In this document: positions 1 through 64,000 of the stretch, in pieces
Position numbering within the stretch: position 1 is the stretch's first letter
How the letters are laid out: every line of letters starts with the position of its first letter
Assembly: GCA_964356315.1 (NCBI GenBank)
Contig: CAYHHA010000001.1
Span: 51,299 to 115,298, forward strand
DNA length: 64,000 nt
Reading direction: 5' to 3'
Origin: an uncultured Gammaproteobacteria bacterium
GTDB taxonomy: Bacteria; Patescibacteriota; Microgenomatia; UBA10105; UBA927
The notes under the pieces: generated by a model
The model's database searches: none
The model's input: the letters and a program-made list of their open reading frames with translations, nothing else
What the model was told of the DNA's origin: nothing
Position numbers and translations under genes: made by a program

Positions 1-575
1 ATAATACCAACTTCCAACAGTTCTTTTTAGGTTTTGGTCTTATTCACTATAGCTATGTTAGAAACATTAAACCCGCTCATATATTATGCGTCGGTTCACG
101 CATGGGGTATATACCAGCGATTCTTGCGCTGGCATGCAAAGATAACGGAACAGGCCATGTGGATTTTGTTGACGCCGGATATGATCGTGACAATATAAAA
201 AATAACTGGAGTGGCACTGGGTTTTGGAAAAAAAACGACCCTAACAAACATTTTTCGAAATTACGAATTTCTAATTACATTACCACCCATGTGATGACAA
301 CACAGGAATATGCCGATACATATCCTAAACGCACCTATGAGTATATTTATATAGATGGTGATCATTCTTACAAAGGAGTCTCACTGGACTATTCCTTGTT
401 TTGGCCAATGCTGTCTAACAAAGGGTTTATGGTATTTCACGACGTGCATGTTAAATGGACAAAAAATCTTGGGAGATTTGGAGTATGGAGGCTTTGGAGA
501 GAGTTAAAAAATAAAAATAAAATAATTTTTCCTTTCCCTGAAGATTCAGGGCTTGGCATTTTGCAAAAAATATAA
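1..575 (+). CDS. Class I SAM-dependent methyltransferase (TylF/Methyltransf_24-like), 5' end probably outside window
   Basis: Frame is open from window start to the ATG at 102 with no in-frame start. The upstream translation ...KPAHILCVGSRMGYIPAIL resembles motif I (xLExGxxxG) of TylF-type O-methyltransferases, and a downstream DGDHSY / FHDV acidic motif is present. Confidence 0.45.
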   Translation, partial: NTNFQQFFLGFGLIHYSYVRNIKPAHILCVGSRMGYIPAILALACKDNGTGHVDFVDAGYDRDNIKNNWSGTGFWKKNDPNKHFSKLRISNYITTHVMTTQEYADTYPKRTYEYIYIDGDHSYKGVSLDYSLFWPMLSNKGFMVFHDVHVKWTKNLGRFGVWRLWRELKNKNKIIFPFPEDSGLGILQKI

Positions 576-598
576 CACCTATCTTAACCCAATATTCT

Positions 599-1768
599 TC
601 ATATGAGAACTGGCTCTCGGCTATCCACATGTTTGACAATTGATTCAAATTTTCTATCCCAACTCTGTTTTTTGGCATAGATTTTCATTTCCATTCTTTG
701 CCTCTTAGATAGAGAGGTGTTGAGTAGGCGTCGAATGCTCAGATTCCAATCCAAAGAGGTATCACAAAGGGAAATATATTTTGATAGAAATCTAAATTCT
801 TCAATAGGAGTTGAAATAATAGGCTTCCCAAAATACATATATTCCATTACCTTCATTGGGTAACTTAAACGATTAAATTCTAAAGAAATATCATATGGAA
901 TCATGCAGATAGTAAATTTTGAGATATACGACGGGAGACAAGATCTAGACACGTACGGTATATACTGGACATTTGGCAAAGCTAATACGGCAGAGATTTT
1001 AGGCAGTACTTCGTTTTGAAATATCGCAGTGGCCTCTCTCTGTTGAATTTGACCAACAAAGACAAATCTGACCTGCGAGTTACTTTTTATGACAGTAGTT
1101 AATAACTCGAAATCTAATCTTGAGTTAATTCCTCCTATATATCCAATTATTTTTTTAGACCTTTTGGGGATAGCGGGTTGCACGCTTCGACACACAGAAA
1201 AGGCCTTCACATCAAACCCTAGAGGCACGATGGTCACATCGTTTCGAATATTTTTATATATGCAGTACAGTGAATGAGAATTAACGACTATTGTGTTGCA
1301 CCTTTTCAGCAAGGCACCTTCTCTATTGCTTGTTTCCTTATCCCTGTGATGGTCTACACAATCATAAACAAGATGAAATGCTGAATCAAATGATAGCGCA
1401 GTGACAGTTTGCTCTGGATTGAATATCCATACATACTTTCCGGATACTTTTTTCATCATAGATTGAAATATGCTGAGGAAAATGCGAAGTAGAAATATAT
1501 TTAGTAAAATATTTATCTTTCGGACGAATCGAAATCTAATAAACGGGATAAATGCAAAAGGGGTAATTACGACATGGCGACTGCTTATCCTTTGAATGAA
1601 ACGATAAGACTGGCCAAGAAAAATAAGCTCTTTTAGCGAGCGCGTATCTTTCAGGAGGACATCTATAACATAATTATTTTTTTTAAAATAGTTACTCGTT
1701 TGAGTACAGTAATCAGAGGTATGCTCAATAGGGTGATCATACAGTATAATGACGAGTGCGTCTTTCAT
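599..1768 (-). CDS. Glycosyltransferase family 4 (GT-B, GT1-type)
   Basis: C-terminal E-x7-E-like motif EFNRLSYPMKVMEYMYFGKPII; GGINSRLDFELL nucleotide-sugar binding region; sits in a glycan gene cluster. Confidence 0.7.
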   Translation of the reverse strand: MKDALVIILYDHPIEHTSDYCTQTSNYFKKNNYVIDVLLKDTRSLKELIFLGQSYRFIQRISSRHVVITPFAFIPFIRFRFVRKINILLNIFLLRIFLSIFQSMMKKVSGKYVWIFNPEQTVTALSFDSAFHLVYDCVDHHRDKETSNREGALLKRCNTIVVNSHSLYCIYKNIRNDVTIVPLGFDVKAFSVCRSVQPAIPKRSKKIIGYIGGINSRLDFELLTTVIKSNSQVRFVFVGQIQQREATAIFQNEVLPKISAVLALPNVQYIPYVSRSCLPSYISKFTICMIPYDISLEFNRLSYPMKVMEYMYFGKPIISTPIEEFRFLSKYISLCDTSLDWNLSIRRLLNTSLSKRQRMEMKIYAKKQSWDRKFESIVKHVDSREPVLI

Positions 1769-3235
1769 TTTATGAATCGATTATATACATTTAGCAGGGA
1801 AATAGGTACCGCTATATCAGCGTGGACTATAGGGAAAAAACTATTTTTTTGGTCACTCTTGTATCTTTGTGCGATATTATACATCCCCAACAACAAGGCG
1901 CTCCTGCTGTCTGCGATCGCATTTCTATTCGGACTGATATATATATTTAAAAATATAAAATCTGCGCTATTGTACTCTGCGATTTTTCTTCTACCACTAC
2001 AGAGCGGTAAAGGTATAAACTTTGTTGTAATTACTCCTGAGCATGGATTCGAAAAACTTCCGTTTGTTATGACGGTCAACATGACTTTGACAGGATTCCT
2101 GGCCATGACGCTAATGTATCTATCAATTCGAGATTATATATATAATTTTCGTTATGTCGTTATTTCTAAATATGCACTTCATATCAACGACGTATGTATG
2201 GCAGTATTTTTTTTAGCGAACATCGTATCTAGCATTATTTCTCCAATTCCTTCTTTATCGTTTTTGTTGACATTACAGTTCACACAATACCTATATATTT
2301 ATTACTACATAAAGCAAAACCGACTACAAGAGTGGGTGGCTCATATCATGCTACCGATGTTATCCTCATTGGCATTATTTGAGGGATTCGTTAGCGTGCT
2401 TCAGGTCTTAAACAAAGGTCCTTTAGGGAAATTGTTTGAGAATTCTAGTGACCCATCACTATCAGGAGGTTTTATACATAGAACTGTGGAAGATACGTCA
2501 ATTGTCCGCATACAGGGGACATTTACCCATCCAAATTCTTTAGGATTTTTTATAGCACTCATAGCTCCAGTTCTTTTTTACTACTCTGTATCAAAAAATA
2601 TTTCAAAATTCGAGAGAATTATTTCATCTGTTGCATTCGTGGCATCCATAACTGCGTTGGTTTTAACGGCGAGCAGGCTTTCTTGGCTCGTTACGTTTGT
2701 AGAAATTCTCTATATTTTTTTCAAGCTAAAGGAAAAAACAGCACTTCCAATGCTGTATAAAGGGTTTGGAATTATACTCCTATTGGTAATGCCTTTTGTC
2801 GTCATACCGAGGCTATCACAATTAGTTATCACTCTTGGGTCGAAAGGTGGAGTATTTTTTAGATGGAATTTACTCTTAATCAGCCAACAGATTGCATCAG
2901 AAAATCCTTTTGGCATAGGCCTCGGCACATTTCCATTAATACAACTTGAAAGAATAGGAGAATTTACATCTTCGCCAACCCAACCTCATAATATTCTTGC
3001 CCAAATTCTAGTATCCTCCGGGTATATAGGATTATTTTCGTTTTTATTATTTTTCTACTTCAAAAGAAACGTCTTTATTCAGTATATGAGGTTAGTAAAA
3101 GAACAAATATTTACGCAACGCTCTATCTTTTTTATCCCCTTTGTGGCATTTGTGATCATCTCTCAATTTTACCCGATTCTTACAGAACAACAGATAATAG
3201 GATGGCTTTGGATCTTTTTATCTATCATTGCCTAA
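1700..3235 (+). CDS. O-antigen ligase / Wzy-like polytopic membrane protein (true start possibly at M25, nt 1772)
   Basis: About 10-12 predicted TM helices; Wzy_C-like loop with ...LTASRLSWLVTFVEI...; context next to glycosyltransferases. Confidence 0.5.
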   Translation: MSTVIRGMLNRVIIQYNDECVFHFMNRLYTFSREIGTAISAWTIGKKLFFWSLLYLCAILYIPNNKALLLSAIAFLFGLIYIFKNIKSALLYSAIFLLPLQSGKGINFVVITPEHGFEKLPFVMTVNMTLTGFLAMTLMYLSIRDYIYNFRYVVISKYALHINDVCMAVFFLANIVSSIISPIPSLSFLLTLQFTQYLYIYYYIKQNRLQEWVAHIMLPMLSSLALFEGFVSVLQVLNKGPLGKLFENSSDPSLSGGFIHRTVEDTSIVRIQGTFTHPNSLGFFIALIAPVLFYYSVSKNISKFERIISSVAFVASITALVLTASRLSWLVTFVEILYIFFKLKEKTALPMLYKGFGIILLLVMPFVVIPRLSQLVITLGSKGGVFFRWNLLLISQQIASENPFGIGLGTFPLIQLERIGEFTSSPTQPHNILAQILVSSGYIGLFSFLLFFYFKRNVFIQYMRLVKEQIFTQRSIFFIPFVAFVIISQFYPILTEQQIIGWLWIFLSIIA

Positions 3236-4113
3236 AACCTAATTTCGAGTATAATTACATCGTGCCTATACTCATTGCGAAAATATATATTTTCATAAAG
3301 AAACTGAGACCTCTTGATTGGTTTTTTACCATACTATCGGTGGGCATAATAGGCTTTTTAATCGTAACTTCATTGAACCAAGACCGATGGATTGCTGTAG
3401 AATTTGTAATATTAAACTCTACGAATTACCTCCCCAACGATAGAGGAGAAGGCGTGCCTGCATGGGTAGTAGAAAATCTAAAACCAGGAGATGTCCAATA
3501 TGATGATTTTGGTAAAAAAAACCTCGAAATACTTCGCGTAAAAAAATGGGGCTATCAGAATAAAGAAACCTGGGTGACAGCCTCAGTAAGAGCGAAATAT
3601 AAGAGCAAACAGAATAAATATACGTTTATGTATCAACCTTTAGAGGTGGGCAGATCAATAAATATTACGGTAAATGGATCAAACATTAACGGAATTGTCT
3701 CTACTATCCATGGATTTTCCGACAAAAGAACGACTTATGACATCACGGTAAAAGCCAGGCTTATAGAATTGTATACTAGCTATTCAGTAAGCACGATGGG
3801 AATAGACCCATGGGTCGCGCAAGCAGTTAAGAAGGATGAAAAATTTGAAGATCCCGCAGGGAAAGTTCTAGCAAAAATTATTGATGTAGAAACGAGACCT
3901 GCAGAGAGAGTGGTGACGACCAGTGATGGAAAAACCTTTATCACCGATGACCCTATAAAAAAGGATGTTTTTATCACAGTTCAACTAAATGTCATCAAGC
4001 GGGGGGGCACGTATATGTTTCTTGAAAACAAACCCGTACTCATTGGAAAGCCAATTCCTCTTTTTTTCGATAATTTATATATAGAGCCGGTAATTACAGA
4101 TATTTTATATTAA
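3202..4113 (+). CDS. Hypothetical membrane-anchored protein (N-terminal TM, extracytoplasmic beta-rich domain)
   Basis: Single N-terminal hydrophobic segment FFTILSVGIIGFLIVTSL; no recognisable catalytic motif; start codon uncertain. Confidence 0.3.
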   Translation: MALDLFIYHCLKPNFEYNYIVPILIAKIYIFIKKLRPLDWFFTILSVGIIGFLIVTSLNQDRWIAVEFVILNSTNYLPNDRGEGVPAWVVENLKPGDVQYDDFGKKNLEILRVKKWGYQNKETWVTASVRAKYKSKQNKYTFMYQPLEVGRSINITVNGSNINGIVSTIHGFSDKRTTYDITVKARLIELYTSYSVSTMGIDPWVAQAVKKDEKFEDPAGKVLAKIIDVETRPAERVVTTSDGKTFITDDPIKKDVFITVQLNVIKRGGTYMFLENKPVLIGKPIPLFFDNLYIEPVITDILY

Positions 4114-4140
4114 TTATCGGATTATTTATATTTTGCGTAT

Positions 4141-7100
4141 ATGTTTCGATCTCATTCTAGCCTCAGGAATATAAAAATTTTAACGATCGTAGTTTTTTGT
4201 TCTGTTTTATTAGCATTTTTTTTAGTAAATACTCAATCGCATTTTTTTGATAATCTTGGCGGATGGCAATTCTCTTTGAGAGAGCCAAGTGTAGAGCAGA
4301 TGGCGAATTCTGGGGTTCGACCAGTATTTTCTGTTCATGAATCTTTTTTATATTTTAATGGCCTAGACGGAAAGACCTACTCTATAAACCCAAAAATAGG
4401 CAGATTGAATTGGATAAATGAAGAGCTAAATTTAATATTTTCAAGCCAAAATAATCTAGTTTTTAGCACAAATAACGACACAAACATATATGCTCTTAAC
4501 ACCAGAACGGGTGAGGAGATTTGGAGATACACAACGCCAGACAGAGTAAAAATCGATACGATTCCTGTTTTGACAGGTAGGGACATATTATTTGGGGGGA
4601 GAGATGGCGTGCTATATGCCATAAGCAAAGAGGATGGAAAATTTCGCTGGTCTTTCAAAACAAAATCTATAGATAAATCCTATCACAAGGGAGGGGAAAC
4701 CATTTTACATTTTGGAAAATTTACAACAGATAAAACGACGCTATATTTAAACAGCGCAACTGAAAATAAACTATTTGCAATAAATTTAGAATCAGGGAAA
4801 AAACTATGGCAGAGAGATCTAGAAAATTATTACTTTACTGAACCAACACTTTTTGACTCAAGCGTATCTTTCTGGGATTCTCCCAATAGCTATAAAATTG
4901 TAAATAAGACATCAGGCGAATTATTGATCGATATTAAGACTGAAAAAAAATCACTCTATGAAGGAAAATCTTGTATATACATAATTGCGATAGATAATAG
5001 CATCGAATGCACTGATCCCAATCTGGGGAAACCTTTATGGAAATTATCCGAACCATATGACCGGGCGACAAACATCCAGGAGACAAGCGAACATCGTACG
5101 CATATTACCTATCCAAACGTCAGCTCTACCATCGTGGAAACTGTAGACAACCGAAATGGAAAAGTGGCATGGTCGTACTCGTTTTCAAATTTTGAAACAT
5201 TCAAATTTCGCTCCACAAACTCGAATGTTATTCTGATTGGACAGAAAATTCAATGCGCATTTTCAATGCTAGGGGAATTACAATGGTGCACAAATAAAAC
5301 GCTAGATTTAATCGATTCACTCATATCGACAGATGGTGTCTATATACTTTCAAAAAAAGAAGACAATATTGTAATTGATTACATCGACATAAATAGTGGG
5401 AAAACCAAGTGGGTGTTTAGATCTAAAGATATAAATCCGGATACTTTTTACCTATTCCGGAACGATCTCTACTTTTTAGGCAAGAATGGTTTCAGCGTTG
5501 CGAAGCTAAACTCGGATTTTAGAAATATTGCATTATCAGGGTCAAATCTCAAAAAAATTGGTGGCATAGATATACCACTGTCTAATTGGGTTAAATTTCT
5601 AAAACGATTAGGGAAATTTGAAAAAGAGGTAATAACCATAGATGATCCTCAAAAATTTGTGCAAAAATTCGAGACATTTGAATTGACAATTCACTCTAAC
5701 ATACCAACGTTAGAAAAATTACAATCAAATAGAATACACGTTATCAAAATGACTTCTCCCAGTGGAGCAGAGTATACCCTTAAAGGATTCTACTATGACC
5801 TAAAAACATGGAAATTCCGCTTTACACCTGGAACGATAGGGCTATGGAAATGGTCATTAGAAACGAAAGCGAAAATAAAAGATGGCAACAAGGAAGGAGC
5901 ATTTATCGTAGGAGAGTCAGATAGTAAAGGATTCATATCACTATCCAAAATAAACCCAAAGTATCTAGCGCAGTCGAATGGAAATATTTTTTTACCGATA
6001 GGAATTCAAAATTGTGTAAACGACCTACATCAAGATGGAAACCCTCTAAACTCCTGGCCCCTCGACGATGAAGCGATAGGATCCAAGGTCGCAACGGGAT
6101 ATAAAACAACAACCATGGAAGATTATGTTACCACGTACGCGGAAAGCGGATTTAACACATATAGATGGGGAGCAGGAAACTGCAGCTTCATGCTATGGAA
6201 CTTTGACCGCACGAGGCTAGGCCCCCTTGTGAACGAAGGGATCTTATTGGATACCATTTTTGCAACATTAAAAAAAAATCGCTTTCATGTTTGGATGAGT
6301 CTGCTTAGCTTTGAATTGCCATACGAAGCCACTCTTCCGTTCGCTGATCAAAAGGCTATTTTAGAAAAATATTTAGATTATATCGTCTCACGATATGCGT
6401 CATATGTTGACGTTTGGGAGCTCGCGAATGAAATCAAGCTGAGCGATCCTATTATTCAATTTATGGCAAGCCATATCAGATCAATAGATCCATACAAGCA
6501 CCCAATTACTACAAGCTGGGAGAGAACTGATCTACAAGACATAGAAATTATTTCATATCACTGGTATAGCGGGGAGTGCAATAAATACTGCGATCAAGAT
6601 CTTATCAGAGAGGTAAATAAGTTCGAAAAATTTAACAAGCCGACGGTATTCACAGAGCAGGGGAATAATTATGCAAATTGGGATGATGCATCTCCTGATC
6701 GTTTTAGAATACGACTTTGGTTAAGCTTTTTCAAACAAATATCGTTTATCTCATGGAACATGCCGAACGTCTATTTTGAAAATGACACCGGCCCTTCCAA
6801 TTTATACATTGGCCCCGTAGAGCGATCGTATGCATTAATATTTTCTAAATTTGTAAAAGATGTCAGTGATAATAACGACATTCAGAAAATTCCTATTACC
6901 TCAACAGAAAAACAACAAAGAACATTTGCTGTATCATCCGGTAACAATATATACGGATATGTGTACTCAACAATTTTCAATGTCGAAAAATCTCTTGCCA
7001 AGATCTCTCTGGTAATGGACAATGACGGCACCATACAGTGGGTAAACCCATCGAGCGGTGAGGTGTTAAAACAACAATATGTTTCAAAAGGTCAAACTGA

Positions 7101-7164
7101 TATTATTGGACCAATGTTTACCACAGACATCGCTTTTAAATTTTCCAAGCAATCTGGAATTTGA
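4141..7164 (+). CDS. Secreted 1007-aa protein: PQQ-like beta-propeller repeats fused to a putative TIM-barrel glycoside-hydrolase-like C-terminal domain
   Basis: N-terminal signal/TM (ILTIVVFCSVLLAFFLV). Repeated IYALNTRTGEEIWRY / VLYAISKEDGKFRWSF / LFAINLESGKKLWQRD motifs typical of PQQ/BamB-like propellers. C-terminal WELANE and HWY motifs reminiscent of GH5-like clan GH-A hydrolases. Confidence 0.45.
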   Translation: MFRSHSSLRNIKILTIVVFCSVLLAFFLVNTQSHFFDNLGGWQFSLREPSVEQMANSGVRPVFSVHESFLYFNGLDGKTYSINPKIGRLNWINEELNLIFSSQNNLVFSTNNDTNIYALNTRTGEEIWRYTTPDRVKIDTIPVLTGRDILFGGRDGVLYAISKEDGKFRWSFKTKSIDKSYHKGGETILHFGKFTTDKTTLYLNSATENKLFAINLESGKKLWQRDLENYYFTEPTLFDSSVSFWDSPNSYKIVNKTSGELLIDIKTEKKSLYEGKSCIYIIAIDNSIECTDPNLGKPLWKLSEPYDRATNIQETSEHRTHITYPNVSSTIVETVDNRNGKVAWSYSFSNFETFKFRSTNSNVILIGQKIQCAFSMLGELQWCTNKTLDLIDSLISTDGVYILSKKEDNIVIDYIDINSGKTKWVFRSKDINPDTFYLFRNDLYFLGKNGFSVAKLNSDFRNIALSGSNLKKIGGIDIPLSNWVKFLKRLGKFEKEVITIDDPQKFVQKFETFELTIHSNIPTLEKLQSNRIHVIKMTSPSGAEYTLKGFYYDLKTWKFRFTPGTIGLWKWSLETKAKIKDGNKEGAFIVGESDSKGFISLSKINPKYLAQSNGNIFLPIGIQNCVNDLHQDGNPLNSWPLDDEAIGSKVATGYKTTTMEDYVTTYAESGFNTYRWGAGNCSFMLWNFDRTRLGPLVNEGILLDTIFATLKKNRFHVWMSLLSFELPYEATLPFADQKAILEKYLDYIVSRYASYVDVWELANEIKLSDPIIQFMASHIRSIDPYKHPITTSWERTDLQDIEIISYHWYSGECNKYCDQDLIREVNKFEKFNKPTVFTEQGNNYANWDDASPDRFRIRLWLSFFKQISFISWNMPNVYFENDTGPSNLYIGPVERSYALIFSKFVKDVSDNNDIQKIPITSTEKQQRTFAVSSGNNIYGYVYSTIFNVEKSLAKISLVMDNDGTIQWVNPSSGEVLKQQYVSKGQTDIIGPMFTTDIAFKFSKQSGI

Positions 7165-7199
7165 AATACCACAAGGCCACAGCATTCACCTGTTTAATA

Positions 7200-7925
7200 T
7201 TACTGGAGACTATGCATTGTTAAACGATAGGATACTATTTTTATGAAAATATATCCAATTAAATATAGTCCTTTGCAAAGACTTATGGATGAATGCCCGT
7301 ATTTTCGAATGCCCATGGGAATAGAAATCTCAGCAATAGAAAACTTTTTTTTCTGCAAATTCAAAATAATTTCTGGCTCTGGGAATATCTTCGGATAATT
7401 CATACATAGGTATTCCAGACCAACTCTATTGATCGCCCGAAATCCCGAAGTAGAATCAAAGATTTTGATACCGAGAAATTTTCTGAATATCATTGATATG
7501 ATTTGGGTAGCGAATGCTCGGATCTTTTGCGTACTCTGTGGAGTATCCAGATAATATCGACTGGCAATCACATAGTCAACGTTATCATGGAGACGGGATA
7601 ATAATTTTGGTATATACACGGGATCATGTTGCCCGTCAGCATCCATAATGACCACCGCATCAGCATGTTTTTGTAAAGAATACTGGAGGCCCTTTTTCAC
7701 CGCACTCCCTGTACCCTCGTTATGCGAAGACTGTATGATCACAGCCCCAGAACGCCTCGCTAAGACTGCTGTATCATCCTGAGAGCCATCATCTACAACA
7801 ACACACGTATCTATCCGACGGAGAGAGAGCGCGGACTTTACGATAGCTCCTATCGAAGGCGCCTCATTGTAAGCCGGTATAACAACAAATACTTTTTTAC
7901 ATGTGCTAGATTTTGTATTATTCAT
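7200..7925 (-). CDS. Glycosyltransferase family 2, Dpm1/ArnC-like (polyprenyl-phosphate sugar synthase type)
   Basis: VVIPAYNEAPSIGAIV...VVDDGSQDDT...IMDADGQHDP: canonical GT2 DxD/DAD motifs. Start codon overlaps the stop of the GT-C gene upstream (ATGA at 7918-7925). Confidence 0.75.
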   Translation of the reverse strand: MNNTKSSTCKKVFVVIPAYNEAPSIGAIVKSALSLRRIDTCVVVDDGSQDDTAVLARRSGAVIIQSSHNEGTGSAVKKGLQYSLQKHADAVVIMDADGQHDPVYIPKLLSRLHDNVDYVIASRYYLDTPQSTQKIRAFATQIISMIFRKFLGIKIFDSTSGFRAINRVGLEYLCMNYPKIFPEPEIILNLQKKKFSIAEISIPMGIRKYGHSSISLCKGLYLIGYIFIKIVSYRLTMHSLQ

Positions 7926-9411
7926 GAAACGTAATTGCGCACGATTCGCGACTTGAATTATGGGCGAATTTATATATATCTGCGTGTCTCTTGTCCAGGC
8001 GAATACTCTTTACGAGAATCAAATTTGACATTAAATCTTTAGATTTTTGCAAAGCCTGGAAATAACCTAACCCATTAAGATGATCAAAATATCCGCCCTG
8101 CCCATCAGTCTGGTTATCGAATACCACATAGATATCTGTCCCCTGGGAACAGAAGTCTTGTGACCAAGTTGATAGTTTGGTGGTATCGATGACACGCACC
8201 AGGGGATTTTTAATATAGTATTGATATACATAATATTCAAATGAATAAACCACGATTTTTCTATGTATGTTTGCATTAAGCCATTCGGAAGCAAATCGTC
8301 TTTCCGCCCTGTCCCATCTCTGGTCATTTGTGAACATAGGACCATTTATCAATGAAAAAAATAGTATCAATGAACTTAAAACGGTCATCACAACTGCAAT
8401 GCAGACTTTCTGATATATAGATCGCTTATTTCGCAAGAGAGCAATCGGCCAGCAAAGCAAAATATATACAAAAGGAAGCAGTGGATAGCTATATCGAATA
8501 ACAGGGTCAGGGAAAATGAAGTGGATTACTGTATACCCCACAACAAACCCGCACATTAGTAGCGTGCTCATTTGATCTCGTCGATAAAAATATATTGCGC
8601 CAAATAGTAGCCATGTTAGGACTAACATAAGAACGATTGATTCATATGGGAACGAATCAAACTGCTTAGTAAAAAGCAACAAGTTATAAGAAAATGGCGC
8701 TCGAATGAATGAATTTTTCAGGAAAGCCATATTTGGAATTTCTGCAGAGCGATTCACCATTTCTTCAACATAGTTATCGCGAGGGACAACTGGTCGGATG
8801 TACCAAATAACAACCACGGCAAACAGAGCGATAATAATCTTGGGACAACGAAATTTTCTAAAATAAAAAATATCCAGAATAAAAAAAAGCGGGAAAAGAA
8901 CTATTGCCTCAATGCGTGTTAGCATTGCGAGAATTACCAAAAGGTACGCCGTGGATGGGGCTATGGGATACTGATACATTGCAACAAAGACAAACAGCAA
9001 TGCCAAGGGAATGTTTGATGGTTGCAACACCACAGAAAGTGTGACGTGGTTGATGGCAAAAAAAACGACTGGGAGAAGCGCGTAGGCACCTAACCATCGG
9101 CGGGACAATATCCAGGCAAAATATAGCGTTAGTATGAGAAAAATGATATTTATCGATATCCCTCCGAAAACACCAGGTGATGACATTGGCAACACAATCT
9201 CCAACATATAAACAATAACAGAGTAAAGAGGGGCGCTTGTTATAACGGGGTCTATAGGATTCGCCAACATTCGTTGACCTACATTTAAATAGTTTAGGAA
9301 ATCAGAATTTGGAACGATATAGGTATTCATTTGAGTACTTATCCATATAAATACTCCAATGAGAAATATTGATAAGAAAATATTTGTGCGATTAAAAGAA
9401 TACTTTTTCAT
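7918..9411 (-). CDS. GT-C family polytopic membrane glycosyltransferase (ArnT/PMT-like, GT39/83-type)
   Basis: 497 aa with more than 10 TM helices; translationally coupled to the downstream Dpm1-like GT2. This pairing is the classic lipid-sugar donor synthase plus GT-C transferase arrangement. Confidence 0.5.
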   Translation of the reverse strand: MKKYSFNRTNIFLSIFLIGVFIWISTQMNTYIVPNSDFLNYLNVGQRMLANPIDPVITSAPLYSVIVYMLEIVLPMSSPGVFGGISINIIFLILTLYFAWILSRRWLGAYALLPVVFFAINHVTLSVVLQPSNIPLALLFVFVAMYQYPIAPSTAYLLVILAMLTRIEAIVLFPLFFILDIFYFRKFRCPKIIIALFAVVVIWYIRPVVPRDNYVEEMVNRSAEIPNMAFLKNSFIRAPFSYNLLLFTKQFDSFPYESIVLMLVLTWLLFGAIYFYRRDQMSTLLMCGFVVGYTVIHFIFPDPVIRYSYPLLPFVYILLCWPIALLRNKRSIYQKVCIAVVMTVLSSLILFFSLINGPMFTNDQRWDRAERRFASEWLNANIHRKIVVYSFEYYVYQYYIKNPLVRVIDTTKLSTWSQDFCSQGTDIYVVFDNQTDGQGGYFDHLNGLGYFQALQKSKDLMSNLILVKSIRLDKRHADIYKFAHNSSRESCAITFHE

Positions 9412-9475
9412 GCGTTATACGTCAGATGAGTATAAAAATTATACTCCTATTTGGCAGTATTTTTGCCGAAAGAAT

Positions 9476-10570
9476 TTATGATAGTATCGTGTGTATAAAC
9501 TCCCTTTGGGATCGGTGAGAAAATTTACTGCCTACAAATTCTTGAGCTTGTTTTCCCATGTGCTCTCGCAGCTTTCTATCTTTTAATAGCTTACGGGTAA
9601 AAAAGACTAACTCTTTGTAGGTATCTGATATGTATCCCGTTTTTCCATGCCTAATGACCTCATGCGAACCGTTAAACCCTAACACAACAGAGGGGACTTG
9701 CAACATCGCTGCCTCCAATACTACATTTGGCATCCCTTCGCTCAAAGAGGGGAGTAGTAGTAATTTAGATCGTCTCATAAAAGTCGGCGCATTAGGGGTA
9801 AAACGCATAATTTGCATATTTTTTTGTATCCCTAGGTGTATAATTCGTTTTTGTAATTCGATTAGAAGATCTCCTGATCCAATCAGAACACCTCGCAAAC
9901 TTGGAATAGTGAGAGAGATTTCTTTTATCAAATCGCAAATAATTAATACGTTTTTTTCTTTATCAAATCTTCCAATGTATGCGATATCGTATAGCGGGCG
10001 TGGTCGATATGTACTCCTTTTTATTAATGTCCAATTTGAAATGACTTCAATATGATCCGCCCGTATGGAGAATGAGGAAATCAAGTCCTCTTTACCTGCG
10101 AGGGTAGGGACGATAATAACATCGGCATGATTGTAGGTCATAGAGACAAGCCCATGAACCCACTCTAATCTATTTGTCACCAGATACTCGCTTAAAATCA
10201 CGCCTTCGTTAATTATGAGTTTCGTTTTGGTCCAAAATGCAAGTTTTTTTATCGTACACATCGCTACCCCTAGCAACGGGAGAAAGGTCAGGCATGAATT
10301 TGGCCGAATTTGTATATATCGCCAAAAAATCCAGAAAAAAAATCCGGCAATCGGTCGAACACGCATGTTGTTATACGGGTATGTCTCGATTATTAATCGG
10401 TCTGTGCTTGGAAATTGCTCTTGGAAACTTTCATCAAGAGCCCTTCGCGTGAGAATAATCACATTCCAGCCTTTTCGTTGAGATACTATTGTGATAACTA
10501 AATCACGAATTCGTTTTTGAATACCTCCGATCCCGAGGTTCCAATATATTATGACGAGAGTTTTATTCAT
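9476..10570 (-). CDS. Glycosyltransferase family 4
   Basis: EGMPNVVLEAAMLQVPSVV E-x7-E motif; GRFDKEKN. Confidence 0.7.
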   Translation of the reverse strand: MNKTLVIIYWNLGIGGIQKRIRDLVITIVSQRKGWNVIILTRRALDESFQEQFPSTDRLIIETYPYNNMRVRPIAGFFFWIFWRYIQIRPNSCLTFLPLLGVAMCTIKKLAFWTKTKLIINEGVILSEYLVTNRLEWVHGLVSMTYNHADVIIVPTLAGKEDLISSFSIRADHIEVISNWTLIKRSTYRPRPLYDIAYIGRFDKEKNVLIICDLIKEISLTIPSLRGVLIGSGDLLIELQKRIIHLGIQKNMQIMRFTPNAPTFMRRSKLLLLPSLSEGMPNVVLEAAMLQVPSVVLGFNGSHEVIRHGKTGYISDTYKELVFFTRKLLKDRKLREHMGKQAQEFVGSKFSHRSQREFIHTILS

Positions 10571-11727
10571 ATTTCAAGAAGTGTCGCTGTGAATTTTTCG
10601 ACCTCTTTTGCCCCAAATCTCTTTGTTACCTGTACATATGCTTCTTCGCCCATTTTTTTTCTACGAGAAGGATTGGACAACAAACAGTCAATCCCGCTGG
10701 CCATGTCTGAAATAGAATTATATAATAACCCTGTTTTATTGTGCAGAATAATTTCTTGAGATCCGATAAATGATGTGGAGACACAAGGAACCCGTTGCAT
10801 TCCAGCTTCTAAAACGGAGACAGGGAGCCCTTCATTGAGTGTCATAGAAACAAGTATTTTTGCTTTACCAAGCAATACCTCAGGGCTTGAAGAAAAGCCT
10901 GCAAATATAATGTTTTTGTTCAAGCCGTATTTGCTACTCTCTTCGCGCATCTGCTTCTCCAAGGATCCTTTACCCACTAGACATAGTGAAATACGCGGGT
11001 AGCGTTTTTTTAGTATCCTTACCAGGGCAATGAGAGCAAGAGGATTTTTTTCTTTTTCGAATCTTCCCAAATACATTAGATCATATATCTTTTTTGAGGC
11101 TCTCGCTTTTTTAACGGTTGTCCAGTTAACAGTTATATAAATTATTGATTCTAGGATATGGAAACTTTCTACCAGGTCATTTTTACACGCCAGGGTTGGG
11201 ACAAGAATGCAATTTGCCTTTGGATAGAGCATTTGTATACAGAGATTCCAGAGCCAGCGTGGATACTTATTAATTTGGATATATGAAGAAGTAACGACTC
11301 CTTCAGCCAAAACCAGTTTCACTTTTTTCCAAAAGAAAATTTTCTTCAGCGCAATCATAAAGAAAGACAACTCAACTAAAAAGGTCAAGCAAACATCCGG
11401 ACGAATTGTTATATAGCTATATGCAACCCATATCAAAAACTGTAGATGCCTGAGTATGCGGTTTTTCCCATTGCCAGTTCTTAGGGAATATATTTGCGTA
11501 AACCCATCATTTTTTAGTTCTTTTAAAATATGACTATCGGTACTATTTTTTATAAAAACTAAAACAGAGATGTTTGGACGAGTTTTGCGAATATGCTGAA
11601 CGACATCTCGAATAATCGTTTGAAGCCCGCCTATCCCAAGATCCCAAAAAACGATCATTACTGTGAATTTTTTCATATTCGTATGTCGTTTCGATCCATC
11701 CATCTCGTGAGTACGATCATGCTCCAC
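10567..11727 (-). CDS. Glycosyltransferase family 4
   Basis: EGLPVSVLEAGMQRVPCVST motif; paralog of the adjacent GT4; 4-nt overlap with the downstream gene. Confidence 0.7.
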   Translation of the reverse strand: MEHDRTHEMDGSKRHTNMKKFTVMIVFWDLGIGGLQTIIRDVVQHIRKTRPNISVLVFIKNSTDSHILKELKNDGFTQIYSLRTGNGKNRILRHLQFLIWVAYSYITIRPDVCLTFLVELSFFMIALKKIFFWKKVKLVLAEGVVTSSYIQINKYPRWLWNLCIQMLYPKANCILVPTLACKNDLVESFHILESIIYITVNWTTVKKARASKKIYDLMYLGRFEKEKNPLALIALVRILKKRYPRISLCLVGKGSLEKQMREESSKYGLNKNIIFAGFSSSPEVLLGKAKILVSMTLNEGLPVSVLEAGMQRVPCVSTSFIGSQEIILHNKTGLLYNSISDMASGIDCLLSNPSRRKKMGEEAYVQVTKRFGAKEVEKFTATLLEI

Positions 11728-13487
11728 AGCTTGTTAGCATGGTTTTCTGATCCATCCAAGTGGTCTTGTATGATATTTTTATATTGGCTGGTTGAAAATA
11801 TTTCTGGGTAAGAGGCTGCCACAGAGAGAGATTCGTTCACAAATGGCTTCAGGTCCCTTTTTAACCAATCATACAGAGGAATATCAAACCCGTGTTTTTT
11901 ACGCCAAATGAACTTTTTGGGGAAATATTTTTGGGCGACTTTTTTAAGAAGTATTTTCCCCTGGAACATCCAAACTTTTTGGGAATCTGGTAAAGAAAAG
12001 GCGTAGTCAATGATCTTAGAATCTAGATACGGAGCCCGAGCTTCAAGATTGCATGCCATAGTTGCTTTATCTACTTTATTCAACAATTGCTCGACCATAT
12101 ATCCTCTATAATCTGCCAACTGGAGAGAAGACAAGCAAGAGACATCTGTCTCAAGAATATTTTTATCTCTTAATACAGCGGGATGTGAGTGCTTGCCAAT
12201 CAAATCATGTAGATCTTGACTATTCCACACATTTTGAGGACTATATCGCTCAGAAAGTGGCAACAAAATACGGGAGTGAGATGCTCCAAACATCATGTTC
12301 CATATGCGTTTTGATTGCTCGGTCGATATTAGCATTCGGTGAAGTGATTCTCTTAGAATTTCATGCGGGTATCGTGAATATCCACCAAATAATTCATCTG
12401 CACCCTCTCCAGTTAAAACAACTTTCACTTTTTTCCGCGCCTCTTTTGCCAAAAGGATAGTGGGGAGAAACGCAGGATCAACAATTGGCTCATCGATCAC
12501 GTCTCCAATAGCGCTAACGATGTCTACAATGGATTTGCCAGTACAATTCACTTGAGTGTGCCTGGTGTGTAATTGACTTGATACATACAAAGCAAAGGAC
12601 GACTCATCGTGCTTTTCATATCCTGGAAAGGCAACAGAATACGTATGGATATTCTTTTGTTGTTTTGACGCATAATAGCTGATCAAGCTAGAGTCGATGC
12701 CACCGCTTAAAAAACAGCCGACCGGGACATCTGCCATCAGTCGAAGCCGAACAGACTCTGAGAGCAGTTGATCTAAAACATCCTCAGGACGAAAATTCTG
12801 CCGAGCTATAGGAGTGGTCGAGCGTTTTGGACTTATCTCCCAATACTTTCCGACCGCTATGGAATGCGATTTTACGTTGTATTGTAGATAGCTTGAAGGT
12901 GGGAGCTTTTGAATTGATGTCATCAAAGTATTGGGAGATCGCACGAATCCATCGGTAAAGTATTCAGAAAGACATCTCTTGTTGAGTATTCCCTTTATGT
13001 GAGGAATTGACGCCAATACTTTCATCTCTGATGAAAAATAGAACTCTGTGGTCGTTTTTGAGTAATATAATGGTTTTTCTCCCGATTTATCTCTAGCCAG
13101 AATTATTACCTGTTTTTTAGCATCATAAATACTTATCGCAAACATTCCTTCGAGCATCTCAAACGCTTTTGAACCATAAAGGTGAAACAGCGGAAGAATC
13201 ACCTCAGCGTCACTCTCTGTCTTAAATCGATTGCCGTGTTTTTCTAGTTTTTGTTTTAGCTCTTTATGGTTATATATTTCTCCATTAAATACTAGAGTGA
13301 AATGCTTATATGTCATGGGGTACAAATTGTCAGACAGATCCACGATAGCCAACCTATTCATTCCCATGTGGACTTTTTGTTTAAAAAACAGACACTGGCC
13401 ATCACGGCCCCGATGATGAATTATCGAGAGGAGTTGATTGAGCCGTTTAGTATTCTTTTCTCCTGTAAATCCGAGTATTCCACACAT
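11673..13487 (-). CDS. asnB: Asparagine synthetase (glutamine-hydrolysing) family amidotransferase
   Basis: N-terminal MCGILGF Ntn-amidotransferase Cys2; SGGIDSS PP-loop ATP pyrophosphatase motif; 604 aa. Confidence 0.85.
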   Translation of the reverse strand: MCGILGFTGEKNTKRLNQLLSIIHHRGRDGQCLFFKQKVHMGMNRLAIVDLSDNLYPMTYKHFTLVFNGEIYNHKELKQKLEKHGNRFKTESDAEVILPLFHLYGSKAFEMLEGMFAISIYDAKKQVIILARDKSGEKPLYYSKTTTEFYFSSEMKVLASIPHIKGILNKRCLSEYFTDGFVRSPNTLMTSIQKLPPSSYLQYNVKSHSIAVGKYWEISPKRSTTPIARQNFRPEDVLDQLLSESVRLRLMADVPVGCFLSGGIDSSLISYYASKQQKNIHTYSVAFPGYEKHDESSFALYVSSQLHTRHTQVNCTGKSIVDIVSAIGDVIDEPIVDPAFLPTILLAKEARKKVKVVLTGEGADELFGGYSRYPHEILRESLHRMLISTEQSKRIWNMMFGASHSRILLPLSERYSPQNVWNSQDLHDLIGKHSHPAVLRDKNILETDVSCLSSLQLADYRGYMVEQLLNKVDKATMACNLEARAPYLDSKIIDYAFSLPDSQKVWMFQGKILLKKVAQKYFPKKFIWRKKHGFDIPLYDWLKRDLKPFVNESLSVAASYPEIFSTSQYKNIIQDHLDGSENHANKLWSMIVLTRWMDRNDIRI

Positions 13488-13521
13488 AATATTATTTCTT
13501 AATTATTCATAAGATGATATC

Positions 13522-14544
13522 ATGAAGGCTGTCAGATACCAACGCTCTATGTCAAAAGATTCACCGATATATTTAGTAACCGGATCCGCAGGCTTTATTG
13601 GAAGCAATATTTGCGAATATCTATTATCCAATAATACACACCCAGTTGTTGTGGGGATAGACAATTTACATGAGTATTATTCATCAAAAATAAAGCGGTA
13701 CAGGCTTCATAAGCTTAAACGTCATAAAAGGTTTATTTTTTATACTGCATCTATTCTTGAAGAGAATCGTATACAAAAGATCATAAAACTTCATAAGCCT
13801 ACGATACTTATTCATACTGCGGCAGAGGTGGGAGTTCGAAGCGGGGAACAACACCCCTTGGGGTACTTTTCAACAAACGTTATCGGAACACTTTGTCTCC
13901 TTGAAGCATGTCATCAATACATAAATCACGCCATCATATTTAGCTCTTCGTCTGTATACGGATCTTGTAAGAAAATACCTTTTTCTGAGACGGAGAAGAT
14001 TGATTTATCAACGCCTATTTCGACCTATGGAGCGTCAAAGGCGTCTATGGAAATTGCGGTAAAGAATTTCTACGAACGGACAAAAATCTCCACCACTATT
14101 ATTCGCCCTTTTAGCGTATACGGCCCAAACGGCCGACCGGATATGTTACCAATAAAATTATTAATTTCTGCAAAAAATAATGTGCCAATTGAGATATATG
14201 ATCCTGATCGACTCTCCCGCGACTGGACGTATATTGATGACTTTATTCATCTGTGTATCACTTCTATAAACAATCCTTCTGCGTTTCAAATTATAAATAT
14301 TGGGACAGGAAAACCGATTCTTCTCACGACAGTAATTGGGATAGCTCGGGAAATTATTCAGAATCACGGCCTAACTCTTCAATACTCTACGCACAAAGCC
14401 AGCGCCACTGAGATGTCGCAAACATGGGCAGACAATAAAAAGGTTCTGTCTCTTGGGGATTCATTTTCGTTCACAGATTTTAGATCTGGATATAAAAAAA
14501 CAGCAGATTTTTTCTTCGCCCACCCAGATCTATACAATTCATGA
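13522..14544 (+). CDS. NAD-dependent epimerase/dehydratase (UDP-sugar 4-epimerase-like SDR)
   Basis: Rossmann motif VTGSAGFIGSN; YxxxK catalytic motif (STYGASKAS). Confidence 0.8.
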   Translation: MKAVRYQRSMSKDSPIYLVTGSAGFIGSNICEYLLSNNTHPVVVGIDNLHEYYSSKIKRYRLHKLKRHKRFIFYTASILEENRIQKIIKLHKPTILIHTAAEVGVRSGEQHPLGYFSTNVIGTLCLLEACHQYINHAIIFSSSSVYGSCKKIPFSETEKIDLSTPISTYGASKASMEIAVKNFYERTKISTTIIRPFSVYGPNGRPDMLPIKLLISAKNNVPIEIYDPDRLSRDWTYIDDFIHLCITSINNPSAFQIINIGTGKPILLTTVIGIAREIIQNHGLTLQYSTHKASATEMSQTWADNKKVLSLGDSFSFTDFRSGYKKTADFFFAHPDLYNS

Positions 14545-15641
14545 ACAAATCTCTTGTAATCATATATTCCAACATTGGTATAGGAGGCATGCCTGTAAGA
14601 ATCATAGATCTGGTAAACATGGTGGGGAAAGAGCGCCCTAAAACACGCGTCTATCTACTCCTAAAAGAGAGACGAGATTTTGATTTACGATCAAGGATAC
14701 AGAATCCCTCTTTGACAATTAGAGCTTTTTATAAAACGTCATGTTTTGACAGCGGTGTACTATTTATGTTGTGGGCGTGGTATCAGATATTTATTTTGAA
14801 CCCAACTACCATATTGGCATTTATCAGTCCTTATGCGATTACCGCTCTTGCGACACGATTCTTGTTCTTCTGGAGAAAACCAACAATCATAGTGAACGAG
14901 GGACATTTTACCTCGTCGATGATAAAGACGATGGCTTTTCCTTCTCTGCAAAAGCTGGGCATTCGTCTGTTATATCCACGTGCAGATGCAATCATCGCGC
15001 CCACAAACGCAATCAAAAGAGATCTTCACCACTCGTTTGCTGTTCCCTTAAAAACTATTCACGTGGTTCTAAATTGGTCTAGATATGCCAGAGAAAAGAT
15101 AGGGGACACCCACCGACCATACGACATTATATATTGTGGAAGATTTGAAAAGGAGAAAAATATCCTACCATTATTAGGAATATGCAAACATATTATTTCT
15201 ACATCGATTCCATCACTTTCTTGTGTTCTTGTAGGAGACGGATCTCTAAAGGCGGAGTGCTTAAGATATATTTATGACAATGCCTTAAGCGAAAATATTT
15301 TCATCAAGAACCCCACTATACACATCTCCTCATTGATAAAAAAAACAAAGATTTATGTTTGCAACTCCGATAAAAACACAGAAGGGTTTCCTGTTTCCGT
15401 ATTAGACGCAATGTCTCTGGGGACATTGGTTATCTCAAGGCGGTTTGAGGGAATAGAGGATGTGTTGGATAATACACGCGCGTTTATCGCAGATTCAGAC
15501 AAGCAATTATCACAATCGATAACTCAAGCGCTTTTTTCATATAAGGACCAAACTGCGCTAATCAGGAGAGCAAAACAGCAGGTAGAGCAGAACCACTCAG
15601 TACAAAACGCACTATTCTATATCGATCGTTTTGCTTTATAA
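14541..15641 (+). CDS. Glycosyltransferase family 4
   Basis: GT-B architecture, EGFPVSVLDAMSLGTLVIS motif; 4-nt overlap with the epimerase gene. Confidence 0.6.
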   Translation: MNKSLVIIYSNIGIGGMPVRIIDLVNMVGKERPKTRVYLLLKERRDFDLRSRIQNPSLTIRAFYKTSCFDSGVLFMLWAWYQIFILNPTTILAFISPYAITALATRFLFFWRKPTIIVNEGHFTSSMIKTMAFPSLQKLGIRLLYPRADAIIAPTNAIKRDLHHSFAVPLKTIHVVLNWSRYAREKIGDTHRPYDIIYCGRFEKEKNILPLLGICKHIISTSIPSLSCVLVGDGSLKAECLRYIYDNALSENIFIKNPTIHISSLIKKTKIYVCNSDKNTEGFPVSVLDAMSLGTLVISRRFEGIEDVLDNTRAFIADSDKQLSQSITQALFSYKDQTALIRRAKQQVEQNHSVQNALFYIDRFAL

Positions 15642-15647
15642 ATAAAC

Positions 15648-16637
15648 ATGGAGAAAATAGCAATTATCGGGGCAAGGAGTATCCCTAAAAATTTTTGGGG
15701 AACCTCTGGGGTGGAATCATACATAGAACAACAACTACCCGTTTTAACTCAAGACAACGAGGTTGACTGTTATATCCGTTCGTGGGCAACCAACCATGCA
15801 GAGAAGCGCCTCTTTGGAGCCAATCTAATTCGCATTTTGAGCCCAAATTCGACCTACCTTGACACCATTTCTTACAGCTTTTTTGCATCGATACATGCGT
15901 CGTTTAGCGGGTCAACGATCGTTTGGTATCACGGGATGGGTCCCGCAGTTTTTTCTTTTATTCCAAAGGTGTTCAATAAGCGTGTTTTTACAACAATTCA
16001 TACGCTTGATTGGAAAAGAAAAAAATGGAACATTTTTGCTCAATTATTTTTAAAACTTTGTGAGCAAATCGCTTTTTTAAATTCAGATACGATAATAGTA
16101 GTTTCAAAAAGCCTAAAACTACATTACGAACAACAAGGGAAGACCGGTGTTTTGCTTCAAAAGTACAAATTAATACAGCGTTCTAAAATTCTTACAAAAC
16201 ACTCCCTCGATACCTATCATCTTAAAAATAACTCATACATCCTCTATGTTGGGAGGTTTGTTCCCGAGAAGCGATTAGAGTGGCTCGTTAAAGCGTCTTG
16301 TGACATGACTATGCCCATTGTGATGGTTGGTGGATCCAGTCATACAGAAGCGTACGAGGCGAAAATTCGTCGTTTAGCAATTGGCAGGAACATACTGTTT
16401 ACCGGCTATTTATTCGGAAAACAGAAAGATGAGCTTATCAGCCACTGCAAGGTATTTGTATTGCCTTCTCAGACAGAAGGCTACCCAGTTAGCGTTGTTG
16501 AGGCTCTTGAATTACAAGCCCCTTGCCTAGTTGGTGATTTTTTGAGAAGTGAATTTGGAAGAAAGCCCCTTTTAACGTATTTTAAATCAGATGATTATGA
16601 TAACTTTCTAACAAAACTGAGACGTGCCGTAAGCTGA
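15648..16637 (+). CDS. Glycosyltransferase family 4
   Basis: EGYPVSVVEALELQAPCLV E-x7-E motif. Confidence 0.65.
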   Translation: MEKIAIIGARSIPKNFWGTSGVESYIEQQLPVLTQDNEVDCYIRSWATNHAEKRLFGANLIRILSPNSTYLDTISYSFFASIHASFSGSTIVWYHGMGPAVFSFIPKVFNKRVFTTIHTLDWKRKKWNIFAQLFLKLCEQIAFLNSDTIIVVSKSLKLHYEQQGKTGVLLQKYKLIQRSKILTKHSLDTYHLKNNSYILYVGRFVPEKRLEWLVKASCDMTMPIVMVGGSSHTEAYEAKIRRLAIGRNILFTGYLFGKQKDELISHCKVFVLPSQTEGYPVSVVEALELQAPCLVGDFLRSEFGRKPLLTYFKSDDYDNFLTKLRRAVS

Positions 16638-16664
16638 TATGAATTACGTTAGTTAGGATAAATT

Positions 16665-17642
16665 TTAAAAATTTTGCACTAGCGCGTCTATCACTCCTGA
16701 AGCAGCTTGAGGCAGTATCATTGCTAGCCTTTTTTTCATTATAGATTTCGCGGTGCACACCATCCAACAGGCATTACATGCAGCAACCTTTTTTGCGTGG
16801 ATATTCCTTTTAAAAATCGCCTCCAGACTATCCTGTCGAATATTTCCCATAATCCATGGCTTTAAATGGCAGGTATATACGTTTCCTATTGAATCCATAT
16901 AGTAAAATCCTTGTCCCGCGTCGCACGGGAGTGATCTTTTCCCTGTGCGCATATAATCCACTAATCCTTTCACAAACCACCCTCTGACGATCTCTTTCGG
17001 ACTCAAATGACCATAATGATCACGAGAGAGATTTAGTAATTGTTCTTCCAGGTTTTTTTGGTTTTTTGGTCGCATGGATCCTTTATCCGGACCAAAATAA
17101 ATAACAGAGTTTGTCGCAACGGTAACAGAAAATTCTAGATTGCGCTCAACACAAAATTTTCTTACCTTTGGAATTTCTTGAATATTTTGGTCAATGGCGG
17201 TAAAGGAAACTCCGAGGTCTTTAATTCCAGCAGTCCTCGCCACATCTAGCGTTTTTAGGATTTTTTCAAAACCGCCTGGAATTCTTCGTATTTCATCATG
17301 CGCCTTGCCTATTCCATCTATAGACACGCGAAAGGCAAACTTGGGGTCGATCGTATGAATTTTTGGCAGATCTTCTGCAGCTCTGTGCGGCATAAAACCG
17401 TTGGATATCATTACGAGTCGCGCTTTTGGCGCAGCTTTTTTCATATTCGCTATTATTTCCACCAAGTCTTTCCGTAAAAAGGGCTCTCCACCAGTTATAT
17501 TTATATCCACGAGGGAGGGTGGGATCTTTAAAAATTCTTGTGGGAGCAACTCATTGGTAATGCGGTTTTTCCAAATATCACACATAATACAACGGGAGTT
17601 GCAATTGAGCGTGACTGCGATGATCGCATGTTTTGGATACAT
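16665..17642 (-). CDS. Radical SAM enzyme with C-terminal SPASM-like Cys cluster
   Basis: CNSRCIMC (CxxxCxxC) 4Fe-4S/SAM motif near the N-terminus; C-terminal CHLKPW...CNACWMVC auxiliary-cluster cysteines. Confidence 0.75.
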   Translation of the reverse strand: MYPKHAIIAVTLNCNSRCIMCDIWKNRITNELLPQEFLKIPPSLVDINITGGEPFLRKDLVEIIANMKKAAPKARLVMISNGFMPHRAAEDLPKIHTIDPKFAFRVSIDGIGKAHDEIRRIPGGFEKILKTLDVARTAGIKDLGVSFTAIDQNIQEIPKVRKFCVERNLEFSVTVATNSVIYFGPDKGSMRPKNQKNLEEQLLNLSRDHYGHLSPKEIVRGWFVKGLVDYMRTGKRSLPCDAGQGFYYMDSIGNVYTCHLKPWIMGNIRQDSLEAIFKRNIHAKKVAACNACWMVCTAKSIMKKRLAMILPQAASGVIDALVQNF

Positions 17643-17643
17643 A

Positions 17644-19650
17644 TTATTGTATAAATTTTACACTGGGGTCAAACACGCTTTTTTGAGGTAATATCCCTTT
17701 ATCAAACTGGGAACAGTGACCTCGCGCGTTTGGATTTTCCTTACATAATTGTATCACCTGTTTTGCTGTGTTTTGATTGTTCTCGCTCCACAACAGCAAA
17801 GAGGCATAGTCGATATAGATCGTACTCCAACTAGGCAGAGAGTCAACGGCGATTTGCATAAGTTTTTTTGCATCTTTCTTGTTACTATTTTTAACAAGGC
17901 ATAAAGAGGCATAGTATATTGATTTTGCCTGATAGGTGTCCATATTTGGTGAGTCGTCCCAAATTAGCGCGTCTTCGTTAAAACAACTTGATATATCTTT
18001 CCAGTGATTCTCTATAAATATTCGGTCTTCTTTTTTGTGGATGGAGATTGTTTCTATCATAACTGTTATAACGTACAAAAGATCCTCACTCCTTTTGCTG
18101 TTGAGAGTGGTTGTGATGTATCTCTCGAGAAGGAGTCTGTTTTGAGGATCAGCTTCTATTGCTTTTCTCATGTGCCTATTGTATTCAGCTGGGCTTTTTT
18201 CACTTACTGCGAGTTTAGATAAAATATCTGGGTTATAAAGATGGAAAGCTTGGAGATAAGTATTGACATTTTTTTTGTATGGTTGTTTTTCGCCTAAAGT
18301 ATCTAGATATTTCCCAACTGTCTTTTCATCATACGGCATGCTGAGCGCAGACCATACAGATCCCTTTTGTTTAAATTGAAAAGCCGTCCCCAGCACAGAA
18401 CTTAGACAAAACAACCCAATAAAAAACATGGGGGAAAATAGCGACACGCTGACATAGCTTTGTTTATTTTCTGTGGAGAGTGTTTTTTGGTTGACCACGC
18501 CCAACAATATCCAAAACAACACCCACACGACAGTAAAATCCAGATTTATCTCCACACAGCTGTACAAAAACACCAACAAGAGACCAAGGGATAGTGACAA
18601 CCGGTGGTCGTTGAAATCGCGCGTCCGCCATAATCCTATAAGAGGGCGTAGTAATATTTTGATTATTATCAAAGACATTGCGAGAAAACCCAAAATGCCA
18701 AGCTCTGATAGAATTTGGATGGGAAAGCTATGAGCAAACCATGAATAGGAGTCGGGGGCTCGCTGGAATCTTTTTGAAACGAGCGCAAATGAACCCGGTC
18801 CCCAACCTAATAGTGGCTTTTGTACAATAGCATCCGAGGCTTGTATCCAGTATTTAACCCTGCTCTCAGCGAGTGACGTTTTTTTACTGATTCGACCGAG
18901 AGACAGCAGGGTTGTGTTTTCAGCCGGTAAACGGAGAGATAGGAGCGCCAGTGTAAAGACACACACTAGAACTCCAACAATACCCAGAGCTCTTTGATGA
19001 AACTGTTTAAATTTACCCACGCATAAAACAACAGGAAATAAGCACGCCAATAAAAGAACCATAACTGCCCCTCTTGAAGACGCGGTCAAAACCCCTACAA
19101 CCAAAACTGCTACAAGTAAAATCGGCAGTGGGGATGGTTTTCGCCAGGCCAACAAGAATCCATACGGGATAACAAAAAATATTATATCTACTATGTGGTT
19201 ATGACCATATGAGGTATACAATACGTTCATTTTTGGCACGAGACTTTGAAGGGAAGGAAATAGCATAAATAGATAAGAGGCTCCAACCATGGTCCCAACC
19301 CAATAAAAGAGAGGGTGGGAGAACGTTGAAACAGATAGTTTTTCCCCTTTGTTGGAAACGTATACAAATAAAAGAAAAGCATCTACATACCTAACTATAT
19401 TGGTTACTGCATATCCTAGGCTAAGAGGGTGAAGAGAAGAAAAAAACAATGACACAAAGAGCAACAACCAGCAGGGTAGTAGTCTTTTTTCTATATACAG
19501 CTTTTTTGGTCCAAACCGCCAATCACGAAAAAATAGATAAAGTATCCCTAGTGTGGAGATAAATAAAACAATCGATTGTTTTTCATCTCCCAAGAAAACC
19601 ATCACTGTTAACACGATCAGCACTAGGTATGTTTGAAAAGAGGTAAGCAT
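17644..19650 (-). CDS. O-antigen ligase/Wzy-like polytopic membrane protein with C-terminal soluble (TPR-like) domain
   Basis: 12 or more TM helices, ASSRGAVMVLLLA Wzy_C-like loop; about 250-aa hydrophilic C-terminal extension. Confidence 0.5.
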   Translation of the reverse strand: MLTSFQTYLVLIVLTVMVFLGDEKQSIVLFISTLGILYLFFRDWRFGPKKLYIEKRLLPCWLLLFVSLFFSSLHPLSLGYAVTNIVRYVDAFLLFVYVSNKGEKLSVSTFSHPLFYWVGTMVGASYLFMLFPSLQSLVPKMNVLYTSYGHNHIVDIIFFVIPYGFLLAWRKPSPLPILLVAVLVVGVLTASSRGAVMVLLLACLFPVVLCVGKFKQFHQRALGIVGVLVCVFTLALLSLRLPAENTTLLSLGRISKKTSLAESRVKYWIQASDAIVQKPLLGWGPGSFALVSKRFQRAPDSYSWFAHSFPIQILSELGILGFLAMSLIIIKILLRPLIGLWRTRDFNDHRLSLSLGLLLVFLYSCVEINLDFTVVWVLFWILLGVVNQKTLSTENKQSYVSVSLFSPMFFIGLFCLSSVLGTAFQFKQKGSVWSALSMPYDEKTVGKYLDTLGEKQPYKKNVNTYLQAFHLYNPDILSKLAVSEKSPAEYNRHMRKAIEADPQNRLLLERYITTTLNSKRSEDLLYVITVMIETISIHKKEDRIFIENHWKDISSCFNEDALIWDDSPNMDTYQAKSIYYASLCLVKNSNKKDAKKLMQIAVDSLPSWSTIYIDYASLLLWSENNQNTAKQVIQLCKENPNARGHCSQFDKGILPQKSVFDPSVKFIQ

Positions 19651-19783
19651 GAGCTACAACAATGGTAACATGAGGACTGCACTTTTTACACCATGTGGAC
19701 AACTTATCCACAATATGATATAACCCAAAGTGCCTCCCAACACTACACACTAGGGGATTAATCTACCCCAACACACTACAATC
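19651..19783. promoter_or_regulatory. dnaA upstream region with inverted DnaA-box pair (oriC part I / dnaA promoter)
   Basis: TGTGGACAA (19694-19702) directly abutting TTATCCACA (19704-19712): consensus DnaA box and inverted partner. Confidence 0.55.
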
Positions 19784-21151
19784 ATGGACACTGACAAACT
19801 TTGGAAAACTGTTCTCGCTGAAATCGAGCTTTCTGTATCTAAGGCTACGTTTCAGACGCATTTTGCAAGCTCTCGGCTCATCTCTTTATCTCAAAACGTC
19901 GCCTCTATAAGCTTTACTAGCCCACTCATGAGAACCCTCGTAGAAACACGGTATTATTCTTTGGTCAAAAGTATTCTTGACCACCACACCCATGAAAACA
20001 TTAGCATGGTGTTTTCTGTGGCTCAGAAAAAGGAAGTGCTTTCCTCAAAAGACGCAGGACCTTTATTTGCAGATATCGCCTCTCACAACCATGAACAAGA
20101 CATGTCTTCGCTCTCCCGAAGACTTCACATCAGACCGGATGCAACATTTGAAAACTTCGCGGTATCTACCACAAATCAAATGGCCTACGCCGCCGCCACA
20201 GCTGTCGCTAGGTCTCCAGGAACCGCGTATAACCCGCTGTTTATTTACGGTGGTGTTGGAGTAGGGAAGACCCACCTTATGCACGCGGTGGCAAATAGCA
20301 TTCTCCAGAGAAAACCAACGACAAGGGTGGTGTACTGTATGGGAGAAGAGTTTTTAAATGAGATTGTTGAAGCGATTCAAACAAAAACTGCCCGGCAGTT
20401 TAAACAGAAATATAGGAATGCGCAACTTCTCCTGGTTGATGATGTGCAGTTTATCGCGGGGAAGCTAACCGCGCAGGAAGAGTTTTTTCACACGTTTAAC
20501 GCGGTCCACAGAGAGGGTGGACAGATTATTCTCATATCTGATCGCCCACCAACGGAAATATCTAAACTTGAAGACAGGCTTCGTAGTCGGTTTGAGGGCG
20601 GGTTGACTGTGGATGTTGCAAGCCCGGACTTTGAGCTTCGGGTCGCCATTATCAATATAAAATCCATTGCCCTTGGCATATCTGTTTCTTCCGAGTCTGC
20701 ACAACTTATAGCCGCAAACATCTCTGATACAAGGGCGATAGAGGGGTTTCTAAAGCGCCTTATCACAGAAACCGCCACAAGAAACACTGGTGTAACACCA
20801 GAACTCATAGCGTCTCTGTTGAGTATTAAGCCGTCGATCAAACAGACAGAGCGCGCGCAAAAAAGGGTGCCCCCTCAAGACCTGCTAGAGGCGGTCGCCG
20901 GGTACTTTGGGGTAAAATCAACAGCGCTCCGGGGACCAAAAAGAGACAGGCCCATAGCGAGACCCCGGCAGATATTTATGTACCTCTGCAGGACAGAGCT
21001 CGGGCTCACACACGGGGACATTGGCGGGCTTCTTGGCGGAAGAGATCACACGACTGTTATGCACGGGGTGGAGGCAATTACAAGAGAATTATCCACAAAC
21101 GAGAGGCTTCGTGGGGATGTAGAGGGGATTAAAATACGGGTGTGGGCATAA
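19784..21151 (+). CDS. dnaA: Chromosomal replication initiator DnaA
   Basis: AAA+ Walker A GGVGVGKTHLMHAV, Walker B LLLVDDVQF, C-terminal DnaA-box-binding HTH (DHTTVMHG). Confidence 0.95.
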   Translation: MDTDKLWKTVLAEIELSVSKATFQTHFASSRLISLSQNVASISFTSPLMRTLVETRYYSLVKSILDHHTHENISMVFSVAQKKEVLSSKDAGPLFADIASHNHEQDMSSLSRRLHIRPDATFENFAVSTTNQMAYAAATAVARSPGTAYNPLFIYGGVGVGKTHLMHAVANSILQRKPTTRVVYCMGEEFLNEIVEAIQTKTARQFKQKYRNAQLLLVDDVQFIAGKLTAQEEFFHTFNAVHREGGQIILISDRPPTEISKLEDRLRSRFEGGLTVDVASPDFELRVAIINIKSIALGISVSSESAQLIAANISDTRAIEGFLKRLITETATRNTGVTPELIASLLSIKPSIKQTERAQKRVPPQDLLEAVAGYFGVKSTALRGPKRDRPIARPRQIFMYLCRTELGLTHGDIGGLLGGRDHTTVMHGVEAITRELSTNERLRGDVEGIKIRVWA

Positions 21152-21366
21152 CTTTGTCAGGATTATCCACTTACCCACATTTGGGAGAGAGTTATCCACA
21201 GGGTTATCCACCTATGTTTCCACCGTTTTTGTGCTGTGGGAAGGTCACTGTTCGTCTTGACACGATACTCCGTTGACTTGCTGGCAAAAAAGACATACAC
21301 TTTTCCACACCGTTTTCTATATACTAATACTATATATATTTAAGTAAGGTAAAAGCGATTCCCTAT
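21152..21366. promoter_or_regulatory. DnaA-box cluster and AT-rich unwinding-like element (oriC part II) between dnaA and dnaN
   Basis: TTATCCACT 21163-21171, TTATCCACA 21192-21200, TTATCCACC 21204-21212, TTTTCCACA 21301-21309, then AT-rich tract tatatactaatactatatatatttaag. Confidence 0.65.
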
Positions 21367-22470
21367 ATGAACATACACATACTTCAAGAAAACTTGCTAA
21401 AAGCCTTGCTTCGAGCAGGGCGCATCGTGCCATCAAAACCCCAACTACCGATTATACAGAACGTTCTCCTGAATACTGAGAGCGGCAGGTTAAAGATCAC
21501 CGCTACAAACCTGGAAACCACAGAAACGGTTTTAGTAGGAGCGAAGATTATAGAAGAGGGCGGGATATGCGTCCCATCAAAGCTACTTAGTGAATACGCA
21601 TCATCTCTTCCACAGGGGACAGTTGAACTGTCTGTTAAGGAGGGATCTCTCCATATACAATGCTCTGGATATAAAGCAACAATTCCCGGAGTTCCCGCAA
21701 GCGAATATCCGCCAATCCCAGAGTCTAGTCAGAAGCAGGCGATCGAACTAGACAAAGAAACACTGGTGAAAAACTTAAACCGCGTGGTCTTTAGTGCAGC
21801 GACCGATGAGGGGCGCCCCGTGCTGACCGGAATACGGATTATAGAGAAGGATTCAGAGATAATATTTGCGGCGACCGATGGATACAGGCTTTCAGTGAAA
21901 AAACAGACCACAGACACATCTCAGGGCCTAGACCTACTTGTTCCCGCGCGAGCGATAACAGAGGTGTTAAAGATAGCGGTGGAAGAGAAAGAAGCAAAAC
22001 AAATACTGGTATCCAAGCAAAAGGATAACCAACTGCTATTTGTTATAGGGGACACAGAGATCCGAACCAGACTAATAGACGGAGACTATCCAAACTATGA
22101 GCGAATTATCCCAACAAAGTACAACACGAGGGTGTATTTTGAGAGGGAAGAGCTCCAGAGAGCAGTAAAATCAGCGAGTATTTTTGCCAGAGACAGCGCG
22201 AACATTATTCGCCTAGACATACAACCACAAGGAATTATGGTGAGTGCAAATACCCCTCAGGTGGGGGAGGACCAAATAGAAGTGGAAGCCAAGGTGGAAG
22301 GAGAGGGTGGGGAGATGGCGTTTAATAGCAGGTTCCTTTCAGATTTCTTGTCGAATGCACAAGAAGAAGAATTGCTTTTTGAGATGACCGGGTCGCTAAA
22401 CCCTGGGGTGTTTAGGTCAGCAAAAGACGAAACCTATCTCCATATAATTATGCCGGTGAGGGTGAGTTAA
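21367..22470 (+). CDS. dnaN: DNA polymerase III beta subunit (sliding clamp)
   Basis: 367 aa, three-domain clamp pattern; canonical position downstream of dnaA. Confidence 0.9.
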   Translation: MNIHILQENLLKALLRAGRIVPSKPQLPIIQNVLLNTESGRLKITATNLETTETVLVGAKIIEEGGICVPSKLLSEYASSLPQGTVELSVKEGSLHIQCSGYKATIPGVPASEYPPIPESSQKQAIELDKETLVKNLNRVVFSAATDEGRPVLTGIRIIEKDSEIIFAATDGYRLSVKKQTTDTSQGLDLLVPARAITEVLKIAVEEKEAKQILVSKQKDNQLLFVIGDTEIRTRLIDGDYPNYERIIPTKYNTRVYFEREELQRAVKSASIFARDSANIIRLDIQPQGIMVSANTPQVGEDQIEVEAKVEGEGGEMAFNSRFLSDFLSNAQEEELLFEMTGSLNPGVFRSAKDETYLHIIMPVRVS

Positions 22471-23510
22471 GGGGAGGCCCAAAGGAAATAAGAGGCTTCT
22501 TGCCTTGCTCCCCTGTTTGTAATTCCTTCCCCAGAGATGAAAAACGCGGGCAAATACAGGCCATTCTTAAGTGTGTAGAAAATTGACACAGACCTTATTG
22601 AAAAAGATTTAAAAGGAGGGTTTGGACCGCTACTCTCTAATCCCCCCGATTTAAGCGCGACAATAGACCCTCTCTGGGATTCTAAATTAAAAAGTAACTG
22701 TTCAGGCGTTAGTATCACCACGGACCCAAGTATAGCTATGGGTATCTTGGGAATAAAGATGGTAGCAGATCGAACGACACCAGAATTATCAGTGACAATA
22801 GAAGCGGAAAAATTATTAATGGAATTTGTGCTAAATGGATAATTGTTATACACAAAAGAAGCAGAGAAACCCGAGAACCTTTTGGGTTTAGGGGAGTCTA
22901 ATACAAGCAGGCCATCAAATTCTCCACCAGTCTCTTCAATATAGATACTGCTGTTCTCAAAAAGAGAAGAAAACAAATCAATAAAGCGCCTAGCTCCTAA
23001 CTCTGGGGACGATATCAACCCACCAGAAGATCGAATCCTCTGATATGTAATAGTTTGACTCTCTTTACTGGATGTTAAAATTAAAGAGAATGTGCTTGGG
23101 GAGCTCCATTTTGTTGTACGAATTGATCCTCTAATTATACTTGAGGGGGTCGCGGAGACACCAAGAGACTGAAGTATTTCTGGAATTGCAGAAACCAGAC
23201 TGTCGCCGTTAACAGATTCCCATGAGTAAGCAGGAAGCGTTTTTGGGAGAGTGGGAGTAGATATAAACGAAAACCTTGTTCCTGGGCTTTGTATAAAATA
23301 ACCAGTTGGAGCAAGAGGGACCAGTGGTTTACTCTCGACAACGGGAATGGCCGGCGTGGCTTCCTTTTTTTGATACGATAAAAAAACCGCAACAGAGATG
23401 GTGATAAACACAAATAATAGTAAAAAAATATGTCGTGTTTGCATATGTTTAACCACCCGTCGAAATAGGTTTTCCTGGGCAGTCGCCACAGCTGACATTG
23501 CACCCACCAA
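22467..23510 (-). CDS. Hypothetical secreted/membrane-anchored protein, first gene of the T4SS-like gene block
   Basis: N-terminal TM HIFLLLFVFITISVAVFLSY; Ser/Thr-rich extracellular region; no catalytic motifs. Confidence 0.35.
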   Translation of the reverse strand: MVGAMSAVATAQENLFRRVVKHMQTRHIFLLLFVFITISVAVFLSYQKKEATPAIPVVESKPLVPLAPTGYFIQSPGTRFSFISTPTLPKTLPAYSWESVNGDSLVSAIPEILQSLGVSATPSSIIRGSIRTTKWSSPSTFSLILTSSKESQTITYQRIRSSGGLISSPELGARRFIDLFSSLFENSSIYIEETGGEFDGLLVLDSPKPKRFSGFSASFVYNNYPFSTNSINNFSASIVTDNSGVVRSATIFIPKIPIAILGSVVILTPEQLLFNLESQRGSIVALKSGGLESSGPNPPFKSFSIRSVSIFYTLKNGLYLPAFFISGEGITNRGARQEASYFLWASP

Positions 23511-25740
23511 GACCTGGTGTTACGGGTAAAAGATTTAATACATTACCTCCAGATAATACCCCGAAATGTAGATGATCTCCAGAGGATGCTCCTGTTTGAT
23601 CCATGATGCCAACCTGAGAAGTTGGTGTGACTTGTATTCCTGGTTTGGCCGGGTCGACGTCTTGGATGTCTATAGCAGAAGAAAGGTGTCCAAAAATTAC
23701 CGTGTATGGGATTCCATCTTTATCGACCCCCGTTACCACCACGTGGTTTCCATATCCCTCGTAACCACTTTTACCACACAAGTTTTTCGGGTTTCCGGTA
23801 TTATCAACACAATCAGAGTGCACACTTGTTACAGTCCCAGTTAGCATAGCATATACAGGAACGCCCCCGCCCCCGGTTGCGATATCAATAGCGTTCTCGT
23901 CTGTTCCCCCACTATGCGAGCCACACGACGCTCTTGGTCCTTGGGTTATATAGCCAGATGTCGGCCAACGGCAATCACCAACACATGGAGTGTATGTGCA
24001 AACAGGATTCGATAATTTTACCGAAGGATCGTTACAATCAATAACACCTCCGCCTGTTTCAGATGACTCGCTACTCCCGCCTGTGCCCACTGAAAAAAAC
24101 TGTGCGGTTCTGGTCTCGTTCAATCTAAACGTTGAGAAAAATATCCAAATGAAAGTGGTTGATACAACCGCTAAAGCCCATATCCTAGCCTGTTTATCAG
24201 CTGGGCTTTCTGTATACGTGGCCCCGAGCATGTTTTGGACAATGCCTGTCACCGCCCCGCTCGCCGCCCGTATAGACACAATGCCCCCGTTTAAAAAACC
24301 AGAAAACGCAGACGCCCCAAACTTTTTAATTGTTCCAGAAAACGCAGATGCTGCCAGTATTGTCCACCCTACCACTGGCGCAAACCCCATTAGCTTTGAG
24401 CCCGCATTTATACCTAGTTTGAGTAGAGCTTCAGTTCCGACCCTTTTTGCCCCCGCACCCAAAACTCCCCGCTCTACCCCTCCCTTTCCTATGTTAAGCG
24501 CCCACGTGGATATGCCCGGATCAAAAGTAAAGTGGAATTCCTCGGGGCGTCTCCCAAACGCCACAGACTTAAACATTCCCTGTGCGCTTGGGGCTTGATT
24601 ACCTGTGATTGCTCCAATAAGATAATTTTGCCCCTCATGCATGATTCTTTCTCGATAATCTGAGGTTTCATCAATACTACTAGCCCAAGCTTTAACCTTT
24701 CCGCCATCTCTTTTTGTCGCTTCATTTTCTGCTTCTTTAAGAATATGGAGCACTTCGCTTTCTGATGCTACCCCTCCTGATTTTTCAACTATCTTTTGCG
24801 CGAGTTTGTCTTTATCCTTGGTAGCTGCAATGATTCTCGCTGAATATGCGTGGGAAATCACACCTTCTTTATTTGATCCTTGGTTGTATTCTGGATACGC
24901 TTGTTTTGCAGGAATGTTTTTAGTATCAGCAGGGGGTTTTCCTGCTATATATTGAATTCTTGACGCGGTAAGAGGATCACCAAAGTTTGATGGTCCAGAA
25001 AATGAGGCATCGATAAATGTGGTAACAAGCTCTGGGGGAGAGTCTGGATGCTCCAAGTACGCTTTTGTAGCTGCTCGTGTCTTTTGTTCTATGTCCCAAG
25101 CATTTTTCTGGAATTCTTTATCTTCAATAATTTTATACGCAAGCTCTCGAGCTTCTTCATTAAGGGCAGTTGATGCTTCTAGTCGCTGTCTGTATGCGTC
25201 ATAAACACCATCTAAGGTCTTGGATTTGGGTGATTTATTCAGTTCTTCAATAATAATCTCGTCCTGTGAACCTAGGGCTGATTGTCGCTGTTTCTTTATA
25301 AGCTCCTTACGATAGCCTTCCATATAAACGGATATATTATCCGTTTGTTTTTTAACCGCCTCTTGTCGTTTCTTTAAAAGAGATGATCGAAACTCTTCAG
25401 GCTGCATCGAAAACGAATTCGCTTCTGGTTTTCTGTCACTCAAAATCTTTATTGCGCTGGTTTGTTCATCCTCCGTGTGGGGGCTTGTTGGAGATTCTTT
25501 GCTTAAAAATGCGTACGGATTTTCAGCGATTTGAAGGGCAACCTCAATAGCTTTCTCTAAGTTGTCAGGGTCAAGTAGCGTGTCTGCAAGATCTATATTC
25601 TGGATAAAAAAAGCCTTTCCTTCTGTATAATGAAATAGGTTTGTTGCAAACCCAGAGGGGGAAATCTCCCCTTTGTTTAACCCCTCAACTGCGCCTGATA
25701 AGTATTGGCTGAGTGGTAATTCGTTATCAATAGTGCTCAT
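23449..25740 (-). CDS. Multidomain membrane protein with C-terminal M23 (LytM-type) peptidoglycan endopeptidase domain
   Basis: C-terminal GYGNHVVV...HLSS...DHLHFGV (HxH) and upstream H-x-D metal-ligand motif. Central Gly/Ala-rich TM segments; about 450-aa charged N-terminal domain. Confidence 0.7.
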   Translation of the reverse strand: MSTIDNELPLSQYLSGAVEGLNKGEISPSGFATNLFHYTEGKAFFIQNIDLADTLLDPDNLEKAIEVALQIAENPYAFLSKESPTSPHTEDEQTSAIKILSDRKPEANSFSMQPEEFRSSLLKKRQEAVKKQTDNISVYMEGYRKELIKKQRQSALGSQDEIIIEELNKSPKSKTLDGVYDAYRQRLEASTALNEEARELAYKIIEDKEFQKNAWDIEQKTRAATKAYLEHPDSPPELVTTFIDASFSGPSNFGDPLTASRIQYIAGKPPADTKNIPAKQAYPEYNQGSNKEGVISHAYSARIIAATKDKDKLAQKIVEKSGGVASESEVLHILKEAENEATKRDGGKVKAWASSIDETSDYRERIMHEGQNYLIGAITGNQAPSAQGMFKSVAFGRRPEEFHFTFDPGISTWALNIGKGGVERGVLGAGAKRVGTEALLKLGINAGSKLMGFAPVVGWTILAASAFSGTIKKFGASAFSGFLNGGIVSIRAASGAVTGIVQNMLGATYTESPADKQARIWALAVVSTTFIWIFFSTFRLNETRTAQFFSVGTGGSSESSETGGGVIDCNDPSVKLSNPVCTYTPCVGDCRWPTSGYITQGPRASCGSHSGGTDENAIDIATGGGGVPVYAMLTGTVTSVHSDCVDNTGNPKNLCGKSGYEGYGNHVVVTGVDKDGIPYTVIFGHLSSAIDIQDVDPAKPGIQVTPTSQVGIMDQTGASSGDHLHFGVLSGGNVLNLLPVTPGLGGCNVSCGDCPGKPISTGG

Positions 25741-25744
25741 GATG

Positions 25745-27679
25745 TTATGGTGTGGTCTTTGTGTCTACGACAGTTTCTGTTGTAAATATTGGTCTGTTTG
25801 ACGGCTTAGGCTGTTGGGAGGGCGTCCCTGATTGTAGTACGGTCGTGCTGTTTTGAACAGGTTGGGGTTGAATCAGTTGCGAGGAGGCTAATTTTTGCGC
25901 CTCTAACTCTTGAGGTTTTGTGGTGATAAGAGCAGTTTCTTGTGGTGATGCTATTACTCTGATGGCGGCATGAGCGGGTCCCGCAAAAAATAACCCCTCT
26001 CCAACCCCTGCGGTCAAAAGGAAATGCCGCTCTCCTTCAGAGAGGAAAAACACCTCAGCTATCCTATCTATGGCCGCGGTTGACTGTTTTAGCAGTATTT
26101 GAAGCGAACTGTTTTGGATAATAGTTTTTCCAAGATCCACAGACATAAAATCTTCCACATCCTGCGTGATGGTGGTAAGACCAAGGTAGTATTTGCGCGC
26201 CCGCTTGGCTATAGAGTTTAAAAATGCCGCAGAATCAGGATACTTCATCATGTACCACGCTTCGTCAACGATGAGAATTCTCTTTTTTTTGCTTTGTCTC
26301 ACTTTTGTCCAGATAAAATCAAGGATCAAGTACATGGCGATCGGCCGGAGCTCGTCTTCAAGGTCCCGTATCGAAAACACCGTGAGTTGATTTCTGATTT
26401 CGAAATTTGTCTGATGGTCAAAGATGCCCACCAAGCTTCCTTTGACAAACTTCTCTATGCGATCGGAAAGCCCGCGAGCGACCACATCCTCCATGCCCAC
26501 AAGCGTTTTATATAAATCTTCCATAAGCGGAGGTTCTTTTGATTGAGTTTCTGGATCTGGGGTAATCCCCTTCATTTTATAGGTAAGGATAAGCGCTCGG
26601 TCCAGAAGCGCATCTTCCATAGGGGTTAGCTTTCCCATGACAACACGGAAAAACCCATGAAGAGATAATATTTTTTGGTTTAACTCGCTTTCTTCTTGTG
26701 TAGAGCCCTTTTGATGGAGGAGCGCTAGATCAAATGGATTGACCTTGGTGGTTGCGCCAAAGTGAAAGCGGATATATTCACCACCCAGTGCATGAGTAAG
26801 TGTTTCGTATTCATTTTCAGGATCAATGACGATGACTTCGGTGTCAAACATAAGACTCCGGAGGATCTCAAGCTTTACGAGAAACGACTTTCCCGCCCCG
26901 GATTTTCCAAACACCACCGTGTTGGCATTTTCCAGCGTAAACCGGTCAAAAATAACCAAGCTATCATTGTGTTGATTGATGCCATACAGGATTCCCTCAT
27001 TTGCCGTCAGCTCAGATGTGGTAAATGGGAACGTGGTGGCAAGCGATGTCGTGTCCATGTTGCGGGTAATAACCAACCTATCTTGACCCATCGGAAGCGT
27101 GGTCTTAAACCCTTCTTCCATTTGGAGTGTTGCGCGTTTTGTAACGATAAGGAGTGAAGAAAGAGTCGCCTCCACTTGTTTGCTTGCTTTGTTGAGGTCT
27201 TCAATGTCTTTCGCGGGTATGGTGACATAGAGTCCAAATTGGAAAAATCGCTGGGCGCCCTTTGCAAGTTCTTGTTGCAGGGAGAGCGCGTCTTCCAAGG
27301 CAACCTGAATAGACGGCTCTATGACACGACCCCGTTTCATATCTGACTGAATAGTCGCTTCCATCTCTCCAACTTTTCTCTTTAGGCTTTCGAGCACCTC
27401 TTCGCTTCTCGTGGGGTAAATATACATAGAAATATCCAGCGTGTGATTAAAGGAGATCAGTGGCTCTAGCCAGTTCGCACTGACGAAGCGCGGGTATCCA
27501 GAGATAAATAGCGTGCGGTAGTAAAAATTGCCAATTTTTAACAGGTCAAAATCCACCTCTATAGAGGGCGGGGCGATGAGATCATTTATGCTTATGGGAC
27601 CCGTTATTCTTAGAGGCGCTTCTAGCGCTTGTTGTGGCTTGGGGTTGATAAATTGTTGTAAGGACGATGTAAGTGTCAT
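25745..27679 (-). CDS. VirB4/TrbE/TraC-family type IV secretion ATPase
   Basis: Walker A VVFGKSGAGKSFLVK; Walker B ILIVDEAWYMM (the DEAW signature typical of VirB4); Pro/Gln/Thr-rich C-terminal tail. Confidence 0.7.
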   Translation of the reverse strand: MTLTSSLQQFINPKPQQALEAPLRITGPISINDLIAPPSIEVDFDLLKIGNFYYRTLFISGYPRFVSANWLEPLISFNHTLDISMYIYPTRSEEVLESLKRKVGEMEATIQSDMKRGRVIEPSIQVALEDALSLQQELAKGAQRFFQFGLYVTIPAKDIEDLNKASKQVEATLSSLLIVTKRATLQMEEGFKTTLPMGQDRLVITRNMDTTSLATTFPFTTSELTANEGILYGINQHNDSLVIFDRFTLENANTVVFGKSGAGKSFLVKLEILRSLMFDTEVIVIDPENEYETLTHALGGEYIRFHFGATTKVNPFDLALLHQKGSTQEESELNQKILSLHGFFRVVMGKLTPMEDALLDRALILTYKMKGITPDPETQSKEPPLMEDLYKTLVGMEDVVARGLSDRIEKFVKGSLVGIFDHQTNFEIRNQLTVFSIRDLEDELRPIAMYLILDFIWTKVRQSKKKRILIVDEAWYMMKYPDSAAFLNSIAKRARKYYLGLTTITQDVEDFMSVDLGKTIIQNSSLQILLKQSTAAIDRIAEVFFLSEGERHFLLTAGVGEGLFFAGPAHAAIRVIASPQETALITTKPQELEAQKLASSQLIQPQPVQNSTTVLQSGTPSQQPKPSNRPIFTTETVVDTKTTP

Positions 27680-28341
27680 GTTCTCGTATTTGTTAGTGCG
27701 TTTTTTATAGTCTCATCATCTGGCATCGGGACACCCGCGTTATAGGTGATAAATAACAATCTCACAAGCTGTTCATTGGTGAGTTGTCTGGCATTAAGCC
27801 CAAGTCTTATGAGCAGTCGAAGTACGTGGTCCCGTTTTGGATTGAGCGCTGCGAGTGCCTTTTCAAAAATATACTCTTTTTTAAATGGAAGCCCCCGTTT
27901 TTTGCTACCAAAAAACATGCCCATAGATGCGCCAAGTTCTAGGCTGGAAAAGGGGATGATAATATAGAATTTTTTATCGAGCACATCTTTCTCTTTGACC
28001 GTCGCTGCAACAAAAATTCTATAGTCATGTATGCTTTTTGATAATTTTGGATTTGTCTGCTTTCTTTCCTGATCTTCCAGTAGCCGGAGATATGCGGTGA
28101 CGTCTTTGTGTTGTGTTCTGATAAGAAGTTCGATAGGAAACGAAAGAGAATTGAGTAGGCCTGCGTACGCCGTGATGATAGAATCTTGCTCTTTCTCAGA
28201 AAGCAGTCCAAAGTTTACTGCAGAGGCAGTAATAACAAGGGAGCATGACCCATCTGTATAGAGAATGATGTTTTGTTCTATGGTCTCTATTTCTGTAAAT
28301 ATCTGAGTTGTCGATTTAATTGGTATTATTGTTTCCGCCAT
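27676..28341 (-). CDS. Hypothetical cytoplasmic protein, translationally coupled to virB4-like gene (start set at MAETIIPIK)
   Basis: The ORF-track N-terminus (FMVHGSWFMVHGSW) is a translation of the (ATGAACC)7 array, so the start was moved to ATG at 28339-28341. 4-nt overlap with the downstream ATPase gene. Confidence 0.4.
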   Translation of the reverse strand: MAETIIPIKSTTQIFTEIETIEQNIILYTDGSCSLVITASAVNFGLLSEKEQDSIITAYAGLLNSLSFPIELLIRTQHKDVTAYLRLLEDQERKQTNPKLSKSIHDYRIFVAATVKEKDVLDKKFYIIIPFSSLELGASMGMFFGSKKRGLPFKKEYIFEKALAALNPKRDHVLRLLIRLGLNARQLTNEQLVRLLFITYNAGVPMPDDETIKNALTNTRT

Positions 28342-28357
28342 ATTCCCATCCTTTTCT

Positions 28358-28406
28358 ATGAACCATGAACCATGAACCATGAACCATGAACCATGAACCA
28401 TGAACC
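28358..28406. repeat. Perfect (ATGAACC)x7 heptanucleotide tandem array
   Basis: Read directly: atgaacc repeated seven times, 28358-28406, between two minus-strand T4SS-locus genes. Confidence 0.95.
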
Positions 28407-28411
28407 CCGCG

Positions 28412-29872
28412 CTATGTTCTGTTTCCAAACAACTCTTTTGTCAGCTGGTCTCTCGTGATTTGCTTTTGACTTTTTGTGATAATTTCTAGAGCTGGGACAA
28501 TTGATCCGTTTAGGGTCACCTGAACTCTGTCAAATGTGTAGCGTTGCCTCGGGTCTTCTATCTCAACAAAATACACACCGTTTGAAAGTGGGGTGGAAGC
28601 GGCAAATTGTCCAAGCCGATTTGTTTTGAGCGCTCGTACAGGTATACCTTCTTTGTCTTTCACTGTTACGAGAACGCCTGGTAGAAAATTATTATCGCTA
28701 TCTTTGGTGATTCCGGTGACGACGTTTGGAAATGTGGTAAGCCTTGGGAGCCCTGCTGTTACCGCTCCCTCCGGTGTGATAATTTTTACCGTTGGTTGTT
28801 TTTGTGACTGAAGCGGGATGGTTGGTTTTGGGACTTCAGGTTTCGCAATCGGTGGGAGTGGTGGGATTGGCGCCTGTGTGGTTATCTGCTGTATTGGCGC
28901 AGCCGCCTGTCTTGTGGATGTGGCTTGAATCTGCTGTTGTAATTTCGCCATCTCTCGTCCCATTTGGTCTTTTTGCTCTAACACTTCTGTGAGTTGTTTT
29001 TGTAGTTCCAGTATCCGAGATTCGGCAATAGATTTATTTTCTAGTTCGTGGGTGAGAGTAGAGAGTTTTTCTTCGAGTATTTCTTCCCTTTTTACTACCT
29101 CCTGAATCTTTTGTCTTTCTGGGTCGGGAGGTTTGACGACGGGTGGCATAGAGAGATCCAGCCTGGTTCCGACAATCGATGGGGTCTTGACGACCGGCGC
29201 CTGACTGGGTGTTGCGGGAGCAATGCGTGGTGCGATGGTTGGTTGCGGGCCTTTTATCGCAAAGAGCGAAAAAAACCAATCAAATAAACCAAGTTTCTTG
29301 GCCGGTGCGGGCTGCGAGAAACCGCGTTGGATTGGTTGTGTTTGGGGTAGAGTGGTTTGTTGGCGCGGGGCGTACATATTTGTTATGACGCTTGTCGTTG
29401 TTTTTTGCGGGGCGGATTGTGGCGCCACGCTTGTTCTGCTTTGTTGTGTTGGTTGGGCTTGTTGAGTCACCAAAGTTGGTATTTTTTGTGCGACCGGGAT
29501 AGTCTGATGTGTTGGGGCGAGGTATTGGCTTGCTCTCGCCTCGGTGAATACTGGGTTTTGAAGAGGCGGAGCTGCCTTTTTTTCTACTGATTTTTCCCAC
29601 ACATAGAGCGTGGGATTGTAAATGTTTTTTATAAAGGATAATGCCCACACGTCCATTGGTCTGTCCTCTATTGGAACAAAAGCAAATCCGACTCCACCCA
29701 AGGCAAATATGGTGGTAAGTGGCCACGTGAAGAAAAACGGCAACGGAAGCTTATACGATATATATGCGAGGATTAATCCACCCGCGAGGTATCCAAACTG
29801 CTTTATGGTCATGTCGCCTATAAGGCGGAACTGAAATGTTGTAACATTTTGCGGGACAGGATGTTGCTCCAT
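28412..29872 (-). CDS. T4SS-associated membrane protein: VirB3-like two-TM N-terminus, Pro/Gln-rich linker, coiled coil, C-terminal beta domain
   Basis: Two N-terminal TM helices (FGYLAGGLILAYISY, PLTTIFALGGVGFAFV). Long P/Q/T-rich low-complexity region, heptad-like ELQKQLTEVLEQKDQMGREMAKLQQQIQ, and a C-terminal carboxypeptidase-regulatory-like beta sandwich (GVLVTVKDKEGIPV...). Confidence 0.4.
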   Translation of the reverse strand: MEQHPVPQNVTTFQFRLIGDMTIKQFGYLAGGLILAYISYKLPLPFFFTWPLTTIFALGGVGFAFVPIEDRPMDVWALSFIKNIYNPTLYVWEKSVEKKAAPPLQNPVFTEARASQYLAPTHQTIPVAQKIPTLVTQQAQPTQQSRTSVAPQSAPQKTTTSVITNMYAPRQQTTLPQTQPIQRGFSQPAPAKKLGLFDWFFSLFAIKGPQPTIAPRIAPATPSQAPVVKTPSIVGTRLDLSMPPVVKPPDPERQKIQEVVKREEILEEKLSTLTHELENKSIAESRILELQKQLTEVLEQKDQMGREMAKLQQQIQATSTRQAAAPIQQITTQAPIPPLPPIAKPEVPKPTIPLQSQKQPTVKIITPEGAVTAGLPRLTTFPNVVTGITKDSDNNFLPGVLVTVKDKEGIPVRALKTNRLGQFAASTPLSNGVYFVEIEDPRQRYTFDRVQVTLNGSIVPALEIITKSQKQITRDQLTKELFGNRT

Positions 29873-29890
29873 ACTCTGATTATTCTACGG

Positions 29891-29959
29891 GCGAAACAAC
29901 TGTTTCGCAATAGCACAAAGCTCATCAGGACCGTGAAAACCTCCTATTTGAGTTTTCAC
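29891..29959. promoter_or_regulatory. Two palindromes in the divergent promoter region of the T4SS-like locus
   Basis: CGAAACAacTGTTTCG (29891-29906) and CGTGAAAAC-n11-GTTTTCACG (29931-29959), between minus-strand gene 28412..29872 and plus-strand gene 30041. Confidence 0.3.
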
Positions 29960-30040
29960 GAAATATTCATGTGGAAAAAACTATTTCTAATCGTTCGTGG
30001 TGTCCCGTGTTGGTCTTGGATTTTATGATAAGATGAACGC

Positions 30041-32227
30041 ATGGAGTCATCATTTGTGCTATTGGAAGTAAAAAACTCCCGGGAAAGTGAAGAAACGCCA
30101 GCTGCGATGGAGCAGGTGTATGCGGCGCTCGGCGCGACAGCGGGGCATGGTGGTTTTCTTGCTTCGTTATTCGGCCCGCGTCACGCTCCAAAATTTTTCA
30201 GCCTTGAACTAGTCTCTGTAAACTCACGACTGCATTTTTTCATCGGCATGCCATCTCTTTCTCAGTCATATGTAGAGAGTCAGATCACCGCGCAGTACCC
30301 GAAAGTGCTTTTATCTCTTTCTCCAGACTATGTTCCACATTTTTTTACACTGCCTCACACCAGTGCGCATCTGACGCTCTCAAACTCGTTTTATTATCCG
30401 CTTAAAACGTATAAAGATGTAAAAGAATTGGATGTATTGGCAAGCGTGTTAGGACAAATGGCAAAATTACCAAATGATGAAGCTGCCACAGTACAGATTT
30501 GGATATCTCCAGCAGGCCACAGCTGGCAACACACAGCGGCTTCTGTTGTTGCTCGAGGGATTCCCGACCTAAGCTCTCCGACCCCTGGTCGTATGAAGCC
30601 ACACCCGCATGCGCGACTTATTGAAACAAAAATTGCTCAGGTGGGGTTTAGCGCAGCAGTACGAATTGCGACGGTCGCTGCAAACGAACACCGAGCAAAC
30701 GAACTACTTCAATCTTTAGGTGGAACGTTTGGTGTATATACATTGGGTGGAGGAAATTCTCTACAACTCACAGAACCAGCATTTTGGAATAAAAAGCGTC
30801 TAGAAAAAGCAATGATTACCAGGAGTGGTGATTTGCTTCCCCGGAACCAAATATTAAACGCATCTGAGCTTGCATCTTTGTGGCACCCGCCTGGGCTCAC
30901 GCTCTCAATGATCAAAAACATCTCATGGGGATCGCAACTCACTGGGGAGGCTCCAGAAAATTTACCCATCGCAACAGACAGCGAAGAAGAGAAAAAAGAA
31001 ATAAATTTTTTCGCCAAGGCGGAACATAAAAATAAGCTGACGACTTTCGGTATTAAAAAGGATGATCGGCGACGACATATGTATATTATTGGGAAGACGG
31101 GGACTGGAAAATCTACCATGATTGCGAATATGGCAATCAATGACATGAAAAATGGAGAAGGCGTTGCTGTCGTTGATCCACATGGAGATCTTTGTGATAT
31201 CCTTTTGGACTATGTACCGTCTCACCGAATAAATGATGTTGTCTATTTGGACCCCGCTGATATTGAGTACCCGTTTCATTTAAATCCACTGGAGGTTCGA
31301 AATCCGGCATACAAAGAGCTCGTCTCCTCTGGCATCGTGTCTATCTTCTATAAACTCTATCATTTGAGTTGGGGGCCGAGACTCGAATATATTTTACGAA
31401 ACACAATTTTAACTCTGACGAACGTTCCTGGTAGCACGCTTTTGCAGGTTCCAGAACTTCTCACGAACGAAACGTATAGAGCAAAAGTTATTGAAAAAAT
31501 GACAGATCAAGTATTAAAAAATTTCTGGCTCAATGAGTTTGCAAAAATGAGCCCACAAATGCGTTCAGAAGCGGTCTCTCCAATTTTAAATAAAGTTGGG
31601 CAGTTCTTGTCATCGCAAACAATCCGAAATATTGTGGGCAGTAGCGTCTCAACTATTGATCTGGAAGACCTGATGAATCAAGGGAAAATTGTTCTCGTTA
31701 ATTTGTCACAAGGGAAACTCGGTGAAGATACGAGCGCACTTTTGGGAGCCATGATCATCACAAAAATGCAACTCGCCGCCATGAACCGTGTGTATCTAGC
31801 AGAGGGAGATCGGAAAGATTTCTACTTGTATGTCGATGAATTCCAAAATTTTGCCACAACCTCATTTATAAAAATTTTGTCTGAAGCCCGCAAATACAGG
31901 TTGGACCTTATTCTTGCAAATCAGTACATAGGGCAAATAGATGAAGATGTGCAGAGTGCTATTTTTGGCAACGCCGGATCTATTATCTCTTTTGGCGTTG
32001 GAGCCGCAGACGCACGACTCCTCACCCGTGAGTTTGGAGAAAAATATGAAGAGAGCGAATTGGTTGCTCTTGGAAATTATGAAACAATGTTAAAGCTCTC
32101 TATCGATAACCACATGAGTTTGCCATTTAGTGCGAAAACCCTCCCGCTTCCAAAGTCCCGAAACCAAAATAGGGAAAAGGTGATCCGCGCCTCGAGGGAA
32201 AGATATACGAAGAGAGTTGTGAAATAA
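30041..32227 (+). CDS. VirD4/TraG/TraD-like (FtsK/HerA-superfamily) P-loop ATPase, putative type IV coupling protein
   Basis: Walker A YIIGKTGTGKST followed by VAVVDPHGD (T4CP-like), Walker B YLYVDEFQNFA; 728 aa; no clear N-terminal TM, so the call is family-level only. Confidence 0.55.
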   Translation: MESSFVLLEVKNSRESEETPAAMEQVYAALGATAGHGGFLASLFGPRHAPKFFSLELVSVNSRLHFFIGMPSLSQSYVESQITAQYPKVLLSLSPDYVPHFFTLPHTSAHLTLSNSFYYPLKTYKDVKELDVLASVLGQMAKLPNDEAATVQIWISPAGHSWQHTAASVVARGIPDLSSPTPGRMKPHPHARLIETKIAQVGFSAAVRIATVAANEHRANELLQSLGGTFGVYTLGGGNSLQLTEPAFWNKKRLEKAMITRSGDLLPRNQILNASELASLWHPPGLTLSMIKNISWGSQLTGEAPENLPIATDSEEEKKEINFFAKAEHKNKLTTFGIKKDDRRRHMYIIGKTGTGKSTMIANMAINDMKNGEGVAVVDPHGDLCDILLDYVPSHRINDVVYLDPADIEYPFHLNPLEVRNPAYKELVSSGIVSIFYKLYHLSWGPRLEYILRNTILTLTNVPGSTLLQVPELLTNETYRAKVIEKMTDQVLKNFWLNEFAKMSPQMRSEAVSPILNKVGQFLSSQTIRNIVGSSVSTIDLEDLMNQGKIVLVNLSQGKLGEDTSALLGAMIITKMQLAAMNRVYLAEGDRKDFYLYVDEFQNFATTSFIKILSEARKYRLDLILANQYIGQIDEDVQSAIFGNAGSIISFGVGAADARLLTREFGEKYEESELVALGNYETMLKLSIDNHMSLPFSAKTLPLPKSRNQNREKVIRASRERYTKRVVK

Positions 32228-32282
32228 TGGTTCATGGTTCATGGTTCATGGTTCATGGTTCATGGTTCATGGTTCATGGTTC
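32227..32282. repeat. Perfect (ATGGTTC)x8 heptanucleotide array (the ATGAACC unit in inverted orientation), starting at the stop codon of the upstream ATPase gene
   Basis: Read directly; TAA stop of gene 30041..32227 overlaps the first unit. Confidence 0.95.
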
Positions 32283-32292
32283 AGGGGGAAGC

Positions 32293-32640
32293 ATGTTTAA
32301 TTTTGAAAAACTGCGTGTGTACGAGGATTCTTTGGAGTTTGTAGATCGTGTGTATGAGGAAATTTTCTTGTGGCCTAAAGATGAAAAATTTGGACTCGCT
32401 GATCAGTTTAAACGAGCTGCATATTCAATCACACTAAACATTGCAGAAGGAACAAGTAGGACAAAAAAGGATTTTAGCCGCTTCTTAGATTTATCCAGAG
32501 GGTCGTGTTATGAGTGTGTCTCAATACTTAAAATTGCACTGAACAGAAAGTATTTATCACCTGAAAAATATCTTGTGTTATATAATGATCTTGAAATTCT
32601 TTCAAAGAAAATAAGTGCTCTCAAAAATTCTCTACTATGA
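32293..32640 (+). CDS. Four-helix-bundle protein of the 23S-rRNA-IVS-protein / DGR Avd family
   Basis: MFNFEKLRVYEDSLEFVDRVYEEI...ADQFKRAAYSITLNIAEG...SRGSCYECVSIL matches the conserved pattern of PF05635-type four-helix bundle proteins. Start moved to ATG 32293, after the repeat-derived pseudo-N-terminus. Confidence 0.75.
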   Translation: MFNFEKLRVYEDSLEFVDRVYEEIFLWPKDEKFGLADQFKRAAYSITLNIAEGTSRTKKDFSRFLDLSRGSCYECVSILKIALNRKYLSPEKYLVLYNDLEILSKKISALKNSLL

Positions 32641-32720
32641 ACCATGAACTATGAACCATTAACAGTCTACTATCAACCATTAACAGTCTACTATCAACCA
32701 TGAACTACGAACCATGAACA
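32634..32720. repeat. Degenerate heptamer array (ACTATGA ACCATGA ACTATGA ACCATTA ACAGTCT ACTATCA x2 ... ACCATGA ACA), ATGAACC orientation, containing a 21-nt direct duplication
   Basis: Read directly. Includes the TGA stop of the 4HB gene and the ATG start of nadD; ccattaacagtctactatcaa is duplicated at 32657-32677 and 32678-32698. Confidence 0.85.
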
Positions 32721-33274
32721 TTTCTTTACTCGGTGGGGCATTTAACCCACCACATAACGGACATTTGATGATCGCCCAGCAAGTGTTAGATTTTACTAAC
32801 ACTGATGAGGTGTGGTTTTTACCAAATTTCAATCAGAGTCCTCCAAAGCCAGTGGCGTCTATGGAAGATCGATTGGCTATGACACAGCTCTTGGATTTGC
32901 CAAAGACCCGCGTGTCGACCATTGAAATAGATAGCAAGCTTGACGGAGAAACGATTCACATCCTGCCATATTTACCGAAAGAGCATTCATTTTCTTTTAT
33001 CATCGGGTCAGACCAGCTGCCAACACTTCATTATTGGCAAGGATGGGAGGAGCTCCTCCAACAAATGCCATTTTTTGTGTTCCCAAGGTACGGGTATCCG
33101 AACGAACCACTGTATCCAAATATGCACGTTATATCTGATGAACTTCTTGTTGGAAGCAATATTTCCTCTACAAAAATCCGCGAAAGGGTAAAGCGAGGTC
33201 TCCCGATAGACCAACTGGTACCACAAAACATAGCAGAATATATTAGGAAGGCTGGTTTGTACAAGACCTCTTAA
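32714..33274 (+). CDS. nadD: Nicotinate-nucleotide adenylyltransferase
   Basis: N-terminal LLGGAFNPPHNGHL (HxGH nucleotidyltransferase motif); 186 aa. Confidence 0.85.
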   Translation: MNISLLGGAFNPPHNGHLMIAQQVLDFTNTDEVWFLPNFNQSPPKPVASMEDRLAMTQLLDLPKTRVSTIEIDSKLDGETIHILPYLPKEHSFSFIIGSDQLPTLHYWQGWEELLQQMPFFVFPRYGYPNEPLYPNMHVISDELLVGSNISSTKIRERVKRGLPIDQLVPQNIAEYIRKAGLYKTS

Positions 33275-33297
33275 CAGGTCTTGACAGATGACCTGTT
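33273..33297. promoter_or_regulatory. Palindromic operator-like element overlapping a TTGACA -35 hexamer upstream of the antitoxin gene
   Basis: AACAGGTC-ttgacagat-GACCTGTT (8-bp arms), 20 nt upstream of the Phd-like start. Confidence 0.4.
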
Positions 33298-33316
33298 TAT
33301 ATATACCATATAGTGT

Positions 33317-33556
33317 ATGAATACTATCTCAATATCTCAGCTAAAAATAAATCCAGCTTCAGCGATAGCTACCGCCATTGATTATCCGCTGGCAGTAGAG
33401 AGTCGAAATAAAATCGAAGCATACCTTGTGGGTAAAACACTGTTTGAAAAAATAATCTCCATGATCGAAGATAAAACAGACACTGTCGTGGTTAAGAGGA
33501 CAGATTTTTCAAAAGGGAAAAATTTTGAGAATGTTGCAGGCGAACTAGGCATATGA
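33317..33556 (+). CDS. Phd/YefM-family type II antitoxin
   Basis: MNTISISQLKINPASAIATAIDYPLAV... resembles the YefM/Phd N-terminal fold; 4-nt ATGA overlap with the downstream toxin. Confidence 0.6.
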   Translation: MNTISISQLKINPASAIATAIDYPLAVESRNKIEAYLVGKTLFEKIISMIEDKTDTVVVKRTDFSKGKNFENVAGELGI

Positions 33557-33816
33557 ATATCCGAATATCGCCCCGGGCAGAAAATGAATTTAAGAAACTT
33601 CCCAAATTTGACCAGATTGCCATTGCTCAAAAAATTCGATCACTTGCTGGCCCCTCTGTCTTGGTGGAAGAGAAGCTTTCCGGGTTCCAATTCATTTTTA
33701 GGGTTCGGGTGGGAAGTTATAGAATCGTATACAAAAAAACAAACGATGAGCGATATATCGTCCTTATCGGACACAGAAAAGATATATACAAAAAACTTGA
33801 AGATTTGTTGAGATAA
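33553..33816 (+). CDS. RelE/ParE-family type II toxin (mRNA interferase)
   Basis: ...FRVRVGSYRIVYKKTNDERYIVLIGHRKDIYK: canonical RelE/ParE C-terminal core. Confidence 0.75.
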   Translation: MNIRISPRAENEFKKLPKFDQIAIAQKIRSLAGPSVLVEEKLSGFQFIFRVRVGSYRIVYKKTNDERYIVLIGHRKDIYKKLEDLLR

Positions 33817-33843
33817 ATTTTATAAAGATTCTATAATAGTACC

Positions 33844-33946
33844 ATGGATATGGGAATGTCCTTAGAATGCAGGTTGAAATTATCATATAATGTATGAGAA
33901 ATCTCGTGAAGAGCAGTATGTTCTTTTGATTCACCATAGAAAAGAT
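33844..33946 (+). pseudogene. Frameshifted, truncated second copy of the RelE-family toxin gene
   Basis: Frame 1 gives MDMGMSLECRLKLSYNV* and frame 2 continues NYHIMYEKSREEQYVLLIHHRKD. Together these parallel FRVRVGSYRIVYKKTNDERYIVLIGHRKD of the intact toxin immediately upstream. Confidence 0.5.
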
Positions 33947-34082
33947 AGCCACAAAGCCCCAGGGGGTATTTGTGAGAGATTAGATTTTTACCTCCTTCCT
34001 CTAGGTCGTAGCACTTGCAATGAAAAGCGAATTGCGACCCAATCGTCTTTGAGATACAATTGATAGGTATTCGGAGAAATGT

Positions 34083-37000
34083 ATGAATGAAATAGATAAG
34101 GGGCCATGGAGATTTTTCAAAGATCTAATAAATAAAATACGTAAAGAGCCTATTAAACCACCTGAAAAACCGGTGTATAAGAAAGTAGCCGAGATACGCC
34201 CGCGGAATCGTCCAGAAAGAGTCCTCAAAAAGGCTGACACAGAAAATCTTCAAAAAAAAGAGGTTTCAAAAAAGATAGATAATATTGGTAGGCCACCCTC
34301 CCCAAAAGAAGCTATTGATATATTAAGCGACGCTACAGCGTCAAGCACAGTTGAAGGAGCAAGGCTCGTGTTGGGTCTCCAGCAACTTAAATCTGTTGAT
34401 TGGTCAGCTGTTGACAAGAAAGCAGAATGGCAAAAAATCAACACTGCAATTCTCGGATTGCCTAAAACAGAGTCTCTTACAAGCGCGGATGATATTTTCC
34501 TAAGACAAGCTGCGGAAAAATATGCATCTGTATTTTATTATCAAAATGTTGCAGAAATTGCGGCGGTTCCTGGTTCCGTTGATTGGGTGGGCCCACATAA
34601 AGATTTTGCCGAAGCTCATGCAAGGGATTTGACAGAGCGTACCGCACAGATACAGCGAGCTGAATCTGAAGGTGTAAGCGCACAAAACATTTTGAAAGAC
34701 CTGGATGATGGCCATAAAGATAATCCTCAAACTGTTGAAGAGATAGGTAAGCTTGCCTGGCCCCCCAAACAATACACAGCGGATGATGGATCTAGGCGTA
34801 TTGGAGCGCTATTGGGGGCTTCGGATTATGCCGATTGGATACAAACTGCAGCAGGAAAAACTGATAATCCGCAGGTGATTTCGTTTCTTGTAAACTTGGC
34901 GGAATCTGGCCCAGATGCATTAAAGGATCCAAAATTTTTGTTCACAAAGGCAGTGCAGTTTCGAGAAAAATTAATAAAACCAATGTCGTCAGATGCTGCC
35001 TCTCGTGGCGGTCTTGATTCAATACTTCAGGACATGACAAATCAGATTCAGAAATGTGTTAAAGATGGTGCTCCTTTGTTTGAAAAAATTGGTCCAAACG
35101 AGAAAATGGGACAAATTATTGGCAAGTTTCCGGTGGTAGATTTAGAAACAAAATCAAAAATAGATACGAGCAAATGGTTTGTTAAAGATTCTGGTGGAAA
35201 AGTACACTTTTATGATGATACCACAGGTAAGATAGATGTGCCTGCAGGGTCGCCTATCGCGGATCAGTTGAACGGCTTGGCTGAAGAATTTAATCGGTTA
35301 CAGAACCAAATTAATTCAGAGCCAGAGTCTCTGGTCCAAGGTAATTTGAATCTAAGGGGCACCCGAGAAAAATTGGATAGTATTATGTATGAAATTCGAG
35401 CTAAAGGAGGGGTTGTTCCAGGCATGGCGGTTGAAAAATATCAAGAATTACTGGGCCTGGAGATTGGGTTATATGATCACGGACATGATTACACTGGCTT
35501 AGGCCTTGATGAGCAGTGGAAGGTTGCCGTGCGAGAAAAGGGATTCACGGCTGTAGTAGAAGAGCAAATGCGAATTATTGAAAAGAATACAAGATCTCAT
35601 GAGGGGGATATGTATCAAGGTCAGGCGGCCGCACAAACAATGCAGTATCTGTTTGGATGGTCACAGTATCCTGGGTATATCAATGAATGGACGATTGAAT
35701 TGTCCCGAAAAGGTCTAAATAACGAGCAAATTGCAAAACGATTAAAAGAGATTCTTGACGAGCGAGATATGGCCTCAAAAATCATAAACGCTCGCAAGCA
35801 GCTATTAAGCGCCACCACGCTCTATCATGCTGCTGGGATTCCGTCTGAAAAAATGCCTCAAGTCATGTCTCCAATAGGAGATGAGGGACCACAATTTTTA
35901 TTGACCATCAATGATGGAAGAATTGCAAAAATTCGCGATTTTCTCGATGAATATTATAACAGTGGACAATTCGTGGAAGGTACAGATGATACGCGTCGAT
36001 ATTATGCCCAGACATTTGAAAAACTTAGTAAGGATATGGAGCAGGATCTTGAATATGCAAGTGACTTATTTGGGCTTACACCTGGTCAGATTGAAGAAGC
36101 AGCTTTTCTTGCTGATGAGCTTGCGACTATCACCGACCGAAAAGTAGTGATGATTGGAAAAGGAAAAGCACCTCAAGAGGACAATGTTCACCATATGTAT
36201 TTAGGTGGTGACAGAGCAGAGGAATATGCCTCTGATAGAGAATTCGGCAGGTTTAAGTTTTTCCGTTGGGCATTTTTAGACAACGTGGCTATCCATATGT
36301 ATGAATCTTCAAGTTACTTTGTAGCAAAAATGAGGGGTGCAGAAAAGGTGATAAGCGCGCGCATCGCTGAGGCAAGTAGCCGTCCGGGAGGTAAAGAAGA
36401 GCTGGTAAAAGAATTGTGTTTTATCACAGAGCGTCATATGAGTCTGCCAGAGCCAGACCGAATCAAGACTATAGAAGATCATTTGAAAACACAATTTCGT
36501 AGTAAAGACATGAGAGCAAATAAGAGAACAAAGAATGTTCTTTGGGCAAAGAAAATACCAAAAACGCTTGAAGAAGCGGCGAAGGATGAAAAATGGTTAA
36601 AAGAGCGTATGATGATTCAAGTGGGTTCCAAACAATATGATCGAAGTTTGATGTCTTATACATACTACGACTCCGGGCCCATGGTGTCTGAGGTCTTGGG
36701 GCAGATTCGGGAAATGTTTGAGCCTAATATTGCAGACACGCTTGGGATTAATATGAGCGTCAGAGATGCGTATGCTAATCTCCTTGGAGCAAAAGATCAT
36801 AGTGCAAAGCATCACGCTGAACATGCTCTTAAGCATGAGTTGCAACGGGCTGCAAAATATAATCCTTTAGAGCTCTTCCGAGCTCATGTAGCCCACCACG
36901 ATTTTTATACAAAAGACTGGTTTTCGGGTCTTGATAAAAATATAATGAATGCATTTTTATCAGATAAAGAGATGGCTAAAGGCATACAGAGCTCAGGTGA

Positions 37001-38033
37001 TCTGGTGAAAGCGCTAGGCAAACGACTGATAGCGATAGATACACTCGTTAAAGACGAGGTAAAACAGAATAAATTTATAGCCAGAATTGACTGGAGTAAA
37101 GATTTATCCGCAGAGCATTCGTCCATTGTAAGAAGAGTTCTTCAATCTTTCTCTGGCGCTTCAGGTGGAGGGGATTTGGAAATTGGGTATGAAGAATTTA
37201 CGGGTCTCATGCAAGATATTTCAACACAAGTGGTGGGACAGGACTATTCAATTCACCGCATGATGGATATCGATTACTGGGACTATGGGTATCAGACAGA
37301 ATCTGTGCATGATAGCTGGTTGGATCTACTTGAACAGCCAGATAAGTATGGAAATAAGACGGGTCACACTGATCTTATAAAATTATCACACAGGCTGGGT
37401 GCAAAAAATGGATACGGATCAGGGTCTTTGCTGGTTCGAAATCATGGAGATAAAGAACCGGCAAGAAAGTGTGGTGATTTGATGCTTCAGTTTTATACAA
37501 AAGGCATGGATCAAAAATCACTCATGGAAGCGATTAAAGAAATTGCATTTCAAGATCGTATGGTTTATGGGTCTCCTTGGGACAAACGATCTGTAATCTA
37601 CTTGCTTTCGGGACTATTAGATCAAGCAGCTGTAGACTCAGGATCTGAATGGACATTTGGGACTCTTGATTTTTTTGCACCTAAAAATTCGCCACTTCGA
37701 AGATTGCTAAATGAAAAAGCTGAGGGGTGGACTATACATGACCGATATGAATTCGTGGAAATTATGGAAAATCAAATCCGATCTAATCTTCATGAGATTG
37801 ACCACGAAATGGCAGATGGATTTTTGCAATATGTGAAAATAAATATGAGTCTCCCTGGTTTTAATAAAATAGCAAACGGTAATGTGTGGAAGAAACGCAT
37901 GTATACTGTCGGCGCTATCGCAGCTGTTTCAGGTGCAATTGCGCTAGGAGGTGTGTTTTTAAGCGAGGCAAAAGTAACTTCTCCTGGGTCAGGCGGTGGT
38001 GGCGGGGATGAACATGTGCCACAACATCATTAG
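34083..38033 (+). CDS. Giant (1316 aa) acidic hypothetical protein with C-terminal TM anchor and poly-Gly tail; T4SS-locus cargo or structural component
   Basis: No recognisable domain. Single C-terminal TM (VGAIAAVSGAIALGGVFL) followed by SPGSGGGGGDEH; convergent with the VirB6-like gene. Confidence 0.5.
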   Translation: MNEIDKGPWRFFKDLINKIRKEPIKPPEKPVYKKVAEIRPRNRPERVLKKADTENLQKKEVSKKIDNIGRPPSPKEAIDILSDATASSTVEGARLVLGLQQLKSVDWSAVDKKAEWQKINTAILGLPKTESLTSADDIFLRQAAEKYASVFYYQNVAEIAAVPGSVDWVGPHKDFAEAHARDLTERTAQIQRAESEGVSAQNILKDLDDGHKDNPQTVEEIGKLAWPPKQYTADDGSRRIGALLGASDYADWIQTAAGKTDNPQVISFLVNLAESGPDALKDPKFLFTKAVQFREKLIKPMSSDAASRGGLDSILQDMTNQIQKCVKDGAPLFEKIGPNEKMGQIIGKFPVVDLETKSKIDTSKWFVKDSGGKVHFYDDTTGKIDVPAGSPIADQLNGLAEEFNRLQNQINSEPESLVQGNLNLRGTREKLDSIMYEIRAKGGVVPGMAVEKYQELLGLEIGLYDHGHDYTGLGLDEQWKVAVREKGFTAVVEEQMRIIEKNTRSHEGDMYQGQAAAQTMQYLFGWSQYPGYINEWTIELSRKGLNNEQIAKRLKEILDERDMASKIINARKQLLSATTLYHAAGIPSEKMPQVMSPIGDEGPQFLLTINDGRIAKIRDFLDEYYNSGQFVEGTDDTRRYYAQTFEKLSKDMEQDLEYASDLFGLTPGQIEEAAFLADELATITDRKVVMIGKGKAPQEDNVHHMYLGGDRAEEYASDREFGRFKFFRWAFLDNVAIHMYESSSYFVAKMRGAEKVISARIAEASSRPGGKEELVKELCFITERHMSLPEPDRIKTIEDHLKTQFRSKDMRANKRTKNVLWAKKIPKTLEEAAKDEKWLKERMMIQVGSKQYDRSLMSYTYYDSGPMVSEVLGQIREMFEPNIADTLGINMSVRDAYANLLGAKDHSAKHHAEHALKHELQRAAKYNPLELFRAHVAHHDFYTKDWFSGLDKNIMNAFLSDKEMAKGIQSSGDLVKALGKRLIAIDTLVKDEVKQNKFIARIDWSKDLSAEHSSIVRRVLQSFSGASGGGDLEIGYEEFTGLMQDISTQVVGQDYSIHRMMDIDYWDYGYQTESVHDSWLDLLEQPDKYGNKTGHTDLIKLSHRLGAKNGYGSGSLLVRNHGDKEPARKCGDLMLQFYTKGMDQKSLMEAIKEIAFQDRMVYGSPWDKRSVIYLLSGLLDQAAVDSGSEWTFGTLDFFAPKNSPLRRLLNEKAEGWTIHDRYEFVEIMENQIRSNLHEIDHEMADGFLQYVKINMSLPGFNKIANGNVWKKRMYTVGAIAAVSGAIALGGVFLSEAKVTSPGSGGGGGDEHVPQHH

Positions 38034-38050
38034 CCCCTTTTATAAATTTA

Positions 38051-39586
38051 TTATTCGTGATCAACTCCTGGCGGTGGTTTCCCAGCTCCAAGCATTTGAG
38101 GAGCCGCTTTCTCTCCCTTGATGTGCTTCATATAGTATATAAGGGAAGATATTTGAGATCCATAAGAGAGTGCACTTGCCAATGCTCCACCACCTCCACC
38201 TCCAGCTCCTGCGAACGCAGGCTTTGCCTTCAGCGCTTCTTTTACCGATCCAGCTACTGTTGGGATGGCAAAAAGAACACCAAGGGATACAAGTGATGCT
38301 ATTTGTGCCATATCTCCTGAGACTGGTGCATAGGGCGGTGTCCATAGTTTTCCTGCGGAGGCGTTGTTGGAAAAATGGGTAAACACATTTGCAAGCATAA
38401 ACATCCCGGCTCCGATGGGGAACACAGCTAGATTAGAGATCAGATTATTAAACCACGAAGAAAATGCAGTGCTCCCTGGTATGGCCTCCATCATAAGTTG
38501 AAGTGGCGCAAGAAGGAGCGAAAGGATAATTTGAATATAAGACATAAGGAAAAATGCCACAAGGCGAACAAACAGGAAAATAATCGCAACAGTAAGGATA
38601 ACATGAATTATAGGAATGCTTAGGCTTGCTATTCCAACTGGAGCTGCGATTAGTGCGGCCCCTGGCACTGTTGCTAATGCAAGAGCGAAAATAATTCCCC
38701 CAACAGAGAGGTATTTTGCCGTGGCCTGCGCTACAGCATTCGTCCCAAAAAGTATTTTATCTACATCCCAAGAGAGGTTGAAGAAATTTTGCATCAATCC
38801 GCCCTGTCCATAAAGCTGTTCAGGTGTTTTAAATCCTTGAGAGAGTGCAACCCCCTGAGGAGCGTCAAGTAGCGTTGTCGACTTGAATAGCGCAATCAAA
38901 ATATAGATAATCACATACATAAAATCGATCAAAATACCTACAATGGCATAAGAAAATGTGATGAGGATAAGCGCTAGGACAACTTTAGGGATAGCATTTT
39001 GTGCGGTGACGACCGTATGAGGGTCAATTTTTTTCCGGAACATGATCATAAAACCAAGTACAATCATGACAATTGCCATCAGTAAGTATGCGACGTTTCG
39101 AAATGCTTTCCAGACAGGCAAGAGGGGAGCCATGCCAGAAAAACCAATGCCCTGGCCTTGTGCAAACGCCTGTTGGGGTATAAATCCGAGCGTGCGACCT
39201 GTGTCTGCAATCCAGAGTCCTGTATCTGCGGGTCTTTGTGTAAATGTTAAAGCCACAACGTCATTTAATTTCCCAAATGCGCTGTTTTGTATATATGTTT
39301 GCATATCTGCTGGATTGTCTGTGCAGTCAAAGCCAACTCCTAAGCATGACAGTGAATATAATCCATAAATATTGCTTGAGTGTACAGATGATTCCGAATT
39401 CATGGGTGTACCTTGTAGAGCTTTGCCAAATTGGGAAGGAGGCGGAAATTTCCAGGACTCTGCAGCGTGTACAGTGACAGTCAAAGAAAAACAGAGTGCT
39501 ATGCCAGCTAGGTAGAGTGATATGGTGTGTAAATATCTCTTCATGCTTCCTCTATTATTGAGTAATTGTGTTATGGCGTCAATCAT
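38051..39586 (-). CDS. VirB6/TrbL-like polytopic inner-membrane protein (putative T4SS channel component)
   Basis: Signal peptide (LYLAGIALCFSLTVTVHA), about 120-aa periplasmic segment, then six or more TM helices and a Gly-rich tail; directly upstream of the pilin gene array. Confidence 0.4.
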   Translation of the reverse strand: MIDAITQLLNNRGSMKRYLHTISLYLAGIALCFSLTVTVHAAESWKFPPPSQFGKALQGTPMNSESSVHSSNIYGLYSLSCLGVGFDCTDNPADMQTYIQNSAFGKLNDVVALTFTQRPADTGLWIADTGRTLGFIPQQAFAQGQGIGFSGMAPLLPVWKAFRNVAYLLMAIVMIVLGFMIMFRKKIDPHTVVTAQNAIPKVVLALILITFSYAIVGILIDFMYVIIYILIALFKSTTLLDAPQGVALSQGFKTPEQLYGQGGLMQNFFNLSWDVDKILFGTNAVAQATAKYLSVGGIIFALALATVPGAALIAAPVGIASLSIPIIHVILTVAIIFLFVRLVAFFLMSYIQIILSLLLAPLQLMMEAIPGSTAFSSWFNNLISNLAVFPIGAGMFMLANVFTHFSNNASAGKLWTPPYAPVSGDMAQIASLVSLGVLFAIPTVAGSVKEALKAKPAFAGAGGGGGGALASALSYGSQISSLIYYMKHIKGEKAAPQMLGAGKPPPGVDHE

Positions 39587-39969
39587 GGTGATTGCAAGAT
39601 ATTAAATTTTGTTATGGTGTCTGTTGTCCCCGTGAATGATCCAATCACCCGGAGGATCAGATATGCGCTCACAATGACGACGAGTCCGATAATGGCATTG
39701 GTTAACGTTCCCTTGGCTTGTTCGAGCTTTTTTTGATCTCCTTGGGAAAAAAGAAACGAAAACCCACTAACGATGAACATGAGAAATAATGCTACAGCCC
39801 CAAGGGAAATGGCTGTTTTCACAAAATTTCGAAACAAATTTTCGAGCGACCCGATGGTTGCGACATCTGTTCCTTCGTATGTAGTTAGGGTTTCAGCTAT
39901 GGCATAGGGAGCAAGTCGTAGAGACATAATCCCGAGGGCTATATAGCTTGCAATTCTCTTTGCAGTCAT
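39583..39969 (-). CDS. TrbC/VirB2-like T4SS pilin paralog 1
   Basis: Signal/TM, then FSQGDQKKLEQAKGTLTNAIIGLVVIVSAYLIL: the shared pilin motif (x-GD-x-K-x3-A-x3-I-x2-A-x-IGL + second TM). Confidence 0.6.
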   Translation of the reverse strand: MTAKRIASYIALGIMSLRLAPYAIAETLTTYEGTDVATIGSLENLFRNFVKTAISLGAVALFLMFIVSGFSFLFSQGDQKKLEQAKGTLTNAIIGLVVIVSAYLILRVIGSFTGTTDTITKFNILQSP

Positions 39970-40092
39970 AGGTATATTGTAGCACGTACACTCTGGGATT
40001 ATGAATAATGAGCTGAAACTATTTAGGAATACTTACGTACACATCATGATATTTCCATGATTCATTCTTCATGATTCCCGATTCAGATTGTT

Positions 40093-40422
40093 TTAATAAG
40101 GCTTTGGGAAGTTTACTGCTCCACCGATGATGGTGACACCCAGGAAGTTCTGGATAAGGAGCATGACCGCCCATGCTGCGCCGACGATGATAAGTCCGAC
40201 GATGGCATGCGTGATTTTATTTCGGGCCGCTTCCATGCCTGCTTTGTCTCCACCTGAGGTGATCCATTGGATTCCTCCGAGTATGAGAAAGAAAAACGCA
40301 AGAAGTGCTGCGATAATAAGGAGTGTGCCAACGAGTGCACTAATAAGCTGGCCTATGTCGTTTATTTTCATGTTTGTCGGTTGGCCAATTGTGATTTGTG
40401 GATCTGCTGCAAATACTTTCAT
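40093..40422 (-). CDS. TrbC/VirB2-like T4SS pilin paralog 2
   Basis: ITSGGDKAGMEAARNKITHAIVGLIIVGAAW. Confidence 0.6.
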   Translation of the reverse strand: MKVFAADPQITIGQPTNMKINDIGQLISALVGTLLIIAALLAFFFLILGGIQWITSGGDKAGMEAARNKITHAIVGLIIVGAAWAVMLLIQNFLGVTIIGGAVNFPKPY

Positions 40423-40501
40423 ACGTTCCTCCTATTTTATATATCTATATTATATCCTATTTCTTATTGTTGCGCAAAAAGATAGAGACTGTCAATGCCA
40501 T

Positions 40502-40849
40502 TTATCGTCCAACCGTTGGAATTTGGAGGCTTTTGAGATCGAGACCGAAGAAGCCAGCGACCAACGTTGTCAGTGCAAACGAAGCGCCTACAATGATGAT
40601 ACCGATAATTGCATTAGTGATATTGTCTCGTGCCGCCTCTAGCTTCGTCTTATCTCCTCCAGCGCTAATCCATGATATGCCACCTGTAATCAGGTAAACG
40701 AATGCCAATAAAAATCCTGCAATAAATAGTGCTCCAACAAGACTGCTGATAAGTGACCCCAATGCTTTTCCGCCCTCTTGATAATTCCCGCCACCAATAG
40801 CGCGGGGGAGGATAGGGTTGGTAAGTGCTGCAAGAAATTTTTGGTGCAT
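40502..40849 (-). CDS. TrbC/VirB2-like T4SS pilin paralog 3
   Basis: ISAGGDKTKLEAARDNITNAIIGIIIVGASF. Confidence 0.6.
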   Translation of the reverse strand: MHQKFLAALTNPILPRAIGGGNYQEGGKALGSLISSLVGALFIAGFLLAFVYLITGGISWISAGGDKTKLEAARDNITNAIIGIIIVGASFALTTLVAGFFGLDLKSLQIPTVGR

Positions 40850-40850
40850 A

Positions 40851-41240
40851 TTATTTTAATTTGAATAATTCGTTTGTCGCCGGTCCTAACAATATATCGT
40901 ATCCGAAAAATTGTCCCGCCACAGCCAAAAGGCTCCATGATCCGATGACAATGACAAGGCCGACAAACGCATGAGTGATGCGGTCTCTGGCTGATGCAAT
41001 TTTTTTGGCATCTCCTCCAGCGCTGATCCACTCGTATCCTGCGAACAACAGCATGAATAAAAACCAAATGCTGGCAAATACGGTCAGCATGCCAACGATA
41101 TCGCTCACGTAATTTGTAATCGTTTCGACAGGATTGCTTATCGCTTTTCCCGCGAATGGTCCCAGTTCTCCGCCGTTTCCCTCTCCGATTGTTCCCAGAG
41201 ATTGTCCTAACGCTACTGATTTAGCAAGAAGTGTTGTCAT
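40851..41240 (-). CDS. TrbC/VirB2-like T4SS pilin paralog 4
   Basis: ISAGGDAKKIASARDRITHAFVGLVIVIGSW. Confidence 0.6.
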   Translation of the reverse strand: MTTLLAKSVALGQSLGTIGEGNGGELGPFAGKAISNPVETITNYVSDIVGMLTVFASIWFLFMLLFAGYEWISAGGDAKKIASARDRITHAFVGLVIVIGSWSLLAVAGQFFGYDILLGPATNELFKLK

Positions 41241-41241
41241 A

Positions 41242-41607
41242 TTAGTTTGGACCGTATATTGACGGGCTTAGGATGGCGCTTGGGCTACCAAAGAATACTT
41301 GACCCATCAGAGCGGCGATTGCAAAAGACCCCACAATCAACACAAGTCCGAGAAGTGATTGGTAGATCCTGTCCCATGCCGCGGATACTGACTTAGAATC
41401 ACCACCAGCGTTCATATACTGGAATCCTGCAATGATAAAGTTGAAAAACGCAAAAATCCCCGCAACCACAAACACCAGTCTTAAAATATTACTGAGAAAT
41501 AGGATAAGCCCGCCCCCTGCGCCTGCTGCTCCAATAATATTTTTATATTGTGCCGGTAGCGGGTTTGTGACCGTTCCGATAATATCGTCTGCGTAAACTT
41601 TAAACAT
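41242..41607 (-). CDS. TrbC/VirB2-like T4SS pilin paralog 5 (start set at internal Met to avoid overlap)
   Basis: MNAGGDSKSVSAAWDRIYQSLLGLVLIVGSF; the ORF-track N-terminal 30 aa overlap the next gene. Confidence 0.5.
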   Translation of the reverse strand: MFKVYADDIIGTVTNPLPAQYKNIIGAAGAGGGLILFLSNILRLVFVVAGIFAFFNFIIAGFQYMNAGGDSKSVSAAWDRIYQSLLGLVLIVGSFAIAALMGQVFFGSPSAILSPSIYGPN

Positions 41608-41618
41608 ATAATTAGCAT

Positions 41619-41954
41619 CTACCTCGGTAAAATACAAAGTGTATTTACACAATCTCCCTTTAAACCTGTTAGGGTCTCTATAATCTGAATGATCCAAAAC
41701 GATCCGAGTACAACGATAAGACCTATGACTGCGCCGGTAATTGCCTTTTTCCCCGACTCCATTTTTTTCGTATCTCCGGATCCTGCAGCTTGTATCATAC
41801 CAAATCCAGCGAAAACTAACAAAAGAAACGCGATAACACCTGCGAGCATAAAAGCATTTGGCACGATCACCGACACCAAATCACCTAGGTTGGTAAACTT
41901 TGTTATAGAGGGAAATTCAGTTCCAATATTCACAGCTGCAAATACGCGTTCCAT
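41619..41954 (-). CDS. TrbC/VirB2-like T4SS pilin paralog 6
   Basis: IQAAGSGDTKKMESGKKAITGAVIGLIVVLGSF. Confidence 0.55.
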   Translation of the reverse strand: MERVFAAVNIGTEFPSITKFTNLGDLVSVIVPNAFMLAGVIAFLLLVFAGFGMIQAAGSGDTKKMESGKKAITGAVIGLIVVLGSFWIIQIIETLTGLKGDCVNTLCILPR

Positions 41955-42044
41955 ATATGGTTAGTGTAGGCTAGCAGGGCTTGGCGTGTCAATTCGAAAA
42001 TTTGTCGGTAGTGGCGCAAATATGGTATAGTTTCCCCATATTCT

Positions 42045-42596
42045 ATGACGGACTATGTGAACGATCGTCAGTTGATAGCAAAAATTCTCTCACGGGATAG
42101 GCATGCCTTGGCGTATTTTTATAAACGGTACACACCAAAGCTCATGTCGTATATCCATGCAAAGGTGCACAATCCTGCAGATGGGGAGGAGATACTACAA
42201 GATACATTGTTTGCGTTTCTTGAAGCACTTCGAGATTTCCATGGATCATCCAGTATCTCTACATTTCTCTATGCTATTTGTCATCATAAAATAATCGATT
42301 TTTATCGTCGGAAAAAACTAAAGCAATTGGTATTTTCTCAGATGCCAAACTTAGAAGTCCTTATATCACCGTCTAAAAACCCTGAAGAAGAATTGGATGT
42401 TGTGCTTCTAAAAGAAAAAATTCAAACGGTGTTTGGGAAGATTATGCCTCATTATCGGACGCTTTTGATGTCAAAATATATCGAAAATTTATCTGTTTCA
42501 GACATAGCAGAGAAATTTGCGCTGTCTATGAAGGGTGCCGAGTCCCAGTTATTTCGTGCCAGAAAAGCATTCGTAGAATTATTTGTATCTATATAA
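42045..42596 (+). CDS. ECF-type RNA polymerase sigma-70 factor
   Basis: Region 2 (YFYKRYTPKLMSYI...DGEEILQDTLFAFL) and region 4 HTH (LSVSDIAEKFALSMKGAESQLFRARK). Confidence 0.75.
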   Translation: MTDYVNDRQLIAKILSRDRHALAYFYKRYTPKLMSYIHAKVHNPADGEEILQDTLFAFLEALRDFHGSSSISTFLYAICHHKIIDFYRRKKLKQLVFSQMPNLEVLISPSKNPEEELDVVLLKEKIQTVFGKIMPHYRTLLMSKYIENLSVSDIAEKFALSMKGAESQLFRARKAFVELFVSI

Positions 42597-42611
42597 TCAA
42601 AAAATACGTCT

Positions 42612-42884
42612 ATGAAAACAATATCAACACCAATTTCCCATCGCACTCAACGCGAAGACCATCAGATGTACCGACGGTTTGTTAAAAGATGGGAAGAGGT
42701 GACAGATTTGCCCGTCCAAACGATGGGCCCATTTACTTCTCTATACAAAATATTAGTAAAACGGCTGAAGGTGATGCCCCTTATCGCGCTGGTAGCCAGC
42801 TCGCTCCTTCTTGTCATTGGTCTGTATGTGCTCTTTGGATCTGCAATCACCGTGCTTACCAGTATTCTTCAAAAAGGATTCTAG
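42612..42884 (+). CDS. Putative membrane-anchored anti-sigma factor
   Basis: Small protein with charged N-terminus and one C-terminal TM, immediately downstream of the ECF sigma gene. Positional inference only. Confidence 0.3.
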   Translation: MKTISTPISHRTQREDHQMYRRFVKRWEEVTDLPVQTMGPFTSLYKILVKRLKVMPLIALVASSLLLVIGLYVLFGSAITVLTSILQKGF

Positions 42885-42957
42885 TCGCCGTAGCTTCCCC
42901 GCATGATTCTTCATTCTTTTCCGACTACTATTTTAGGGCCATGTAGGGCTCCATTTT

Positions 42958-43575
42958 ATGATTACTTATATCAAAAAAGCGTTTGTTAGATTTGGATTGA
43001 ATGTCATTGGTCTTATCCTTAAGCCATACGAAACGTATCGGGCTATAATCGAGCGGTCTGGCTATGAAGAGCTGGGAATTATTGGGCTACTGGTTGCTGT
43101 CTATTTTGCAGTTGCTTCGCTTGTAAAAACATCTCTTTTTCGACCGTTTCTTCTGACTAAGCAATGGATTGTTCTTATGAGTGGAAGCATTCTGACCTTT
43201 ATCGTTTGTGTGAGTTTGTTCTGGTGGGTAGGCTCAATGCTTGGGAGATCTGGAAAACTCAAAGGATTTATTTTAGGGTGGGGGTATTCACTTGTCCCAA
43301 CGATCCTTTGGTTTTGGATGACCTCTATCTTGTATATTATCCTTCCTCCTCCGCGGACAACCGCAAACACTGGGATTATATTTAGCGCATTATATTTATT
43401 GATTTCGTTAACACTTCTGTTTTGGAAAGTAGTAGTATCGTACTTATCTTTGCGGTTTGGGTTGCGATTAGATTTTGGAAAAATACTGATACTTAGTGCC
43501 GTAGTGTTGCCGATCTTGGGCGTCTATAGCGTTCTCATGTATCGTATGGGGGTGTTTAGGATACCGTTTATATAG
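42958..43575 (+). CDS. Hypothetical polytopic membrane protein (Yip1-like topology)
   Basis: Five predicted TM helices; no motif. Confidence 0.3.
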   Translation: MITYIKKAFVRFGLNVIGLILKPYETYRAIIERSGYEELGIIGLLVAVYFAVASLVKTSLFRPFLLTKQWIVLMSGSILTFIVCVSLFWWVGSMLGRSGKLKGFILGWGYSLVPTILWFWMTSILYIILPPPRTTANTGIIFSALYLLISLTLLFWKVVVSYLSLRFGLRLDFGKILILSAVVLPILGVYSVLMYRMGVFRIPFI

Positions 43576-43682
43576 AAATAATCCAATAAACAATAAGTAA
43601 ATAAGGAATAAGGAATAAGGAATAAAAAAATAAGCAGTAAACAATAAGCAAATAAGGAATAACAAATAAACAATAAAGAAGT
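43576..43682. repeat. AATAA-rich degenerate heptamer array including (AATAAGG)x3, immediately upstream of the HMG-CoA reductase start
   Basis: Read directly: ...aaataaggaataaggaataaggaataaaaaaataagcag...aaataaggaataacaaataaacaataaagaagtATG. Confidence 0.8.
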
Positions 43683-44828
43683 ATGAATTTAAGAAATGTA
43701 CAATCGGTTTTGGAGAGGAGAATGCTACTTGAAAAAGAGCTTTCTGTGGATCTGTCGGTTATTGGGTCAAGCGGAATAAATACATCTATCGCTTCATCTA
43801 GACACTGCGAAAATATGATTGGGTACACGCAGATTCCTGTGGGAGTCGCAGGTCCATTGTTAATACAGAGCGAAAAAGGAAAAGACAAAAATTTCTATAT
43901 CCCACTGGCAACCACCGAAGGAGCGCTTGTTGCTTCTGTGAGTCGTGGGTGTAAAGCCATTACTAAGTCAGGGGGCGCGTTTGTGGATTCGTATAAAATC
44001 GGCGCAACAAGAAGCCCTGTTTTTAAGGTGGAAAATATCACTCAAAGCAAACATCTTTTTGAGTTTGTGAACGCCCATGAAGTTGATCTACAAAAGATTG
44101 CTTCCTCGACATCGTCTCACCTAGCTCTTACAAAAACCATGGTAACGGGCGTCGGGAAATATTTGTATCTGCGATTTTCGTTTGATACCCAGGATGCGAT
44201 GGGTATGAATATGGTTACAATCGCAGCAGACCGATTGTCTGTATATATCGAAGAACAAACCGGATTTCCTCTTATTGCCGTTGCCGGAAATATTGACGCT
44301 GATAAAAAACCTGCATGGTCTCATGCTATTTTACACCGGGGGATAGAGGCTTGGGCGGAGTGTACGATATGTGAGGAGGTTCTCCAAAAGGTGCTAAAAA
44401 CTACGGCAAAAAAAATCTATGAAGTCTGGTTGTCCAAATGTATGATCGGAAGCGCGCTGTCAGGATCAATCGGCTTCAATGCGCAGATGGCAAATATTCT
44501 TTCTGGATTGTTTATCGCAACTGGACAGGATCCCGCACATGTCGTTGAGGCAAGTACAGGCATGACCACAGCCGAAATTGTCGAGGGCACAAATGATTTA
44601 TATATAAGCGTTTTTCTTCCTGATCTCATGGTTGGAACGGTCGGTGGGGGAACAGGTCTTCCAACGCAAAAAGAAGCACTTTCTCTTATCGGCGAAACTA
44701 CAAGTCAAGGGTTTGCTCAAGTTGTCGCTGGCGCGGTATTGGCAGGAGAAATTTCCCTGCTTGCATCTCTTTCCGAGGGCACGCTGTCAAAGGCGCACAA
44801 GAGACTGGGAAGGGGAGAGTGCGTATGA
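43683..44828 (+). CDS. hmgA: Hydroxymethylglutaryl-CoA reductase, class I (archaeal/eukaryotic type catalytic domain)
   Basis: EGALVASVSRGCKAI, DAMGMNMVT and GTVGGGT class I signature motifs; 381 aa, no membrane domain. Confidence 0.85.
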   Translation: MNLRNVQSVLERRMLLEKELSVDLSVIGSSGINTSIASSRHCENMIGYTQIPVGVAGPLLIQSEKGKDKNFYIPLATTEGALVASVSRGCKAITKSGGAFVDSYKIGATRSPVFKVENITQSKHLFEFVNAHEVDLQKIASSTSSHLALTKTMVTGVGKYLYLRFSFDTQDAMGMNMVTIAADRLSVYIEEQTGFPLIAVAGNIDADKKPAWSHAILHRGIEAWAECTICEEVLQKVLKTTAKKIYEVWLSKCMIGSALSGSIGFNAQMANILSGLFIATGQDPAHVVEASTGMTTAEIVEGTNDLYISVFLPDLMVGTVGGGTGLPTQKEALSLIGETTSQGFAQVVAGAVLAGEISLLASLSEGTLSKAHKRLGRGECV

Positions 44829-45874
44829 AATCGGTCGGCATTACCTCATATGGGACCTATATCCCAACTTACCGGGTGAAGCTGGATGATATCGCGCGCG
44901 CGTGGGACAAAAATGGCGTTGAAATTCAAGGGTCGCTGGGTATAGCGGAAAAATCCGTTCCCGGCGTTGACGAAGATGCCGTAACCATTGCTCTTGAAGC
45001 CGGGGTAAACAGTCTTTACGGCCACAATGGAAAACCGACTGATATCGGTGTATTGTTTGTTGGAAGTGAGAGCCACCCTTATGCCGTCAACCCTACTTCA
45101 ACGATTGTTGGAGAATTATTAAGCATAGGAACATCGTACCTCGCGGCTGACTTACAATTTGCGTGCAAAGCGGCGACAGCAGGAATGCAGGCTATTGCGG
45201 GACTTGTCGCTTCTGGGCATGTTTCCTATGGCATGGTGATAGGCGCGGACACAGCGCAAAGCAAACCACACGACGCCCTCGAATACACCTCTGCGGCAGC
45301 AGGGGTTTCTTGCATTTTGGGATCAAAAGGGTGCATTGCAAATCTATTGGCATATACGTCGTATTCATCTGATACCCCAGATTTTTGGAGGCGCGATGGA
45401 TTAAAATACCCTTCTCATTCAGGGCGATTTACGGGAGAGCCTGCGTATTTCGCCCATGTCCTTGGCGCATCAAAACAACTTCTCGAGCAAGCGAAATTAA
45501 CACCAAAAGAATTTACGTACTGCGTATTTCATATGCCAAATGGAAAATTCCCACGGGATGTGGCAAGACGGTTAGGGTTTTCAAAAGAACAACTTGCCCC
45601 TTCTCTCACCGTGGATGACATAGGAAACCCATATTCAGCTTCTGCCCTGTTGGGTCTTGCGGCGGTTCTTGATATAGCGCAACCAGGGGATAAAATTTTT
45701 ATGGCTTCTTATGGGTCAGGAGCGGGGAGCGATGCCTTTGTTTGGGAGGTAACACCAGATATGGTAGCGTATAGAGAGGCGACCTCTGCAGTAAAAAAAA
45801 CAGTGAAACAACAAATAGAGCAAAAAGTGTATATCGATTATGTAGGATATTTAAAAAAGACACATAAGATTTAA
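44819..45874 (+). CDS. HMG-CoA synthase, short archaeal-type
   Basis: 351 aa thiolase-fold with SYGSGAGS near the C-terminus and an active-site Cys context (A-C-K-A-A-T); overlaps the hmgA end by 10 nt. Confidence 0.8.
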   Translation: MRMKSVGITSYGTYIPTYRVKLDDIARAWDKNGVEIQGSLGIAEKSVPGVDEDAVTIALEAGVNSLYGHNGKPTDIGVLFVGSESHPYAVNPTSTIVGELLSIGTSYLAADLQFACKAATAGMQAIAGLVASGHVSYGMVIGADTAQSKPHDALEYTSAAAGVSCILGSKGCIANLLAYTSYSSDTPDFWRRDGLKYPSHSGRFTGEPAYFAHVLGASKQLLEQAKLTPKEFTYCVFHMPNGKFPRDVARRLGFSKEQLAPSLTVDDIGNPYSASALLGLAAVLDIAQPGDKIFMASYGSGAGSDAFVWEVTPDMVAYREATSAVKKTVKQQIEQKVYIDYVGYLKKTHKI

Positions 45875-45877
45875 ATG

Positions 45878-45963
45878 TTATTGGTTCAGAGTTCATGGTT
45901 CATGGCAAAAAAAACATGTTGACCACCGGCTATGAACCATTAACCACCAACCATGAACCATTA
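45878..45963. repeat. Inverted heptamer arrays: (TGGTTCA-like)x3, A8-containing spacer, then (ACCATGA/ACCATTA/ACCACCA)x6, ending at the thiolase start
   Basis: Read directly: tggttcagagttcatggttcatgg caaaaaaaacatgttg accaccggctatgaaccattaaccaccaaccatgaaccattaaat ATG. Confidence 0.8.
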
Positions 45964-45966
45964 AAT

Positions 45967-47136
45967 ATGAATATCTATATAACAGGCGTATCGACAACAA
46001 AATTTGGAGAATTATGGGGGGTGTCCCCAAGGGTTTTGGCACGCGAGAGTGTGACCGGTGCACTTTCGGACGCGGGGCTTGAGCCACGCGATGTGGACGC
46101 ATTGTTTGTAGGGAATATGCTCTCTGGCATGCTTGGGGGACAAGAGCATTTGGGGGCATTTTTTGCAGAGGAATTAGGCCTTTCTATCCCCGCATTTAAA
46201 ATAGAAGGCGCATGCGCTTCTGGCGGGCTTGCCGCACACAACGCCGTTAACAGTGTCCTATCAGGACAATACAAAACAGTCGTTGTCTTAGGTGTAGAAA
46301 AAATGACCGACCATAAGCCAGAAGATGTCGCAACAGCACTAATGGGCGCAGGAAGCGAAGCCGAACGATTGTCCGGCATAACATTCCCAGGATTGTATGC
46401 AATGCTCGCTGGAGCGCACATGAGAGCGTTTGGGACTACTAGGGCGCAAATGGCGTCGGTTGCCGTGAAAAATCATTTTCACGCATTGGCAAATCCTAAT
46501 GCGCAGTTTCATAGCGCAATTACTGTGGAGCAGGTTCTTCGAAGCTCTTGTATTGCAGACCCATTAACACTTTTGGATTGTTCGCCAATATCTGATGGAG
46601 CGTCGGCGGTTGTTATATCCAGTAGTAAGGGGAATGGAAAAAGTAGTAAGGATTCTATTGAAATTCTTGCAAGTGTTGCGGCCACTGATACGCTGTCTCT
46701 GGCTCAGAGAGAAAGTCTTGTTGAGCTTAAGGCTACTCGAGTGGCAAGCAAAAAAGCATATGAAATTGCCGGAATTACTCCACCTGAAATCGATATCGCT
46801 GAAGTGCATGATTGTTTTACTATTGCAGAAATTCTCGCGATGGAAGATTTGGGGTTATACGAAAAAGGGATGGCCTCGGTATCGATTGAGAACGGCGAAA
46901 CAACACTTGGATCATCAAAACGTGTCGTAGTAAATACATCAGGAGGTCTAAAAGGATGCGGGCATCCGGTTGGTGCCACAGGGGTAAAGCAACTCGTGGA
47001 GATCGTCGAACAGCTACGTGGCTCTTGTGGAAAGAGACAAGTGGATGGTGCTCGTGTTGGGCTCACTCATAATGTGGGAGGAAGCGGGGCGACGGCAGTG
47101 GTGCACATACTTATGAATAATTCAATAAACAAATAA
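45967..47136 (+). CDS. Archaeal-type acetyl-CoA C-acetyltransferase (thiolase)
   Basis: 390 aa; MNIYITGVSTTKFGEL N-terminus and GACASGG active-site Cys region typical of archaeal/SCP2-type thiolases. The ORF-track N-terminal 24 aa are repeat-derived. Confidence 0.8.
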   Translation: MNIYITGVSTTKFGELWGVSPRVLARESVTGALSDAGLEPRDVDALFVGNMLSGMLGGQEHLGAFFAEELGLSIPAFKIEGACASGGLAAHNAVNSVLSGQYKTVVVLGVEKMTDHKPEDVATALMGAGSEAERLSGITFPGLYAMLAGAHMRAFGTTRAQMASVAVKNHFHALANPNAQFHSAITVEQVLRSSCIADPLTLLDCSPISDGASAVVISSSKGNGKSSKDSIEILASVAATDTLSLAQRESLVELKATRVASKKAYEIAGITPPEIDIAEVHDCFTIAEILAMEDLGLYEKGMASVSIENGETTLGSSKRVVVNTSGGLKGCGHPVGATGVKQLVEIVEQLRGSCGKRQVDGARVGLTHNVGGSGATAVVHILMNNSINK

Positions 47137-47196
47137 TCCAATAATCCAATGATAAATATATTAGAATATTAGTTTATTGGAATATTGGAGTATTAT
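47132..47196. repeat. AATAATCC direct repeats and inverted ATTGGAAT/ATTGGAGT partner flanking the RBS of the downstream gene
   Basis: aataatccaataatccaat at 47132-47150 versus attggaatattgga at 47176-47189; GGAG RBS at 47187-47190. Confidence 0.5.
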
Positions 47197-47197
47197 T

Positions 47198-47497
47198 ATG
47201 ATCAGTCCAGTAAAAGTGTGGAGAAACCAAAAATATGTTGCTAGAATGATCGGGAAAACCGGGGTTATTGTCGCGGTGACTATTATTCGGGTTCCTCCCG
47301 CAAATTTTGGGCATCAAGCGCCGTATGCTGTCGCTATCGTTTCTTTGGATGGTGGAGAATCCGTTTGCTCTCAGGTGGTTGATTGTTCTCTTTCGGATGT
47401 ATGTGTTGGAAAGAGGGTGGTGACGGTTGTGCGCAAAACCATCCAATCTGAAGTAGATGATGTTATCCCATACGGCATTAAAGTAAAGCTCGCGTAG
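47198..47497 (+). CDS. DUF35-like OB-fold protein (thiolase/HMG-CoA-synthase scaffold partner), lacking an N-terminal Zn-ribbon
   Basis: About 99 aa, beta-rich (VIVAVTIIRVPP...YAVAIVSLDGGESVCSQVVD...GKRVVTVVRK). Position immediately after the thiolase matches the archaeal thiolase/HMGCS/DUF35 gene triad. No CxxC pairs are present. Confidence 0.45.
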   Translation: MISPVKVWRNQKYVARMIGKTGVIVAVTIIRVPPANFGHQAPYAVAIVSLDGGESVCSQVVDCSLSDVCVGKRVVTVVRKTIQSEVDDVIPYGIKVKLA

Positions 47498-47502
47498 AAG
47501 TG

Positions 47503-47545
47503 GAGCTTCGTAGCTTAGAACTTAGAACTTAGAACTAAGCAGCCT
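47503..47545. repeat. (TAGAACT/GAACTTA)x3-4 heptamer array upstream of the mevalonate kinase gene
   Basis: agcttcgtagcttagaacttagaacttagaactaagcagcctaagc. Confidence 0.75.
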
Positions 47546-47558
47546 AAGCATACTAATT

Positions 47559-48503
47559 ATGGTAACCGTTTCTGTTCCAGGAAAAATTCATTTAATGGGT
47601 GAGCATGCCGTTGTCTACGGATATCCCGCTATACTTTCTGCAATAAATCTGCGTCTGCGGGTTTCGATATCCGAAGACTTAGAGGGGGAGGGAGTACGAG
47701 TACTTTCCCATGACCTTACCTCTCACGCGCAGTATGCCGCTGACTTTATGCTCAAATCTCTGCATATTGCGTCACCGGTTCCCTCAAAGATATCTATCGA
47801 ATCAGATATTCCGTCTGGGTATCATTTGGGATCTTCCGCCGCGATGGCAGTTGGTGTTACTGGAGCGATGATGTATTTTTATAAAAAAATTTGGAATCCA
47901 ATAAAAATAAATGAACTTGCCTATGAGATCGAAAAACAGCAACATGGAAATCCTTCTGGGGGAGACAATACCACCGTTACCATGGGGGGATTTATTTGGT
48001 ATCGCAAGGAACTTGAGTTTCTCAAAAGTATTTGGCAATTACCGTTTAAACCACATGCATCACTGCGACATTTTTTTCTCATAAACACAGGGAAACCCAA
48101 AGAATCCACCAAGGTGATGGTCGAACATGTCAGCGCTCTTGTATCCAAAGACCCATCCACATACGAGCATATTTTTCACGAAAATGAAATCCAGGTGAGA
48201 CGAATGACTGCAGCGCTAAAAAACGGGAGCAAGGATGAGGTGATCCACGCAATGCAAAAAGGAGAGTGCACACTAGAGCAGATGGGGGTAGTGAGCGAAT
48301 TCGTGCGTCCTAGTATTCGGGAGATCGAAAAGAATGGGGGAGCCGTGAAAATATTAGGCGGGGGAGGGGTAAAAAAACAGGTTGGATTCATGTTGTGCTA
48401 TCACGAAGATCCGCAACTCGTCGAAGCGCTTATTAGACCATATAATTTTTCGCTCCAGAAGATTTCTCTTGGAGAAGAAGGGGTACGGCTAGATGAAAAA
48501 TAA
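47559..48503 (+). CDS. mvk: Mevalonate kinase (GHMP family)
   Basis: PGKIHLMGEHAVVYG N-terminal motif; PSGYHLGSSAAMAV GHMP ATP-binding motif. Confidence 0.8.
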   Translation: MVTVSVPGKIHLMGEHAVVYGYPAILSAINLRLRVSISEDLEGEGVRVLSHDLTSHAQYAADFMLKSLHIASPVPSKISIESDIPSGYHLGSSAAMAVGVTGAMMYFYKKIWNPIKINELAYEIEKQQHGNPSGGDNTTVTMGGFIWYRKELEFLKSIWQLPFKPHASLRHFFLINTGKPKESTKVMVEHVSALVSKDPSTYEHIFHENEIQVRRMTAALKNGSKDEVIHAMQKGECTLEQMGVVSEFVRPSIREIEKNGGAVKILGGGGVKKQVGFMLCYHEDPQLVEALIRPYNFSLQKISLGEEGVRLDEK

Positions 48504-49977
48504 TCAATCTATCACCGCGAGTGCTCCTGGAAAATTATTGTTACTGGGGGATCACGCGATTGTCTACGGACAGCCCTGTATTGTCACTGCAGTCAATCAG
48601 CGGATGTTCGTGACGGTGTCCCAAACAAATGACGATCTATTGACCATTAACGCTCCTGATGTAGAAATTTCCGGATATCAAAAAGACATGCATGCGCTTA
48701 CCCAAGGGGATCTGCCGAAAGGGGTCAGATTTATTGAGCATGCCACCTATAATTATTTCAAAGCGTACCCGCATGAGGGTGGCGTTTCGATATCCACTGC
48801 ATCAGAATTTTCCAGCACGTTTGGTTTCGGTTCATCATCTGCGACAGTCGTCGCTGTTATAGTCTCGCTGTCTCAATTGTTTGAACAACATCTTGATAAC
48901 CGGGCGGTATTTGACCTTGCGTATAAAACGGTTTTAGATGTGCAGGGAGTTGGGAGTGGTTTTGATGTGGCCTCTGCAATCTGGGGAGGGACAATCTTTT
49001 ATTCAAACAAAGGAGAGCATATCGAGCCATTATCTATTGGAACGATTCCCTTGGTCGTCGGGTATAGTGGCACAAAAGCAGACACGACGACCATGGTCCA
49101 AAGTGTTGCCGAAAAGTATAAAGCGAATACCGAGAAAATGGACCGGATCTTTCTAGCAATCGGACAATTTGTAAACGATGCGAAAGAAAAATTACTTGAG
49201 GGCGATTGGGAGAGGGTGGGGAAGCTGATGGAGTTTAATCAGGAATACCTTCGGGACATTGGGGTTAGTACTGAAAAACTTGAAGGGATGATCCACGCAG
49301 CAAAACAAGCGGGAGCATACGGCGCAAAATTATCCGGAGCTGGAGGTGGGGATTGCATGATCGCCCTGGTCCCAGAGAGTCGTGCGCAGTCTATTTCAGA
49401 AGCTATGACAGCTGCTGGGGGACTGGTTTTGCCTGTTATCTGTGGGGCTCAAGGCGTTCGTGTTGAAACAACAGATAACCAAGATGAGCAGCTAATAGTG
49501 ATAAATGATCAGGATGAGATTATTGACTATCGATCTCGAAGTGATTGTCATTCTGATCCATCGCTTCTTCATAGAACAGTTGGCGCGGTAATACTAAATG
49601 ATTCTGGAGAAATTCTTCTGCAAAAGCGAAGTAAAACAAAAGATATGGATCCGGGGTTTTGGGGAATATCTGCAGCAGGTCATGTATCTCGTGGGCAAAC
49701 AGATGAAGAAGCGGTCAAAAGGGAAGTGAAAGAGGAGCTCGGCGTCGTAGTGGATTTTGTTTTTGTCGGCAATATGATGGTTCGAAACGAGAAAGAGTCA
49801 GAAAGGGCCGCGATATTTAAAGGGTTACATAATGGACCATTTGAAATAAATCCCCAGGAAGTTGATGAAATAGTTTTTTTGAATCCTAAAAAAATTCAGG
49901 CCCATATCGCGTCCAAAGCAATGGTGTTTACCAAAGCGGCGATCCAGGCGTTAACACTCACAGGAGCGCTTTCATGA
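48493..49977 (+). CDS. GHMP kinase (putative phosphomevalonate kinase) fused to a C-terminal IPP-isomerase-type-1-like Nudix domain
   Basis: N-terminal APGKLLLLGDHAIVYG plus FGFGSSSATVVAV GHMP motifs. C-terminal LLHRTVGAVILNDSGEILLQKRSKTKDMDPGFWGISAAGHVSRGQTDEEAVKREVKEELGV is colinear with E. coli Idi ([41 protein letters not shown]), but with Ala in place of the catalytic Cys. Confidence 0.7.
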   Translation: MKNNQSITASAPGKLLLLGDHAIVYGQPCIVTAVNQRMFVTVSQTNDDLLTINAPDVEISGYQKDMHALTQGDLPKGVRFIEHATYNYFKAYPHEGGVSISTASEFSSTFGFGSSSATVVAVIVSLSQLFEQHLDNRAVFDLAYKTVLDVQGVGSGFDVASAIWGGTIFYSNKGEHIEPLSIGTIPLVVGYSGTKADTTTMVQSVAEKYKANTEKMDRIFLAIGQFVNDAKEKLLEGDWERVGKLMEFNQEYLRDIGVSTEKLEGMIHAAKQAGAYGAKLSGAGGGDCMIALVPESRAQSISEAMTAAGGLVLPVICGAQGVRVETTDNQDEQLIVINDQDEIIDYRSRSDCHSDPSLLHRTVGAVILNDSGEILLQKRSKTKDMDPGFWGISAAGHVSRGQTDEEAVKREVKEELGVVVDFVFVGNMMVRNEKESERAAIFKGLHNGPFEINPQEVDEIVFLNPKKIQAHIASKAMVFTKAAIQALTLTGALS

Positions 49978-50957
49978 AAATCACCGCGCAGGCCCCAGCA
50001 AATATTGCATTTTTAAAATACTGGGGGAAAACTGATGATGCACTCCGGATCCCTGCAAACTCGTCGTTCTCGATGAATCTTTCTGAGGCAATTACCACAA
50101 CTACCGTAGAGTTTTCAGACGCACTGTCTCGGGATGTTGTTGAGTTTGAGGGGGATTCCCTTTCAGAACATGAAATAAGCCGTATTGTTCATTTCCTTGA
50201 CCTAGTTCGCGACAGAGCGGGGGTCCGCCTGTTTGCGCGAGTACGAACGAAAAATTCTTTCCCGAAAGGAGCAGGGGTTGCATCTTCTGCATCAGGATTT
50301 GCTGCGCTTGCTGTGGCATCAGTCAACGCAATCGGACTTTCTCTCTCGGAAAAGGAATTATCTATTCTTGCTCGGCTTGGATCTGGTTCCGCATGCAGAA
50401 GCATCCCTGATGGGTTTGTTAGGTGGGAAAAAGGTCAGGGGACGAGCGACACCTCCTTTGCTCACTCTGTTGCGCCAGCTGATTTTTGGGATATACGCGA
50501 TATCCTTTGCATTGTGGATCCTGCGATGAAAAAGGTGTCCACAACAGATGGGCATACATTTGCTTCAACAAGCCCATTATGGAACAAGAGAATGGAGCAG
50601 TTGCCGTCTGTTGACGTAGCCATGATGGATGCGTTTTGGAAAAAAGACTTCTCTATATTTGGGCAAATAGTTGAGGGTGAATGCGATAACATGCATGCGG
50701 TAATGCAGTCACAGACCCCTCCACTCTATTACTGGTCTGATGCGACTGTTAATATCATGGAAAAAGTAAAAGAGTGGCGCGCACAAGGGGTATCCGTTTA
50801 TTATACGATCGATGCGGGAGCCAACGTGCATGTGCTTTGCGAACAAAAAAACGAAGCTGTTGTTGCACAGCTAGCTGGGAATTGTGCGGGAGTTCTGCGC
50901 ATTGTAATAAACCGACCGGCAAACGGCGCGAGAGTAATTCACTCTCACTTATTTTAA
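49974..50957 (+). CDS. mvaD: Diphosphomevalonate decarboxylase
   Basis: N-terminal APANIAFLKYWGK motif; GHMP fold; 4-nt overlap with the upstream kinase gene. Confidence 0.85.
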   Translation: MKITAQAPANIAFLKYWGKTDDALRIPANSSFSMNLSEAITTTTVEFSDALSRDVVEFEGDSLSEHEISRIVHFLDLVRDRAGVRLFARVRTKNSFPKGAGVASSASGFAALAVASVNAIGLSLSEKELSILARLGSGSACRSIPDGFVRWEKGQGTSDTSFAHSVAPADFWDIRDILCIVDPAMKKVSTTDGHTFASTSPLWNKRMEQLPSVDVAMMDAFWKKDFSIFGQIVEGECDNMHAVMQSQTPPLYYWSDATVNIMEKVKEWRAQGVSVYYTIDAGANVHVLCEQKNEAVVAQLAGNCAGVLRIVINRPANGARVIHSHLF

Positions 50958-50987
50958 CCATGAACAATGAACCATGAACCATGAACA
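50958..50987. repeat. (AACCATG/AACAATG)x4 heptamer array whose last unit supplies the uppS ATG
   Basis: ttaACCATGAACAATGAACCATGAACCATGAACACTAAG; uppS begins ATGAACACT. Confidence 0.8.
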
Positions 50988-51691
50988 CTAAGTCACACAC
51001 AATTCCCAAGCACATTGCCATCATTATGGATGGAAACAGGCGGTGGGCCAAAGAGCACCATCTTCCGATTCTTGAGGGTCACAGAAGAGTTGTCGATACG
51101 ATTTTGGAGCCCCTTATCGAGCATGCGTCTGACTGTGGCATATCCTATCTGACGCTCTGGGCATGGTCAACAGAAAACTGGAAACGGGACAGCACCGAGG
51201 TTCAAGGGATTATGAATCTCCTCCGGTACGGGTTTAAAACATTTGGAAATCGAATGCACAAAAAAGGCATCCGAATACGGATCATTGGTGACACGAGTCA
51301 ATTTGATGAGGATATTCAAACGCTTCTTTCATCATATGTTGAAAAAACAAAAGAGAATACGAAGATCACTGTTGTGTTTGCTCTTAATTACGGCGGGAGA
51401 GATGAAATTATTCGAGCAATACATTCTATGAGCCAAGATCCAAGATCCAAAATCCAAGATCCAAAAATATCTGAAGAATATTTTTCACAATTTTTAGACA
51501 CTGCTGGCATTCCAGATCCGGATATCATTGTGCGAACCGGAGGAGAGAAGCGACTAAGTGGGTTTTTGCTCTGGCAGAGTCAGTATAGTGAATTGTTTTT
51601 TGAAGATTGGCATATGCCGGATTTTATCGCGGAAAAATTGGATGAGATTCTGTCCGAGTTTGAGCATCGTCAGCGGAGGTTTGGGGCGTAA
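50981..51691 (+). CDS. uppS: Undecaprenyl-diphosphate synthase (cis-prenyltransferase)
   Basis: IIMDGNRRWAKE and ALNYGGR...RTGGEKRLSGFLLWQ motifs. Confidence 0.9.
   Translation: MNTKSHTIPKHIAIIMDGNRRWAKEHHLPILEGHRRVVDTILEPLIEHASDCGISYLTLWAWSTENWKRDSTEVQGIMNLLRYGFKTFGNRMHKKGIRIRIIGDTSQFDEDIQTLLSSYVEKTKENTKITVVFALNYGGRDEIIRAIHSMSQDPRSKIQDPKISEEYFSQFLDTAGIPDPDIIVRTGGEKRLSGFLLWQSQYSELFFEDWHMPDFIAEKLDEILSEFEHRQRRFGA
51434..51468. repeat. In-frame (CAAGATC/CAAAATC)x5 heptamer array inside the uppS coding sequence
   Basis: agccaagatccaagatccaaaatccaagatccaaaaat encodes the SQDPRSKIQDPKIS insert in a variable loop of UppS. Confidence 0.75.
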
Positions 51692-51694
51692 GGG

Positions 51695-52039
51695 TTATCC
51701 AAAAATTGCTTTGATTGCGTCAAATCCAAAGACGAACCCAAAGATTTGCACCATCCAATACGCAGAGAAGATAATGAAGAATCCCAAAATAGCATAGGTA
51801 ATTTGTTGTTTCCCTTTTTCAAGACTTTTCGCATCTCCAGCGCTGGTTAAAAATGTGAATCCTCCCAAAAGAAGCATTAAAAGAAGTCCAATGCCACCAA
51901 ACAGAAATACCAATTTCATAGCGCTAGATACAAGACCGCCGACACCCATGCCTGCAGCGCCACCTTCGAGAGGGCCATTTACAGAAGCGGAAGTGCCTAC
52001 CCACGGAAGTGTGAGGTTTTGCGCAAGTTGTTTTATCAT
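51695..52039 (-). CDS. TrbC/VirB2-like T4SS pilin paralog 7 (distal copy)
   Basis: LTSAGDAKSLEKGKQQITYAILGFFIIFSAYW: the same motif as the six-gene array at 39.6-42 kb. Confidence 0.6.
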   Translation of the reverse strand: MIKQLAQNLTLPWVGTSASVNGPLEGGAAGMGVGGLVSSAMKLVFLFGGIGLLLMLLLGGFTFLTSAGDAKSLEKGKQQITYAILGFFIIFSAYWMVQIFGFVFGFDAIKAIFG

Positions 52040-52042
52040 AAT

Positions 52043-52507
52043 TTATTTAAATCCTGGTATTCCAATAATATTAACTCCAATAAACTGTAGGATAAATATA
52101 GAGAAAATAATCAGAAGAAGTCCTGTGATTGCAGATGTGACAAGTTCTCGACCAGCATTTAGTTGCTCTGGATTTCCGGCACTGGTCATAATCTGAAGCC
52201 CGCCAAATAAAATTAACAAGAACGCAATGCCACCCGCTATTCCCATAGCGAACCTGATTACTTTTTCCAACAAACTATTCGGATTAGATTGAATATCATC
52301 AATACAGCCAATCGCTGTCCAAACTCCTGGAGAAGTGTCATCTCCCATACAACTCTCGCAACCTGATTTTTGCTTAGGGTCTGTGATCGTGCTACAGGCC
52401 CTCGTGTTTATCTCAAAGGCCGTTTTCTCTGCTTTTACGACAAAAACATGTCCTACTAAAGCTGTGAATACTATGAAAAAAGCCGTAACAACGCCAAATA
52501 TACGCAT
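52043..52507 (-). CDS. TrbC/VirB2-like pilin paralog 8 with Cys-rich N-terminal extension
   Basis: Signal peptide, a segment with five Cys, then IMTSAGNPEQLNAGRELVTSAITGLLLIIFSIF. Confidence 0.5.
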   Translation of the reverse strand: MRIFGVVTAFFIVFTALVGHVFVVKAEKTAFEINTRACSTITDPKQKSGCESCMGDDTSPGVWTAIGCIDDIQSNPNSLLEKVIRFAMGIAGGIAFLLILFGGLQIMTSAGNPEQLNAGRELVTSAITGLLLIIFSIFILQFIGVNIIGIPGFK

Positions 52508-52570
52508 GTCTTAAGTGTACCAAATTACCCGAGGGAAAGAAAGAATGATAGAATGGAAGAGGCCTTATAT

Positions 52571-52729
52571 AATAAGGAATAATAAATAATAAATAAGGAA
52601 TAATAAAGAATAAAATAAGGAATACATACATCATGAAGTATCAAACACAAAAAATTGCACATAGAGTGTTCCTCATTTGTATATTTGTTGCTTGTTATTC
52701 CTTATTCCTTATTCCTTATTCCTTATTCC
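52571..52729. repeat. Inverted heptamer arrays (GGAATAA-type upstream, (TTATTCC)x5 downstream) bracketing the start codon of the SpoIID-like gene, within the divergent promoter shared with pilin paralog 8
   Basis: 52571-52625 aataaggaataataaataataaataaggaataataaagaataaaataaggaatac; 52695-52729 ttattccttattccttattccttattccttattcc. The latter encodes SLFLIPYSLFLIS of the signal peptide. Confidence 0.8.
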
Positions 52730-54381
52730 TTATTTCCCCGGTTCACGCTGCGGAATGTGATCCAAGTTGCGCAAACGCGATTGAATGCCGGGATAAAATT
52801 GCCAAATGTAAAGAAGCATGGGATCAGATGGAGTCAGCAAAACGCCCCCATGTCGATGCGCTCAAAAAAATGGAGTCGGATATCGCGATATTTCAAAATC
52901 GCATAAAATCTATCGAAATTTCTGTTGTCCAAAAAGCCTCTGCGATCGCAAAAGGGGAAGAACAGCTCGGAGAGCTCTTGATTCTGGCAAACCGCAGGAT
53001 ACGGGAATTTTATATAAATAATACGCGATTTACGCCCCTTTCCACATTTTTAGCTTCTACATCCATAGGTTCGATGTTGCGTGTGATGGCATACCAAAAT
53101 GCTGTGGTAAACACCGATAAAAAGGCTATTACCCAAACGGCAATTTCAGTAAAAGATCTGGAGGATAAGAAAAAATCCCTCGAACAGGAAAAAAGCTCCC
53201 TTGCGTATCTAAAAGAAGAAACAGACAAGAGAGCCGCGTCCGTGCGAAAGCTCGTGGGCGATGCGGACGCATATCAGAGTAAATTAACCGGCATCATCGC
53301 AAATCTTTCCACGTTGCAACAGTCTATTTTGAGCGCAAAAACGGGGACGTTTCAAACAAGTGTCGGTGATGTTCCGCTGGCAGATGATACTGCTTCCAGG
53401 CCGGATTATAATCCTGGATTTTCACCGGCGTTCGCCGCATTTAGTTTTGGCGCCCCGCACTTTAAAGGAATGAGCCAGTATGGAGCGTTTGGGCGGGCAA
53501 AAAGTGGCCAAAATTATGAACAGATACTCAAGGCCTACTATGGATCGGGGATAGAAATACGTGATCACAATCCGGATGCACAAATAAATGTGACAGGGTA
53601 CGGATCCTACTCTTTGGAAGACTATGCAAAACGGATCTATGAAATGCCAGGTAGCTGGGGGGACGAAGGGGGAATGGAGGCTCTGAAGGCTCAGGCGATC
53701 GCGGCGAGAAGCTATGCACTGGCGCGGGGAAGCACTATTTGTGCAACCGAGAGTTGTCAGGTGTTTAAACCGGGAGCAAAAGGTGGAAAATGGGAGGAGG
53801 CGGTAAATCAAACGCGAGGGAAAGTGGTGTATGCAAACGGATCGCCATTTTCAACATGGTATGCATCAACCAGTGGAGGATATCAGGAGTCATACAGCGC
53901 AAATGGCTATACAACACCTGGGTTTTGGGATACGGCAAATGGGAGAAGTGGATGGACCAGTCAAGCGTATGAAAAAATTGGAGGAAGTCCTTGGTTTTAT
54001 AAAGGGTGGTGGAAGGATAGATCTGGAGACAGTTGTGGCAGAAGTCACCCGTGGTTAAACAGTGAAGAAATGGCAGACATCCTAAACGCATGGTCCGCCT
54101 TATTCAAAGGGGGCGGGGATAGCTCTCGAGTGACTCCGAAGGGATCGTGTTGGGGTGGGAATCCGTATAACACCGACGAACTGCGGTCGATCGGAGGATT
54201 TTCTAGTGTCTCCGGAGTGAATGTGACCTATTCCGACGGTGGCGTAACTGCTAACGTGACGTTTGAAACAAACAAAGGAAGTGTGACAATAAATGGAAAC
54301 GATTTTTATAAATCGTTTAATCTACGAGCTCCTGGGAGGATTTCTCTAAAGTCTGGACTCTATAACATTGAGAAAAAGTAA
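52633..54381 (+). CDS. SpoIID/LytB-domain protein with signal peptide and N-terminal coiled coil
   Basis: EALKAQAIAARSYALARGS...CATESCQVF motif typical of SpoIID/LytB (lytic transglycosylase/amidase enhancer) domain; coiled-coil segment at residues 60-230. Confidence 0.65.
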   Translation: MKYQTQKIAHRVFLICIFVACYSLFLIPYSLFLISPVHAAECDPSCANAIECRDKIAKCKEAWDQMESAKRPHVDALKKMESDIAIFQNRIKSIEISVVQKASAIAKGEEQLGELLILANRRIREFYINNTRFTPLSTFLASTSIGSMLRVMAYQNAVVNTDKKAITQTAISVKDLEDKKKSLEQEKSSLAYLKEETDKRAASVRKLVGDADAYQSKLTGIIANLSTLQQSILSAKTGTFQTSVGDVPLADDTASRPDYNPGFSPAFAAFSFGAPHFKGMSQYGAFGRAKSGQNYEQILKAYYGSGIEIRDHNPDAQINVTGYGSYSLEDYAKRIYEMPGSWGDEGGMEALKAQAIAARSYALARGSTICATESCQVFKPGAKGGKWEEAVNQTRGKVVYANGSPFSTWYASTSGGYQESYSANGYTTPGFWDTANGRSGWTSQAYEKIGGSPWFYKGWWKDRSGDSCGRSHPWLNSEEMADILNAWSALFKGGGDSSRVTPKGSCWGGNPYNTDELRSIGGFSSVSGVNVTYSDGGVTANVTFETNKGSVTINGNDFYKSFNLRAPGRISLKSGLYNIEKK

Positions 54382-54403
54382 GTGTTTGTAGTACAATAGA
54401 AGC

Positions 54404-55063
54404 GTGCCAACTGTATTTGAGTCTTCAAAAAAAACCACACCCACCCCTTCTGATATAAAAAAATCAGATACTACTTCGATGAAGAAAGAATCGCTAGGGA
54501 AGCGGGCAATGGGTCCTCTTGCTTGTTTTGCTCTCAATCCTTCTGGCGTACGGTTTGAGACTCAAGACGAAAATGAAGTAGTTGAATTGTTTTTGAGGCA
54601 ACATTTTATCGTCAACGTTCCATGGTTGTTCACCACTCTATTTCTCTTATTTGTCCCAGCGGTGTTTGCTCCACTTTTATTTCAATCTCTCGGAGTTTTT
54701 TCTAGTATCCCGTTTGGATATGGAATTGTTGGAGCTGCATTTTGGTACACTGCCGTGTTTGGATTTGTCCTCGCAAAATTTTTAGGATGGTTTTTTAATA
54801 TCTATATCGTGACGAACGAGCGTGTGGTTGATATCGATTTTTATAATTTGCTCTATAAAAAATTTTCCCAAGCAGAGCTCGACAAGATTCAGGATACATC
54901 GTTTGAGTCGGGTGGTATCGTTGCTACATTTTTCAATTATGGAAATGTATCTGTGCAGACTGCTGGAGAGTCTCCAAATCTAGAGTTTGACAAGGTGCCG
55001 TATCCTGAGCGCGTTGTGGAAACTATCAGACGTCTTACGGAAAATAAGGAGAAAAAACCATGA
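54404..55063 (+). CDS. Membrane protein with bacterial PH-like (bPH_2/YdbT-like) domain
   Basis: Two TM helices followed by IYIVTNERVVDIDF...GNVSVQTAG pattern. Confidence 0.4.
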   Translation: MPTVFESSKKTTPTPSDIKKSDTTSMKKESLGKRAMGPLACFALNPSGVRFETQDENEVVELFLRQHFIVNVPWLFTTLFLLFVPAVFAPLLFQSLGVFSSIPFGYGIVGAAFWYTAVFGFVLAKFLGWFFNIYIVTNERVVDIDFYNLLYKKFSQAELDKIQDTSFESGGIVATFFNYGNVSVQTAGESPNLEFDKVPYPERVVETIRRLTENKEKKP

Positions 55064-55278
55064 GCCCAGATGTCTTACCTGTTGTCATGTTGATCTTAAA
55101 GGTTCTCGTGATTCTATCTCTTTTGATTTATGCAGTTTTCGCTTTTGTGATGGTCAGGCAAGAACATCTCATGGAAACTGTCCTGGAGGAGAAATTTGAG
55201 CCGGTGCTTCGATTGCTTACGTATATTCACATGGCGCTGTCCATTGGGCTCATTTTATTGGCTCTCGTTCTTCTGTAA
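55060..55278 (+). CDS. Small two-TM membrane protein
   Basis: 72 aa, two hydrophobic helices; 4-nt overlap with the upstream gene. Confidence 0.25.
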   Translation: MSPDVLPVVMLILKVLVILSLLIYAVFAFVMVRQEHLMETVLEEKFEPVLRLLTYIHMALSIGLILLALVLL

Positions 55279-55320
55279 TCTTTTCGTCAGCGTGACCCTT
55301 CTTCATGGTACACTAGATTT

Positions 55321-57171
55321 ATGCGGATAAAGCCTTCACTCGGTTTAGTCGTTGGTCCTGTAAATGCTACCCATTGGAGTCAAGTGTTGACTATGCCTAG
55401 CGCATACGGAGTGGTTGAGGTCCGCGATCCTTCTGGTCATGCGCAGGAGCATGGAGTTCGTGTCTTGTCCCAGTTGGGAGAAGGGCTCAATCATGAGATA
55501 TTGAGTCTTCGTGAGTTGGAAAAAATATGCGACGCTATACCCACAGAATATCTTTGTTCTTTGATTGTGTTTGTTCCTGTTGGAAAGGTCATATATTTGG
55601 TCATGAAGGGGAAAGGTATTGTGTATGTAAAACGTGGATCAGAACTTGCAAGTCTGATGCATCAGGATGGATCGATCTCCGGCGAAGTAAAAATACATGA
55701 CACCCTTCTTTTAGCATCTGAGGGGTTCTCTGGCGTACTTACTCATGAGGAGTTGTCGGGATTATTTGACCATTTGCCTCCTTCGGAAATTGCAGAAAAG
55801 CTAACACTGCTTCTTCATGAAAAAACGGGTGGAGAGGGGAGTGTCGCGCTCGTATTTGGGGTGACAGAATTTATTGATCCAGAGGTCGTGGTTCTAGAAC
55901 ACAGCGAAGACAAAAATTTTCCAAGTATCGTCGAGGAAATTTCGCCCGATAAAAAAGTGGGAGTGAAGCAGGTTGATGAGCCCGTGTCTTTGGTGTCAAA
56001 GGTCGGAAATAAATTTCTGCATGTCCCAAAAATTTCTCTAAAGGAATTGATCGCCAAGATCAAATCTCAACCAAAAATAATCACTGCGAGTTTCGCCATT
56101 GTATTTACTCTATTTTTTATTGTCAGTGTTATCTTGGGAGTCATAAAGCAGAGAAGCGTCACAATGAATCAAAAGGTTGCAGTGATATTGTCTCAGGCTC
56201 AGCATTCGCTCGATGAAGGAGTTGCTTTGGTAGAGCTTAACCCGGCGAAAGGCAGAGAACGGTTAGAAGAAGCGAAAAGGTTGGTAGAACCGCTTCGAGA
56301 AACGGTTTCCACAAGGACCATGGAAGGGAGGAGGGTTGCAGAGCTCTATAGGACAATTTCGGACAATCTGACACAGGCATTGCATATCACAAAAATAGAC
56401 CCTGTATTGTATTACGATGTATCTCTGGTCAAAAAAGAGGGAGTAATCCATTCGATGGCACGGGATGGAGAAGATTTGGTGATGTCCGATAGCGCAACCA
56501 GCACGATTTATCGCATGGATGTAGCTTCCAAAAATGCGCAAATCATCGGCGGGGGGACTGACATGAAAGGGTCGCTCCTTGTCACGTCGCACGGGAAAAA
56601 ATCCTATGCGATGACAGATGCCGGGGTTATGGAAATCTCTCCTGGCACAAAAAAGCCACTGCTTGCTATAAAAAAAGATGAAGAATGGGGGACTATTCAG
56701 TCGGTAATTTCTTTTGGTGGAAACATCTATCTATTAGATGTGATAAAAAGTCGGATTTGGAAATATGTTGCGACAGAAAAATCATTTTCAGAGCGCAGAG
56801 AGTATTTAAATCCTGACACGCTTCCTGACTTGACTCGCACCAGTGGTATGGCTATCGATGGATCGGTATTTATGGGAAATGCGGATGGATCAATACTTCG
56901 GTTTACCCAGGGGAAAGAAAATACGTTTATCGTAAAGGGTGTTGATCCAGCGTTTGGGCCTTCCCCGATTGTTTATGCAAGTGATGATGCTAAATTTATT
57001 TATGTATTGGACGGAAAAAATTCCCGTATCGTCGTGTTGGACAAAGAGGGGATGTATGTGGCCCAGTATCAATACTCAGGAGAAATACCAAAACAATTTG
57101 TGGTATATGAAGAATTAAAAAAGATAGTGCTTCTCATCGGCGGGAAGTTATACACAATAGATTTGAAATAA
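55321..57171 (+). CDS. Hypothetical 616-aa single-pass membrane protein (N-terminal cytoplasmic domain, C-terminal beta-rich domain)
   Basis: Central TM (IITASFAIVFTLFFIVSVILGVI); no confident motif. Confidence 0.3.
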   Translation: MRIKPSLGLVVGPVNATHWSQVLTMPSAYGVVEVRDPSGHAQEHGVRVLSQLGEGLNHEILSLRELEKICDAIPTEYLCSLIVFVPVGKVIYLVMKGKGIVYVKRGSELASLMHQDGSISGEVKIHDTLLLASEGFSGVLTHEELSGLFDHLPPSEIAEKLTLLLHEKTGGEGSVALVFGVTEFIDPEVVVLEHSEDKNFPSIVEEISPDKKVGVKQVDEPVSLVSKVGNKFLHVPKISLKELIAKIKSQPKIITASFAIVFTLFFIVSVILGVIKQRSVTMNQKVAVILSQAQHSLDEGVALVELNPAKGRERLEEAKRLVEPLRETVSTRTMEGRRVAELYRTISDNLTQALHITKIDPVLYYDVSLVKKEGVIHSMARDGEDLVMSDSATSTIYRMDVASKNAQIIGGGTDMKGSLLVTSHGKKSYAMTDAGVMEISPGTKKPLLAIKKDEEWGTIQSVISFGGNIYLLDVIKSRIWKYVATEKSFSERREYLNPDTLPDLTRTSGMAIDGSVFMGNADGSILRFTQGKENTFIVKGVDPAFGPSPIVYASDDAKFIYVLDGKNSRIVVLDKEGMYVAQYQYSGEIPKQFVVYEELKKIVLLIGGKLYTIDLK

Positions 57172-57199
57172 CCCCTTTTTCGTTTCTCTTTAGTACCGC

Positions 57200-57661
57200 G
57201 TGATAAAATACCTCTATATGGGCATAGTAAATAAAAAAGCCACATTTGATTATCAGATACTGGAGCGCTTCGAGGCAGGGGTTTCTCTGTTGGGCATGGA
57301 GGTAAAATCTATAAAAACAGGCCATGCGTCATTGGATGGATCATTTGTTAAAGTGATTGATGGGGAGGCATTTTTGATAAATGCCCAAATTTTTGCCTAC
57401 CAATATGCACGACCTGACCATTATGATTCAAAACGCACACGAAAACTCCTACTGCATAAAAAAGAATTGCTCCGTCTGCAAACAAAGATGAGTGGATCGA
57501 ATTTGACCGTCATTCCGATCTCTTGGTATAATAAGGGTCCTCGAATAAAACTTGAGATAGCCCTCGCAAAAGGGAAAAAGCAATTTGAAAAACGTGAAGC
57601 AAAGAAAAAAGAGATTGTGCGTAGAGAATTAGATCGGGAATTTCGGGGGAAGGTAAAGTAA
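57200..57661 (+). CDS. smpB: SsrA-binding protein SmpB
   Basis: FDYQILERFEAGVSLLGMEVKSIK...RTRKLLLHKKE motifs; C-terminal basic tail. Confidence 0.9.
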   Translation: MIKYLYMGIVNKKATFDYQILERFEAGVSLLGMEVKSIKTGHASLDGSFVKVIDGEAFLINAQIFAYQYARPDHYDSKRTRKLLLHKKELLRLQTKMSGSNLTVIPISWYNKGPRIKLEIALAKGKKQFEKREAKKKEIVRRELDREFRGKVK

Positions 57662-57804
57662 AAAAATAGATCGCCCGACTAAGTTCAGCAATCGCCTTAC
57701 CTACTATTCGTAGCGCGGCTCATGCTTCACTTGGTCGTCGGGCATAAGAAACACTAGACTCTTTGTCCCATACATGTGGGACAAAATCGTTGAGTGTTTC
57801 TAAT

Positions 57805-58234
57805 GGGGATGAATGATTCGACGGATGGTGGCACATTAAAAACAGCAAGCCGACTTTGAGCAGTAGTCGTAAAACAGGTTCAAACTTTATCTGCTGATTT
57901 ATCAGACAGAAAACAGGCACTCCGAGAAGAACTCGCAGCTTTGCGAGAATATTTCGGTATGTCTTCCTACTCTCCTATGTTCGCAGGGCGACTTGCAGCA
58001 TAAGATGACGAAAGACGTCTCATGTTAATTTTTTCCGGTGAATTACATGAGGCGGAAACTTAGCCGGGACATCAGGACGTACTTGACCTACTACGTTCGG
58101 CGCACTTTTGGTCAACCCTTCCCGCCAACTACTTTGTCCATTTATAGGTAGGCGGGAAAAAATAAATGGACTACGCTTGTAGACGTTTTTAGTTGCTCTG
58201 TTCGGACCCGAGCTCAATACTCGGCATCTCCACC
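57805..58234 (+). ncRNA. ssrA: tmRNA (ssrA), one-piece
   Basis: 5' GGGGATGAATGATTCGACGG (acceptor 5' strand + D-analogue consensus GGAUUCGACGG). 3' CCGAG-CTCAATA-CTCGG T-arm, then CATCTCC-ACC pairing with GGGGATG including a G3:U wobble (alanylation determinant). Internal tag ORF ends ...FAGRLAA-TAA (stop at 58001-58003). Confidence 0.8.
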
Positions 58235-58355
58235 CTTCGCTCTCGACTTTCAGTCGGAGCTACGGGTGGCACGGCCACCTTTTAAAAAGAGAGACTTTAT
58301 CGTGTGTCGCGAAGGGTGTCCCACGTAGTCCCTCTGAACGGGACGAAGTGGGGCT

Positions 58356-58592
58356 ATGTATTACGTATATATACTCCGGCTTTGTAACAATACATATTAT
58401 CAAGGATTCTCTTCGGATTTGAGGACAAGAATCATAGCTCATATTGAGGGATCAGTTTCCCAAACAAGGAATTTTCGTCCACTTCAACTTGCCTATTACT
58501 GTGCTTTTATATCTAAAAAACAGGCGTTAGATTTTGAAAAATACTTGAAAACCGGATCCGGCTTCGCATTTAGAAATAAGCATTTAGTATGA
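58356..58592 (+). CDS. GIY-YIG nuclease-family protein (YhbQ/UPF0213-like)
   Basis: MYYVYILRLCNNTYYQGFSSDLRTRIIAH matches the GIY-x10-YIG core with conserved Arg. Confidence 0.65.
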   Translation: MYYVYILRLCNNTYYQGFSSDLRTRIIAHIEGSVSQTRNFRPLQLAYYCAFISKKQALDFEKYLKTGSGFAFRNKHLV

Positions 58593-59278
58593 CCATCCTT
58601 GATTTCATATTTCCAAAACAATGTGTATCCTGTGGGGCGATTGGCAGATATGTTTGTAAACGCTGTGTAAAACAAATGAACCCGATTGCCACAAATGAAT
58701 GTATTTGCCCTATGTGTGAAAAACCAGCAATCGCCGGAAAAACACATCCCCGGTGTCAGACGCGCTTTGCTCTCGATGGTCTTACGAGTTTTTTCTACTA
58801 TAAAAACGTGGTGAAAAAAATCATCACTTCTATAAAATATTCATTTGTACGAGATATGGCTCAGGAGTTTGCTTCATATGTTCCATATTCAGGATACACA
58901 ACTGCATCGTTGATTGGAAACGCTGATGCTATGTTGGTTCCCATCCCGCTTCATGCAACACGATTTAGATTTCGAGGATTTAATCAGTCCGATGTTCTTG
59001 GTTCCTGTGTTGCGAGACACCTACGCATACAGTATAGTTCAGGAGTTCTCACGAGAATTCGAGCAACGAATGCTCAGGTGAGTATGAAACACAAAGTGAA
59101 TCGGCTAACGAATGTCCGTCACGCGTTTGCGCTCGGGACATCGCCGATTTCTTTAAGTGGAAAGACCATCCTCTTGTTTGACGATGTCTTTACCACAGGA
59201 GCAACACTCAGAGAAGCGGGGAATGTGTTAAAACGAAACGGAGCAACGTGTGTTTGGGGAATTACGATGGCACGATAA
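58589..59278 (+). CDS. comF: ComF-family protein (Cys4 zinc finger + phosphoribosyltransferase domain)
   Basis: N-terminal CVSCG...CKRC and C-terminal LLFDDVFTTGATL PRPP-binding motif. Confidence 0.75.
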   Translation: MTILDFIFPKQCVSCGAIGRYVCKRCVKQMNPIATNECICPMCEKPAIAGKTHPRCQTRFALDGLTSFFYYKNVVKKIITSIKYSFVRDMAQEFASYVPYSGYTTASLIGNADAMLVPIPLHATRFRFRGFNQSDVLGSCVARHLRIQYSSGVLTRIRATNAQVSMKHKVNRLTNVRHAFALGTSPISLSGKTILLFDDVFTTGATLREAGNVLKRNGATCVWGITMAR

Positions 59279-59283
59279 ACAAT

Positions 59284-59925
59284 ATGAAAACATCACGGGT
59301 TATTATCGTCAGCAATGGAGCTCTGTATGAATCGATCATTTTAGATATTAAAAAGAATGACGTCGTCATCGGCGTTGATCGCGCGGCATATTGGTTACTA
59401 CAGCATGGCATTATCCCGACCATTGCGGTCGGGGATTTTGATTCCACGACAGCAGAAGAATATGCCCATATTCAAAAAAGCGTTTCTGATATCAGAACAT
59501 TTCCTCCGGAAAAAGATTTTGTTGATACAGAGCTCGCGCTTATAGTCGCGCTTGAACAGTCTCCAAAAGAAATAGTGATATATGGGGGATCGGGGACACG
59601 GATGGATCATGAGTTGGCCACCTTATCTTTGTTGGAACGCGGAATTGCGAAGCAGGTGAAGATATTGTTTAGAAATGAAACGAATGAAATACAGCTCATA
59701 TCCAGATGTCGCACAATAGTAAAAAAGAGGGGAGGGTTTCGTTATATTTCCATCGTCCCGTATTCTGATGCAATTGTTGTATCTCTTGAGGGATTAAAAT
59801 ATCCATTGTCCCATGCGGTCATCTCCCGCGGTCAGACCATTGGTGTCAGCAACGAATTTTTGAATGACCGCGCAACAGCAACACTGCACGAAGGAACGGC
59901 ATTTATTATCCAAAGTAAGGATTAG
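59284..59925 (+). CDS. Thiamine pyrophosphokinase
   Basis: VIGVDRAAYWLLQHGIIPTIAVGDFDS TPK catalytic motif; start moved to ATG 59284. Confidence 0.65.
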   Translation: MKTSRVIIVSNGALYESIILDIKKNDVVIGVDRAAYWLLQHGIIPTIAVGDFDSTTAEEYAHIQKSVSDIRTFPPEKDFVDTELALIVALEQSPKEIVIYGGSGTRMDHELATLSLLERGIAKQVKILFRNETNEIQLISRCRTIVKKRGGFRYISIVPYSDAIVVSLEGLKYPLSHAVISRGQTIGVSNEFLNDRATATLHEGTAFIIQSKD

Positions 59926-60046
59926 TTATTTGACAAGAATAACAGACGGCAAAGTGATTGTCTTCCGATGCTATCTCTTTTGTTGTTTGAAAATATTTTT
60001 CGCTATGCTTATGTAACCTCGCTCATGAGGTTTGTCAGTGCCAGAA

Positions 60047-61468
60047 TTATTTTGAATACACGTAATACTGACATACTTTCCCCATGAAAAAATCTATGCC
60101 ACAGATCGGCTCTTCATGGTAATTACTATGTATTTTTCTTGGTGAAATTAGCAATGATTTTGGGTTTATATCTTGATCAAATAATTGATATGATTCGTTC
60201 GCTACTATGGAAAGAGCCTCTTGGGATGTTTCTTTTGCTTTGTTCAGTGTCTCTGGTTTAGGGAAAAATATTGGTGTAATGTTATTTGTTTTCCACTGGG
60301 TGGTATACAGATATATTTTATCTGCTTTTTCAAAAATTTCTTCGGCTGAGTAAACACTGTATCCACTTAGATTATGATCAAGTATATAGCTCACTAGCGC
60401 GCCTTCAGTGATATGTCGATAGTGCCCTGCTTTCATTGTGTCGAGGCTGATGGGAAGATAGATGGCACTTATGATAATTAGCATTGCATTTAATACTATC
60501 AATGTTGCTCTTTTCGAAATTCGGAATTCCACACAGCAAAAATGGGCAGTCAGTACTCCATAAATCAATGTCGAAGTTTGAGTTGGTAAATAGTAATAGA
60601 AGGTATCCATCTTCCAGATCGCCAAGGGAAATATAGATTGTACAAGTAGCGCGATAATTATCACGTAATCAGGAGGGATGTATCTTTTTTTTCTCCAGAT
60701 AAAAAACCACAGCGGAATGCTTGCTAATAAATAAAATAGTATTGGAGATATGGCGTATGCTAAATGAATGTTTTTGAAGTTAAACATAGCTTGGTGGATA
60801 TAGACATCCGTTGATGTCCTTATTTTCCAAATCATGCAAATTGAAAATATGACGCCTATAAAAGCTGTTAGGGCAAATGATTTGCTCTTCTTGTTCAGTG
60901 CAAAATAAATCAAAGGGATAATTAGAAAAAAAATCGAGGTTTCTTTTATAAATAATAATGCTGAAAATATGGCGATTGATAATCCATGTCTATTTTTTAT
61001 CAATGTTATTAGGGCGATAAGCAAAAAAAGCACTTGCAGTGGTTCATCGGTTCCCAAGCGATAGTAGTTTTCCGCTACGCTAGGAAGCGTCATAAAAAAT
61101 ATACTTGATGGTATAGCCAAATATTTCGAAAAATTGTATATCAATAAAAAATAATTTAGTAAATAGCAAGTTGCGGATAATACCAGTGCATTAACAAAAA
61201 AATAGTAAGATAAGCGCGTTCCAAATAGTGAATAGAATGCTTTTCTATAAATCATTCGCAAAGGTCGATTTCGCTCAGAAAAACGCAATTCGTTTTGCAA
61301 CAGCGCTGTATATGACATCTGTTTTACTGTCAATAAATCAGTTCCATCGTCTATTAATGTCGGATGTGTTGTGTAAAATTGAGGGAAAAGCAGGAGTATA
61401 GAAAGAAAGAAGTATAGGAAAAATATTCTAAATTCCTTAAATATACTAAACATATTTATATCCATCAT
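60047..61468 (-). CDS. GT-C-type polytopic membrane protein (ArnT/PMT-like glycosyltransferase family 39/83-like)
   Basis: 473 aa, more than 10 TM helices, architecture matching GT-C enzymes; weak motif support. Confidence 0.4.
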   Translation of the reverse strand: MMDINMFSIFKEFRIFFLYFFLSILLLFPQFYTTHPTLIDDGTDLLTVKQMSYTALLQNELRFSERNRPLRMIYRKAFYSLFGTRLSYYFFVNALVLSATCYLLNYFLLIYNFSKYLAIPSSIFFMTLPSVAENYYRLGTDEPLQVLFLLIALITLIKNRHGLSIAIFSALLFIKETSIFFLIIPLIYFALNKKSKSFALTAFIGVIFSICMIWKIRTSTDVYIHQAMFNFKNIHLAYAISPILFYLLASIPLWFFIWRKKRYIPPDYVIIIALLVQSIFPLAIWKMDTFYYYLPTQTSTLIYGVLTAHFCCVEFRISKRATLIVLNAMLIIISAIYLPISLDTMKAGHYRHITEGALVSYILDHNLSGYSVYSAEEIFEKADKIYLYTTQWKTNNITPIFFPKPETLNKAKETSQEALSIVANESYQLFDQDINPKSLLISPRKIHSNYHEEPICGIDFFMGKVCQYYVYSK

Positions 61469-61537
61469 TATATTAAATAAGATCTAATACCATTAGTTTG
61501 ATGTGGCGTAAAGATTCAACAGTGCGATCGGAGTTTT

Positions 61538-61936
61538 CTATCTATTAACTTCATCTGGATTATAAAATGGAATAAAGTATTTTTTATAGTCTAAATACTC
61601 ATCAGAAATTCCTTGGCTTTTTCCAAATTCTTGTGCCTGATTCATCTGATTTGATGTCCATCCATCCGGAAGATCTATGGTGAATCGTTTTGTATCAAAT
61701 ACTATGAAAAGCACTCTCTTATTCCAAAAAAATGAATACCAAGAATATAGCATTTCTTTCTGTATGTCGATGATTGATTGATCTATGTCTTCGTCTGAAA
61801 TTTGTAATAAAAAAATATAATGGTATTTGCTCACCGAAGAATTTGGTTCAAATTGAATAGATATTTTTAAATGTTTATAGTTGTTCAATATTGTTGGATT
61901 TTTTAACGAAGACGAGTCGATAAGCGCATAGTACAT
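61538..61936 (-). CDS. Hypothetical protein
   Basis: 132-aa ORF with coding-like composition; no motifs. Confidence 0.25.
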   Translation of the reverse strand: MYYALIDSSSLKNPTILNNYKHLKISIQFEPNSSVSKYHYIFLLQISDEDIDQSIIDIQKEMLYSWYSFFWNKRVLFIVFDTKRFTIDLPDGWTSNQMNQAQEFGKSQGISDEYLDYKKYFIPFYNPDEVNR

Positions 61937-62081
61937 AGATGAATTATAGCATTTGATTGTCCATCCAGTTGTTTGTCTTGGCAGGACTGGTCATGACGAA
62001 GGATCAAGCCTCTCTGGCTATTGGAAAGCTTTATAATACGAATTGATCACCGTTGTGAAAAAAGCTAAGATTTAATCTTAT

Positions 62082-63725
62082 ATGAGAATACAAAATACTT
62101 TGGATAAAATACGCACTTCTCAGCAATTACTTATATTTCCACTTTTTGCGCTTTTGATTACAAGTGGTTTTTTTGTATATCACAACGTAATTCCGTACGG
62201 AATCCTTGGATGGGATGAAGCGTCCTTTGAGCTCTGGGGAGCTCGTGTCTTTTTTGCCATCCGTTCATGGGATATTCGAGAGGTGGTTTTCCTCGTCCGA
62301 CAGCAATATATTTATCCACCTCTCCAGTCGATATTTTGGGGAATCTCGCTTTTACCGTTTGGATTTACTGTTCTCTCGGCGAGGATCGCTAATCTTTTTT
62401 GGTTCTTCTCAGGCGGGATGCTCATCTATGCCACCGCGATGCTTCTGCCCGCGCAAAAGCGAAGTGTTGTTAACTATGCCGGAATAATTGCGGTGCTTTT
62501 ATATGTACTTTCTCCTATGGTGCTTGTTCATGCCGGCTTAGGACTAAAAGAGATGATGGGTGTCACGCTGACCTTGGCATTTGTTTATTGCTATTTTCGT
62601 GCTCGTAATTCTCCGAGTTTTTTATGGACATGGGTAACAGGTTTTTCCGTCACCCTTCTAGTTTTAACAAAATATAACTATGCAGCGTTCGCTGGTTTAA
62701 CGCTTGTGATTGAGGTCCTTATTAACGAGGTATTTTTCAAGCGCAATGACATGATTCGAAAAAAACATCAGATCATGCTTGGGGTTGTTGCTGTCGGGAT
62801 AAGTATTTGGGTCATGCTTGAAAGATCCGCGCTCCTTGCGTATTTATCCTCGCAAAATGAGATGACTATAGGAATAGGAACATTTGCCGACAGAATTTTA
62901 TTCTATCCTAGATCGATAATCTACCTATTCGCTCCTCTTCCAATCATAGGGACGGCACTCCTCACTCTATTTGCAATGGGATTATTTTTCGTTCGCAGAT
63001 ATTATCATATACGTTTTATGGTAATTCTTGTTTTCGTGACGACTGTTAGTATGGGGACCTGGACAAATAATCTTCACGATAGATACATCATGACGTGTAT
63101 TCCATTTATATTTTTAATTGGCGCGTGGATGGTTCAGGGTTGGATTTCGAAGGTGAAACGCAAATGGAGCCCAATTATTCTAGTAGTTCTATTGATCGCT
63201 CCTATTGTAGTAACTAGGGTATATCTGGTTCCATCGTTTCGTAGCATGGTATATGGGGTTGGGTCATATAGCTTAAGGATTCCAATTTTTAACCAGATGG
63301 ATTTTAGGGATTACTGGTTTCAGTATGACAAATCATTATGGGCAAGCGCCGACCCATGGAGTTCAACCGAAAACCCGAACGATGTTTTTTTGTATATTAT
63401 GAACACCATAAATATTGAAGAGAGCTATACTCTTATCGGATACACAAATGCATTTTCCACAAAAGCGATACGACTGAATAGTTATCTGTATTCAAGCGCC
63501 ACATCCGCACACACCATAAAGGCACCAGTTGTTACTGTGGAAGTGCTTCCAACTTCGCGATACTATACGCGCGAATATAGTATGTACAGTTCTCAGGATT
63601 TGGCTCGCATTGCGGATATGAAACGGGATTCCCGATATGTTATGACGAATCACCGTTTGTTTCCCGAGTTAGGATTTGATGTCTGTGTGTATGTTCCAGT
63701 AGATCCCATGCATAGTACTCCATGA
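62082..63725 (+). CDS. GT-C-type polytopic membrane glycosyltransferase (ArnT/PMT-like)
   Basis: 547 aa, more than 10 TM helices, large C-terminal extracytoplasmic domain; paralogous in architecture to 7918..9411 and 60047..61468. Confidence 0.45.
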   Translation: MRIQNTLDKIRTSQQLLIFPLFALLITSGFFVYHNVIPYGILGWDEASFELWGARVFFAIRSWDIREVVFLVRQQYIYPPLQSIFWGISLLPFGFTVLSARIANLFWFFSGGMLIYATAMLLPAQKRSVVNYAGIIAVLLYVLSPMVLVHAGLGLKEMMGVTLTLAFVYCYFRARNSPSFLWTWVTGFSVTLLVLTKYNYAAFAGLTLVIEVLINEVFFKRNDMIRKKHQIMLGVVAVGISIWVMLERSALLAYLSSQNEMTIGIGTFADRILFYPRSIIYLFAPLPIIGTALLTLFAMGLFFVRRYYHIRFMVILVFVTTVSMGTWTNNLHDRYIMTCIPFIFLIGAWMVQGWISKVKRKWSPIILVVLLIAPIVVTRVYLVPSFRSMVYGVGSYSLRIPIFNQMDFRDYWFQYDKSLWASADPWSSTENPNDVFLYIMNTINIEESYTLIGYTNAFSTKAIRLNSYLYSSATSAHTIKAPVVTVEVLPTSRYYTREYSMYSSQDLARIADMKRDSRYVMTNHRLFPELGFDVCVYVPVDPMHSTP

Positions 63726-64000
63726 CGGGCATGACAGAATGGTTGAAGCGGGTGAATGATTATGGTAAAAATTTGGAGATTTATAACTTTTTAGTTTTTT
63801 AAACCTATTTAGTAAGAGTATATGGGCATGTATTGTCATTCTTATACCAAAAAGGGGAACACGAATCTTGCCACATTGAGCATTGGCCAGTAATTCTGTT
63901 TCTCACTGGAGTAAAGGTTTGGAAACAAATTCCTAAAAAATTTTGAACGAAGATGTAGCCTATTAAAATAAGCGCAATAATTATGATGCTTATTTTAATA

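Follow-up and report, generated by a model that had tools for sequence, protein, structure and literature searches.

A Patescibacteria clade of type IV secretion systems (T4SS) has been described phylum-wide (Quinonero-Coronel et al. 2025, PMC12102498). Southlakia epibionticum cannot grow as an epibiont without a homologous cluster and its six-pilin array (SEML1_0006-0019), which lacks a relaxase (Wang et al. 2023, PMC10633639). Arrays of 2-11 pilin genes, proximity to dnaA, M23 hydrolases and the absence of a relaxase are published features of these systems (PMC10633639, PMC12102498). As to the coupling ATPase (T4CP), no recognisable one was reported for Southlakia by Wang et al. (PMC10633639), a homologue that is encoded far from virB4 and is non-essential was described for the same organism (PMC12102498), and only 148 of 5,713 patescibacterial T4CPs lie near virB4 (PMC12102498). 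The first cultured Microgenomatia takes up host RNA and has tubular structures that seem to enter the host cell and that its authors interpret as possible T4SS pili (bioRxiv 10.64898/2026.06.21.733656).

The locus analysed here is a type IV secretion/pilus gene cluster that lies beside the replication origin in the genome of an ultra-small CPR bacterium of the Gottesmanbacteria. It spans 22.5-42 kb of the window, i.e., of the whole stretch of 64,000 nt that was analysed, and adjoins dnaA and dnaN. Systems of this kind were published in 2023-2025, and the locus adds a further, well-preserved example to them, no new kind. An earlier reading of the same DNA, made from the sequence only, had recognised a T4SS with VirB2-like pilins of the CPR type, and this is borne out by HMM families and by the published systems. 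The view of this sequence-only reading that the components are essentially uncharacterised was overstated, since PMC10633639 (2023) and PMC12102498 (2025) cover the system, the pilin arrays, the origin-proximal site and the absence of a relaxase.

As in Southlakia and the Patescibacteria clade, the locus lies next to dnaA/dnaN, lacks a relaxase and encodes a VirB4 of the monoderm type. Beside this VirB4 there are a TrsD-like and a PrgI/VirB3 protein, and the gene directly downstream of it is for a peptidoglycan hydrolase. The VirB6 candidate is succeeded by six PF18895 pilins, and a large all-alpha protein is encoded within the cluster. It differs from these systems in that only two genes separate virB4 from the gene for a VirD4-like ATPase, and the hydrolase is of the M23 type instead of lysozyme-like. 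The VirB6 candidate has a length of only about 500 aa and lacks an extension, and sequence matches revealed no NTF2-like protein. The gene for the large protein is convergent with that for the VirB6 candidate, and the protein is a member of a family that was detected only in loci of the Gottesmanbacteria type. Conjugative T4SSs of the MPF-FATA type (C. difficile CTn CD1110, pCF10 Prg, pGO1 Trs, pIP501 Tra) resemble the locus in having PrgI, TrsD, a T4CP, a cell-wall hydrolase and a VirB4 above the CD1110 cut-off, and in lacking outer-membrane core components. Unlike them, the locus shows no relaxase or oriT in the 64-kb window and no LPXTG adhesin, is chromosomal and vertically inherited, and has VirB2-like pilins, which are missing from Gram-positive systems (PMC12102498). 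Diverged tandem VirB2 genes are also known from the non-conjugative host-interaction T4SSs of Bartonella, Anaplasma and Rickettsia (PMC12102498), but in contrast to those arrays each paralogue has a collinear orthologue in a distant genome here. Likeness to the archaeal Ced system (PDB 8dfu) consists of the best match of the pilin model and weak CedB/CedD HMM similarity, all sub-threshold, while gene content and lineage differ.

Components of the secretion machinery

The genes listed by the sequence-only reading were all confirmed as open reading frames at the positions given there. The VirB4-type ATPase of the monoderm (MPF-FATA) kind (25745-27679, reverse strand) reached 395 bits with NCBIfam conju_CD1110 (cut-off 325), with the match covering only profile positions 184-730, and the usual N-terminal domain is missing. 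Pfam P-loop_TraG matched with 2e-25, the top PDB sequence match was the VirB4 protein 4AG5 (1e-45), followed by TrwK (1e-7), and the motifs GKSGAGKS (Walker A) and DEAW (Walker B) are readable, the latter as previously noticed. Across 80 loci, mostly from MAGs of Gottesmanbacteria/Microgenomates, VirB4 is 59-88% identical. Directly upstream of virB4, in 78 loci, lies the gene for a TrsD-like protein of 221 aa (27676-28341, reverse strand; the ORF extends over 27676-28428 with 28341 as likely true start). It gave weak, sub-threshold matches to positions 101-233 of VirB4_plasma and to TrsD/TraD, and its orthologue in one related locus (L083) has a precomputed match to the TraC-like family PF26593. 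By these matches the protein would be the equivalent of a split-off N-terminal domain of VirB4. TrsD in Patescibacteria has been described before (PMC12102498); the ORF was missing from the gene list of the sequence-only reading.

The neighbouring gene (28412-29872, reverse strand) encodes a PrgI/VirB3-like fusion protein, in which Pfam PrgI covers residues 5-83 with 30.5 bits (cut-off 27). A Pro/Gln-rich linker, a heptad-like (coiled-coil-like) stretch and a weak beta-sandwich match (CarboxypepD_reg, 21.3 bits, under the cut-off) follow. This architecture is kept in 78 loci at 40-66% identity, so the proposed fusion of a VirB3-like part to a Pro-rich, coiled-coil and beta part stands, with the beta part resting on the sub-threshold match.

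The second ATPase (30041-32227, forward strand) had been taken for a VirD4/TraG-like P-loop protein, and both TrwB_AAD_bind (31.9 bits versus a cut-off of 20.5) and TraG-D_C (25 bits versus 22) confirm this assignment. DUF87 was also found above its cut-off (41 bits), while NCBIfam conju_CD1115 gave only 38 bits versus 250. The best PDB matches were TrwB and DotL, limited to the Walker A region (residues 332-385), and the PDB search returned no FtsK or HerA entry. For both ATPases the DUF87/HerA matches rank below those to T4SS families, the PDB matches are VirB4 and T4CP proteins only, and Pfam, NCBIfam and PDB sequence searches gave no T2SE/PilB match. Hydropathy predicts neither N-terminal transmembrane (TM) helices nor a hydrophobic segment for the T4CP, and its tie to the secretion machine is one of gene adjacency only.

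Further membrane proteins are less easily named. A polytopic protein of 497 aa from Met15 (38051-39544, reverse strand) is a VirB6 candidate by hydropathy and position: it has about 6-7 TM segments and is encoded between the pilin array and the gene for the 1316-aa protein in 41 loci. Besides topology and position, the earlier VirB6-like assignment draws on weak TrbL/VirB6 (PF04610) matches of two of 17 homologues (best E 0.013); the protein of the window itself has no Pfam match, and its PDB profile search was empty. The M23 hydrolase (763 aa, 23449-25740, reverse strand) carries Peptidase_M23 at its C-terminus (residues 616-736, 34.4 bits versus a cut-off of 28.7, with a readable HLH motif) and a single TM/hydrophobic segment at 520-538, in agreement with the proposed endopeptidase with its own membrane anchor. 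Among 45 related proteins in this slot M23 was found in 29 and CHAP in three, and judged from its domains the protein is a predicted functional analogue of VirB1. Between the hydrolase gene and dnaN, a bitopic membrane protein of 325 aa (p347) is encoded at 22467-23444 on the reverse strand (ORF 22467-23510, most likely start Met23 at position 23444). According to hydropathy an N-terminal TM helix precedes about 300 residues. Single-sequence and profile searches of p347 gave no Pfam, NCBIfam or PDB match and word-index homology searches returned the query itself only, but an HMM of 28 positional homologues scored 152 bits versus 7.3 for the best shuffle, with the alignment beginning at Met23. 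By position p347 is a candidate for a VirB8/TcpC-like protein.

Six VirB2-like pilins (PF18895) are encoded in a tandem array on the reverse strand (39583-39969, 40093-40422, 40502-40849, 40851-41240, 41242-41607 and 41619-41954). With PF18895 they scored 47, 36, 33, 32, 24 (24.1) and 31.5 bits, and five of the six pass the cut-off of 26.6, the fifth pilin staying below it; its most likely start is 41607, which removes the overlap with the sixth. Two extra pilins (51695-52039 and 52043-52507, reverse strand; 32.4 and 33.7 bits) are unlinked to the main array and lie beside a SpoIID-like gene (52633-54381, SpoIID 49 bits). The reported six tandem pilins and two more at 51.7-52.5 kb were thus verified, with seven of the eight above the cut-off. 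Their alignment has a common loop motif GGD-x-K...A...I...A-x-x-G-L. The AF2 model of a pilin is a two-helix hairpin, and its top PDB fold match is the conjugation-type pilin 8dfu of Aeropyrum pernix (prob 0.91, TM 0.69), but with E 1.4 this match is not significant.

The paralogues are 18-45% identical to each other, and all six have one-to-one collinear orthologues of 45-80% identity in a distant genome (L082). Partial arrays in the same order were found in four further loci (L009, L010, L042, L043). Because each paralogue keeps its own orthologue in the same order in the distant genome, the comparison argues for the six pilins being fixed specialised subunits and not an antigenic-variation repertoire; the idea that they are antigenically variable is unlikely to hold.

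The 1316-aa protein

The largest gene of the cluster (34083-38033, forward strand) encodes an all-alpha protein of 1316 aa, which belongs to a hypervariable family specific to this locus. The N-terminus is basic and Pro-rich, the conserved core comprises about residues 470-1180, and at the C-terminus a hydrophobic helix is followed by a tail that is acidic, rich in Gly and closes with HH, a motif common to the family members. In a hydropathy scan of the family the N-terminus showed no hydrophobic stretch resembling a signal. Sequence searches of Pfam, NCBIfam and PDB gave no match, and the AF2 model (pLDDT 70.6) matched no known fold.

The protein had been regarded as a giant orphan, and this is refuted. 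Word-index searches with the protein and with the family alignment returned the query itself only, and phmmer and a broad HMM of 24 family members found nothing with default filters. When the filters were switched off, the broad HMM reached 16.7 bits and an HMM of a three-member subgroup 79.8 bits. Exhaustive HMMER searches were required to find relatives: among 1.84 billion (1.84e9) representative proteins there are 18 besides the protein itself, the closest with 34-38% identity. The family profile built from these HMMER matches was the one that worked. It recovers the slot proteins of 22 loci, so positional homologues exist in at least 22 related loci, and the family was detected only in loci of the Gottesmanbacteria type. 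Family members occupy the same slot in L082 and L083. The family is fast-evolving and always located beside the VirB6 candidate, and a T4CP is encoded adjacently in at least 38 loci.

Conservation and chromosomal setting

dnaA (19784-21151, forward strand; Pfam Bac_DnaA, 217 bits) and dnaN (21367-22470, forward strand; three DNA_pol3_beta domains in Pfam) mark an origin-proximal chromosomal position, and the same neighbours were found in 62 related loci. The cumulative GC skew has its minimum at 18-20 kb of the window. The conserved gene order is pilins-VirB6-1316-aa protein-NadD-T4CP-PrgI-TrsD-VirB4-hydrolase-p347-dnaN-dnaA, and a synteny comparison confirmed it across many genomes of Candidatus Gottesmanbacteria/Microgenomatia. 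Together with the identity gradient of the locus, which runs parallel to that of dnaA, these comparisons support vertical inheritance of the locus next to dnaA/dnaN across Gottesmanbacteria, as far as gene sequences and order can tell.

The suggestion that no relaxase, integrase or oriT-like element is visible holds within the 64-kb window: among the Pfam-scanned ORFs there was no relaxase, integrase, recombinase or reverse transcriptase, and neither oriT or att sites nor a tRNA were found in the window. Around the locus there were no long flanking direct repeats beyond matches of chance length, and its GC content is about that of the surrounding 40 kb. The conserved position beside dnaA/dnaN and the lack of mobility genes are in agreement with the earlier conclusion that the locus is chromosomal and not an integrated conjugative element.

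Other candidate features of the window were considered separately. A scan for promoters and terminators gave no more sites than in shuffled sequences. A diversity-generating retroelement, considered on account of an Avd-like IVP gene, was ruled out by the missing reverse transcriptase. Heptamer arrays as phase-variation switches, or an invertible PrgI-T4CP segment, are unsupported by the related loci: the inverted arrangement occurs in none of them, few of them have heptamer arrays, and none has an array at the two window junctions. In-frame ATGs occur in every third heptamer unit.

The closest complete locus, L002, served as reference for comparing the core of the system with its periphery. 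T4CP (91% identity), VirB4 (87%) and TrsD (82%) are strongly conserved, while identity drops to about 24% for the 1316-aa protein, 32% for the hydrolase and 26% for p347. VirB4, TrsD, T4CP and the second pilin form a slowly evolving core, and very fast evolution is seen in three proteins: p347, the hydrolase and the 1316-aa protein. This hypervariability could reflect relaxed constraint instead of host adaptation.

Possible functions of the locus

Taking these data together, we consider it quite probable that the locus is a vertically inherited, origin-proximal Patescibacteria T4SS of Candidatus Gottesmanbacteria (class Microgenomatia), which is derived from MPF-FATA conjugation machinery, is not a conjugative element, and transfers macromolecules on host contact via a heteromeric pilus. 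Host-contact transfer is the likely function, not conjugation. Attachment and DNA uptake, which the sequence-only reading suggested, are two among several functions that the locus may have. In such a system the M23 hydrolase would open the peptidoglycan, and VirB3, VirB4, TrsD and VirB6 would form the membrane channel. VirB4 would then pull pilins out of the membrane to build a heteromeric pilus-like tube, with the most conserved pilin (40093-40422) as likely major subunit. The tube may touch or penetrate the host cell that bears the epibiont, and macromolecules would pass through it, either as effectors selected for export by the coupling ATPase or as host RNA or DNA that is taken up. The three fast-evolving proteins (1316-aa protein, hydrolase and p347) may face the host or be delivered into it, and their variation would follow host specificity.

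A T4CP and a VirB4 that passes the cut-off of the conjugative-transposon family CD1110 would also fit an integrative conjugative element that has decayed or been domesticated but retains DNA transfer between cells by means of an unrecognised relaxase, and the authors of PMC12102498 consider very different relaxases possible. We regard this as highly improbable, since 64 kb without relaxase, integrase, tRNA or flanking repeat, the identical dnaA/dnaN-adjacent position in many species, a GC content like that of the surrounding 40 kb and an identity gradient parallel to that of dnaA all speak against it. As to the direction of transfer, the locus may encode a nucleic-acid import machine like ComB of H. 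pylori or archaeal Ced, by which host DNA or RNA is drawn through the pilus as food. To our knowledge, Patescibacteria as a rule do not synthesise their own nucleotides, and we presume this for the present organism. Among PDB folds the pilin model best matches the conjugation/import pilus 8dfu of Ced, and VirB4 and T4CP gave weak NCBIfam matches to CedB (54 bits) and to the DNA-translocating ATPase CedD (35 bits), but all Ced matches score far under their family cut-offs, and E is 1.4 for the match to 8dfu. Uptake by a T4SS was proposed earlier for Saccharibacteria, and the cultured Microgenomatia OT8 gains host RNA while tube-like structures enter the host (bioRxiv 10.64898/2026.06.21.733656). 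Coupling ATPases are, however, known as export receptors, and the locus encodes no nuclease, DNA-binding protein or ComEC-like channel; the sole competence-type gene, ComFC-like, is 17 kb away. Import is a possible role that we find doubtful.

Export of an effector or adhesin is likewise a tentative explanation, and one we would not expect to prove right. According to it, the 1316-aa protein, lacking a Sec signal, is recruited by the adjacent coupling ATPase via its C-terminal tail and delivered to the surface, the pilus tip or the host. The family lacks an N-terminal signal-like segment (by hydropathy only), shares the conserved C-terminal helix and the acidic/Gly-rich HH tail, evolves far faster than the core, and is always encoded within the T4SS locus, distant relatives included, with the T4CP adjacent in at least 38 loci. 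All-alpha proteins of about 1000 aa are encoded in the Southlakia cluster, too, and are essential there (PMC10633639). On the other hand, the C-terminal helix may be a tail anchor that holds a cytoplasmic scaffold at the membrane, the protein has no fold or domain hinting at an adhesin or enzyme, and the T4CP is non-essential in Southlakia (PMC12102498).

Host-contact transfer remains our preferred reading. A more far-reaching and rather unlikely reading takes the 1316-aa protein as the representative of a so far undescribed family dedicated to the T4SS, which has a new all-alpha fold, lacks a Sec signal and conserves a C-terminal helix with Gly/His tail. In the T4SS of Microgenomatia the protein would be the substrate that is translocated, or would determine host specificity; the adjacent coupling ATPase would recognise it, and it would diversify with the host. 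The heteromeric pilus built from the six pilins would be of fixed composition. If this is true, the protein would be the first candidate cargo or specificity factor of a secretion system on which CPR epibiosis depends.

The locus is a clean Gottesmanbacteria example of the system with a linked coupling ATPase. It also speaks for multi-pilin arrays being constant sets, each subunit specialised, and not variable repertoires. In the single species examined so far, epibiotic growth depends on the Patescibacteria T4SS. The split between a conserved core and a fast-evolving layer provides concrete candidates for host specificity or cargo, and a Microgenomatia co-culture now exists.

Gene content and chromosomal setting of the locus

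The region was mapped by ORF listing and translation, followed by Pfam and NCBIfam scans. These scans identified dnaA (19784–21151, +) and dnaN (21367–22470, +), followed by a 325-aa bitopic protein without a known family (22467–23444, −), a 763-aa protein that carries a single TM segment and, C-terminally, a Peptidase_M23 domain (23449–25740, −; 34.4 bits versus a cut-off of 28.7) and VirB4 (25745–27679, −; conju_CD1110, 395 bits versus a cut-off of 325; PDB 4AG5, 1e-45). A 221-aa protein (TrsD; 27676–28341, −) shows weak similarity to the N-terminal part of VirB4 and to TrsD/TraD. It is followed by a PrgI/VirB3-like protein whose long extension is Pro/Gln-rich and coiled-coil-like (28412–29872, −; PrgI, 30.5 bits versus a cut-off of 27), and by a VirD4-like coupling ATPase (T4CP; 30041–32227, +), for which TrwB_AAD_bind, TraG-D_C and DUF87 each scored above the cut-off, with TrwB and DotL as top PDB matches. 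Three elements do not belong to the machine: a 23S-rRNA-IVP/Avd-like protein (32227–32640, +), a NadD-like nucleotidyltransferase (32714–33274, +) and a Phd/ParE toxin-antitoxin pair (33317–33816, +). The toxin-antitoxin pair is an insertion that separates the NadD-like gene from the gene for the 1316-aa giant protein (34083–38033, +), and it is present at this place in the related loci L003 and L007 as well. A polytopic membrane protein (38051–39586, −) is the VirB6 candidate. Pfam assigned six PF18895 pilins at 39583–41954 (−) and two more at 51695–52507 (−).

No relaxase, integrase, recombinase or reverse transcriptase domain was found in any scanned ORF of the 64 kb, as the sequence-only reading had claimed for relaxases and integrases. 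The 64-kb window contains no tRNA, and no meaningful direct repeat flanks the locus. The map and the lack of mobility genes confirm that this reading of a T4SS locus was real and correct; start codons in its gene list needed small corrections, and TrsD had been overlooked.

When one genome per species was scanned, 229 VirB4 relatives were found. Among the best 80 (59–88% identity), the great majority come from MAGs of Candidatus Gottesmanbacteria and other Microgenomates. All window proteins were compared with the related VirB4 loci by tblastn, and the conserved order is pilins, VirB6 candidate, a convergent 1000–1400-aa ORF, NadD-like, T4CP, PrgI, TrsD, VirB4, hydrolase, small bitopic protein, dnaN and dnaA. 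Cumulative GC skew reaches its minimum at 18–20 kb, beside dnaA, and the T4SS region has the same GC content (0.44–0.47) as the following 40 kb. We conclude that the locus is origin-proximal and vertically inherited and, as proposed earlier, chromosomal rather than an integrated element; a remnant of an ICE is very unlikely. A dnaA-T4SS locus of the Gottesmanbacteria type also occurs, with VirB4 identities of 75–88%, in many MAG records that third parties annotated under the title 'uncultured Gammaproteobacteria bacterium' (L001, L002, L004–L008 and many others). These taxonomic labels are evidently wrong.

The lower-GC part of the window is a glycosyltransferase, Wzy and asparagine-synthase polysaccharide cluster (1–19650; GC 0.35–0.40) directly upstream of dnaA; its Wzy-like dnaA neighbour is kept in relatives, yet is merely 24–42% identical. 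A complete mevalonate-pathway operon (HMG-CoA reductase, HMG-CoA synthase-like, thiolase, OB-fold partner, two GHMP kinases, one of them NUDIX-fused, and diphosphomevalonate decarboxylase) and then undecaprenyl-diphosphate synthase occupy 43683–51691. SmpB, with a tmRNA gene after it (Rfam, 97.9 bits; missed by ARAGORN), lies at 57200–58235. A small GIY-YIG nuclease-like ORF lies at 58356–59278, 17 kb from the T4SS, together with the sole competence-type gene seen in the window, which encodes a ComFC-like protein combining a double zinc ribbon with a phosphoribosyltransferase.

Conserved core and fast-evolving periphery

We determined global identities between window proteins and the orthologues at corresponding positions in L002, the most similar locus that has full flanks. 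Identity was high for T4CP (91%), DnaA (90%), VirB4 (87%), TrsD (82%) and DnaN (76%), reached 66% for PrgI, and dropped to 32% for the M23 hydrolase, 26% for the 325-aa protein and 24% for the giant. This split may separate the machine from its host-facing or host-delivered parts. The proteins in the hydrolase slot carry M23 in 29 of 45 cases, CHAP in 3 of 45 and other peptidase-like domains in a few; the slot retains its function while exchanging domains. With 152 bits on an HMM from 28 loci, the 325-aa protein is a member of a positional family.

The giant had been regarded as an orphan, and word-index homology searches returned the query alone. Searched exhaustively with HMMER, 1.84 billion representatives yielded 19 proteins at E ≤ 1e-3, query included, the closest with 34–38% identity and lengths of 1354–1428 aa. 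Almost every Gottesmanbacteria genome among the related loci has a 1000–1420-aa ORF in this slot, and the family profile finds the slot proteins of 22 loci (E 1e-135 to 5e-6). An HMM built from the slot proteins of the three closest loci gave the giant 79.8 bits, whereas the top score among 200 shuffles was 7.2, and exact-sequence look-up placed two distant members (P0007, P0008) in the same genomic context. The giant is thus no orphan; it belongs to a hypervariable, locus-specific family. Members have a basic/Pro-rich N-terminus without hydrophobic signal, a conserved core (approximately residues 470–1180 of the window protein), and a C-terminal hydrophobic helix, behind which comes an acidic/Gly-rich tail usually ending in H or HH. 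An AlphaFold model of residues 117–1316, based on a 17-sequence alignment, is all-alpha (mean pLDDT 70.6; core 85–95). No family member has a Pfam or PDB sequence match.

Pilin array and heptamer repeats

Alignment showed the two-helix layout and loop motif described earlier in each of the eight window pilins, whose pairwise identities are 18–45%. Each of the six array pilins has its best match in the same-position gene of the distant relative L082 (66, 80, 51, 45, 65 and 52% identity); the giant of L082 is merely 26% identical. Partial arrays of L009, L010, L042 and L043 have the same order and adjoin the VirB6 candidate. This positional orthology and kept order indicate that the array is an old set of six specialised subunits, and the collinear one-to-one orthologues weaken the idea of antigenically variable pilins. 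For the most conserved array pilin (40093–40422), AlphaFold predicted a helical hairpin (pLDDT 74.7), with the Aeropyrum pernix conjugation/Ced pilus as top PDB match (prob 0.91, TM 0.69, E 1.4); this E value is expected for so simple a fold. An ECF-type sigma-70 factor (42045–42596) is divergently transcribed from the array, and since such a gene also adjoins the array in L082, the factor may have a role in pilin regulation. The neighbours of the two unlinked pilins are a SpoIID-like protein of the peptidoglycan-cleaving kind, a bPH_2 protein, a small membrane protein with DUF5657 and an unknown of 616 aa; this region (51695–57171) may be a second envelope module.

Intergenic spacers contain heptanucleotide tandem arrays, three perfect and the others degenerate (28358–28406, 32227–32283, 32634–32719, 43584–43676, 45882–45961, 47514–47536, 50956–50986, 51433–51464 and 52695–52734). 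(ATGAACC)7 between PrgI and TrsD and its reverse complement (ATGGTTC)8, which begins at the T4CP stop codon, form a 49-nt perfectly complementary inverted pair flanking PrgI and T4CP. The arrays look specific to this genome, because they are rare in 80 related loci (7 in 1.4 Mb) and absent there from the PrgI-TrsD and T4CP-downstream junctions. The IVP/Avd-like four-helix-bundle gene (region 32227–32719; likely start about 32293) is flanked by inverted heptamer arrays and occurs only sporadically at this site among relatives (L007, L017); L082 has three such genes in and beside its pilin array. The gene resembles a small insertion cassette, and no reverse transcriptase was found near it among the scanned window ORFs.

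Relation to described systems and likely function

Exactly this system was surveyed over 3,035 Patescibacteria genomes (Quinonero-Coronel et al. 2025, PMC12102498). In that study, VirB4 forms a monophyletic clade nested within the monoderm MPF-FATA class and virB4 is adjoined by TrsD and PrgI; VirB6 is scarce and divergent in Microgenomatia, hydrolases include Peptidase_M23, and relaxases are almost absent. VirB2-like pilins occur in 441 arrays of 2–11 genes (average identity about 25%), especially in Microgenomatia and Saccharimonadia, and dnaA/dnaN are the commonest neighbours in Paceibacteria and Microgenomatia. In Southlakia, Tn-seq showed that cluster SEML1_0006-0019, adjoining dnaA/dnaN/recF, is essential for epibiotic growth; it encodes a lysozyme, a 1113-aa unknown, VirB4, a 293-aa protein, PrgI, a 998-aa unknown, an NTF2-like protein, an extended VirB6 and six pilins (Wang et al. 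2023, PMC10633639). A 2025 review (PMC12857230) restates these points. The identity of the window locus as a Patescibacteria-type T4SS is secure, and its kind already described. Modestly new are the core/periphery split, the giant-protein family with its hypervariability, the pairing of each of the six pilins with its own orthologue, and the consistent T4CP linkage in this clade.

How the system works we can only infer. The linkage of a coupling ATPase suggests export of proteins, as does the signal-less giant with its conserved tail. Import of host nucleic acid is suggested by the weak Ced similarities and by observations on OT8, the first cultured Microgenomatia, which is reported to be an obligate ectoparasite taking up host RNA (June 2026 preprint, bioRxiv 10.64898/2026.06.21.733656). 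Most likely, the locus encodes a pilus-bearing envelope channel for epibiont-host interaction, rather than for conjugation.

Follow-up and report, generated by a model that had tools for sequence, protein, structure and literature searches.

Tandem heptanucleotide arrays at gene junctions of a patescibacterial chromosome: probable STRR/LSSR-type repeats forming intervening-sequence-like hairpin elements

The window, by which is meant the whole 64,000-nucleotide stretch of DNA that was analyzed, derives from an ultra-small host belonging to the Patescibacteria (CPR), lies near oriC, and has its closest named homologues in Woesebacteria and Gottesmanbacteria. Tandem arrays of short units are found beside PrgI-like, traG-like, nadD, and SpoIID-like genes, around an S23p/IVP gene, and in and upstream of the operon for the mevalonate pathway (Table 1). 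TRF recovered every array listed in a preliminary description of this DNA, at the coordinates given there, and additionally A11, which that list did not include.

Table 1. Repeat arrays and the associated S23p/IVP gene in the window
Feature	Position	Strand	Description
A1	28358-28406	-	Perfect (ATGAACC)7, 100% matches (TRF)
A2	32227-32283	+	Perfect (ATGGTTC)8.1, 100% (TRF); 5' arm of IVS-like element
S23p/IVP gene	32293-32640	+	115 aa; in hairpin loop between A2 and A3
A3	32634-32719	+	~12 degenerate ATGAACC units (TRF); 3' arm of IVS-like element
A4	43584-43676	+	~13 degenerate CAATAAG/AATAAGG units (TRF)
A5/A6	45882-45905 and 45932-45961	+	Inverted pair (TGGTTCA)3.4 - loop - (ATGAACC)4.3
A7/A8	47116-47150 and 47158-47195	+	8-mer hairpin: (AATAATCC)4.4, inverted (TATTGGAA-type)4.8
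A9	47514-47556	+	(CTTAGAA)3.3 (47514-47536), then (ACTAAGCAG)2.6
A10	50956-50986	+	(AACCATG)4.4 (TRF)
A11	51433-51464	+	(CCAAGAT)4.6 inside uppS; encodes loop SQDPRSKIQDPK
A12	52567-52624	+	~8 AATAAGG-type units; 5' arm of long-range stem
A13	52695-52734	+	Perfect (TTATTCC)5.7, reverse complement of AATAAGG; 3' arm pairing with A12

Period 7 gave five perfect arrays with at least three copies; periods 5, 6, and 8-12 gave none, nor did shuffled sequence. Degenerate arrays occupied nine regions at period 7 and at most one at each other period within 4-13, the count of six at period 14 being a re-detection of the period-7 arrays. Two-unit matches were also far above those of shuffles, with 30 observed against 2.4 expected for ATGAACC and 12 against 0.9 for AATAAGG, and 0 of 100 shuffles as high in either case. 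At gene junctions, the window arrays constitute a genuine family that is not due to chance. Most are built of 7-nt units, as first described, but A7 and A8 are 8-mer arrays. Rather than each junction carrying a different unit, as had been thought, a few unit families recur: ATGAACC/GGTTCAT at five loci (28358, 32227, 32637, 45882/45932, and 50956) and AATAAGG/CCTTATT at three (43584, 52571, and 52695, the last as TTATTCC). Arrays had also been ascribed to nearly every junction of the mevalonate operon, but only four of its seven internal junctions have one; HMGR/HMGS, MK/PMK, and PMK/MDD overlap and are array-free.

Inspection of the junctions confirmed that arrays abut stop codons at 32227, 32638, 50955, and 47134, and that ATGAACA forms the start of both nadD and uppS. 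The genes neighboring A1 are on the minus strand, and in the mRNA sense this array is (GGUUCAU)7. It follows the PrgI-like gene, whose TAG stop is at 28412-28414, and precedes a 221-aa ORF with an AAGGA ribosome-binding site and its ATG at 28341. The first base of A2 is the last base of the traG-like TAA stop, and A2 is followed by AGGGGGAAGC and then the IVP ATG. A3, which has a higher-order unit consisting of a 21-nt block repeated 2.8 times, includes the IVP TGA stop (32638-32640), and its final unit is the nadD start (32714). Likewise, A10 opens within the mevalonate-diphosphate decarboxylase stop codon (TAA, 50955-50957), and its final unit is the uppS start (50981). The spacer containing A4 runs from Yip1 (stop at 43575) to HMG-CoA reductase (start at 43683), that containing A5/A6 from HMG-CoA synthase (stop at 45874) to thiolase (start at 45967), and that containing A9 from an OB-fold (DUF35-type) gene (stop at 47497) to mevalonate kinase (start at 47559). 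Most arrays are thus intergenic, in line with the preliminary description, but A11 and A13 lie inside ORFs and A7, the 5' arm of its pair, spans the last codons of thiolase together with the TAA stop (47134-47136); the 3' arm, A8, spans a GGAG upstream of the OB-fold gene start (47198). A12 is upstream of the SpoIID-like gene start (52633), and A13 constitutes codons 21-34 of that ORF, the hydrophobic core of a predicted signal peptide (YSLFLIPYSLFLIS).

The gene enclosed by A2 and A3 encodes a 23S rRNA intervening-sequence protein, an Avd-like four-helix bundle that matches PF05635 (5e-30), TIGR02436 (2e-27), and the Xanthomonas XCC0516 structure PDB 2gsc (2e-16); its match to DGR Avd is weak. 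The palindrome at 32227-32719 has the architecture of a 23S rRNA IVS, placed between the traG-like and nadD genes. No transposase, RT, or other mobility machinery was found among the scanned window ORFs, and the window contains no rnc gene.

Four inverted array pairs, with stems of 12-50 bp, were found to fold, in agreement with the expectation that inverted arrays can pair with each other. The predicted dG was -26 kcal/mol for 45882/45932 (z -3.15), -19 kcal/mol for 47116/47158 (z -2.1), -46.9 kcal/mol for 52571/52695 (z -5.6), and ~-150 kcal/mol for 32227/32637 (whole 516-nt element, z -6.4). The A5/A6 pair, the loop of which contains no ORF, has the same GGTTCAT-to-ATGAACC polarity as the IVP element, and the shorter ORF-less hairpins look like versions of the IVP-bearing element. 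Because no G.U-based sense/antisense asymmetry was found in the stems, selection on the RNA and a palindrome maintained as DNA are indistinguishable here. The partnerless arrays have little or no structure: A1, for which an inverted partner is absent, has a self-fold dG of -17.8 (z -2.1), A4 is A-rich and unstructured (dG -0.3 kcal/mol), A9 gives no significant fold (z -0.6), and A10 is unstructured. We interpret these as solo arms. Within the window, neither the AATAAGG family nor the 8-mer hairpin is linked to IVP.

The position of several sense arrays immediately before start codons might suggest a role in translation initiation, through binding of ribosomes, S1, or another protein. Since (ATGAACC)n offers ATG with an overlapping TGA in three frames, termination-reinitiation could hand ribosomes on to the last ATG and so preserve coupling at junctions that once overlapped. 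Consistent with this, nadD and uppS start on the final unit with no visible SD, thiolase also lacks one, and the AATAAGG arrays amount to tandem SD-like AAGGA motifs in an unstructured leader, A4 additionally presenting TAA in three frames. The same junctions overlap or span a few nucleotides in relatives, making ancestral coupling probable, and a comparable function has been proposed for TAACTGA repeats (PMC4679880) and Nostoc heptamers (bioRxiv 10.1101/2022.06.06.494920). However, in a sample of 118 loci drawn from many phyla, 24% of sense (ATGAACC)n arrays had the start of an ORF of 100 codons or more at the array or within the next 40 nt, compared with 26% for random positions. Both orientations occur in mRNA, as (GGUUCAU)7 at 28358 and (AUGGUUC)8 at 32227, the same junctions are array-free in most relatives, and neither the arrays inside ORFs nor the fixed polarity of the hairpins is explained. 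An initiation function therefore appears unlikely as the general basis of the arrays.

Across phyla, IVP genes are associated with inverted, heptamer-periodic flanks. Inverted short-unit flanks accompanied six of six IVP genes among the first loci examined, and complementary flanks (z at least 5) were present at 14 of 19 IVP genes from CPR, cyanobacteria, Riemerella, and Azospirillum, mostly heptamer-periodic and each with its own unit; two of the 19 had no detectable arrays and one had direct instead of inverted arrays. All CPR homologues have GGTTCA[CT] units before the ATG, and most have xTGAAC units at the stop. Plasmid-borne IVP genes of cyanobacteria, Riemerella, and Azospirillum have inverted arrays of different units in 10 of 12 cases. 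In the window, L149, and L154, the flanking unit is also the unit dispersed in that genome. As in the window, elements in other genomes lie between protein genes at purA/maf, mreB/next gene, rpmE/prfA, cas6/cas4, and cas10/cmr3. Exact (ATGAACC)4 is itself frequent in Nostocaceae, Coleofasciculus, and Symploca. For large ATGAACC arrays in other phyla, an inverted counterpart lay no farther than 700 nt away in only about one-third of cases, and tblastn gave an IVP match at only 2 of 118 such loci, indicating that arrays far outnumber cassettes.

In relatives from the same clade, 81 period-7 regions were detected, compared with at most 15 at any other period. Their heptamer arrays are composed of other units and occupy the same junctions as well as coding loops, with 45 of the 60 arrays in their operons located in coding sequence; thiolase, uppS, and kinase genes bear them. 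In the UppS alignment, the A11 loop of L121 and L148 is enlarged by different heptamers, TTAGAAC-type arrays recur in L146 and L189, and L122 has a GTTCA/TGAAC hairpin at the A5/A6 junction (HMG-CoA synthase/thiolase). Orthologous junctions have median lengths of 1-11 nt. Longer spacers occur at 12-20 loci per junction, many of them hairpins of other units, and unrelated MITE-like palindromes (GTCATTGCGAG...) are found at the same junctions.

Such a pattern might be expected of neutral mutational debris, in which polymerase slippage biased toward 7 nt leaves arrays wherever they are tolerated, with hairpins and the link to IVP arising only as by-products. In many bacteria no class of long SSR is more abundant than heptamers (Mrazek 2007, as related in PMC4679880 and PMC4692102), lineage-specific units occur independently in the same protein loops, most arrays in the relatives' operons are coding, and orthologous junctions are usually array-free. 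Against this, one unit appears at several unlinked sites per genome, inverted ATGAACC pairs have a single fixed polarity (30 of 30, p = 2e-9), the arm units covary in the 14 complementary cassettes, and a centre motif, ATGGCTAT/ATAGCCAT, recurs across phyla. These four features would not be expected from local slippage alone, and we consider it improbable that slippage without further agency accounts for the arrays.

Copy number changes between relatives but is constant among near-identical strains. In the syntenic relative L200, the IVP protein of which is 77% identical, A2 has 2.5 rather than 8 copies, A3 ~4 rather than 12, and A1 0 rather than 7; the A2 junction reads TAA-TAGTTCATAGTTCATAG, ~2.5 units, and that orthologous to A1 is 1 nt long. 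Among assemblies 99.8-100% identical to the window, by contrast, no indel was found in any array that they span. A3 was indel-free in six other assemblies and A4 in five, including one strain at 99.78% identity. A5-A9 were covered by one other contig and A10-A12 by two, with no indel; A7/A8 are identical in ENA contig L222, and A10 in L240 and L241. A2 and A13 were spanned only by ENA contig NODE_573, with a same-length L199 read for A2, and A1 was in no other assembly. Minority variants are lost in consensus assemblies, and Logan contigs break off within the perfect arrays, four of them starting 30 nt into A2 and one ending 29-30 nt into A13, so that copy-number constancy is barely tested for A1, A2, and A13.

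Those breaks, and the noisy A2 of L199 at 1.1x coverage, might raise the suspicion of an assembly or sequencing artefact. The arrays recur in independent assemblies, however, and copy numbers are identical in an independent ENA contig, which has six differences from the window elsewhere. Homologous shorter arrays stand at the same junctions in L200, and the phenomenon is also seen in finished genomes and plasmids. This reading, which the preliminary description had named as a condition for its own refutation, is effectively refuted.

The preliminary description favored slipped-strand phase variation, in which gain or loss of a 7-nt unit toggles expression of the adjacent or host gene within a population. 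Some features recall such contingency loci, namely the perfect arrays of 5.7-8 copies with a unit not divisible by 3, the copy-number difference from L200, and the location of (TTATTCC)5.7 in the signal-peptide codons of a SpoIID-like secreted protein, a placement reminiscent of the CTCTT repeats of Neisseria opa genes. The tandem GACAGAT heptamers that precede the S23p ORF in the Coxiella IVS also vary in number among strains (PMC4990558). The lack of indels in the arrays spanned by near-identical assemblies, however, speaks against switching. Moreover, nine of the 13 arrays occupy stop-to-start spacers, where a 7-nt change leaves the reading frame unaffected, and many are degenerate and hence poor substrates for slippage. 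Where arrays are coding, as in uppS here and in the thiolase, uppS, and kinase genes of relatives, the frameshifted off state would presumably be lethal because these genes are presumably essential. Phase variation is, on this evidence, very unlikely.

It had further been held that the arrays belong to no described repeat family, but LSSR, STRR, TAACTGA, and Coxiella IVS heptamers are already on record. The window units differ from classical STRR1-3. Over-represented heptanucleotide SSRs have been described under the name LSSR (Mrazek 2007, via PMC4679880 and PMC4692102), and the cyanobacterial 7-bp STRR hairpins sit between hupS and hupL (PMC2670836). The arrays described here share with both the tandem 7-nt units, the large excess of period 7, a unit dispersed over many sites of a genome, enrichment between genes, often as hairpins inside operons as at hupS/hupL, and length and sequence that vary between related species (PMC4692102). 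Unlike them, they occur in a CPR/Patescibacteria host, in the relatives of which most arrays are in coding loops. In the literature searched, no paper described heptamer arrays in CPR/Patescibacteria or named the ATGAACC unit.

Resemblance to the 23S rRNA IVS of Leptospira, Coxiella, and CPR extends to an S23p/IVP ORF in the loop of a terminal-inverted-repeat stem, tandem heptamers flanking the ORF (GACAGAT in Coxiella, where RNase III cuts the stem at the first repeat; PMC4990558), and a sporadic distribution assumed to result from horizontal spread (PMC11270868). CPR rRNA genes themselves contain IVP ORFs and RNase III-type IVSs (PMC11270868), but the window element lies between protein genes of an operon and not in an rRNA helix. 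The TAACTGA repeats of marine Beggiatoaceae, cyanobacteria, and Bacteroidetes (MacGregor 2015, PMC4679880) are also heptamers with stops in three frames, patchily spread over the same phyla, that lie directly upstream of SD-less starts, with some inside ORFs in the stop-free orientation. Their unit is different, however, and in Beggiatoaceae they are almost all direct (one inverted in 170), whereas inverted pairs are prominent in the window and ATGAACC arrays show no excess beside ORF starts in the cross-phylum sample. REP/BIME and MITE-like sequences likewise form imperfect palindromes after stops in operons and are variably present at orthologous junctions, but in the window the arms, instead of being one fixed sequence, consist of tandem 7-8-nt units whose copy number varies, and neither a RAYT nor any other transposase was found there. 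No link between Borg tandem repeats and IVP genes is known. As described in PMC9879509, they too are pervasive, fast-evolving, present between and inside genes, and a source of low-complexity or disordered loops; the window unit, by comparison, is 7 nt long and the host replicon a bacterial chromosome.

Taken together, the arrays are probably STRR/LSSR-type heptamer repeats that form IVS-like hairpin elements, not switches. Most intergenic arrays would be paired as the opposing arms of imperfect palindromes, (GGTTCAT)n-loop-(ATGAACC)n, with AATAAGG/CCTTATT as one such pair. The arrays may grow and shrink by replication slippage, partly in three-unit (21-nt) blocks, and arrays and cassettes may spread via recombination between arrays or another mobility mechanism. 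By analogy with IVS stems, the long RNA stems could be cut by RNase III, which would split the operon transcript at array junctions, and a stem over a stop codon or ribosome-binding site (thiolase/OB gene; SpoIID-like leader) may serve to couple translation or to repress it. Any overall effect on the host is probably slight, and the element is accordingly best regarded as selfish or neutral, its influence on mRNA being a side effect. Selection would decide which arrays survive, those with stop triplets persisting only in spacers, A-rich sense units in hydrophilic loops, and one T-rich sense array in a signal peptide. Coding arrays are read as 7-aa periods over 21 nt.

Every array of the preliminary description was recovered in place by Tandem Repeats Finder (see table). 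Perfect arrays of at least three copies had a period of 7 nt in five cases, against none at periods 5, 6 or 8-12 and none in shuffled sequences. Degenerate regions numbered nine at period 7 and at most one each at the other periods from 4 to 13, and the six degenerate regions found at period 14 are re-detections of the period-7 arrays. A different unit had been proposed for each junction, but the units fall into a few families: ATGAACC/GGTTCAT is present at five loci and AATAAGG at three, TTATTCC (52695) being the reverse complement of AATAAGG (43584, 52571). Two-unit matches in the window numbered 30 for ATGAACC (2.4 expected) and 12 for AATAAGG (0.9 expected), and both the AATAAGG family and that of the array at 32227 are dispersed over several unlinked sites.

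Repeat arrays and genes of the window (TRF, Tandem Repeats Finder)
Feature	Position	Basis or remark
dnaA	19784-21151
dnaN	21367-22470	adjacent to dnaA
(ATGAACC)7	28358-28406	TRF
(ATGGTTC)8.1	32227-32283	TRF
S23p-family (IVP) gene	32293-32640 (+)	between the arms of the 32227-32719 element
~12 degenerate units, including a 21-nt higher-order block x2.8	32634-32719	TRF
ParE-family toxin gene	33553-33816 (+)	directly downstream of nadD
Small paralogous ORFs, two clusters	39583-41954; 51695-52507	flank the mevalonate operon; those scanned are T4SS_pilin (PF18895)
~13-unit array	43584-43676	TRF
Array pair	45882-45905 + 45932-45961	TRF
8-mer array pair (not 7-mers)	47116-47150 + 47158-47195	TRF
(CTTAGAA)3.3	from 47514	TRF
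(AACCATG)4.4	from 50956	TRF
(CCAAGAT)4.6	51433-51464	TRF; absent from the preliminary description
Array upstream of SpoIID-like ORF	52567-52624	TRF
(TTATTCC)5.7	52695-52734	TRF
smpB	57200-57661	adjoins tmRNA
tmRNA	57805-58235 (+)	Rfam, 97.9 bits; 431 nt against a 374-position model; no ARAGORN call

The arrays show the features of heptanucleotide long simple-sequence repeats (LSSRs), namely at least three head-to-tail copies, a period-7 excess, a dispersed unit and intergenic over-representation. Although they had not been recognised as a described repeat family, the kind is already known from LSSRs, short tandemly repeated repetitive sequences (STRRs), TAACTGA repeats and the heptamers of the Coxiella rRNA intervening sequence (IVS). 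Heptamer LSSRs were described by Mrazek in 2007, as cited in PMC4679880 and PMC4692102; STRR hairpins lie between hupS and hupL (PMC2670836), and TAACTGA is likewise a heptamer repeat (PMC4679880). STRRs in the strict sense belong to heterocystous cyanobacteria, whereas the host of the window is a CPR bacterium by its gene content and by the names of the homologues of one window protein (Patescibacteria, Ca. Woesebacteria and Ca. Gottesmanbacteria).

Intergenic placement held for 11 of the 13 arrays, which lie wholly or mainly between genes, but not for the two located within ORFs, in uppS (51433) and in the signal-peptide region of the SpoIID-like protein (52695). Nor is nearly every junction of the mevalonate operon occupied, as had been thought: arrays are present at only four of the seven internal junctions, and at HMGR/HMGS, MK/PMK and PMK/MDD the genes overlap. 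The final codons of the thiolase gene are covered by the array at 47116, of which 47136 is the last position needed to write the C-terminal residues MNNSINK and the stop codon. Because the thiolases of relatives align only up to residue 382-386 of 389, this C-terminal tail seems to be derived from the repeat.

The suggestion that inverted arrays could pair with each other was borne out, in that four array pairs are inverted and fold as single strands. Folding yielded -26 kcal/mol (z -3.2) for 45872-45970, -19 kcal/mol (z -2.1) for 47100-47200 and -46.9 kcal/mol (z -5.6) for 52555-52745, where the leader is paired with codons 21-34 of the SpoIID-like ORF; within 32215-32730, the two arrays pair over ~50 bp (z about -6.4). 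The arrays at 43584, 47514 and 50956 have no pairing partner and almost no structure, and that at 28358 has weak self-pairing only. The stems are almost wholly Watson-Crick. Sense and antisense strands fold equally well, so selection at the RNA level is indistinguishable from selection at the DNA level, and G.U strand asymmetry, considered as a discriminator, revealed no strand difference. A role in transcription termination was set aside, as inspection by eye found the stems to be without a following U-tract. At the thiolase/OB junction, the stop codon of the thiolase falls within the 5' arm, and the GGAG that precedes the start of the OB gene within the 3' arm, a stem geometry that could enforce translational coupling.

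The arms at 32227-32283 and 32634-32719 close an element between the traG-like gene and nadD as a stem, with a flank complementarity of z 14. The ORF between them belongs to the S23p/IVP family, with matches to PF05635 (5e-30), TIGR02436 (2e-27) and PDB 2gsc (2e-16); the Avd model NF033474 gave 20.8 bits, against a cut-off of 80. A Coxiella IVS with an S23p ORF is closed by terminal inverted repeats and carries tandem GACAGAT heptamers before the ORF, strain-variable in number, and RNase III cuts in its stem (PMC4990558); excision of IVSs by RNase III is known for Coxiella, Leptospira and Salmonella (PMC4990558), and IVP ORFs and RNase III-type IVSs have been reported in CPR rRNA genes (PMC11270868). 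The window element shares the S23p ORF and the terminal inverted repeats with the rRNA IVSs but differs in not being in rRNA. Insertion into a 23S or 16S rRNA helix was rejected on the position of the element and on the Rfam search, which found no rRNA in the window. A diversity-generating retroelement was also rejected: there was no RVT domain in the scanned window ORFs, and the flanks are heptamer arrays rather than TR/VR. The same ORFs were checked with REP/BIME-RAYT and MITE elements in mind and contained no transposase domain.

IVP genes with array flanks were also found elsewhere. Short-unit arrays flanked all six IVP genes in loci that had been selected on other grounds. The Mucilaginibacter gene has (GGTTCAT)5 upstream and ATGAACC units downstream, both unit and arrangement being those of the window; its protein is only 43% identical to that of the window. 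CPR homologues, retrieved by protein similarity, lie between same-strand housekeeping genes (purA/maf, mreB/next gene and rpmE/prfA). In all of them, GGTTCA[CT] units immediately precede the ATG (consensus ...GGTTCATAGTAGAA...ATG), and in most the stop codon is adjoined or overlapped by xTGAAC units.

An independent plasmid sample comprised 12 IVP genes from Nostoc, Aulosira, Anabaena, Calothrix, Picosynechococcus, Pseudanabaena, Geminocystis, Riemerella and Azospirillum. Of the 12, 10 were flanked by inverted arrays whose unit differed from gene to gene, one by direct arrays and one by none; the flank units included CAGGAGT, GGGAAAA, AAGGTTC, GGTGACA, GGGTGTA and GAGGACG. Three of the 12 are hosted by cas operons (cas6-IVP-cas4 twice and cas10-IVP-cmr3 once), array flanks being present at the cas-operon loci of Anabaena sp. 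90 pANA02 (L234), a Picosynechococcus plasmid (L235) and Pseudanabaena pPg_01 (L236). The last, from Pseudanabaena galeata, is an exception to the hairpin rule because its flanks are direct arrays, with at least 14 visible AAAAGCT units upstream (locus positions ~290-400) and ~10 AAAAGCC units downstream (~760-870).

When flank complementarity was scored by Smith-Waterman, 14 of 19 IVP genes reached a z of 5 or more. Since complementarity of the arms is kept although the unit varies, the conserved feature is the stem or its generating process. In three genomes, moreover, the flank unit of the IVP gene is also dispersed at other sites: this unit is ATGAACC for the window, GTAACAAGTTAGAAAGACA for L149 and GGAAAGC for L154. 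In the last of these loci, an IVP gene with GGAAAGC/CTTTCCG array flanks is inserted between MDD and uppS. An IVP ORF in a hairpin loop with tandem-heptamer arms is one joint architecture, and it extends beyond rRNA: CPR bacteria, cyanobacteria and Bacteroidota have it between ordinary genes, some of them in cas operons.

An exact scan for (ATGAACC)4, with one genome per species, returned at least 118 loci, the matches listed being from cyanobacteria, Bacteroidota, an Akkermansia MAG, Proteobacteria, Acidobacteria, Planctomycetes, Saccharibacteria and Omnitrophota. Among these listed matches, period 7 scored 301 against at most 12 for other periods, and about one-third of the large ATGAACC arrays had an inverted partner within 700 nt. 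Adjacent inverted pairs among the same listed matches were arranged as (GGTTCAT)n followed by (ATGAACC)n in 30 of 30 cases at 21 loci (p = 2e-9). This polarity is independent of the strand read and is obeyed by both ATGAACC pairs in the window. Local slippage with random inversion would not produce it. The centre ATGGCTAT/ATAGCCAT is common to many of the pairs and recurs in cyanobacterial hairpins. In many cyanobacterial hairpins of the ATGAACC family (loci L003, L023, L038, L040, L044, L083, L084 and L111), the arms differ at one position per unit, with GGTTAAT opposite ATGAACC or GGTTCAT opposite ATTAACC, giving one mismatch per 7 bp. In the listed matches, tblastn placed an IVP near the ATGAACC arrays in only 2 of 118 loci; the association runs from IVP to arrays and not from arrays to IVP. 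The sharing of units, the fixed polarity and the covariation of the arms contradict a reading of the arrays as purely neutral slippage debris, which we consider unlikely.

The ATGAACC arrays might alternatively serve as translation-initiation or reinitiation elements. A run of (ATGAACC)n offers an ATG overlapped by a TGA in each reading frame, and hand-over by this means is attractive for nadD and uppS, where, as a local feature, forward ATGAACC repeats stand just before starts that have no SD. These two sites are alike to the TAACTGA type, but there is no general pre-start bias of ATGAACC arrays among the matches listed. ORF starts followed the arrays in 24% of cases, compared with 26% at random positions (118 loci, among the matches listed), and a role in initiation is retained as a minor and rather doubtful alternative.

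Among relatives, 80 loci were compared in which the same operon encodes a thiolase 46-77% identical to that of the window. These relatives contained 81 period-7 regions, compared with at most 15 for any other period, with units varying from genome to genome. Orthologous junction spacers had a median of 1-11 nt. Spacers above 40 nt were found in 12-20 loci per junction but in only 3 of 19 at MDD/uppS; many of the long spacers are hairpins of inverted short-unit arrays, and others are unrelated MITE-like palindromes. The latter, observed in L130, L134, L170, L180 and L156 (GTCATTGCGAG...CTCGCAATGAC and TGTCATTCCC...GGGAATGACA), sit at junctions that bear heptamer hairpins in other relatives, and it therefore seems that palindromic elements in general land at operon junctions.

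With gene bounds defined by homology in the conserved operon, 45 of 60 arrays in the relatives were coding and 15 were in spacers. Given that spacers make up 6.3% of operon length, this corresponds to an ~4-fold spacer enrichment. A six-frame ORF mask, which placed 63 of 90 arrays in ORFs, was discarded as unreliable owing to spurious and over-extended ORFs. The coding arrays have A-rich sense strands and lineage-specific units, and they have independently lengthened corresponding surface loops in thiolase and UppS by 5-7 residues (e.g. KSKVKSQKSK). Such expansions were found in the thiolase loop, at a nucleotide offset of ~650, in L121, L129, L149, L180, L148 and L122, and in the uppS loop in L121, L148 and the window (51433-51464). 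Dispersal of one unit over several sites of a genome was also seen in L149, L154, L121 and L148.

Slipped-strand phase variation, one of the functions initially proposed, implies length polymorphism, but every array covered by other assemblies (one to six, at 99.8-100% identity) aligned with zero gaps. These comprised an ENA contig, NODE_573, which matches two stretches of the window at 100% and 99.91% identity, together with four Logan assemblies at 99.93-100% identity and a further strain at 99.78%. That the arrays are an assembly artefact is exceedingly improbable. Coverage of the perfect arrays was nil for that at 28358 and one ENA contig for those at 32227 and 52695, with the addition of a read, L199, for 32227. 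The read, whose IVP protein is 100% identical, was rejected as evidence of polymorphism: its array is of the same length and in register, with scattered mismatches at 1.1x coverage, and the differences were treated as read noise. Four Logan contigs (L224-L227) begin at 32254 and another (L241) ends at 52723, in each case 29-30 nt into a perfect array, a distance consistent with a k-mer of ~31. The repeats therefore fragment short-read assemblies and hide copy-number information.

A one-unit change would alter the reading frame at 52695 and 51433, the two arrays within ORFs, but not at arrays located between a stop codon and the following RBS or ATG. Among the consensus assemblies compared, in which the arrays at 28358, 32227 and 52695 are poorly covered, no evidence was found for population-level switching, and we regard phase variation as highly improbable. 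Differences were seen at a greater distance. L200, which is syntenic with the window over 25.7-43.5 kb and encodes an IVP protein 77% identical to that of the window, has the IVP gene at the same junction with shorter arms (~2.5 units compared with 8, and ~4 compared with 12), and the junction between PrgI and the 221-aa ORF is 1 nt in L200 but (GGTTCAT)7 in the window. Because L200 differs while near-identical assemblies are without indels in the arrays they cover, the arrays change on the timescale of species divergence.

Taken as a whole, the reading best supported is that these are heptamers of the STRR/LSSR type whose intergenic members are mostly IVS-like palindromic elements. We consider this probable, each of the following steps being less certain individually. 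The arrays would expand and contract by slippage, partly as 21-nt blocks, and might spread between sites through recombination among arrays or some mobility mechanism, with selection filtering them by position. By analogy with IVSs, long stems present as RNA could be RNase III substrates at which operon transcripts are split, and a stem with one arm lying over a stop codon or ribosome-binding site may couple or repress translation.

A bolder proposal, which we think distinctly unlikely, is that the S23p/IVP protein and the heptamer-array hairpin form one cross-phylum functional unit. The protein, Avd-like and pentameric, would attach to the heptamer-periodic stem around its own gene and protect or help to propagate it, possibly partnered in trans by RNase III or a reverse transcriptase, and the thousands of ORF-less arrays, such as the cyanobacterial STRRs and those of the window, may be non-autonomous derivatives of the cassette. 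If true, this would provide a function for two orphans at once, the STRR repeats and the 23S rRNA IVS protein.

STRR/LSSR arrays and the S23p IVS protein have each been without a known function for decades, and they are now joined by a testable link. The arm unit of the cassette matches the dispersed arrays of its own genome, and the polarity of the ATGAACC palindrome is fixed across phyla. The literature searched yielded no description of the unit sequences, of heptamer or other SSR arrays in CPR genomes, of an ATGAACC palindrome of fixed polarity, or of a rule that S23p/IVP genes, in rRNA and between ordinary genes alike, lie in heptamer-armed hairpins whose unit is that of the genome's dispersed arrays. 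The arrays also have practical consequences for annotation and protein modelling, as they break short-read CPR assemblies and add low-complexity loops to conserved enzymes.

The adjacent dnaA and dnaN genes and a cumulative GC skew minimum near 19 kb (about 18-20 kb, computed over 1-64000) indicate that the window spans the chromosomal replication origin; the heptamer arrays all lie to the right of it, at 28-53 kb. The mevalonate operon has the order HMGR-HMGS-thiolase-OB(DUF35)-MK-PMK/Nudix-MDD-uppS, with HMGS, thiolase and DUF35 of archaeal type, and exact-protein look-ups returned no match for the thiolase or the 221-aa ORF. The window also holds nadD, a glycosyltransferase cluster and a T4SS-like cluster with VirB4-like, PrgI-like and TraG-like genes, in which pilin paralogues are numerous. 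The two clusters of small paralogous ORFs that flank the mevalonate operon have the same arrangement in the near-identical contigs and in L200. Just upstream of the ParE-family gene is a 79-aa ORF, called in near-identical contigs, and the two are probably a toxin-antitoxin module. By eye, the tag reading frame of the tmRNA appears to be unusually long and ends in ...GRLAA.

What the first reader, a model, noticed from the sequence alone, without database searches (positions are those of the whole stretch)
32227..32720. Avd-like four-helix-bundle gene bracketed by inverted heptamer arrays
The 4HB gene (PF05635-like; the family includes DGR accessory protein Avd and 23S-IVS ORFs) is flanked upstream by (ATGGTTC)8 and downstream by an ATGAACC-type array in the opposite orientation, so the flanks are reverse complements and can form a long stem enclosing the whole gene. 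The arrangement looks like a hairpin-delimited cassette (MITE/IS200-like or excisable module) inserted between the T4CP-like ATPase gene and nadD. No reverse transcriptase or template repeat is visible in the window, so it is not a complete DGR.
Basis: seen in the sequence. Interest (0 to 1): 0.5.

Follow-up and report, generated by a model that had tools for sequence, protein, structure and literature searches.

The report
Hairpin-bracketed four-helix-bundle gene cassette
A small, well-conserved gene of the family first found inside ribosomal-RNA "intervening sequences" sits here between two mirror-image runs of a 7-base repeat, wedged between two coupled genes; relatives have this junction empty, holding a bare hairpin, or holding three unrelated lineages of the same gene family.

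Summary
(ATGGTTC)x8.1 lies at 32227-32283. A 115-aa PF05635/TIGR02436 four-helix-bundle (4HB) gene lies at 32293-32640. A decayed ATGAACC array in the opposite orientation lies at 32634-32719. As RNA the arms form the outer stem (z = -5.2).

It is not a DGR: the Avd model fails its cut-off and no reverse transcriptase was found in the genome. It is not IS200- or MITE-like: no transposase, no target duplication, and the arms are not conserved.

The organism is a Candidatus Gottesmanbacteria-type CPR bacterium. In 41 genomes of its family:
- 99 of 125 4HB genes have inverted short-period arms (period 7 in 59, 8 in 25, 9 in 12).
- In the window's own genome, 5 of 7 4HB genes have inverted flanks, against 25 of 1429 other genes.
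- The ATPase|nadD junction is empty in about 16 relatives, holds a bare hairpin in 2, and holds a 4HB cassette in 8. These come from three lineages (one clade rejected, p-AU 1e-12).
- Arms keep their complementarity while their sequence turns over.
- The proteins are under purifying selection.
- Repeat-unit families are private to each genome and match the arms of that genome's own cassettes.

My best reading is a co-transcribed cassette like an rRNA intervening sequence, with an RNase III-type stem. The mechanism is unproven. This scan has found the same layout before on other DNA.

The parts
30041..32227 (+). Upstream host gene: VirD4/TraD-like coupling-protein ATPase. Its TAA stop (32225-32227) overlaps the first ATG of the left arm (TAATG).
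   Evidence: Pfam DUF87, TrwB_AAD_bind and TraG-D_C. NCBIfam VirD4-like, below cut-off. The junction with nadD is conserved across the family.
32227..32283 (+). Left (5') arm: exact (ATGGTTC) x8.1.
   Evidence: Tandem Repeats Finder, 100% matches, score 114. Repeat family D2. Pairs with the right arm in the RNA fold.
32284..32292 (+). Spacer AGGGGGAAGC holding a Shine-Dalgarno-like GGGGGA. It lies inside the loop, just before the start codon.
   Evidence: Read from the sequence. Across 99 armed cassettes the median distance from arm to start codon is 12 nt.
32293..32640 (+). Four-helix-bundle gene, 115 aa (23S_rRNA_IVP / TIGR02436 family). The TGA stop lies in the first unit of the right arm.
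   Evidence: PF05635 105.1 bits. TIGR02436 95.3 bits. PDB 2GSC (XCC0516) E = 2e-16. Nearest relatives are the junction cassettes of G032 and G018 and a cassette of G011.
32634..32719 (+). Right (3') arm: decayed ATGAACC-type array, reverse complement of the left arm. It holds a 21-nt unit x2.8 (32648-32705). Its last unit supplies the nadD start codon (ATGAAC).
   Evidence: Tandem Repeats Finder rows. Inverted pairs I1-I17, up to 93% over 28 nt.
32714..33274 (+). Downstream host gene nadD (nicotinate-nucleotide adenylyltransferase).
   Evidence: TIGR00482 134.6 bits, above its cut-off of 112.45. Orthologues found in 39 of 61 genomes searched.
45882..45961 (+). Gene-less hairpin built from the same unit (TGGTTCA x3.4, 26-nt loop, ATGAACC x4.3). 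It lies between two co-directional genes.
   Evidence: The orthologous junction in G001 holds arrays of a different unit, GATTAAC.
28358..28406 (-). Solo array of the same unit, (ATGAACC)x7 on the + strand, between two minus-strand genes. It is absent from G001.
50956..50986 (+). Solo array (AACCATG) x4.4 of the same unit. Its last copy supplies the start codon of the next gene.

Best explanation
This is an insert of about 490 nt: a 4HB gene between two mutually complementary arrays of a short repeat. It is built like the ORF-bearing intervening sequences (IVS) of 23S rRNA, but it sits between two protein genes of one operon.

How I think it works:
1. It has no promoter or terminator of its own and is transcribed by read-through from the ATPase gene.
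2. In the transcript the arms pair into a long stem, 28 bp near-perfect and about 50-60 bp imperfect. The stem loops the cassette out and brings the ATPase stop and the nadD start together.
3. The stem has the form of an RNase III substrate. Cleavage would release a translatable 4HB mRNA, because the Shine-Dalgarno-like spacer and the ORF lie inside the loop.
4. What is maintained in the arms is their complementarity, not their sequence.
5. Over evolutionary time such cassettes, and gene-less hairpins of the same build, are gained, lost and replaced at tight stop|start junctions. This junction is a hot spot.

Shown here: the anatomy, the insertion status, the family-wide link between the gene and inverted arms, the turnover of arms with retained complementarity, purifying selection on the protein, and at least three lineages at one junction.

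Inferred only: pairing at the RNA level, RNase III processing, and what the protein does.
For: Anatomy and fold.

Insertion status:
- The same-genus G001 lacks the segment.
- About 16 relatives have the junction empty.
- On the host tree the filled junctions are concentrated in one 8-genome clade.

Family-wide rule:
- 99 of 125 4HB genes have inverted flanks scoring 14 or more. The direct-repeat control gives 10 and shuffles give 0.
- The best period of the arms is 7 in 59 cassettes, 8 in 25 and 9 in 12.
- In the window's own genome, 5 of 7 4HB genes against 25 of 1429 other genes, p = 6e-8.

Co-transcription:
- The upstream neighbour is co-directional in 25 of 28 cassettes with long flanks, and the arms usually start within a few nt of its stop.
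- No promoter-like or terminator-like site lies inside the cassette on the + strand.

Structure, not sequence, is kept:
- Arm-to-arm similarity between cassettes falls from 23-25 (proteins 70% identical or more) to 9 (40-55% identical). Background is 7.4. Within-cassette complementarity stays at 16-19 throughout.
- At this same locus the unit changes while each pair of arms still matches: AATAATCC against AATAAGC, and ATGAACC against ATGAACG.

Strand asymmetries:
- On the sense strand G.U mismatches outnumber A.C, 148 to 110 (p = 0.02 pooled).
- The 5' arm is purine-rich in 73 of 95 cassettes.

Other support:
- RNase III is encoded in the genome, 128.6 bits.
- Precedent: the Coxiella IVS has a 28-bp stem, tandem heptamers before the same family's ORF, and was cut by RNase III in vitro (PMC4990558).
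- 23S_rRNA_IVP ORFs occur in rRNA insertions of CPR bacteria (bioRxiv 10.1101/2024.02.27.582315).
- The protein is functional: dN/dS has a median of 0.085.
Against: - No transcript data exist, so RNA pairing and RNase III cleavage are untested.
- The G.U excess is weak. Per cassette it is 45 against 29 (p = 0.08), and it is absent where the 5' base is a pyrimidine.
- Gene-less hairpins of the ATAGTTC/ATGAACC type occur in both orientations relative to their flanking genes. An RNA-only role does not predict that.
- The model does not explain why the period is 7-9 nt.
- It does not explain why unit families are private to a genome and shared between cassette arms and many gene-less arrays. That pattern points to a copying or spreading process at the DNA level.
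- The right arm here is decayed (67% matches), so the full-length stem is imperfect.
Confidence: 0.45

Rival explanations
1. It is a mobile DNA element. The gene plus its arms, and gene-less hairpin or array derivatives, are copied or moved at the DNA level into tight gene junctions. The arms would extrude as hairpins in single-stranded DNA. The agent would be a trans-acting host enzyme or the 4HB protein itself, as Ralph and McClelland proposed for the IVS ORF.
For: - Eight cassettes at one junction come from three lineages, and a single clade is rejected (delta lnL 217.7, p-AU 1e-12).
- Relatives of the B2 junction lineage sit at other loci with about 60% protein identity and the same AAATCCN arm family, so gene and arms relocate together.
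- Unit families are private to a genome. ATGAACC x3 gives 45 hits and AGATTTA x3 gives 75 hits in G000, and both give 0 in the same-genus G001. GATTAAC x3 gives 28 hits in G001 and 0 in G000. Each of these units is the arm unit of a 4HB cassette in that genome.
- G011's bare hairpin at this junction carries the unit family of G011's own A-type cassette 8 kb away.
- Possible excision footprints: CAACC in G001 and TAATCT in G034.
Against: - No recombinase, transposase or reverse transcriptase is associated.
- No target-site duplication is visible.
- Most 4HB clades have one member per genome at a conserved locus, which means long vertical descent.
- dN/dS near 0.09 fits a maintained host gene as well as a selfish one.
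- Only about a third of G000's exact arrays (34 of 96) carry a unit that matches one of its cassettes.
Confidence: 0.27
2. The arms, and the gene-less arrays of the same unit elsewhere, are binding sites for the pentameric 4HB protein. The cassette would then be an autoregulated gene, and the arrays its set of targets: a regulator, a nucleoid or RNA chaperone, or a self/non-self mark.
For: - The two most abundant heptamer families of G000 are the arm units of two of its 4HB cassettes, and G001 shows the same with a different unit.
- Related 4HB clades have related arm units: the B lineage and its sister clade X1 share AATAATCC/AATAAGC/AATACTACC, and the B2 clade shares AAATCCN.
- The protein is under strong purifying selection.
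- The closest solved relative, XCC0516, is described as a homopentameric ring (PMC4990558 citing Lin 2006).
Against: - G000 has about 40 unit classes but only 8 4HB genes.
- AATAATCC arrays occur in G000 without a B-type or X1-type 4HB.
- G008 and G036 carry the orthologue of the AGATTTA-armed gene but show no expansion of that unit.
- Nucleic-acid binding specificity is not known for any family member outside the DGR Avd.
Confidence: 0.18
3. It is coincidence. The genome is littered with slippage-prone heptamer spacers at gene junctions, and this 4HB gene merely lies between two of them.
For: Period-7 arrays are very common here: 358 Tandem Repeats Finder rows, against 49 for period 6. They sit at many junctions in the window.
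Against: - Inverted flanks occur at 5 of 7 4HB genes against 1.7% of other genes, p = 6e-8.
- Across the family 79% of 4HB genes are armed. The direct-orientation control gives 10 of 125 and shuffles give none.
Confidence: 0.03
4. It is a remnant or accessory (Avd) of a diversity-generating retroelement.
For: A weak match to the Avd model NF033474, E = 3.6e-4. The fold family is shared.
Against: The score is 20.8 bits against a cut-off of 80. No RVT_1 was found in the genome. No template or variable repeat pair is present. There are 8 such genes in this genome and well over 150 matches across the family's 41 genomes.
Confidence: 0.02

Closest known systems
ORF-bearing intervening sequences (IVS) of 23S rRNA genes (Coxiella burnetii helix 45, Leptospira; S23p ORF), PMC4990558
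   Same: - The ORF belongs to the same protein family (PF05635).
- The ORF is enclosed by terminal inverted repeats that form a long stem. The stem is 28 bp in Coxiella, and the best near-perfect stretch here is 28 nt.
- Tandem heptamers lie directly upstream of the ORF (GACAGAT x3 in Coxiella).
- The size is similar: about 430-490 nt.
- ORF-less short versions exist in both settings.
- It is an insert in a transcribed unit that tolerates it.
   Different: - Here the host is an mRNA operon junction (ATPase|nadD), not an rRNA helix.
- Both arms are whole tandem arrays, and the unit differs from locus to locus.
- The protein is under purifying selection, whereas the Coxiella ORF is reported to be decaying and probably not translated.
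- RNase III processing is shown for the IVS and only inferred here.
Intergenic heptamer repeats: GGGAATC in Xanthomonas and GGGGAYT in Nostoc (PMC4692102), TAACTGA in Beggiatoaceae (PMC4679880), heptanucleotide x4 elements of Geobacter (PMC2700814)
   Same: - Tandem 7-nt units are over-represented.
- They lie mostly between co-directional genes, close to stop and start codons.
- 70-75 convergent inverted pairs are reported in Xanthomonas.
- They are transcribed.
   Different: - None of these papers contains the terms S23, four-helix or intervening sequence where I searched for them. They therefore make no link to a PF05635 gene.
- Each of those genomes is described by one or a few dominant units. 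Here there are about 40 unit classes per genome, with families private to each genome.
RAYT/REP (REPIN) systems
   Same: A gene flanked by inverted copies of a short hairpin-forming repeat that is also scattered, without the gene, through the same genome. The repeat families are specific to a genome.
   Different: - The enclosed gene is not a Y1 transposase.
- The repeats are tandem arrays, not single imperfect palindromes.
- This genome has separate RAYT-like genes with their own REP palindromes.
DGR accessory protein Avd
   Same: The four-helix-bundle fold superfamily. A distant HMM match.
   Different: It fails the Avd model's cut-off. There is no reverse transcriptase and no template/variable repeat pair.

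Membership tests
PF05635 / TIGR02436 four-helix-bundle protein (23S rRNA IVS protein) | Profile score above the curated cut-off over the full length | tested here: met
   PF05635 105.1 bits (cut-off 33.8), profile positions 1-105 of 106. TIGR02436 95.3 bits (cut-off 24).
PF05635 / TIGR02436 four-helix-bundle protein (23S rRNA IVS protein) | Sequence kinship to a solved four-helix-bundle member | tested here: met
   PDB 2GSC (XCC0516) E = 2.1e-16 over residues 5-114. PDB 2RLD E = 9e-5. Oligomeric state was not tested.
23S rRNA intervening sequence (IVS) | Located in a 23S rRNA helix (9, 25 or 45) | tested here: not met
   It lies between the ATPase gene and nadD. The genome's own 23S rRNA (contig C44, model positions 16-1931, then the contig ends) shows no insert in that part.
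23S rRNA intervening sequence (IVS) | Terminal inverted repeats forming a stem that encloses the ORF | tested here: met
23S rRNA intervening sequence (IVS) | Excision by RNase III | not testable with these tools
   An RNase III gene is present at G000:C4:51230-51616, 128.6 bits. No transcript data are available.
DGR Avd | NF033474 score above its cut-off, and an adjacent reverse transcriptase with a template/variable repeat pair | tested here: not met
   20.8 bits against a cut-off of 80. No RVT_1 in the genome.
IS200/IS605 or RAYT-REP element | A Y1 (HUH) transposase encoded between the hairpin ends | tested here: not met
   The only ORF is the 4HB gene. The genome's Y1_Tnp genes (C15:33113-33793, C32:3254-3952) are flanked by REP palindromes of another kind.
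MITE | Terminal inverted repeats conserved between many near-identical copies, plus a target-site duplication | tested here: not met
   Arms differ between the genome's cassettes. No duplication is visible when the filled site is compared with the empty one.
Intergenic heptamer simple-sequence repeats (STRR-like) | Tandem 7-nt units, enriched over other periods, between co-directional genes | tested here: met
   358 period-7 rows against 49 for period 6 and 131 for period 8. Junction positions are shown.

The most novel reading that the evidence does not exclude
Heptamer-array hairpins, with or without a 4HB gene in the loop, are one class of copy-and-spread genetic element, and rRNA intervening sequences are the special case that landed in rRNA. 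The 4HB protein would be the element's own factor, recognising or maintaining its cognate repeat unit. That would explain why unit families are private to a genome, why they match the arms of that genome's 4HB cassettes, and why they are overwritten at conserved junctions between species of one genus.
Probability: 0.25. Interest if true: 0.85.

Novelty: new variant of a known kind. Interest (0 to 1): 0.62.

Why it matters
Two old puzzles could be two faces of one thing, and this lineage makes that testable. One is what rRNA intervening sequences and their conserved ORF are for. The other is why 7-base tandem repeats are over-represented in many bacterial genomes.

This Gottesmanbacteria family is an unusually clean natural experiment:
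- About 80% of its 4HB genes carry inverted arms.
- A single orthologous junction shows empty, bare-hairpin and three independent filled states.
- Genomes of one genus differ completely in their repeat-unit families.

If the RNA-stem model holds, such cassettes would be a way to insert a gene into an operon without breaking it. If the spreading model holds, it would be a mobile-element class with no recognisable recombinase.

Tried and rejected
- DGR/Avd reading. Rejected by the model score and by the absence of a reverse transcriptase.
- IS200/RAYT reading. The genome's two Y1-transposase-like genes do have inverted flanks, but these are classical REP palindromes, not heptamer arrays.
- A stop-codon barrier in the arms. 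There is no asymmetry: all-frame stops occur in 29 left arms and 28 right arms of 95.
- A strict one-to-one match of every array family to a resident 4HB gene. Rejected. Only 34 of 96 exact arrays match a cassette unit, and AATAATCC arrays are widespread and occur without the cognate gene.
- Repeat unit seeded from the local native sequence. This was suggestive at this junction, because empty G001 has AACC-ATGAA, as at the end of the right arm. But the solo ATGAACC array at 28358 has no such seed in G001. The G001 sequence is equally well read as an excision footprint. I left this undecided.
- An IVS in this genome's own 23S rRNA. The assembled part of the gene shows none, but the contig ends at model position about 1931.
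- Pairs of inverted arrays 734-794 nt apart (C59, C74). They enclose ordinary gene segments and are probably neighbouring junction arrays, not cassettes.
- Literature. Six searches found no paper linking PF05635 genes to inverted heptamer arrays outside rRNA (a seventh failed on a term-length error).
Full report
WHAT IS THERE

The window reads (ATGGTTC)x8.1, exact, at 32227-32283. A 9-nt spacer with a GGGGGA Shine-Dalgarno-like motif follows. Then comes an ATG at 32293 that opens a 115-codon gene ending at 32640. Overlapping its stop is a decayed ATGAACC-type array at 32634-32719, which holds a 21-nt unit repeated 2.8 times.

The gene is a clear member of the 23S-rRNA-IVS-protein / four-helix-bundle family. 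It scores 105.1 bits on PF05635 and 95.3 bits on TIGR02436. Its closest solved relative is XCC0516 (PDB 2GSC, E = 2e-16). It is not Avd: the Avd model gives 20.8 bits against a cut-off of 80.

The arms are reverse complements: 93% over 28 nt and 80-82% over about 50 nt. Folded as RNA, 32205-32740 puts them together as the outer stem, with z = -5.2 against dinucleotide shuffles.

Upstream, the TAA stop of a VirD4/TraD-like ATPase gene overlaps the first ATG of the array. Downstream, the last heptamer supplies the start codon of nadD. No promoter-like or terminator-like site lies within the cassette on the + strand.

THE ORGANISM AND ITS REPEATS

The genome has 1.715 Mb in 82 contigs, 41% G+C, and is 97.8% complete. 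Its relatives carry titles of Candidatus Gottesmanbacteria, a CPR lineage.

It is full of short-period arrays. Tandem Repeats Finder gives 358 rows of period 7, against 49 of period 6 and 131 of period 8. There are 96 exact arrays of three or more copies, in about 40 unit classes. Several contigs start in an array, which probably explains part of the fragmentation.

The genome encodes RNase III. No RVT_1-type reverse transcriptase was found.

THE LAYOUT IS A RULE FOR THIS GENE FAMILY HERE

The genome has 8 PF05635 matches, and by eye 6-7 are flanked by inverted arrays whose unit differs from locus to locus: AGATTTA, GGGTTAC, AAGTAAC and others.

Across 41 genomes of the family, 38 carry the gene family. 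I fetched 140 loci and recovered 132 4HB ORFs. Of the 125 with both flanks present:
- 99 (79%) have inverted flanks scoring 14 or more.
- The direct-orientation control gives 10, and shuffled flanks give 0.

The arms have a median length of 34 nt. Their best period is 7 in 59 cassettes, 8 in 25 and 9 in 12. They end a median of 12 nt before the start codon and begin a median of 7 nt after the stop.

With one flank definition applied to every ORF of the window's genome, 5 of 7 4HB genes pass, against 25 of 1429 others (p = 6e-8). The "others" are mostly RAYT-like Y1 transposase genes with ordinary REP palindromes and Trp-repressor-like genes with palindromic flanks. Coincidence is therefore excluded. 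So is the IS200-like reading of this cassette.

IT IS AN INSERT, AND THIS JUNCTION IS A HOT SPOT

The ATPase|nadD adjacency is conserved through the family. The junction states are:
- Empty in about 16 genomes, where the stop and start lie -4 to about 50 nt apart. These include the syntenic same-genus genome G001.
- A gene-less hairpin of arrays in 2 genomes (83 and 107 nt).
- A 4HB cassette in 8 genomes.

The eight cassette genes fall into three lineages:
- A: this window, G032 and G018.
- B: G002, G026 and G025, a clade with starred support.
- B2: G008 and G063.

Each lineage has its nearest relatives at other loci. Forcing the eight genes into one clade costs 217.7 log-likelihood units (p-AU 1e-12).

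On the host tree, six of the filled sites lie in one well-supported 8-genome clade, interleaved with two empty ones. Within the window's own genus the three genomes are A, B and empty. The history therefore needs several gains, losses or replacements. I cannot tell tandem ancestry with differential loss from repeated insertion.

Empty G001 keeps CAACC before the nadD ATG, and empty G034 keeps TAATCT. Both could be excision footprints of the A and B arms. This is an inference only.

WHAT IS CONSERVED IS PAIRING, NOT SEQUENCE

Many 4HB clades have one member per genome at a conserved locus, which means vertical descent. The arms of close orthologues resemble each other, but the resemblance fades quickly:
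- Mean score 23-25 when the proteins are 70% identical or more.
- 12-16 at 55-70% identity.
- 9 at 40-55% identity.
- Background is 7.4.

Within-cassette complementarity stays at 16-19 throughout.

At this very junction the B lineage has AATAATCC/GGATTATT in one genome and AATAAGC/GCTTATT in two others. The A lineage has ATGGTTC/ATGAACC here and GTTCATC/GATGAAC in G032.

That is compensatory turnover. It argues for a structural role of the arms and against sequence-specific termini.

The proteins are under purifying selection, with a median dN/dS of 0.085, although dS is often saturated. This contrasts with the decaying ORF reported for the Coxiella IVS (PMC4990558).

RNA OR DNA?

For an RNA role:
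- The upstream neighbour is co-directional in 25 of 28 cassettes, and the arms abut its stop codon.
- The 5' arm is purine-rich on the sense strand in 73 of 95 cassettes.
- Sense-strand G.U mismatches outnumber A.C, 148 to 110. This is only p = 0.02 pooled and p = 0.08 per cassette.
- The experimentally studied relative, the Coxiella IVS, has a 28-bp stem, tandem heptamers before the ORF, and is cut by RNase III in vitro.
- CPR rRNA insertions also carry this ORF family.

For a DNA-level copying process, the unit families are private to a genome:
- ATGAACC x3 (up to 2 mismatches) gives 45 hits at 19 places (17 besides the cassette's own two arms) in this genome, 0 in same-genus G001 and few elsewhere.
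- AGATTTA x3 gives 75 hits here and 0 in both genomes of the same genus.
- GATTAAC x3 gives 28 hits in G001 and 0 here.
- Each of these is the arm unit of a 4HB cassette in that genome.
- Two junctions in the window that hold arrays in both genomes hold different units.

The match is not one-to-one. Only about a third of this genome's exact arrays share a unit with a cassette. AATAATCC arrays are widespread and occur here without the corresponding 4HB lineage.

VERDICT

The IS200/MITE analogy is not supported.

The closest known thing is the ORF-bearing rRNA intervening sequence. This is the same module in an operon junction, so I class it as a new variant of a known kind.

I found no paper that links PF05635 genes to inverted heptamer arrays outside rRNA. 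This scan has reported the same layout before on other genomes.

What this locus adds:
- The three-lineage series at one orthologous junction.
- The very high share of armed genes in one CPR family.
- The turnover of arm sequence with retained complementarity.
- The genome-private unit families that match the arms of resident cassettes.

The mechanism remains inferred: 0.45 for the RNA stem with RNase III processing, 0.27 for a DNA-level mobile element, and 0.18 for arms as cognate binding sites of the protein.

Noticed in passing
window 47116-47195: A gene-less hairpin built from AATAATCC octamers. This is the arm unit of the B-type cassette that occupies the ATPase|nadD junction in same-genus G002. 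It lies between two co-directional genes. G001 has a hairpin of a different unit (GGGTA.. / ..TACCC) at the same junction.
   Followed up: partly
window 43584-43676: (CAATAAG)x13 fills the whole gap between two co-directional genes. It is single-orientation and purine-rich, and is absent or much shorter in G001.
   Followed up: partly
window 52567-52734: AATAAGA/AATAAGG arrays lie before a gene start, and an exact (TTATTCC)x5.7 lies inside the beginning of the same ORF (52633-54381). Together they form an inverted pair across the start codon.
   Followed up: no
   Followed up: no
G000:C74:2450-3450 (outside the window): The C-terminal part of a valyl-tRNA synthetase-like ORF starts right after an AAATCCA array and a small palindrome, and ends at an AGATTTA-type array. 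The gene may be split by, or carry, an in-frame array insert.
   Followed up: no
G000:C56:3143-3230 (outside the window): A GTTCAT...ATGAAC hairpin lies inside a long open frame (1808-4057) and seems to be read through as coding sequence.
   Followed up: no
G000:C32:1900-4200 and C15:33113-33793 (outside the window): Two RAYT-like Y1 transposase genes. The C32 gene (Y1_Tnp 19.8 bits, below the family's cut-off of 23) is flanked by classical REP palindromes such as TTCCACCTCCGAGGTGGAA. The C15 gene (34.3 bits, above the cut-off) has a shorter CACACCCGGTGTG repeat on both sides. This repeat system is separate from the heptamer arrays.
   Followed up: partly
G000:C17:14050-14837 and C2:104754-105197 (outside the window): Trp-repressor-like small genes bracketed by perfect palindromes. 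At C17 the palindrome is ACATGAATCGATTCATGT. At C2 both flanks carry CTTTGTTACTGTGTTTTAAAACAAGGTAACAA-like copies.
   Followed up: no
G000:C44:8482-10456 (outside the window): The 23S rRNA gene is cut off by the contig end at about model position 1931. The assembly break may hide an insertion.
   Followed up: no
L021/L099 (G017:C51) and L027 (G021:C11): In two relatives, 4HB cassettes sit directly downstream of nadD instead of upstream, and G017 has two in a row. The nadD neighbourhood as a whole seems prone to these inserts.
   Followed up: partly
window 57805-58235: A tmRNA gene (RF00023, 97.9 bits).
   Followed up: no
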